DNA from: Macrostomum lignano
Lineage: Eukaryota
DNA length: 27,612 nt
Assembly (NCBI GenBank): GCA_002269645.1
Contig: NIVC01005056.1
Location: 1 to 27,612, forward strand
Reading direction: 5' to 3'
The stretch's first letter is position 1. Each line of letters begins with the position of its first letter. The translations under genes were made by a program, and so were the position numbers. This document shows positions 1 to 27,612 of the stretch, piece by piece. The notes below the pieces were generated by a model. It was not told where the DNA came from and searched no databases. It saw only the letters and a program-made list of their open reading frames with translations.

Positions 1-2
1 AT

Positions 3-539
3 GCATGTCGTTACTGCCTGCGACGCTTGCGTTCGCCCTACATCGCTGCTCTGACTGCCGCTTGCCGTCTCACCCGGCTCTGCAGCAGCAGCACAGCAGC
101 AGAAGCGCAGGATTGTTCGCCTATGCGTTCGCTGCTTCGCCAGCGGAGCCGAGGCTGGCAAGCACTCGCGTCGTCATGACTACCGATTAGAGACAGTGCG
201 CGACTGGGAGAAGCAAGCGATTTTCCATCCGGCCACTGACGCCGCCGCCGCTCATTGGTCCTTCGATGAGGAGACCCGCCTGCTGGATTCTATCGACGTT
301 TATGGCGTCGGCAATTGGAGCGACGTTGCGTCGAAAGTTGATGGTAGAACTAGCGATCAGTGCATTGAGCACTACTCTAAGTATTATATGCGCGGTGTTA
401 TCGGGGCCAAGACTTTTTTGCCTGTTGCTGCCTCCGCAGCCACTACAGTTGCTGAGGAAAAGCCGCTGGAGATACCGCTGGGTCAAGTTGAAGACTTGAC
501 AGCTGCGCCTGGGCGCCTCTGTCACCGTCACTGTTTCAG
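3..539 (+). CDS. TADA2B: TADA2B/Ada2b-like, exon 1 (5'-truncated; ZZ zinc finger + SANT domain; three apparent 1-nt deletions)
   Basis: Frame 3 gives ACRYCLRRLRSPYI (3-44) and frame 2 gives RCSDC (44-58). Frame 1 gives LCVRCFASGAEAGKHSRRHDYRL (121-189), then SANT WSFDEETRLLDSIDVYGVGNWSDVASKVDGRTSDQCIEHYSKYYMRGVIG. Frame 3 gives APLSPSLFQ (513-539), matching the PLSPSL segment recalled for TADA2B. The exon ends at donor CAG|GTACTT (540). The start codon is upstream of the window. Confidence 0.88.
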
Positions 540-1521
540 GTACTTTTGCTTGAGACCCTAATTAATTAGTTACTGCTGCACTGATCCCATTTCAACCCGT
601 ACCCCACTAATTTGCCCCACACTTATCAATTAATCCCATACCCTATAAATCCCATATTCACTGAGTGATCCATCCCATACACCTATCAATCAAACATTGA
701 TCATCCCATACCATCATAAATTCCACACTGCTGTTCATCCCATAATTGATAAATCCCACACTGAGCATCCCATACCCCATAAATCCCACACTGATCATCC
801 CAAACCCCATAAATCCCACACTGATTATCCCATACTCCATAAATACCACACTGATCATCCCATACCCCATAAATACCACACCGATCACCCCATACCCCAT
901 AAATACCACACCGATCATCCCATACCCCATAAATACCACACTGATCATCCCATACCCCATAAATACCACACCGATCATCCCATACCCCATAAATACCACA
1001 CTGAGCATCCCATACCCATAAATACCACACTGATCATCCCGTACCCCATAAATACCACACCGATCATCCCGTACCCCATAAATACCACACCGATCATCCC
1101 ATACCCCATAAATACCACACCGATCATCCCATACCTCATAAATCCCACACTGATCAATGTGATCATCCCATACCCCATAAATCCCACACTGAGCATCCCA
1201 TACTCCATAAATACCACACTGAGCATCCCATACCCCATAAATCCCACACTGAGCATCCCATACTCCATAAATCCCACACTGATAATCCCATACCCCATAA
1301 ATCCCACACTGATAATCCCATACCCATAAATCCCACACTGATAATCCCATACCCATAAATACCACACTGATCATCCCATACCTCATAAATCCCACACTGA
1401 CCAATGTGATCATCCCATACCCATAAATCCCACACTGAGCATCCCATACTCCATAAATCCCACACTGAGCATCCCATACTCCATAAATCCCACACTGAGC
1501 ATCCCATAACCCATCTCACAG
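540..1521 (+). other. Intron 1 of TADA2B-like gene (982 nt, phase 0)
   Basis: GT at 540-541 and CTCACAG at 1515-1521. Splicing joins PLSPSLFQ to ALPPADLTQEEAQLLGFMPLRGDF, colinear with TADA2B PLSPSLTTPLPPLDISVAEQQQLGYMPLRDDY as recalled. Confidence 0.85.
583..1512. repeat. 30-bp (29-30) minisatellite, consensus ATAAAT(A/C)CCACACTGATCATCCCATACCCC
   Basis: Tandem units are directly visible, degenerate at the 5' end and regular from about 750 to 1512. An 8-nt insertion variant (TGA(T/C)CAATGTGATC) occurs twice, near 1151 and near 1398. Confidence 0.95.
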
Positions 1522-2032
1522 GCCCTGCCGCCGGCCGACCTGACTCAGGAGGAGGCCCAGCTGCTCGGCTTTATGCCTCTGCGAGGCGATTTCGAACGCG
1601 ACTATGACAATGAAGCTGAAAGCCTGCTGTGCCAGCTGCAGCCCAGCTTCGAGCAGGACGAGCTCGACAACGCGCTGCGCGTAGCCCAAATCGACATGTA
1701 CACCGGCCGGCTGCAGGAGCGACAGCGTCGGAAACTGATTGCTGCTAGGCACGGCCTGCTGCACCAGGCTATGCGCTGCATCCTGGCCAGGGGGGTCGGC
1801 GGCCGCCCGCCCGCCTCAGCCCCGTCTGTTGGCCCCAGCCCGGGGCCTCGGAGGCGGCACGCCGTCAACTACAATGCGTTAGACGTTGACGATCGATTGA
1901 AGCCATTCCTGCGGTATCTCGGGTCAGCCGAGGCCAGGCAGTTCTTGGCCGGCGTGGAACGGGAGGAACGGCTTAAATGGGAGATTAGTCAGCTGTTGAG
2001 ACTGCGGACTGCCGGGGCGAAACGCCTGCCGG
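1522..2032 (+). CDS. TADA2B: TADA2B/Ada2b-like, exon 2 (ADA boxes, Gcn5/Ada3-binding core)
   Basis: Frame 1 reads LLGFMPLRGDFERDYDNEAESLL...LRVAQIDMYTGRLQERQRRKLIA...RLKPFLRYL...EREERLKWEISQLLRLRTAG, the hallmark ADA2 motifs (GYMPxRxDF/YxxEYDNxAE; ERxRRK; L+xxIxxLxxxRxxG). It is bounded by CAG| at 1521 and donor |GTGAGT at 2033. Confidence 0.93.
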
Positions 2033-2649
2033 GTGAGTTACCGCGTCAGTTGGCGCCATTGGCTTCCCTGTCAGTTGGCGCCATTGGCTTCCCTGTCAGT
2101 TGGCGCCATTGGCTTCCCTGTCAGTTGGCGCCATTGGCTTCCCTGTCAGTTGGCGCCATTGGCTTCCCTGTCAGTTGGCGCCATTGGCTTCCTTGTCAGT
2201 TGGCGCCATTTGCTTCCTTGTCAGTTGGCGCCATTCTCTCCCGTGTCAATTGGCGCCATTGGCTTCCCAGTCAGTTGGCGTCATTGGCTTCCTTGTCAGT
2301 TGGCGCCTTTCTCTAGTGTCAGTTGCCGCCCTTCTCTTCCGTATCATGTGGCGCCATTCTCTCTCTTGTCAGCCGGCGCCATTCTCTCTCTTGTCAGCTG
2401 GCGCCATTCTTTCCTGTACCAGTTGGCGCCATTCTTTCCCGTATCAATTGGCGCCATTTTGTCTCGTGTCAGTTGGCGCCATTGGCTTCCCAGTGGTTTT
2501 CGTTATTTTTTTATTAGCGCTGCTTTCTGAAATTCCGGTTTTTGAGCAGCATAAAAAATCCAATTACAATTTTCATCTAATAAGCGTGTTTTATTACTTA
2601 CAACAACCCCCATTCAGTAGCATTATAAGTTAATCGATTTTTTCCGCAG
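2033..2649 (+). other. Intron 2 of TADA2B-like gene (617 nt, phase 1)
   Basis: Donor GTGAGT at 2033 and acceptor TTTTTTCCGCAG ending at 2649. Composition switches sharply from AT-rich to GC-rich at the acceptor. Confidence 0.8.
2046..2494. repeat. 25-bp minisatellite, consensus TCAGTTGGCGCCATTGGCTTCCCTG, about 18 copies
   Basis: Units start at 2046, 2071, 2096 and onward. The first copies are identical and later ones diverge (ATTCTCTC variants), while the GGCGCC core is kept in most units. Confidence 0.95.
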
Positions 2650-3030
2650 TCGATTTCTTCCCGCCGGCCAGCGCACTCGCTGCCACTAATGGCGGTGGCG
2701 GCCGTGGCCGAGGCCGGCCCCCCGCCTCCGCTACGCTGTCCTCGAGCTCGTCTCGGCTGCCGTATTCTCAGCAGCATGAGCGGCATCAATTAGTTCGGTG
2801 CCATCGCTGGTTCCTGCCAGTGTCAGTCTGCTCAGTATGGCAGCAGCATCATCTGCATCGGCGAAGGGACGGCGGCAGCTCGCAGGATGGCGTTGATGGT
2901 CATCAGCATCGGCTGCAGCTGCGTGAGCATCAGCATCAGCAGCAGCGACTGCATCGTCGGGGCGGACGTCGGCAGCAAGATCATCAGGTGTCTGACCAGC
3001 TTGTATCACCCGAGCTCGATCGAACTAATG
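2650..3030 (+). CDS. TADA2B: TADA2B/Ada2b-like, putative exon 3 (low-complexity G/R/S/Q/H-rich, no recognisable domain)
   Basis: Frame 3 is open from 2652 to 3030 (DFFPPASALAATNGGGGRGRGRPPASAT...HQHQQQRLHRR...ELDRTN). It is GC-rich, flanked by a good acceptor and by donor |GTGAGC at 3031, and phase 1 at both ends, compatible with exons 2 and 4. There is no homology support. Confidence 0.6.
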
Positions 3031-3908
3031 GTGAGCTTCTGGAATGGGTGTCCATGATGCTGGAATAGGTGTCCATGATGCTGGAATAGGTGTCCATGAT
3101 GATGGAATAGGTGTCCATGATGATGGAATAGGTGTCCATGATGATGGAATGGGTGTCCATGATGCTGGAATAGGTGTCCATGATGCTGGAATAGGTGTCG
3201 ATAATGCTGGAATAGGTGTCCATGATGATGGAATAGGTGTCCATGATGCTGGAATAGGTGTCGATAATGCTGGAATAGGTGTCCATGATGATGGAATAGG
3301 TGTCCATGATGATGGAATAGGTGTCGATAATGCTGGAATAGGTGTCCATGATGCTGGAATAGGTGTCGATAATGCTGGAATAGGTGTCCATGATGATGGA
3401 ATAGGTGTCCATGATGATGGAATGGGTGTCCATGATGCTGGAATAGGTGTCGATAATGCTGGAATAGGTGTCCATGATGATGGAATAGGTGTCCATGATG
3501 CTGGAATAGGTGTCGATAATGCTGGAATAGGTGTCCATGATGATGGAATAGGTGTCCATGATGATGGAATGGGTGTCCATGATGCTGGAATAGGTGTCGA
3601 TAATGCTGGAATAGGTGTCCATGATGATGGAATAGGTGTCCATGATGCTGGAATGGGTGTCCATGATGCTGGAATAGGTGTCCATGATGATGGAATAGGT
3701 GTCCATGATGCTGGAATAGGTGTCCATGATGCTGGAATGGGTGTCCATGATGCTGGAATAGGTGTCCATGATGCTGGAATGGGTGTCCATGATGCTGGAA
3801 TAGGTGTCCATGATGCTGGAATAGGTGTCCATGATGCTGGAATAGGTGTCCATGATGCTGGAATAAGAATCGTATGTCCATTTAAAATCAGCTGGGTTAC
3901 ATTTCCAG
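3031..3908 (+). other. Intron 3 of TADA2B-like gene (878 nt, phase 1)
   Basis: Donor GTGAGC at 3031 and acceptor ATTTCCAG ending at 3908. Phase matches the terminal reading frame. Confidence 0.65.
3041..3865. repeat. 21-bp minisatellite, consensus GGAATAGGTGTCCATGATGCT, about 39 copies, no indels
   Basis: Directly visible, with a few substitution variants (ATAGG/ATGGG, CCATGAT/CGATAAT, GCT/GAT). The 147-bp block 3350-3496 is repeated exactly at 3497-3643. Confidence 0.97.
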
Positions 3909-4144
3909 GCTTAACAATCAAGGTAACGCGGCGCAACGGGCACTGCCTGAACGGGTTCGGCTCCTATCGGGTGTCCCCAGTCAAGCTGTCCGCCCTTCGT
4001 CGGGGCTTCGCTTCCGATTCTGCTTCCGCGAGCGCGGCCGCTGGTGCAGCTTCCGGTGGCGCGTCGGCGCCCGCGGCGCCTAAGCGTCGGCACCGTCACA
4101 AGACCCGGTTCGCGCACAAGAAGTCGCGCACAAGTAGGTCTTGA
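3909..4144 (+). CDS. TADA2B: TADA2B/Ada2b-like, putative terminal exon 4 (Ala/Ser-rich, then basic NLS-like tail)
   Basis: Frame 2 reads (G)LTIKVTRRNGHCLNGFGSYRVSPVKLSALRRGFASDSASASAAAGAASGGASAPAAPKRRHRHKTRFAHKKSRTSRS, with stop TGA at 4142-4144. It is GC-rich like the other exons and phase-compatible with exon 3. Confidence 0.6.
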
Positions 4145-4236
4145 ATTCTGGCCGAGTTAAAATTGCAATGATTTGTTTAACTGCATTGTCCTTTTTTGAT
4201 ATCTCTGTGTCTGTCTCTTGCAGACTTGTTGCTCTG

Positions 4237-4950
4237 TTTTCTATTTCTCCCCATCTATCTTTCTATTTCTCTCTCCATCTATCTTTATATTTCTCTCCCC
4301 ATCTATCTTTATATTTCTCTCCCCATCTATCTTTATATTTCTCTCCCCATCTATCTTTCTATTTCTCTCCCTATCTATCTTTCTATTTCTCCTCCATCTA
4401 TCACTCTATTTTTCCCCATCTATCTTTCTATTTCTCTCCCCACCTATTTTTCTATTTCTCCCCATCTATCTTTCTATTTCTCTCCCCATCTATTTTTATA
4501 TTTCTCTCCCCATCTGTCTTTCTATTTCTCCCCCATCTGTCTTTCTATTTCTCCCCATCTGTCTTTCTATTTCTCCCCCCCCATATGTCATTCTATTTCT
4601 CCCCCAATCTTTCTTTCTATTTCTCCCCCATCTGTCATTCTATTTCTCCCCCCATCTGTCTTTCTATTTCTCCCCCATCTGTCTTTCTATTTCTCCCCCA
4701 TCTGTCATTCTATTTCTCCCCCATCTGTCATCATATTTCTCCCCCCATCTGTCTTTCTATTTCTCCCCCATCTGTCATTCTATTTCTCCCCCCATCTGTC
4801 TTTCTATTTCTCCCCCATCTGTCTTTCTATTTCTCCCCCATCTGTCATTCTATTTCTCCCCCCATCTGTCATCCTTTTTCTCCCCCCATCTGTCTTTCTA
4901 TTTCTCCCCCATCTGTCATTCTATTTCTCCCCCGTCTATCTTTCTTTTTC
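4237..4950. repeat. About 24-bp polypyrimidine minisatellite, consensus CCCCATCT(A/G)TC(T/A)TTCTATTTCT with variable C run, about 30 copies
   Basis: CATCT recurs at 4252, 4276, 4300, 4324 and onward. The + strand is strongly pyrimidine-rich. Confidence 0.95.
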
Positions 4951-5497
4951 CTATGGTTTCTGCTTCTATTTCTTAATCTCATGTTTCAGTAGTTTAAAAT
5001 CCTTTAATAATAATTTAAAAGTTTAAAATCCCTTTTTACATATGTTTCCAGTGTCCCTTACTGATTTGCCAGTTTAGTTAATAAAAAATAATGGCATGTT
5101 CCATGCTAGCTGCTCAATAGGTCTAACTTTAGTAGTATTCAACGAAAACATGCTAGTGGTATATGAATTATTAATAAATAGCTATTTAATTACTTTGACA
5201 TGCTAGCTTAATACTCCTAGATCGTTGAATACGTTTTAGAAAGTATTATTATAGTTCACTACTACTTGCTTGCCTGTCCAAGTAGTCAGAGGGAATTTTT
5301 GTTACTTTAGTGCAGCCTTGTTTGTTATATTTGTTGTTAATGAAAATGTACTATATGTGTACATTACCGTGGCATTAATATATTGCTGTATTACTTGTCA
5401 AAACTTTTGTACCTGTGTACACTTGTGACTTGCATTATTTTTCATCTAATATTATCATTAGAAATAATTGTTAATTAATATTTGAGGCATTTTTTGT

Positions 5498-5507
5498 AAT
5501 AAATAAA
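5498..5507 (+). promoter_or_regulatory. Candidate polyadenylation signal (overlapping AATAAA pair) for the TADA2B-like gene
   Basis: AATAAATAAA at 5498-5507 in AT-rich sequence downstream of the stop, with another AATAAA at 5080-5085. Such hexamers are common by chance here. Confidence 0.3.
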
Positions 5508-5736
5508 CTCTTCAAACGGAGATCTGTTCCATCTGGACGGAGGTTAATTGTTGTCCTCTGAGCTTGCTGTCCACAAGTCTGTATAGTTTATCAGCCCATG
5601 CTACTGTTTGCTACAATTAATTAAATTGCATACGGACGCTTCTAATATAACAAAACAAAAAAATATAGTTTTTTTACTTTTATTATTTGTTTATCTTGCA
5701 ATCGGGAAATTCAAAACACAGTCGGAATTTATTTTT

Positions 5737-6184
5737 GGTCACTCAGCAGACAGTGTGGGCTAATTAATGTGTCAGATTGGTCACTCAGCAGACAGTGTTT
5801 GCTAATTAATGTGTCAGATTGGTCACTCAGCAGACAGTTTGGGCTAATTAATGTGTCAGATTGGTCACTCAGCAGACAGTTTGGGCTAATTAATGTGTCA
5901 GATTGGTCACTCAGCAGACACAGTGTGGGCTAATTAATGTGTCAGATTGGTCACTCAGCAGACTGATAGTGTGTGCTAATTAATGTGTCTGATTGGTCAC
6001 TCAGCAGACTAATTGTGTGTGTGCTAATTAATGTGTCTGATTGGTCACTCAGCAGACTGATTGTTTGTGCTATACACCATTTGCTGTCACTCAGCAGACT
6101 GATTGTTTGTGCTATACACCATTTGCTGTCACTCAGCAGACTGATTGTTTGTGCTATACACCATTTGCTGTCACTCAGCAGACT
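5737..6184. repeat. 42-48-bp compound minisatellite, 11 copies of invariant core GTCACTCAGCAGAC with two flank types
   Basis: Units start at 5737, 5779, 5821, 5863, 5905, 5949, 5995, 6043, 6085, 6127 and 6169. The flank changes from AGTGTGGGCTAATTAATGTGTCAGATTG to TGATTGTTTGTGCTATACACCATTTGCT. Confidence 0.95.
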
Positions 6185-7353
6185 GGTCTTACACACTAAA
6201 GTATGGCAGAGACGGTATCTCATTCAGTAATAAAGAGCAGCAGGAATGCCAGCTAGGCGTCACTCTTATCTAGCTACTAATTTCGCCGCTTGCTGTTTGA
6301 GTAAATTGAAAAAGGTCTACGCCGATTCAAAGAATTCTGTGGCAAATAAAGCACGGAGCTAGTTGGAAGTAGAAAGTGCCGCAATGGTTGGATCAGCTAT
6401 GCCTACGATGTGTACTCGTAGCAAACGCCTCTGCAATTCTGGAGCGTAAAGGGCGTCGTTGCATGGCAGCGCTAAAGCAGTACACCATGGTGCAACCTGA
6501 ATCGCGACTATACACAGTCGACTGTTTTGCATCGGCACTCTTGCGCTCCAGAATTTCTAAGAAATGAAAGATTAATTCCAACTATAGATAGTGCCAGTAC
6601 TGTACGTAGCTGTGTCAGCTTGTTTTTTTCAGTACTTACGCTTATCTTTACAGTCATACAGTTGCTAAAAACCTACATATTTGCGACTCACTCAACGTCT
6701 CATCTCTAAGACCTTGTGGGTAGCGTATTTTGTTAGTTGGCAAAAACTATGTAAATGAAGCACCGATGCATGTCTCACATTTTTAGTGGGCTTTAACTTT
6801 GAGAGGTTGATCAATATTAGGACATGTATAAGATAACGTTCGATGTTGCTTGTTCTTTCACATGTAATCTGATAAATAATCAACTTGTTTGCGAGATAGT
6901 CGTTTCACTTTGCGTCTCTTGTATGTTCGCCATTCTTACCAGAATTTGAACGCACTCCGCTAGCTAACAACTTAAGCGATTTCAACCATATGCGATTAAA
7001 TTTTTGTAAAAACCAGCTGGTGAAAAAAGCAGACTTGATAAATTCTGCTCAGGATGCAGCAATAAAAGAAATATACCGCCTGCGGGGCAACGCAAATCTT
7101 GACTCACGAAGTTTTTAGTTAGCACAAAAACTACGCAGTCAGCAAAAGGCAAGAAGGGTACAAAGACTCAAAACACGAGTTGATACCCCGGTCAACGCCA
7201 CGCCGAAAGATAAGCCGCGACTTCTTAATGACGAATTCACAAAATGGGCAGGCCAAAATTAAACAGGACCTCAGCACTAAAATTCTGAACTGAAAAAGTC
7301 TTTCTGAACAGCACTGCAACCTGAATGCAAAGGCAGAGATCACAACCGAGAGA

Positions 7354-10300
7354 ATGAAGACGTACTCAGCCGCCGTTCTCCTCGGATTAGCTCTGCTCAT
7401 CGCCACAGTAGCCTTCCTGCAGTACAACCGGCAGAACCAACGCAGCAACAAAACTAACAACTACTTGGCACAGGCGGCACAAACAACCAACAAAAAAAGC
7501 ACAATTTACAACAATTTTATGCAACACCCTACATCAACACTCAAAAACGTAAACAGGAACGATACAGTTTCTACTACAAAGAAAAAACACTATATACAAT
7601 CAAACGCTACCAAAGTGAAAAATAAAAGCAAACATAGAGTCAAAACAGACATTAAAAACCGATATTCACCAACTGTGCACAACCAAATACTTGCTAAAAA
7701 TTCTGCACCGCCGCCGACGGAGAGCAGCAGTACTACTGGCACCACCGACGAGGCAGTGACGCCGTCGGAGGAGTCGACTTTGACAACAGAGCCGTCGACT
7801 GCGGACTCTTCGTCGGCTACTATTAGCTCCTCGGCTTCACCGGAAGCGAGCACAGAAGCCAGCACAGAAGAGAGGACAACAGCCGGTCCCGAGGCTACTA
7901 CTGAGACTGCACCGCCGCCGACGGAGAGCAGCAGTACTACTGGCACCACCGACGAGGCAGTGACGCCGTCGGAGGAGTCGACTTTGACAACAGAGCCGTC
8001 GACTGCGGACTCTTCGTCGGCTACTATTAGCTCCTCGGCTTCACCGGAAGCGAGCACAGAAGCCAGCACAGAAGAGAGGACAACAGCCGGTCCCGAGGCT
8101 ACTACTGAGACTGCACCGCCGCCGACGGAGAGCAGCAGTACTACTGGCACCACCGACGAGGCAGTGACGCCGTCGGAGGAGTCGACTTTGACAACAGAGC
8201 CGTCGACTGCGGACTCTTCGTCGGCTACTATTAGCTCCTCGGCTTCACCGGAAGCGAGCACAGAAGCCAGCACAGAAGAGAGGACAACAGCCGGTCCCGA
8301 GGCTACTACTGAGACTGCACCGCCGCCGACGGAGAGCAGCAGTACTACTGGCACCACCGACGAGGCAGTGACGCCGTCGGAGGAGTCGACTTTGACAACA
8401 GAGCCGTCGACTGCGGACTCTTCGTCGGCTACTATTAGCTCCTCGGCTTCACCGGAAGCGAGCACAGAAGCCAGCACAGAAGAGAGGACAACAGCCGGTC
8501 CCGAGGCTACTACTGAGACTGCACCGCCGCCGACGGAGAGCAGCAGTACTACTGGCACCACCGACGAGGCAGTGACGCCGTCGGAGGAGTCGACTTTGAC
8601 AACAGAGCCGTCGACTGCGGACTCTTCGTCGGCTACTATTAGCTCCTCGGCTTCACCGGAAGCGAGCACAGAAGCCAGCACAGAAGAGAGGACAACAGCC
8701 GGTCCCGAGGCTACTACTGAGACTGCACCGCCGCCGACGGAGAGCAGCAGTACTACTGGCACCACCGACGAGGCAGTGACGCCGTCGGAGGAGTCGACTT
8801 TGACAACAGAGCCGTCGACTGCGGACTCTTCGTCGGCTACTATTAGCTCCTCGGCTTCACCGGAAGCGAGCACAGAAGCCAGCACAGAAGAGAGGACAAC
8901 AGCCGGTCCCGAGGCTACTACTGAGACTGCACCGCCGCCGACGGAGAGCAGCAGTACTACTGGCACCACCGACGAGGCAGTGACGCCGTCGGAGGAGTCG
9001 ACTTTGACAACAGAGCCGTCGACTGCGGACTCTTCGTCGGCTACTATTAGCTCCTCGGCTTCACCGGAAGCGAGCACAGAAGCCAGCACAGAAGAGAGGA
9101 CAACAGCCGGTCCCGAGGCTACTACTGAGACTGCACCGCCGCCGACGGAGAGCAGCAGTACTACTGGCACCACCGACGAGGCAGTGACGCCGTCGGAGGA
9201 GTCGACTTTGACAACAGAGCCGTCGACTGCGGACTCTTCGTCGGCTACTATTAGCTCCTCGGCTTCACCGGAAGCGAGCACAGAAGCCAGCACAGAAGAG
9301 AGGACAACAGCCGGTCCCGAGGCTACTACTGAGACTGCACCGCCGCCGACGGAGAGCAGCAGTACTACTGGCACCACCGACGAGGCAGTGACGCCGTCGG
9401 AGGAGTCGACTTTGACAACAGAGCCGTCGACTGCGGACTCTTCGTCGGCTACTATTAGCTCCTCGGCTTCACCGGAAGCGAGCACAGAAGCCAGCACAGA
9501 AGAGAGGACAACAGCCGGTCCCGAGGCTACTACTGAGACTGCACCGCCGCCGACGGAGAGCAGCAGTACTACTGGCACCACCGACGAGGCAGTGACGCCG
9601 TCGGAGGAGTCGACTTTGACAACAGAGCCGTCGACTGCGGACTCTTCGTCGGCTACTATTAGCTCCTCGGCTTCACCGGAAGCGAGCACAGAAGCCAGCA
9701 CAGAAGAGAGGACAACAGCCGGTCCCGAGGCTACTACTGAGACTGCACCGCCGCCGACGGAGAGCAGCAGTACTACTGGCACCACCGACGAGGCAGTGAC
9801 GCCGTCGGAGGAGTCGACTTTGACAACAGAGCCGTCGACTGCGGACTCTTCGTCGGCTACTATTAGCTCCTCGGCTTCACCGGAAGCGAGCACAGAAGCC
9901 AGCACAGAAGAGAGGACAACAGCCGGTCCCGAGGCTACTACTGAGACTGCACCGCCGCCGACGGAGAGCAGCAGTACTACTGGCACCACCGACGAGGCAG
10001 TGACGCCGTCGGAGGAGTCGACTTTGACAACAGAGCCGTCGACTGCGGACTCTTCGTCGGCTACTATTAGCTCCTCGGCTTCACCGGAAGCGAGCACAGA
10101 AGCCAGCACAGAAGAGAGGACAACAGCCGGTCCCGAGGCTACTACTGAGACTGCACCGCCGCCGACGGAGAGCAGCAGTACTACTGGCACCACCGACGAG
10201 GCAGTGACGCCGTCGGAGGAGTCGACTTTGACAACAGAGCCGTCGACTGCGGACTCTTCGTCGGCTACTATTAGCTCCTCGGCTTCACCGGAAGCGAGCA

Positions 10301-13300
10301 CAGAAGCCAGCACAGAAGAGAGGACAACAGCCGGTCCCGAGGCTACTACTGAGACTGCACCGCCGCCGACGGAGAGCAGCAGTACTACTGGCACCACCGA
10401 CGAGGCAGTGACGCCGTCGGAGGAGTCGACTTTGACAACAGAGCCGTCGACTGCGGACTCTTCGTCGGCTACTATTAGCTCCTCGGCTTCACCGGAAGCG
10501 AGCACAGAAGCCAGCACAGAAGAGAGGACAACAGCCGGTCCCGAGGCTACTACTGAGACTGCACCGCCGCCGACGGAGAGCAGCAGTACTACTGGCACCA
10601 CCGACGAGGCAGTGACGCCGTCGGAGGAGTCGACTTTGACAACAGAGCCGTCGACTGCGGACTCTTCGTCGGCTACTATTAGCTCCTCGGCTTCACCGGA
10701 AGCGAGCACAGAAGCCAGCACAGAAGAGAGGACAACAGCCGGTCCCGAGGCTACTACTGAGACTGCACCGCCGCCGACGGAGAGCAGCAGTACTACTGGC
10801 ACCACCGACGAGGCAGTGACGCCGTCGGAGGAGTCGACTTTGACAACAGAGCCGTCGACTGCGGACTCTTCGTCGGCTACTATTAGCTCCTCGGCTTCAC
10901 CGGAAGCGAGCACAGAAGCCAGCACAGAAGAGAGGACAACAGCCGGTCCCGAGGCTACTACTGAGACTGCACCGCCGCCGACGGAGAGCAGCAGTACTAC
11001 TGGCACCACCGACGAGGCAGTGACGCCGTCGGAGGAGTCGACTTTGACAACAGAGCCGTCGACTGCGGACTCTTCGTCGGCTACTATTAGCTCCTCGGCT
11101 TCACCGGAAGCGAGCACAGAAGCCAGCACAGAAGAGAGGACAACAGCCGGTCCCGAGGCTACTACTGAGACTGCACCGCCGCCGACGGAGAGCAGCAGTA
11201 CTACTGGCACCACCGACGAGGCAGTGACGCCGTCGGAGGAGTCGACTTTGACAACAGAGCCGTCGACTGCGGACTCTTCGTCGGCTACTATTAGCTCCTC
11301 GGCTTCACCGGAAGCGAGCACAGAAGCCAGCACAGAAGAGAGGACAACAGCCGGTCCCGAGGCTACTACTGAGACTGCACCGCCGCCGACGGAGAGCAGC
11401 AGTACTACTGGCACCACCGACGAGGCAGTGACGCCGTCGGAGGAGTCGACTTTGACAACAGAGCCGTCGACTGCGGACTCTTCGTCGGCTACTATTAGCT
11501 CCTCGGCTTCACCGGAAGCGAGCACAGAAGCCAGCACAGAAGAGAGGACAACAGCCGGTCCCGAGGCTACTACTGAGACTGCACCGCCGCCGACGGAGAG
11601 CAGCAGTACTACTGGCACCACCGACGAGGCAGTGACGCCGTCGGAGGAGTCGACTTTGACAACAGAGCCGTCGACTGCGGACTCTTCGTCGGCTACTATT
11701 AGCTCCTCGGCTTCACCGGAAGCGAGCACAGAAGCCAGCACAGAAGAGAGGACAACAGCCGGTCCCGAGGCTACTACTGAGACTGCACCGCCGCCGACGG
11801 AGAGCAGCAGTACTACTGGCACCACCGACGAGGCAGTGACGCCGTCGGAGGAGTCGACTTTGACAACAGAGCCGTCGACTGCGGACTCTTCGTCGGCTAC
11901 TATTAGCTCCTCGGCTTCACCGGAAGCGAGCACAGAAGCCAGCACAGAAGAGAGGACAACAGCCGGTCCCGAGGCTACTACTGAGACTGCACCGCCGCCG
12001 ACGGAGAGCAGCAGTACTACTGGCACCACCGACGAGGCAGTGACGCCGTCGGAGGAGTCGACTTTGACAACAGAGCCGTCGACTGCGGACTCTTCGTCGG
12101 CTACTATTAGCTCCTCGGCTTCACCGGAAGCGAGCACAGAAGCCAGCACAGAAGAGAGGACAACAGCCGGTCCCGAGGCTACTACTGAGACTGCACCGCC
12201 GCCGACGGAGAGCAGCAGTACTACTGGCACCACCGACGAGGCAGTGACGCCGTCGGAGGAGTCGACTTTGACAACAGAGCCGTCGACTGCGGACTCTTCG
12301 TCGGCTACTATTAGCTCCTCGGCTTCACCGGAAGCGAGCACAGAAGCCAGCACAGAAGAGAGGACAACAGCCGGTCCCGAGGCTACTACTGAGACTGCAC
12401 CGCCGCCGACGGAGAGCAGCAGTACTACTGGCACCACCGACGAGGCAGTGACGCCGTCGGAGGAGTCGACTTTGACAACAGAGCCGTCGACTGCGGACTC
12501 TTCGTCGGCTACTATTAGCTCCTCGGCTTCACCGGAAGCGAGCACAGAAGCCAGCACAGAAGAGAGGACAACAGCCGGTCCCGAGGCTACTACTGAGACT
12601 GCACCGCCGCCGACGGAGAGCAGCAGTACTACTGGCACCACCGACGAGGCAGTGACGCCGTCGGAGGAGTCGACTTTGACAACAGAGCCGTCGACTGCGG
12701 ACTCTTCGTCGGCTACTATTAGCTCCTCGGCTTCACCGGAAGCGAGCACAGAAGCCAGCACAGAAGAGAGGACAACAGCCGGTCCCGAGGCTACTACTGA
12801 GACTGCACCGCCGCCGACGGAGAGCAGCAGTACTACTGGCACCACCGACGAGGCAGTGACGCCGTCGGAGGAGTCGACTTTGACAACAGAGCCGTCGACT
12901 GCGGACTCTTCGTCGGCTACTATTAGCTCCTCGGCTTCACCGGAAGCGAGCACAGAAGCCAGCACAGAAGAGAGGACAACAGCCGGTCCCGAGGCTACTA
13001 CTGAGACTGCACCGCCGCCGACGGAGAGCAGCAGTACTACTGGCACCACCGACGAGGCAGTGACGCCGTCGGAGGAGTCGACTTTGACAACAGAGCCGTC
13101 GACTGCGGACTCTTCGTCGGCTACTATTAGCTCCTCGGCTTCACCGGAAGCGAGCACAGAAGCCAGCACAGAAGAGAGGACAACAGCCGGTCCCGAGGCT
13201 ACTACTGAGACTGCACCGCCGCCGACGGAGAGCAGCAGTACTACTGGCACCACCGACGAGGCAGTGACGCCGTCGGAGGAGTCGACTTTGACAACAGAGC

Positions 13301-16300
13301 CGTCGACTGCGGACTCTTCGTCGGCTACTATTAGCTCCTCGGCTTCACCGGAAGCGAGCACAGAAGCCAGCACAGAAGAGAGGACAACAGCCGGTCCCGA
13401 GGCTACTACTGAGACTGCACCGCCGCCGACGGAGAGCAGCAGTACTACTGGCACCACCGACGAGGCAGTGACGCCGTCGGAGGAGTCGACTTTGACAACA
13501 GAGCCGTCGACTGCGGACTCTTCGTCGGCTACTATTAGCTCCTCGGCTTCACCGGAAGCGAGCACAGAAGCCAGCACAGAAGAGAGGACAACAGCCGGTC
13601 CCGAGGCTACTACTGAGACTGCACCGCCGCCGACGGAGAGCAGCAGTACTACTGGCACCACCGACGAGGCAGTGACGCCGTCGGAGGAGTCGACTTTGAC
13701 AACAGAGCCGTCGACTGCGGACTCTTCGTCGGCTACTATTAGCTCCTCGGCTTCACCGGAAGCGAGCACAGAAGCCAGCACAGAAGAGAGGACAACAGCC
13801 GGTCCCGAGGCTACTACTGAGACTGCACCGCCGCCGACGGAGAGCAGCAGTACTACTGGCACCACCGACGAGGCAGTGACGCCGTCGGAGGAGTCGACTT
13901 TGACAACAGAGCCGTCGACTGCGGACTCTTCGTCGGCTACTATTAGCTCCTCGGCTTCACCGGAAGCGAGCACAGAAGCCAGCACAGAAGAGAGGACAAC
14001 AGCCGGTCCCGAGGCTACTACTGAGACTGCACCGCCGCCGACGGAGAGCAGCAGTACTACTGGCACCACCGACGAGGCAGTGACGCCGTCGGAGGAGTCG
14101 ACTTTGACAACAGAGCCGTCGACTGCGGACTCTTCGTCGGCTACTATTAGCTCCTCGGCTTCACCGGAAGCGAGCACAGAAGCCAGCACAGAAGAGAGGA
14201 CAACAGCCGGTCCCGAGGCTACTACTGAGACTGCACCGCCGCCGACGGAGAGCAGCAGTACTACTGGCACCACCGACGAGGCAGTGACGCCGTCGGAGGA
14301 GTCGACTTTGACAACAGAGCCGTCGACTGCGGACTCTTCGTCGGCTACTATTAGCTCCTCGGCTTCACCGGAAGCGAGCACAGAAGCCAGCACAGAAGAG
14401 AGGACAACAGCCGGTCCCGAGGCTACTACTGAGACTGCACCGCCGCCGACGGAGAGCAGCAGTACTACTGGCACCACCGACGAGGCAGTGACGCCGTCGG
14501 AGGAGTCGACTTTGACAACAGAGCCGTCGACTGCGGACTCTTCGTCGGCTACTATTAGCTCCTCGGCTTCACCGGAAGCGAGCACAGAAGCCAGCACAGA
14601 AGAGAGGACAACAGCCGGTCCCGAGGCTACTACTGAGACTGCACCGCCGCCGACGGAGAGCAGCAGTACTACTGGCACCACCGACGAGGCAGTGACGCCG
14701 TCGGAGGAGTCGACTTTGACAACAGAGCCGTCGACTGCGGACTCTTCGTCGGCTACTATTAGCTCCTCGGCTTCACCGGAAGCGAGCACAGAAGCCAGCA
14801 CAGAAGAGAGGACAACAGCCGGTCCCGAGGCTACTACTGAGACTGCACCGCCGCCGACGGAGAGCAGCAGTACTACTGGCACCACCGACGAGGCAGTGAC
14901 GCCGTCGGAGGAGTCGACTTTGACAACAGAGCCGTCGACTGCGGACTCTTCGTCGGCTACTATTAGCTCCTCGGCTTCACCGGAAGCGAGCACAGAAGCC
15001 AGCACAGAAGAGAGGACAACAGCCGGTCCCGAGGCTACTACTGAGACTGCACCGCCGCCGACGGAGAGCAGCAGTACTACTGGCACCACCGACGAGGCAG
15101 TGACGCCGTCGGAGGAGTCGACTTTGACAACAGAGCCGTCGACTGCGGACTCTTCGTCGGCTACTATTAGCTCCTCGGCTTCACCGGAAGCGAGCACAGA
15201 AGCCAGCACAGAAGAGAGGACAACAGCCGGTCCCGAGGCTACTACTGAGACTGCACCGCCGCCGACGGAGAGCAGCAGTACTACTGGCACCACCGACGAG
15301 GCAGTGACGCCGTCGGAGGAGTCGACTTTGACAACAGAGCCGTCGACTGCGGACTCTTCGTCGGCTACTATTAGCTCCTCGGCTTCACCGGAAGCGAGCA
15401 CAGAAGCCAGCACAGAAGAGAGGACAACAGCCGGTCCCGAGGCTACTACTGAGACTGCACCGCCGCCGACGGAGAGCAGCAGTACTACTGGCACCACCGA
15501 CGAGGCAGTGACGCCGTCGGAGGAGTCGACTTTGACAACAGAGCCGTCGACTGCGGACTCTTCGTCGGCTACTATTAGCTCCTCGGCTTCACCGGAAGCG
15601 AGCACAGAAGCCAGCACAGAAGAGAGGACAACAGCCGGTCCCGAGGCTACTACTGAGACTGCACCGCCGCCGACGGAGAGCAGCAGTACTACTGGCACCA
15701 CCGACGAGGCAGTGACGCCGTCGGAGGAGTCGACTTTGACAACAGAGCCGTCGACTGCGGACTCTTCGTCGGCTACTATTAGCTCCTCGGCTTCACCGGA
15801 AGCGAGCACAGAAGCCAGCACAGAAGAGAGGACAACAGCCGGTCCCGAGGCTACTACTGAGACTGCACCGCCGCCGACGGAGAGCAGCAGTACTACTGGC
15901 ACCACCGACGAGGCAGTGACGCCGTCGGAGGAGTCGACTTTGACAACAGAGCCGTCGACTGCGGACTCTTCGTCGGCTACTATTAGCTCCTCGGCTTCAC
16001 CGGAAGCGAGCACAGAAGCCAGCACAGAAGAGAGGACAACAGCCGGTCCCGAGGCTACTACTGAGACTGCACCGCCGCCGACGGAGAGCAGCAGTACTAC
16101 TGGCACCACCGACGAGGCAGTGACGCCGTCGGAGGAGTCGACTTTGACAACAGAGCCGTCGACTGCGGACTCTTCGTCGGCTACTATTAGCTCCTCGGCT
16201 TCACCGGAAGCGAGCACAGAAGCCAGCACAGAAGAGAGGACAACAGCCGGTCCCGAGGCTACTACTGAGACTGCACCGCCGCCGACGGAGAGCAGCAGTA

Positions 16301-19300
16301 CTACTGGCACCACCGACGAGGCAGTGACGCCGTCGGAGGAGTCGACTTTGACAACAGAGCCGTCGACTGCGGACTCTTCGTCGGCTACTATTAGCTCCTC
16401 GGCTTCACCGGAAGCGAGCACAGAAGCCAGCACAGAAGAGAGGACAACAGCCGGTCCCGAGGCTACTACTGAGACTGCACCGCCGCCGACGGAGAGCAGC
16501 AGTACTACTGGCACCACCGACGAGGCAGTGACGCCGTCGGAGGAGTCGACTTTGACAACAGAGCCGTCGACTGCGGACTCTTCGTCGGCTACTATTAGCT
16601 CCTCGGCTTCACCGGAAGCGAGCACAGAAGCCAGCACAGAAGAGAGGACAACAGCCGGTCCCGAGGCTACTACTGAGACTGCACCGCCGCCGACGGAGAG
16701 CAGCAGTACTACTGGCACCACCGACGAGGCAGTGACGCCGTCGGAGGAGTCGACTTTGACAACAGAGCCGTCGACTGCGGACTCTTCGTCGGCTACTATT
16801 AGCTCCTCGGCTTCACCGGAAGCGAGCACAGAAGCCAGCACAGAAGAGAGGACAACAGCCGGTCCCGAGGCTACTACTGAGACTGCACCGCCGCCGACGG
16901 AGAGCAGCAGTACTACTGGCACCACCGACGAGGCAGTGACGCCGTCGGAGGAGTCGACTTTGACAACAGAGCCGTCGACTGCGGACTCTTCGTCGGCTAC
17001 TATTAGCTCCTCGGCTTCACCGGAAGCGAGCACAGAAGCCAGCACAGAAGAGAGGACAACAGCCGGTCCCGAGGCTACTACTGAGACTGCACCGCCGCCG
17101 ACGGAGAGCAGCAGTACTACTGGCACCACCGACGAGGCAGTGACGCCGTCGGAGGAGTCGACTTTGACAACAGAGCCGTCGACTGCGGACTCTTCGTCGG
17201 CTACTATTAGCTCCTCGGCTTCACCGGAAGCGAGCACAGAAGCCAGCACAGAAGAGAGGACAACAGCCGGTCCCGAGGCTACTACTGAGACTGCACCGCC
17301 GCCGACGGAGAGCAGCAGTACTACTGGCACCACCGACGAGGCAGTGACGCCGTCGGAGGAGTCGACTTTGACAACAGAGCCGTCGACTGCGGACTCTTCG
17401 TCGGCTACTATTAGCTCCTCGGCTTCACCGGAAGCGAGCACAGAAGCCAGCACAGAAGAGAGGACAACAGCCGGTCCCGAGGCTACTACTGAGACTGCAC
17501 CGCCGCCGACGGAGAGCAGCAGTACTACTGGCACCACCGACGAGGCAGTGACGCCGTCGGAGGAGTCGACTTTGACAACAGAGCCGTCGACTGCGGACTC
17601 TTCGTCGGCTACTATTAGCTCCTCGGCTTCACCGGAAGCGAGCACAGAAGCCAGCACAGAAGAGAGGACAACAGCCGGTCCCGAGGCTACTACTGAGACT
17701 GCACCGCCGCCGACGGAGAGCAGCAGTACTACTGGCACCACCGACGAGGCAGTGACGCCGTCGGAGGAGTCGACTTTGACAACAGAGCCGTCGACTGCGG
17801 ACTCTTCGTCGGCTACTATTAGCTCCTCGGCTTCACCGGAAGCGAGCACAGAAGCCAGCACAGAAGAGAGGACAACAGCCGGTCCCGAGGCTACTACTGA
17901 GACTGCACCGCCGCCGACGGAGAGCAGCAGTACTACTGGCACCACCGACGAGGCAGTGACGCCGTCGGAGGAGTCGACTTTGACAACAGAGCCGTCGACT
18001 GCGGACTCTTCGTCGGCTACTATTAGCTCCTCGGCTTCACCGGAAGCGAGCACAGAAGCCAGCACAGAAGAGAGGACAACAGCCGGTCCCGAGGCTACTA
18101 CTGAGACTGCACCGCCGCCGACGGAGAGCAGCAGTACTACTGGCACCACCGACGAGGCAGTGACGCCGTCGGAGGAGTCGACTTTGACAACAGAGCCGTC
18201 GACTGCGGACTCTTCGTCGGCTACTATTAGCTCCTCGGCTTCACCGGAAGCGAGCACAGAAGCCAGCACAGAAGAGAGGACAACAGCCGGTCCCGAGGCT
18301 ACTACTGAGACTGCACCGCCGCCGACGGAGAGCAGCAGTACTACTGGCACCACCGACGAGGCAGTGACGCCGTCGGAGGAGTCGACTTTGACAACAGAGC
18401 CGTCGACTGCGGACTCTTCGTCGGCTACTATTAGCTCCTCGGCTTCACCGGAAGCGAGCACAGAAGCCAGCACAGAAGAGAGGACAACAGCCGGTCCCGA
18501 GGCTACTACTGAGACTGCACCGCCGCCGACGGAGAGCAGCAGTACTACTGGCACCACCGACGAGGCAGTGACGCCGTCGGAGGAGTCGACTTTGACAACA
18601 GAGCCGTCGACTGCGGACTCTTCGTCGGCTACTATTAGCTCCTCGGCTTCACCGGAAGCGAGCACAGAAGCCAGCACAGAAGAGAGGACAACAGCCGGTC
18701 CCGAGGCTACTACTGAGACTGCACCGCCGCCGACGGAGAGCAGCAGTACTACTGGCACCACCGACGAGGCAGTGACGCCGTCGGAGGAGTCGACTTTGAC
18801 AACAGAGCCGTCGACTGCGGACTCTTCGTCGGCTACTATTAGCTCCTCGGCTTCACCGGAAGCGAGCACAGAAGCCAGCACAGAAGAGAGGACAACAGCC
18901 GGTCCCGAGGCTACTACTGAGACTGCACCGCCGCCGACGGAGAGCAGCAGTACTACTGGCACCACCGACGAGGCAGTGACGCCGTCGGAGGAGTCGACTT
19001 TGACAACAGAGCCGTCGACTGCGGACTCTTCGTCGGCTACTATTAGCTCCTCGGCTTCACCGGAAGCGAGCACAGAAGCCAGCACAGAAGAGAGGACAAC
19101 AGCCGGTCCCGAGGCTACTACTGAGACTGCACCGCCGCCGACGGAGAGCAGCAGTACTACTGGCACCACCGACGAGGCAGTGACGCCGTCGGAGGAGTCG
19201 ACTTTGACAACAGAGCCGTCGACTGCGGACTCTTCGTCGGCTACTATTAGCTCCTCGGCTTCACCGGAAGCGAGCACAGAAGCCAGCACAGAAGAGAGGA

Positions 19301-21366
19301 CAACAGCCGGTCCCGAGGCTACTACTGAGACTGCACCGCCGCCGACGGAGAGCAGCAGTACTACTGGCACCACCGACGAGGCAGTGACGCCGTCGGAGGA
19401 GTCGACTTTGACAACAGAGCCGTCGACTGCGGACTCTTCGTCGGCTACTATTAGCTCCTCGGCTTCACCGGAAGCGAGCACAGAAGCCAGCACAGAAGAG
19501 AGGACAACAGCCGGTCCCGAGGCTACTACTGAGACTGCACCGCCGCCGACGGAGAGCAGCAGTACTACTGGCACCACCGACGAGGCAGTGACGCCGTCGG
19601 AGGAGTCGACTTTGACAACAGAGCCGTCGACTGCGGACTCTTCGTCGGCTACTATTAGCTCCTCGGCTTCACCGGAAGCGAGCACAGAAGCCAGCACAGA
19701 AGAGAGGACAACAGCCGGTCCCGAGGCTACTACTGAGACTGCACCGCCGCCGACGGAGAGCAGCAGTACTACTGGCACCACCGACGAGGCAGTGACGCCG
19801 TCGGAGGAGTCGACTTTGACAACAGAGCCGTCGACTGCGGACTCTTCGTCGGCTACTATTAGCTCCTCGGCTTCACCGGAAGCGAGCACAGAAGCCAGCA
19901 CAGAAGAGAGGACAACAGCCGGTCCCGAGGCTACTACTGAGACTGCACCGCCGCCGACGGAGAGCAGCAGTACTACTGGCACCACCGACGAGGCAGTGAC
20001 GCCGTCGGAGGAGTCGACTTTGACAACAGAGCCGTCGACTGCGGACTCTTCGTCGGCTACTATTAGCTCCTCGGCTTCACCGGAAGCGAGCACAGAAGCC
20101 AGCACAGAAGAGAGGACAACAGCCGGTCCCGAGGCTACTACTGAGACTGCACCGCCGCCGACGGAGAGCAGCAGTACTACTGGCACCACCGACGAGGCAG
20201 TGACGCCGTCGGAGGAGTCGACTTTGACAACAGAGCCGTCGACTGCGGACTCTTCGTCGGCTACTATTAGCTCCTCGGCTTCACCGGAAGCGAGCACAGA
20301 AGCCAGCACAGAAGAGAGGACAACAGCCGGTCCCGAGGCTACTACTGAGACTGCACCGCCGCCGACGGAGAGCAGCAGTACTACTGGCACCACCGACGAG
20401 GCAGTGACGCCGTCGGAGGAGTCGACTTTGACAACAGAGCCGTCGACTGCGGACTCTTCGTCGGCTACTATTAGCTCCTCGGCTTCACCGGAAGCGAGCA
20501 CAGAAGCCAGCACAGAAGAGAGGACAACAGCCGGTCCCGAGGCTACTACTGAGACTGCACCGCCGCCGACGGAGAGCAGCAGTACTACTGGCACCACCGA
20601 CGAGGCAGTGACGCCGTCGGAGGAGTCGACTTTGACAACAGAGCCGTCGACTGCGGACTCTTCGTCGGCTACTATTAGCTCCTCGGCTTCACCGGAAGCG
20701 AGCACAGAAGCCAGCACAGAAGAGAGGACAACAGCCGGTCCCGAGGCTACTACTGAGACTGCACCGCCGCCGACGGAGAGCAGCAGTACTACTGGCACCA
20801 CCGACGAGGCAGTGACGCCGTCGGAGGAGTCGACTTTGACAACAGAGCCGTCGACTGCGGACTCTTCGTCGGCTACTATTAGCTCCTCGGCTTCACCGGA
20901 AGCGAGCACAGAAGCCAGCACAGAAGAGAGGACAACAGCCGGTCCCGAGGCTACTACTGAGACTGCACCGCCGCCGACGGAGAGCAGCAGTACTACTGGC
21001 ACCACCGACGAGGCAGTGACGCCGTCGGAGGAGTCGACTTTGACAACAGAGCCGTCGACTGCGGACTCTTCGTCGGCTACTATTAGCTCCTCGGCTTCAC
21101 CGGAAGCGAGCACAGAAGCCAGCACAGAAGAGAGGACAACAGCCGGTCCCGAGGCTACTACTGAGACTGCACCGCCGCCGACGGAGAGCAGCAGTACTAC
21201 TGGCACCACCGACGAGGCAGTGACGCCGTCGGAGGAGTCGACTTTGACAACAGAGCCGTCGACTGCGGACTCTTCGTCGGCTACTATTAGCTCCTCGGCT
21301 TCACCGGAAGCGAGCACAGAAGCCAGCAGAAGAGAGGACAACAGCCGGTCCCGAGGCTACTACTGA
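7354..21366 (+). CDS. Giant secreted or membrane-anchored mucin-like (PTS/Glu-rich) protein; intact ORF portion (4670 aa)
   Basis: ATG at 7354 with hydrophobic N-terminus MKTYSAAVLLGLALLIATVAFL. A K/N/T-rich linker with four N-x-S/T sequons runs in frame into the 68-aa repeats at 7705. The unit has 15 S, 18 T, 11 E, 9 A, 7 P and no Cys or aromatic residues, and uses mixed synonymous Ser/Thr codons. The stop at 21364-21366 follows a 2-nt deletion and is probably not the true end. Confidence 0.75.
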   Translation: MKTYSAAVLLGLALLIATVAFLQYNRQNQRSNKTNNYLAQAAQTTNKKSTIYNNFMQHPTSTLKNVNRNDTVSTTKKKHYIQSNATKVKNKSKHRVKTDIKNRYSPTVHNQILAKNSAPPPTESSSTTGTTDEAVTPSEESTLTTEPSTADSSSATISSSASPEASTEASTEERTTAGPEATTETAPPPTESSSTTGTTDEAVTPSEESTLTTEPSTADSSSATISSSASPEASTEASTEERTTAGPEATTETAPPPTESSSTTGTTDEAVTPSEESTLTTEPSTADSSSATISSSASPEASTEASTEERTTAGPEATTETAPPPTESSSTTGTTDEAVTPSEESTLTTEPSTADSSSATISSSASPEASTEASTEERTTAGPEATTETAPPPTESSSTTGTTDEAVTPSEESTLTTEPSTADSSSATISSSASPEASTEASTEERTTAGPEATTETAPPPTESSSTTGTTDEAVTPSEESTLTTEPSTADSSSATISSSASPEASTEASTEERTTAGPEATTETAPPPTESSSTTGTTDEAVTPSEESTLTTEPSTADSSSATISSSASPEASTEASTEERTTAGPEATTETAPPPTESSSTTGTTDEAVTPSEESTLTTEPSTADSSSATISSSASPEASTEASTEERTTAGPEATTETAPPPTESSSTTGTTDEAVTPSEESTLTTEPSTADSSSATISSSASPEASTEASTEERTTAGPEATTETAPPPTESSSTTGTTDEAVTPSEESTLTTEPSTADSSSATISSSASPEASTEASTEERTTAGPEATTETAPPPTESSSTTGTTDEAVTPSEESTLTTEPSTADSSSATISSSASPEASTEASTEERTTAGPEATTETAPPPTESSSTTGTTDEAVTPSEESTLTTEPSTADSSSATISSSASPEASTEASTEERTTAGPEATTETAPPPTESSSTTGTTDEAVTPSEESTLTTEPSTADSSSATISSSASPEASTEASTEERTTAGPEATTETAPPPTESSSTTGTTDEAVTPSEESTLTTEPSTADSSSATISSSASPEASTEASTEERTTAGPEATTETAPPPTESSSTTGTTDEAVTPSEESTLTTEPSTADSSSATISSSASPEASTEASTEERTTAGPEATTETAPPPTESSSTTGTTDEAVTPSEESTLTTEPSTADSSSATISSSASPEASTEASTEERTTAGPEATTETAPPPTESSSTTGTTDEAVTPSEESTLTTEPSTADSSSATISSSASPEASTEASTEERTTAGPEATTETAPPPTESSSTTGTTDEAVTPSEESTLTTEPSTADSSSATISSSASPEASTEASTEERTTAGPEATTETAPPPTESSSTTGTTDEAVTPSEESTLTTEPSTADSSSATISSSASPEASTEASTEERTTAGPEATTETAPPPTESSSTTGTTDEAVTPSEESTLTTEPSTADSSSATISSSASPEASTEASTEERTTAGPEATTETAPPPTESSSTTGTTDEAVTPSEESTLTTEPSTADSSSATISSSASPEASTEASTEERTTAGPEATTETAPPPTESSSTTGTTDEAVTPSEESTLTTEPSTADSSSATISSSASPEASTEASTEERTTAGPEATTETAPPPTESSSTTGTTDEAVTPSEESTLTTEPSTADSSSATISSSASPEASTEASTEERTTAGPEATTETAPPPTESSSTTGTTDEAVTPSEESTLTTEPSTADSSSATISSSASPEASTEASTEERTTAGPEATTETAPPPTESSSTTGTTDEAVTPSEESTLTTEPSTADSSSATISSSASPEASTEASTEERTTAGPEATTETAPPPTESSSTTGTTDEAVTPSEESTLTTEPSTADSSSATISSSASPEASTEASTEERTTAGPEATTETAPPPTESSSTTGTTDEAVTPSEESTLTTEPSTADSSSATISSSASPEASTEASTEERTTAGPEATTETAPPPTESSSTTGTTDEAVTPSEESTLTTEPSTADSSSATISSSASPEASTEASTEERTTAGPEATTETAPPPTESSSTTGTTDEAVTPSEESTLTTEPSTADSSSATISSSASPEASTEASTEERTTAGPEATTETAPPPTESSSTTGTTDEAVTPSEESTLTTEPSTADSSSATISSSASPEASTEASTEERTTAGPEATTETAPPPTESSSTTGTTDEAVTPSEESTLTTEPSTADSSSATISSSASPEASTEASTEERTTAGPEATTETAPPPTESSSTTGTTDEAVTPSEESTLTTEPSTADSSSATISSSASPEASTEASTEERTTAGPEATTETAPPPTESSSTTGTTDEAVTPSEESTLTTEPSTADSSSATISSSASPEASTEASTEERTTAGPEATTETAPPPTESSSTTGTTDEAVTPSEESTLTTEPSTADSSSATISSSASPEASTEASTEERTTAGPEATTETAPPPTESSSTTGTTDEAVTPSEESTLTTEPSTADSSSATISSSASPEASTEASTEERTTAGPEATTETAPPPTESSSTTGTTDEAVTPSEESTLTTEPSTADSSSATISSSASPEASTEASTEERTTAGPEATTETAPPPTESSSTTGTTDEAVTPSEESTLTTEPSTADSSSATISSSASPEASTEASTEERTTAGPEATTETAPPPTESSSTTGTTDEAVTPSEESTLTTEPSTADSSSATISSSASPEASTEASTEERTTAGPEATTETAPPPTESSSTTGTTDEAVTPSEESTLTTEPSTADSSSATISSSASPEASTEASTEERTTAGPEATTETAPPPTESSSTTGTTDEAVTPSEESTLTTEPSTADSSSATISSSASPEASTEASTEERTTAGPEATTETAPPPTESSSTTGTTDEAVTPSEESTLTTEPSTADSSSATISSSASPEASTEASTEERTTAGPEATTETAPPPTESSSTTGTTDEAVTPSEESTLTTEPSTADSSSATISSSASPEASTEASTEERTTAGPEATTETAPPPTESSSTTGTTDEAVTPSEESTLTTEPSTADSSSATISSSASPEASTEASTEERTTAGPEATTETAPPPTESSSTTGTTDEAVTPSEESTLTTEPSTADSSSATISSSASPEASTEASTEERTTAGPEATTETAPPPTESSSTTGTTDEAVTPSEESTLTTEPSTADSSSATISSSASPEASTEASTEERTTAGPEATTETAPPPTESSSTTGTTDEAVTPSEESTLTTEPSTADSSSATISSSASPEASTEASTEERTTAGPEATTETAPPPTESSSTTGTTDEAVTPSEESTLTTEPSTADSSSATISSSASPEASTEASTEERTTAGPEATTETAPPPTESSSTTGTTDEAVTPSEESTLTTEPSTADSSSATISSSASPEASTEASTEERTTAGPEATTETAPPPTESSSTTGTTDEAVTPSEESTLTTEPSTADSSSATISSSASPEASTEASTEERTTAGPEATTETAPPPTESSSTTGTTDEAVTPSEESTLTTEPSTADSSSATISSSASPEASTEASTEERTTAGPEATTETAPPPTESSSTTGTTDEAVTPSEESTLTTEPSTADSSSATISSSASPEASTEASTEERTTAGPEATTETAPPPTESSSTTGTTDEAVTPSEESTLTTEPSTADSSSATISSSASPEASTEASTEERTTAGPEATTETAPPPTESSSTTGTTDEAVTPSEESTLTTEPSTADSSSATISSSASPEASTEASTEERTTAGPEATTETAPPPTESSSTTGTTDEAVTPSEESTLTTEPSTADSSSATISSSASPEASTEASTEERTTAGPEATTETAPPPTESSSTTGTTDEAVTPSEESTLTTEPSTADSSSATISSSASPEASTEASTEERTTAGPEATTETAPPPTESSSTTGTTDEAVTPSEESTLTTEPSTADSSSATISSSASPEASTEASTEERTTAGPEATTETAPPPTESSSTTGTTDEAVTPSEESTLTTEPSTADSSSATISSSASPEASTEASTEERTTAGPEATTETAPPPTESSSTTGTTDEAVTPSEESTLTTEPSTADSSSATISSSASPEASTEASTEERTTAGPEATTETAPPPTESSSTTGTTDEAVTPSEESTLTTEPSTADSSSATISSSASPEASTEASTEERTTAGPEATTETAPPPTESSSTTGTTDEAVTPSEESTLTTEPSTADSSSATISSSASPEASTEASTEERTTAGPEATTETAPPPTESSSTTGTTDEAVTPSEESTLTTEPSTADSSSATISSSASPEASTEASTEERTTAGPEATTETAPPPTESSSTTGTTDEAVTPSEESTLTTEPSTADSSSATISSSASPEASTEASTEERTTAGPEATTETAPPPTESSSTTGTTDEAVTPSEESTLTTEPSTADSSSATISSSASPEASTEASTEERTTAGPEATTETAPPPTESSSTTGTTDEAVTPSEESTLTTEPSTADSSSATISSSASPEASTEASTEERTTAGPEATTETAPPPTESSSTTGTTDEAVTPSEESTLTTEPSTADSSSATISSSASPEASTEASTEERTTAGPEATTETAPPPTESSSTTGTTDEAVTPSEESTLTTEPSTADSSSATISSSASPEASTEASTEERTTAGPEATTETAPPPTESSSTTGTTDEAVTPSEESTLTTEPSTADSSSATISSSASPEASTEASRREDNSRSRGYY

Positions 21367-24300
21367 GACTGCACCGCCGCCGACGGAGAGCAGCAGTACT
21401 ACTGGCACCACCGACGAGGCAGTGACGCCGTCGGAGGAGTCGACTTTGACAACAGAGCCGTCGACTGCGGACTCTTCGTCGGCTACTATTAGCTCCTCGG
21501 CTTCACCGGAAGCGAGCACAGAAGCCAGCACAGAAGAGAGGACAACAGCCGGTCCCGAGGCTACTACTGAGACTGCACCGCCGCCGACGGAGAGCAGCAG
21601 TACTACTGGCACCACCGACGAGGCAGTGACGCCGTCGGAGGAGTCGACTTTGACAACAGAGCCGTCGACTGCGGACTCTTCGTCGGCTACTATTAGCTCC
21701 TCGGCTTCACCGGAAGCGAGCACAGAAGCCAGCACAGAAGAGAGGACAACAGCCGGTCCCGAGGCTACTACTGAGACTGCACCGCCGCCGACGGAGAGCA
21801 GCAGTACTACTGGCACCACCGACGAGGCAGTGACGCCGTCGGAGGAGTCGACTTTGACAACAGAGCCGTCGACTGCGGACTCTTCGTCGGCTACTATTAG
21901 CTCCTCGGCTTCACCGGAAGCGAGCACAGAAGCCAGCACAGAAGAGAGGACAACAGCCGGTCCCGAGGCTACTACTGAGACTGCACCGCCGCCGACGGAG
22001 AGCAGCAGTACTACTGGCACCACCGACGAGGCAGTGACGCCGTCGGAGGAGTCGACTTTGACAACAGAGCCGTCGACTGCGGACTCTTCGTCGGCTACTA
22101 TTAGCTCCTCGGCTTCACCGGAAGCGAGCACAGAAGCCAGCACAGAAGAGAGGACAACAGCCGGTCCCGAGGCTACTACTGAGACTGCACCGCCGCCGAC
22201 GGAGAGCAGCAGTACTACTGGCACCACCGACGAGGCAGTGACGCCGTCGGAGGAGTCGACTTTGACAACAGAGCCGTCGACTGCGGACTCTTCGTCGGCT
22301 ACTATTAGCTCCTCGGCTTCACCGGAAGCGAGCACAGAAGCCAGCACAGAAGAGAGGACAACAGCCGGTCCCGAGGCTACTACTGAGACTGCACCGCCGC
22401 CGACGGAGAGCAGCAGTACTACTGGCACCACCGACGAGGCAGTGACGCCGTCGGAGGAGTCGACTTTGACAACAGAGCCGTCGACTGCGGACTCTTCGTC
22501 GGCTACTATTAGCTCCTCGGCTTCACCGGAAGCGAGCACAGAAGCCAGCACAGAAGAGAGGACAACAGCCGGTCCCGAGGCTACTACTGAGACTGCACCG
22601 CCGCCGACGGAGAGCAGCAGTACTACTGGCACCACCGACGAGGCAGTGACGCCGTCGGAGGAGTCGACTTTGACAACAGAGCCGTCGACTGCGGACTCTT
22701 CGTCGGCTACTATTAGCTCCTCGGCTTCACCGGAAGCGAGCACAGAAGCCAGCACAGAACAACAGCCGGTCCCGAGGCTACTACTGAGACTGCACCGCCG
22801 CCGACGGAGAGCAGCAGTACTACTGGCACCACCGACGAGGCAGTGACGCCGTCGGAGGAGTCGACTTTGACAACAGAGCCGTCGACTGCGGACTCTTCGT
22901 CGGCTACTATTAGCTCCTCGGCTTCACCGGAAGCGAGCACAGAAGCCAGCACAGAAGAGAGGACAACAGCCGGTCCCGAGGCTACTACTGAGACTGCACC
23001 GCCGCCGACGGAGAGCAGCAGTACTACTGGCACCACCGACGAGGCAGTGACGCCGTCGGAGGAGTCGACTTTGACAACAGAGCCGTCGACTGCGGACTCT
23101 TCGTCGGCTACTATTAGCTCCTCGGCTTCACCGGAAGCGAGCACAGAAGCCAGCACAGAAGAGAGGACAACAGCCGGTCCCGAGGCTACTACTGAGACTG
23201 CACCGCCGCCGACGGAGAGCAGCAGTACTACTGGCACCACCGACGAGGCAGTGACGCCGTCGGAGGAGTCGACTTTGACAACAGAGCCGTCGACTGCGGA
23301 CTCTTCGTCGGCTACTATTAGCTCCTCGGCTTCACCGGAAGCGAGCACAGAAGCCAGCACAGAAGAGAGGACAACAGCCGGTCCCGAGGCTACTACTGAG
23401 ACTGCACCGCCGCCGACGGAGAGCAGCAGTACTACTGGCACCACCGACGAGGCAGTGACGCCGTCGGAGGAGTCGACTTTGACAACAGAGCCGTCGACTG
23501 CGGACTCTTCGTCGGCTACTATTAGCTCCTCGGCTTCACCGGAAGCGAGCACAGAAGAGCACAGAAGACAACAGCCGGTCCCGAGGCTACTACTGAGACT
23601 GCACCGCCGCCGACGGAGAGCAGCAGTACTACTGGCACCACCGACGAGGCAGTGACGCCGTCGGAGGAGTCGACTTTGACAACAGAGCCGTCGACTGCGG
23701 ACTCTTCGTCGGCTACTATTAGCTCCTCGGCTTCACCGGAAGCGAGCACAGAAGCCAGCACAGAAGAGAGGACAACAGCCGGTCCCGAGGCTACTACTGA
23801 GACTGCACCGCCGCCGACGGAGAGCAGCAGTACTACTGGCACCACCGACGAGGCAGTGACGCCGTCGGAGGAGTCGACTTTGACAACAGAGCCGTCGACT
23901 GCGGACTCTTCGTCGGCTACTATTAGCTCCTCGGCTTCACCGGAAGCGAGCACAGAAGCCAGCACAGAAGAGAGGACAACAGCCGGTCCCGAGGCTACTA
24001 CTGAGACTGCACCGCCGCCGACGGAGAGCAGCAGTACTACTGGCACCACCGACGAGGCAGTGACGCCGTCGGAGGAGTCGACTTTGACAACAGAGCCGTC
24101 GACTGCGGACTCTTCGTCGGCTACTATTAGCTCCTCGGCTTCACCGGAAGCGAGCACAGAAGCCAGCACAGAAGAGAGGACAACAGCCGGTCCCGAGGCT
24201 ACTACTGAGACTGCACCGCCGCCGACGGAGAGCAGCAGTACTACTGGCACCACCGACGAGGCAGTGACGCCGTCGGAGGAGTCGACTTTGACAACAGAGC

Positions 24301-27300
24301 CGTCGACTGCGGACTCTTCGTCGGCTACTATTAGCTCCTCGGCTTCACCGGAAGCGAGCACAGAAGCCAGCACAGAAGAGAGGACAACAGCCGGTCCCGA
24401 GGCTACTACTGAGACTGCACCGCCGCCGACGGAGAGCAGCAGTACTACTGGCACCACCGACGAGGCAGTGACGCCGTCGGAGGAGTCGACTTTGACAACA
24501 GAGCCGTCGACTGCGGACTCTTCGTCGGCTACTATTAGCTCCTCGGCTTCACCGGAAGCGAGCACAGAAGCCAGCACAGAAGAGAGGACAACAGCCGGTC
24601 CCGAGGCTACTACTGAGACTGCACCGCCGCCGACGGAGAGCAGCAGTACTACTGGCACCACCGACGAGGCAGTGACGCCGTCGGAGGAGTCGACTTTGAC
24701 AACAGAGCCGTCGACTGCGGACTCTTCGTCGGCTACTATTAGCTCCTCGGCTTCACCGGAAGCGAGCACAGAAGCCAGCACAGAAGAGAGCACAACAGCC
24801 GGTCCCGAGGCTACTACTGAGACTGCACCGCCGCCGACGGAGAGCAGCAGTACTACTGGCACCACCGACGAGGCAGTGACGCCGTCGGAGGAGTCGACTT
24901 TGACAACAGAGCCGTCGACTGCGGACTCTTCGTCGGCTACTATTAGCTCCTCGGCTTCACCGGAAGCGAGCACAGAAGAGAGACAACAGCCGGTCCCGAG
25001 GCTACTACTGAGACTGCACCGCCGCCGACGGAGAGCAGCAGTACTACTGGCACCACCGACGAGGCAGTGACGCCGTCGGAGGAGTCGACTTTGACAACAG
25101 AGCCGTCGACTGCGGACTCTTCGTCGGCTACTATTAGCTCCTCGGCTTCACCGGAAGCGAGCACAGAAGAGAGAGACAACAGCCGGTCCCGAGGCTACTA
25201 CTGAGACTGCACCGCCGCCGACGGAGAGCAGCAGTACTACTGGCACCACCGACGAGGCAGTGACGCCGTCGGAGGAGTCGACTTTGACAACAGAGCCGTC
25301 GACTGCGGACTCTTCGTCGGCTACTATTAGCTCCTCGGCTTCACCGGAAGCGAGCACAGAAGAAGAGAGGACAACAGCCGGTCCCGAGGCTACTACTGAG
25401 ACTGCACCGCCGCCGACGGAGAGCAGCAGTACTACTGGCACCACCGACGAGGCAGTGACGCCGTCGGAGGAGTCGACTTTGACAACAGAGCCGTCGACTG
25501 CGGACTCTTCGTCGGCTACTATTAGCTCCTCGGCTTCACCGGAAGAGCACAGAAGCCAGCACAGAAGAGAGGACAACAGCCGGTCCCGAGGCTACTACTG
25601 AGACTGCACCGCCGCCGACGGAGAGCAGCAGTACTACTGGCACCACCGACGAGGCAGTGACGCCGTCGGAGGAGTCGACTTTGACAACAGAGCCGTCGAC
25701 TGCGGACTCTTCGTCGGCTACTATTAGCTCCTCGGCTTCACCGGAAGCGAGCACAGAAGAGACACAACAGCCGGTCCCGAGGCTACTACTGAGACTGCAC
25801 CGCCGCCGACGGAGAGCAGCAGTACTACTGGCACCACCGACGAGGCAGTGACGCCGTCGGAGGAGTCGACTTTGACAACAGAGCCGTCGACTGCGGACTC
25901 TTCGTCGGCTACTATTAGCTCCTCGGCTTCACCGGAAGCGAGCACAGAAGAGAGGACAACAGCCGGTCCCGAGGCTACTACTGAGACTGCACCGCCGCCG
26001 ACGGAGAGCAGCAGTACTACTGGCACCACCGACGAGGCAGTGACGCCGTCGGAGGAGTCGACTTTGACAACAGAGCCGTCGACTGCGGACTCTTCGTCGG
26101 CTACTATTAGCTCCTCGGCTTCACCGGAAGCGAAGCAACAGAAGAGAGCACAACAGCCGGTCCGAGGCTACTACTGAGACTGCACCGCCGCCGACGGAGA
26201 GCAGCAGTACTACTGGCACCACCGACGAGGCAGTGACGCCGTCGGAGGAGTCGACTTTGACAACAGAGCCGTCGACTGCGGACTCTTCGTCGGCTACTAT
26301 TAGCTCCTCGGCTTCACCGGAAGCGAGCACAGAAGCCAGCACAGAAGAGACAACAGCCGGTCCGAGGCTACTACTGAGACTGCACCGCCGCCGACGGAGA
26401 GCAGCAGTACTACTGCACCACCGACGAGCAGTGACGCCGTCGAGGAGTCGACTTTGACAACAGAGCCGTCGACTGCGGACTCTTCGTCGCTACTATTAGC
26501 TCCTCGGCTTCACCGGAAGCGAGCACAGAAAGAGCACAACAGCCGTCCCGAGGCTACTACTGAGACTGCACCGCCGCCGACGGAGAGAGCAGTACTACTG
26601 GCACCACCGACGAGGCAGTGACGCCGTCGAGGAGTCGACTTTGACAACAGAGCCGTCGACTGCGGACTCTTCGTCGGCTACTATTAGCTCCTCGGCTTCA
26701 CCGAAGCGAGCACAGAAGAGAGGACAACAGCCGGTCCCGAGGCTACTACTGAGACTGCACCGCCGCCGACGGAGAGCAGCAGTACTACTGGCACCACCGA
26801 CGAGGCAGTGACGCCGTCGGAGGAGTCGACTTTGACAACAGAGCCGTCGACTGCGGACTCTTCGTCGGCTACTATTAGCTCCTCGGCTTCACCGGAAGCG
26901 AGCACAGAAAGAGAGCACAACAGCCGGTCCGAGGCTACTACTGAGACTGCACCGCCGCCGACGGAGAGCAGCAGTACTACTGGCACCACCGACGAGGCAG
27001 TGACGCCGTCGGAGGAGTCGACTTTGACAACAGAGCCGTCGACTGCGGACTCTTCGTCGGCTACTATTAGCTCCTCGGCTTCACCGGAACGAGCACAGAA
27101 GCCAGCACAGAAGAGAGGACAACAGCCGGTCCCGAGGCTACTACTGAGACTGCACCGCCGCCGACGGAGAGCAGCAGTACTACTGCACACCGACGAGGCA
27201 GTGACGCCGTCGGAGGAGTCGACTTTGACAACAGAGCCGTCGACTGCGGACTCTTCGTCGGCTACTATTAGCTCCTCGGCTTCACCGGAAGCGAGCACAG

Positions 27301-27612
27301 AAAGAGCACAAACAGCCGTCCCGAGGCTACTACTGAGACTGCACCGCCGCCGACGGAGAGCAGCAGTACTACTGGCACCACCGACGAGGCAGTGACGCGT
27401 CGGAGGAGTCGACTTTGACAACAGAGCCGTCGACTGCGGACTCTTCGTCGGCTACTATTAGCTCCTCGGCTTCACCGGAAGCGAGCACAGAAAGAGCACA
27501 ACAGCCGGTCCCGAGGCTACTACTGAGACTGCACCGCCGCCGACGGAGAGCAGCAGACTACTGGCACCACCGACGAGCAGTGACGCCGTCGGAGGAGTCG
27601 ACTTTGACAACA
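7703..27612 (+). repeat. 204-bp coding macrosatellite/VNTR, about 98 copies (APPPTESSSTTGTTDEAVTPSEESTLTTEPSTADSSSATISSSASPEASTEASTEERTTAGPEATTET)
   Basis: Line content recurs every 1020 nt (5 x 204). About 66 copies up to 21328 show no difference I could find by reading. The array runs off the window end. Confidence 0.99.
21328..27612 (+). other. Frameshift-interrupted continuation of the mucin repeat domain (likely consensus errors; C-terminus not in window)
   Basis: The same unit continues with indels at about 21328 (-2), 22759 (-7), 23557/23568, 24978, 25175, 25340, 25546, 25760, 25945 (-12, in frame) and 26135. Scattered 1-nt deletions follow after about 26400. Confidence 0.7.

Follow-up and report, generated by a model that had tools for sequence, protein, structure and literature searches.

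A candidate gene for a very large mucin-like repeat protein in the flatworm Macrostomum lignano

We found that a window of 27,612 nt (the whole stretch of DNA analysed, contig NIVC01005056.1 of the Macrostomum lignano assembly GCA_002269645.1) probably carries the 5′ part of a real, lineage-specific gene for a mucin-like protein, intronless as far as it is seen. The predicted product has a signal-like leader, a 117-aa head (leader included) and a very long run of acidic PTS-type repeats, an anatomy that is as the preliminary description of this DNA had drawn it (Table 1). It is an unusually large gene of a familiar kind, an orphan with a known architecture and not a new type of system. By its sequence, the window is one paralogous copy of the Mlig016747 locus. 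The upstream neighbour of the repeat gene is an ADA2/TADA2 gene, recognised by Pfam and PDB searches, and its GT-AG introns, together with a CpG o/e of ~1, are consistent with an invertebrate; the 8 kb upstream gave nothing useful when scanned for Rfam families, tRNAs and bacterial promoters.

Table 1 Features of the repeat gene and its upstream region in the window
Feature	Position	Strand	Remarks
Unique upstream region	6205..7353	+	Presumed promoter and 5′ UTR; 99.2% identity between two paralogous copies
Start codon and signal-like leader MKTYSAAVLLGLALLIATVA	7354..7413	+	Hydropathy, AlphaFold, inter-copy conservation
Longest intact frame, 4,670 codons	7354..21366	+	Unglycosylated mature chain predicted at ~460 kDa, pI 4.05, net charge ~-780
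Basic Asn/Lys/Thr/Gln-rich low-complexity head, residues 21-117	7414..7704	+	pI 10.7, net charge +17
Units 1-66, 204 bp / 68 aa each (APPPTESSSTTGTTDEAVTPSEESTLTTEPSTADSSSATISSSASPEASTEASTEERTTAGPEATTET)	7703..21166	+	100% DNA identity
Units 67-84	21167..24822	+	204-bp consensus except three frame-breaking deletions and one G173C (Arg to Thr)
Distal units 85-98	24823..27612	+	Mostly ~192-bp (64-aa) variant; array exits window end

The repeats form a single array at 7703-27612 (period 204, 98.4 copies, 98% matches by Tandem Repeats Finder). An exact anchor search placed 98 head-to-tail starts of the 204-bp (68-aa) unit between 7703 and the window end, which bears out the ~98 units of a 68-aa repeat that had been claimed, 98 being an assembly estimate of the copy number. 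The spacing is exactly 204 bp in 81 of the 97 unit-to-unit intervals. The unit length is divisible by 3, and the sole recurrent length variant is the deletion of 12 nt (one STEA sub-repeat) that yields the ~192-bp form; this form is overlaid in the distal units with numerous 1-2-bp deletions in GG/CC runs and with a frequent G173C, and Tandem Repeats Finder gives a period of 191 at 24771-27612.

Each unit has the composition T18 S15 E11 A9 P7 G2 D2 V L I R, that is, 48.5% Ser+Thr, 10.3% Pro, 13 acidic residues against 1 basic, a net charge of -12 and four S-x-E motifs, with no Cys, Asn, Lys or aromatics; the composition given beforehand (Ser+Thr ~49%, the same acidic and basic counts and the same missing residues) is thus correct by count. 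The criterion for mucin-type PTS regions attributed to Lang, Hansson and Samuelsson (2007) is said to be ~40% or more Ser+Thr and ~5% or more Pro, usually in tandem repeats. The array, whose units have 48.5% Ser+Thr and ~10% Pro and fill 4,553 or more residues of the intact frame, is therefore of PTS type in composition.

A second copy lies on NIVC01002244.1, at a syntenic site downstream of ADA2, with the same head-array junction in frame, so that in both loci seen (n=2) the array is attached in frame to the same head. The two loci agree exactly in the leader and in the 204-bp unit consensus, and they share the ADA2 neighbour and the minisatellites of the flanks. From this second locus comes PAA59659.1 (hypothetical protein BOX15_Mlig016747g2, partial, 85 aa), which is 89% identical to head residues 1-85 and whose gene model uses the identical ATG on the same strand as the window ORF. 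The M. lignano annotation was built solely from RNA-seq transcripts and TransDecoder (PMC5730564), and the head is therefore transcribed. The model ends at codon 85 without a stop, 94 nt short of the array. Accordingly, the gene is not wholly undescribed, as had been proposed: its first 85 codons stand in GenBank as Mlig016747g2, partial, whereas the repeats, present in the window ORF, have no annotation there. The reading as a mucin-like polyanion is still the best one, and it is now accompanied by a second copy with the same head and array and by an RNA-seq-based model at the same ATG.

Protein searches of the unit and the head, named beforehand as a check, returned PAA59659.1 alone for the head and no protein for the unit. 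Among 1.84 billion protein representatives, PAA59659.1 is the sole relative and no unit-containing protein was found. It was likewise the only match of the head alone in a word-indexed protein search; when two units were added to the query, or when the upstream ADA2 protein was used, this search gave nothing, and for the head with units the list of 8,000 candidates had probably filled up with low-complexity words. No relative came from back-translated scans of 185,579 prokaryotic genomes or of JGI metagenome contigs, and a prokaryotic or environmental source was rejected. The protein, metagenome and prokaryote searches together found no homologue outside M. lignano, and an exact look-up of the 4,670-aa ORF product gave no record. 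Mlig016747 is not mentioned in the main texts searched, the supplements of PMC5816591, PMC7336406, PMC5730564 and PMC12896417 hold no expression data for it, and no single-cell atlas of M. lignano was found in the literature.

How much of the printed array reflects the genome depends on the assembly. Mlig_3_7 is a Canu assembly of PacBio CLR reads that was polished by Pilon with short reads (PMC5730564), and 93% of M. lignano read pairs are multi-mapping (PMC10733133). The gene could thus be real while its array is largely an assembly construct, with the copy number (98) and the perfect identity resulting from collapse, expansion or multi-mapping polishing, a reading to which we give appreciable though minority weight. 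Both copies end or turn noisy within the array, and the second contig, whose end falls inside it, holds 19.5 assembled units versus 98 in the window. However, shorter minisatellites in the window stayed heterogeneous through the same pipeline, long reads of 10-20 kb support arrays of such order, and an array of this origin would alter the size of the gene and not its nature.

Tandem repeats are common around this gene, and the array could instead be a non-coding minisatellite or satellite with an accidental open frame, the head then being a short ORF, weakly transcribed or due to chance, with no giant protein behind it. Tandem and simple repeats make up 15% of the M. lignano genome (PMC5730564), and Tandem Repeats Finder reports six further minisatellite arrays within the window, four of them with periods divisible by 3; together these give a high prior for a non-coding array. 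At least one frame is open in 59% of shuffled units, so that a single open unit is unremarkable by itself, and the antisense strand of the real unit is open as well. The unit occurs in no recorded protein, the public transcript model halts short of the array, and the head bears no sign of purifying selection. Against this, the 116-codon head frame is open at P = 0.0016 (shuffles), with 3-11 stops in the other five frames, and it runs, in phase in both copies, into the array's sole open sense frame behind a textbook leader conserved between them. Sixty-six long units are 100% identical, while the other minisatellites of the window are 82-92% homogeneous (one short array reaches 100%). The codon choice of the unit (CCG, AGC/TCG, ACT/ACA, GAG) agrees with ADA2 exon usage next door. 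We consider a non-coding array unlikely.

Substitutions between the two copies are unevenly spread, with 0/81 nt in the leader against 15/268 nt in the rest of the head. Divergence in the head is 4.3% versus 0.75% in the flanks (~6x; p about 1e-6), with 13 changed codons in 117 aa (11 nonsynonymous, 2 synonymous) and a dN/dS of 1.39; counted as 12.5 nonsynonymous to 2.5 synonymous, the changes equal the neutral expectation. Positive selection on the head was considered but not taken up, since the dN/dS comes from 15 changes only and the synonymous divergence of the neighbouring ADA2 exon (0.047) is just as high. Patchy divergence or relaxed constraint explains the head divergence equally well.

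The frame of the predicted giant protein opens at the ATG at 7354, with an in-frame stop upstream at 7291. By hand, its leader divides into an n-region MKTYS, an h-region AAVLLGLALLI and a c-region ATVA, with 19-residue Kyte-Doolittle means of up to 2.3. The rest of the head has four N-glycosylation sequons, and the head as a whole is free of Cys. In an AlphaFold model of the head plus one unit, the leader is the only confident helix and the remainder has low pLDDT (~45-59 in the head), so the head is probably disordered. A Pfam scan of the head and two units found no domain, with no vWD, C8 or TIL, which agrees with the earlier statement that no vWD/CysD precedes the repeats, and a PDB sequence search with the head and units gave no match.

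From its sequence features, the N-terminus is more likely a cleaved leader. It might otherwise be an uncleaved signal-anchor, making the product a membrane-tethered glycocalyx mucin that is not released. The hydrophobic run A6-L22 has 17 residues, a length near the top of the range for cleaved leaders; R26, R30 and K33 come after it, and AlphaFold draws a single long helix over residues 6-57, confident roughly over the first 30 residues. A plausible cleavage site of the standard A-x-A type, with small residues at -3/-1, was, however, placed by hand after Ala20 (T-V-A | F), and the surplus of positive charge on the C-terminal flank of an uncleaved anchor would tend to put the array in the cytosol, which would be hard to reconcile with a PTS array; tethering in this way seems rather unlikely.

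The reading frame, if continuous, had been put at over 6,700 aa. We found that it breaks after 4,670 codons (7354-21366), and the larger figure requires reading through ~45 indels. The first break is a 2-bp deletion in unit 67, followed by 7-bp deletions in units 74 and 78 and by breaks in every unit from 24823 on. Array damage in the window amounts to 43 deletion events, 1 insertion and one recurrent substitution; it rises towards the end and is >90% indels, mostly within GG/CC runs or the AGCACAGAAG sub-repeat. The array of the public copy shows 19 deleted and 11 inserted bases and zero substitutions, again rising towards the contig end. Such near-pure indel damage, worsening endwards, points to long-read consensus error (PacBio/Canu/Pilon) and not to mutational decay, and the breaks beyond codon 4,670 most likely arose in this way. 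The real product probably exceeds 4,670 aa, and its C-terminus lies beyond both the window and the end of the public contig.

If the breaks were real, the protein would end at 21366 (4,670 aa, ...EASRREDNSRSRGYY) with decayed distal units behind it, or this copy would be a pseudogene among three paralogues. The frame is indeed broken at 21167-21366 and repeatedly after, and ~85% of the M. lignano genome exists in three paralogous versions (PMC10733133), so that one of them could decay without cost. Real decay, however, should be dominated by substitutions, and the lone substitution here is one recurrent variant; the public copy carries matching indel-only noise, and 14 of the 18 units at 21167-24822 keep the consensus unchanged. 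Genuine breaks are very unlikely. An antisense ORF at 7590-21341 was rejected as the true gene: no start is in view, the product would be made of Val/Ser/Ala/Gly, and the + strand carries the annotated transcript.

Taking the window as the 5′ part of a mucin-like gene, the product would enter the secretory pathway via its N-terminal leader. A short, basic, fast-evolving and presumably disordered head would be followed, provided that the array is translated, by a very long series of identical Pro/Thr/Ser/Glu-rich 68-aa units. By analogy with PTS domains, this array may be densely O-glycosylated and form an extended, strongly hydrated polyanion ~1 micrometre long. Core-1 O-glycans are present in M. 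lignano, where they are the PNA target on Mlig-ap2 (PMC6410801). Electrostatic attraction between the basic head of one molecule and the acidic array of another could serve granule packing or gel cross-linking. The product would act in mucus, in a coat of the body surface or in the matrix of a gland secretion; the phosphorylation, mineral binding and adhesive or release role suggested beforehand are guesses.

The general architecture has clear parallels, and sequence similarity to known mucins is absent in the Pfam, PDB and protein searches. Mucin-type PTS-repeat proteins include insect mucin-like and salivary glue proteins and, with long units, human MUC17 or MUC6. Like these, the M. lignano protein would have a signal-like leader, a very long single-exon array of near-identical Pro/Thr/Ser units that is VNTR-like and disordered, and no enzymatic domain. 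In most mucins, charge is supplied by sialic acid or sulphate, whereas here the backbone itself is acidic (13 Asp+Glu per 68 residues) and follows a short basic head. The N-terminal vWD-C8-TIL assembly of gel-forming mucins is absent from the head and two units in the Pfam scan.

Within the same species, Mlig-ap1 and Mlig-ap2 are also giant, lineage-specific, secreted and highly repetitive proteins without NCBI nr homologues. They lie on other scaffolds (scaf1170 and scaf3366). Mlig-ap1 has extremely positive Lys/Arg-rich regions with C-type lectin, vWD and EGF domains, and Mlig-ap2 is O-glycosylated, with vWD, TIL, LDLR and TSP-1 domains and repeats of 255 and 221 aa (PMC6410801). Compared by description only, the acidic, domain-free 68-aa units match neither, and identity with either protein was rejected. 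A bolder reading, which we regard as highly improbable, is that of a 'block polyampholyte' secretion, in which a +17 head on a polyanion of -800 or beyond would make the molecules self-interacting and give them a mechanical role in duo-gland attachment and release. Such a protein might be the negatively charged releasing-gland substance that displaces polycationic Mlig-ap1, or alternatively an anti-adhesive coat sparing the worm surface from glue. Heparin, a large polyanion, blocks M. lignano adhesion (PMC6410801), and the published attach-release model prefers a small anion.

As a mucin-like gene product, the protein may be a constituent of the mucus, glycocalyx or gland secretions of flatworms, materials for which few protein cores are known. 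If the reading is true, an 85-residue hypothetical fragment in GenBank belongs to a protein that ranks among the largest and most acidic in a model flatworm, and a backbone-acidic, domain-free type joins the catalogue of invertebrate mucin-like proteins. The locus also suggests how giant repeat proteins may be hidden, by annotation that discards repeat-overlapping transcripts and by contigs that break inside arrays. M. lignano is amenable to RNAi, in situ hybridisation and transgenesis, which makes the function directly testable.

Backbone-acidic, Ser/Thr-rich secreted polyanions are known from dentin phosphophoryn and Leishmania proteophosphoglycans. The resemblance, by analogy only, is in very long, Ser-rich acidic repeats after a signal peptide; there is no sequence relation, and Glu and Thr dominate the M. 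lignano unit in contrast to their Asp-Ser-Ser or Ser-only repeats. By the same analogy, the four S-x-E motifs of each unit could be candidate sites for a secretory kinase.

Starting at 7703, the tandem array continues as one block to the end of the window (27612), and Tandem Repeats Finder gave it a period of 204 bp, 98.4 copies and 98% matches. Splitting on an exact anchor yielded 98 unit starts, in agreement with the roughly 98 units of the preliminary description, with 81 of 97 spacings being exactly 204 bp and every base being the same across units 1–66 (7703–21166). One sense frame translates the unit as APPPTESSSTTGTTDEAVTPSEESTLTTEPSTADSSSATISSSASPEASTEASTEERTTAGPEATTET, comprising 18 Thr, 15 Ser, 11 Glu, 9 Ala, 7 Pro, 2 Gly, 2 Asp and one each of Val, Leu, Ile and Arg. 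Counting reproduced exactly the composition proposed earlier: Ser and Thr make up 48.5% of the unit (given as 49%), 13 acidic residues stand against one basic, and Cys, Asn, Lys and aromatic residues are absent from its 68 positions. Four S-x-E motifs occur per unit, whose net charge is −12. By itself the open frame of a single unit is little evidence, because at least one open frame occurs in 59% of shuffled units of the same base composition and an antisense frame is also open here; two open frames of six in the array are within chance for its composition. The antisense frame without stops (7590–21341, − strand) has 4,583 codons, a Val/Ser/Ala/Gly-rich product and no start in view.

The sense frame opens at ATG 7354, with an in-frame stop upstream at 7291, and the hydrophobic, signal-like leader and 117-residue head run directly and in frame into the array, as had been described. 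The 116 head codons after the ATG stay open despite A-rich sequence (P = 0.0016, shuffles), the other five frames of the head hold 3–11 stops, and the head is in phase with the array's single open sense frame. Past the leader, the head is basic (pI 10.7, charge +17), rich in Asn, Lys, Thr and Gln, and carries four N-glycosylation sequons. The intact part of the frame spans 4,670 codons (7354–21366) and encodes a chain computed at 460 kDa, with a pI of 4.05 and a charge of about −780, for which the leader helix is the only confident part of the AlphaFold model; Pfam and PDB searches found no domains. GC content breaks inside this one ORF (7354–7704 versus 7705–27612), being 57% in the leader, 36% in the post-leader head (43% A) and 61% in the array. 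The head may have arisen recently, or from once non-coding sequence.

A continuous frame to the window end and a product of over 6,700 aa had been proposed; the frame is in fact broken from unit 67, where a 2-bp deletion brings in a stop, and the proposed length is an upper limit obtained by reading through assembly noise. Deletions of 7 bp follow in units 74 and 78, and from 24823 to the window end every unit is damaged, with array-wide totals of 43 deletion events, one insertion and one substitution type (G173C, Arg to Thr, in five units). Deletions of 1 bp lie mostly within GG or CC pairs. The distal part has a period of 191 by Tandem Repeats Finder, and its units look like a genuine in-frame variant of ~192 bp (64 aa) with one STEA fewer and small errors on top, because the longer deletions (7–13 nt) all sit within the AGCACAGAAG sub-repeat inside the unit, with lengths centred near 12 nt. 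Under mutational decay, substitutions should predominate. The observed picture, with >90% indels rising towards the end, looks like an under-polished long-read consensus. Array length and identity are likely, to some degree, to be partly assembly artefacts, but this would leave the nature of the gene unchanged. Mlig_3_7 is a Canu assembly of PacBio reads with Pilon polishing (PMC5730564).

An exhaustive phmmer search with the head and two units against 1.84 billion cluster representatives matched exactly one protein, 85 residues long and 89% identical to head residues 1–85 (E = 9e-38). This match is GenBank PAA59659.1, 'hypothetical protein BOX15_Mlig016747g2, partial [Macrostomum lignano]', so that the gene thought to be undescribed is already represented by a stub, and its repeats are absent from public annotation. 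The model belongs to a second copy of the locus (L001) on NIVC01002244.1 (GCA_002269645.1). This copy follows an ADA2 gene, lies 4 kb short of the contig end, and shares with the window the minisatellite series (in differing copy numbers), the ATG and the leader. Its head is open over all 117 codons and joins the same 204-bp array with the phase preserved, with 19.5 units before the contig ends; neither contig runs through to the far side of the array. Of its 19 complete units, 13 match the window unit exactly, and the remainder differ by indels only (19 deleted bases, 11 inserted bases, no substitutions), denser towards the contig end. About 85% of the genome is in three paralogous copies, whose divergence is 2.2% overall and 1.1% for coding sequence (PMC10733133). 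On this evidence, the window most likely represents one more paralogue of the Mlig016747 locus. The PAA59659.1 model covers L001 10001–10255 (window 7354–7608) and breaks off at codon 85 with no stop, leaving 94 nt to the array, although the frame goes on. The GenBank gene set derives only from RNA-seq transcripts (StringTie/TACO and TransDecoder), with repeat-overlapping transcripts taken out (PMC5730564). The head is transcribed on the + strand, and the early end of the model probably results from transcript-boundary cutting or repeat filtering in the annotation pipeline; internal priming at the A-rich head (AAAGAAAAAACA, AATAAA nearby) could be another cause.

Divergence between the two copies is patchy along the locus, since the head rate is high, the leader unchanged and the changes in ADA2 exon B all synonymous (six differences, dS 0.047). 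The head has 15 substitutions in 349 bp (4.3%) and the unique flanks 30 in 4,024 bp (0.75%; Fisher p ~1e-6). Head differences comprise no indels, with 11 nonsynonymous and 2 synonymous codon changes (Nei-Gojobori dN/dS 1.39); this two-copy comparison gives no sign of purifying selection on the post-leader head, so that this stretch is either diversifying or a spacer free of constraint. The leader appears constrained, its 81 nt being free of changes (a chance of roughly 0.02 by arithmetic from substitution counts). The two copies share one consensus unit, a result compatible with homogenisation; with ~1.5 differences expected, this is not significant alone. Across window 1–7702 and L001 1967–10349, the first 660 bp at the 5′ end are free of substitutions, 7 occur over 367 bp around the last ADA2 exon, and the 1,149 bp preceding the head hold 9. 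This strong unevenness could stem from mosaic gene conversion among subgenomes or from local selection.

The feature itself is real, and a mucin-like gene is its probable nature. A non-coding satellite with a chance frame would fit the repeat-rich surroundings (simple or tandem repeats make up 15% of the genome; PMC5730564), the neutral-looking head, the public model stopping short of the array and the lack of any protein with the unit in the libraries searched. The evidence nevertheless favours a genuine gene encoding a secretory-pathway protein with a Pro/Thr/Ser-type (PTS) array, because the open head is improbable, the leader is conserved, the junction is phase-true in two copies, the transcript-based model shares the start, the unit and its length variant both keep to multiples of three, and unit codon choice resembles that of the neighbouring gene. 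The leader could alternatively act as an uncleaved signal-anchor. A truly truncated or pseudogenised copy is argued against by the error pattern of indels only.

Such a protein would work like a mucin, its array falling within the compositional definition of a PTS domain, and would be expected from PTS-domain knowledge to adopt an extended shape with dense O-glycosylation; core-1 O-glycans do occur in M. lignano (PMC6410801). Its N-terminus differs from that of gel-forming mucins, being without vWD/C8/TIL and without Cys, which bears out the earlier remark on vWD. The product may form a hydrated polyanion in mucus, surface coat or gland secretion, and its basic head might associate with the acidic arrays on other molecules. 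It is lineage-specific and unusual in backbone acidity and size, with only a stub in public annotation. The releasing-gland substance of M. lignano is thought to be negatively charged, the authors favouring a small molecule (PMC6410801), and a giant secreted polyanion would be an obvious though speculative candidate. Published descriptions rule out identity with the adhesive proteins Mlig-ap1 (strongly basic, with protein domains) and Mlig-ap2 (with domains and 221/255-aa repeats), both on other scaffolds.

The upstream 4 kb hold a spliced ADA2/TADA2 transcriptional adaptor gene (Pfam ZZ_ADA2, Myb/SANT, TADA2A-like_3rd; best PDB match 'Transcriptional adapter 2'), whose exon borders are approximate, as hand-picked splice sites of the first intron join out of frame.

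Features upstream of the probable mucin-like gene in the window and in the second copy (L001)
Feature	Window	L001	Strand	Copies (window vs L001)	Details
ADA2 gene	60–4144		+		stop at 4144; exons ~60–539, 1522–2034; more coding ~2640–3040, 3870–4144
30-bp minisatellite	666–1514	2640–2809		27.6 vs 5.5	ADA2 introns/3′ region
25-bp minisatellite	2045–2491	3340–4011		18 vs 26.9	ADA2 introns/3′ region
21-bp minisatellite	3039–3865	4555–6016		39.4 vs 69.4	ADA2 introns/3′ region
24-bp minisatellite	4233–4950	6384–7127		30.7 vs 31.7	ADA2 introns/3′ region
Two adjoining 42-bp minisatellite families	5735–6185	7916–8788		7.4 + 3.4 vs 20.4	between ADA2 and mucin-like gene; common core GTCACTCAGCAGAC

The ADA2 introns are GT-AG; minisatellites take up nearly all of these introns and of the 3′ region, and their copy numbers differ strongly between window and L001. 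The spliced ADA2 gene and its GT-AG introns, together with CpG that is not depleted, indicate a eukaryotic genome that looks unmethylated. In the 21-bp array a frame stays open in phase with the final ADA2 exon; the annotated L001 ADA2 product, at 566 aa, is too short to take in this array.
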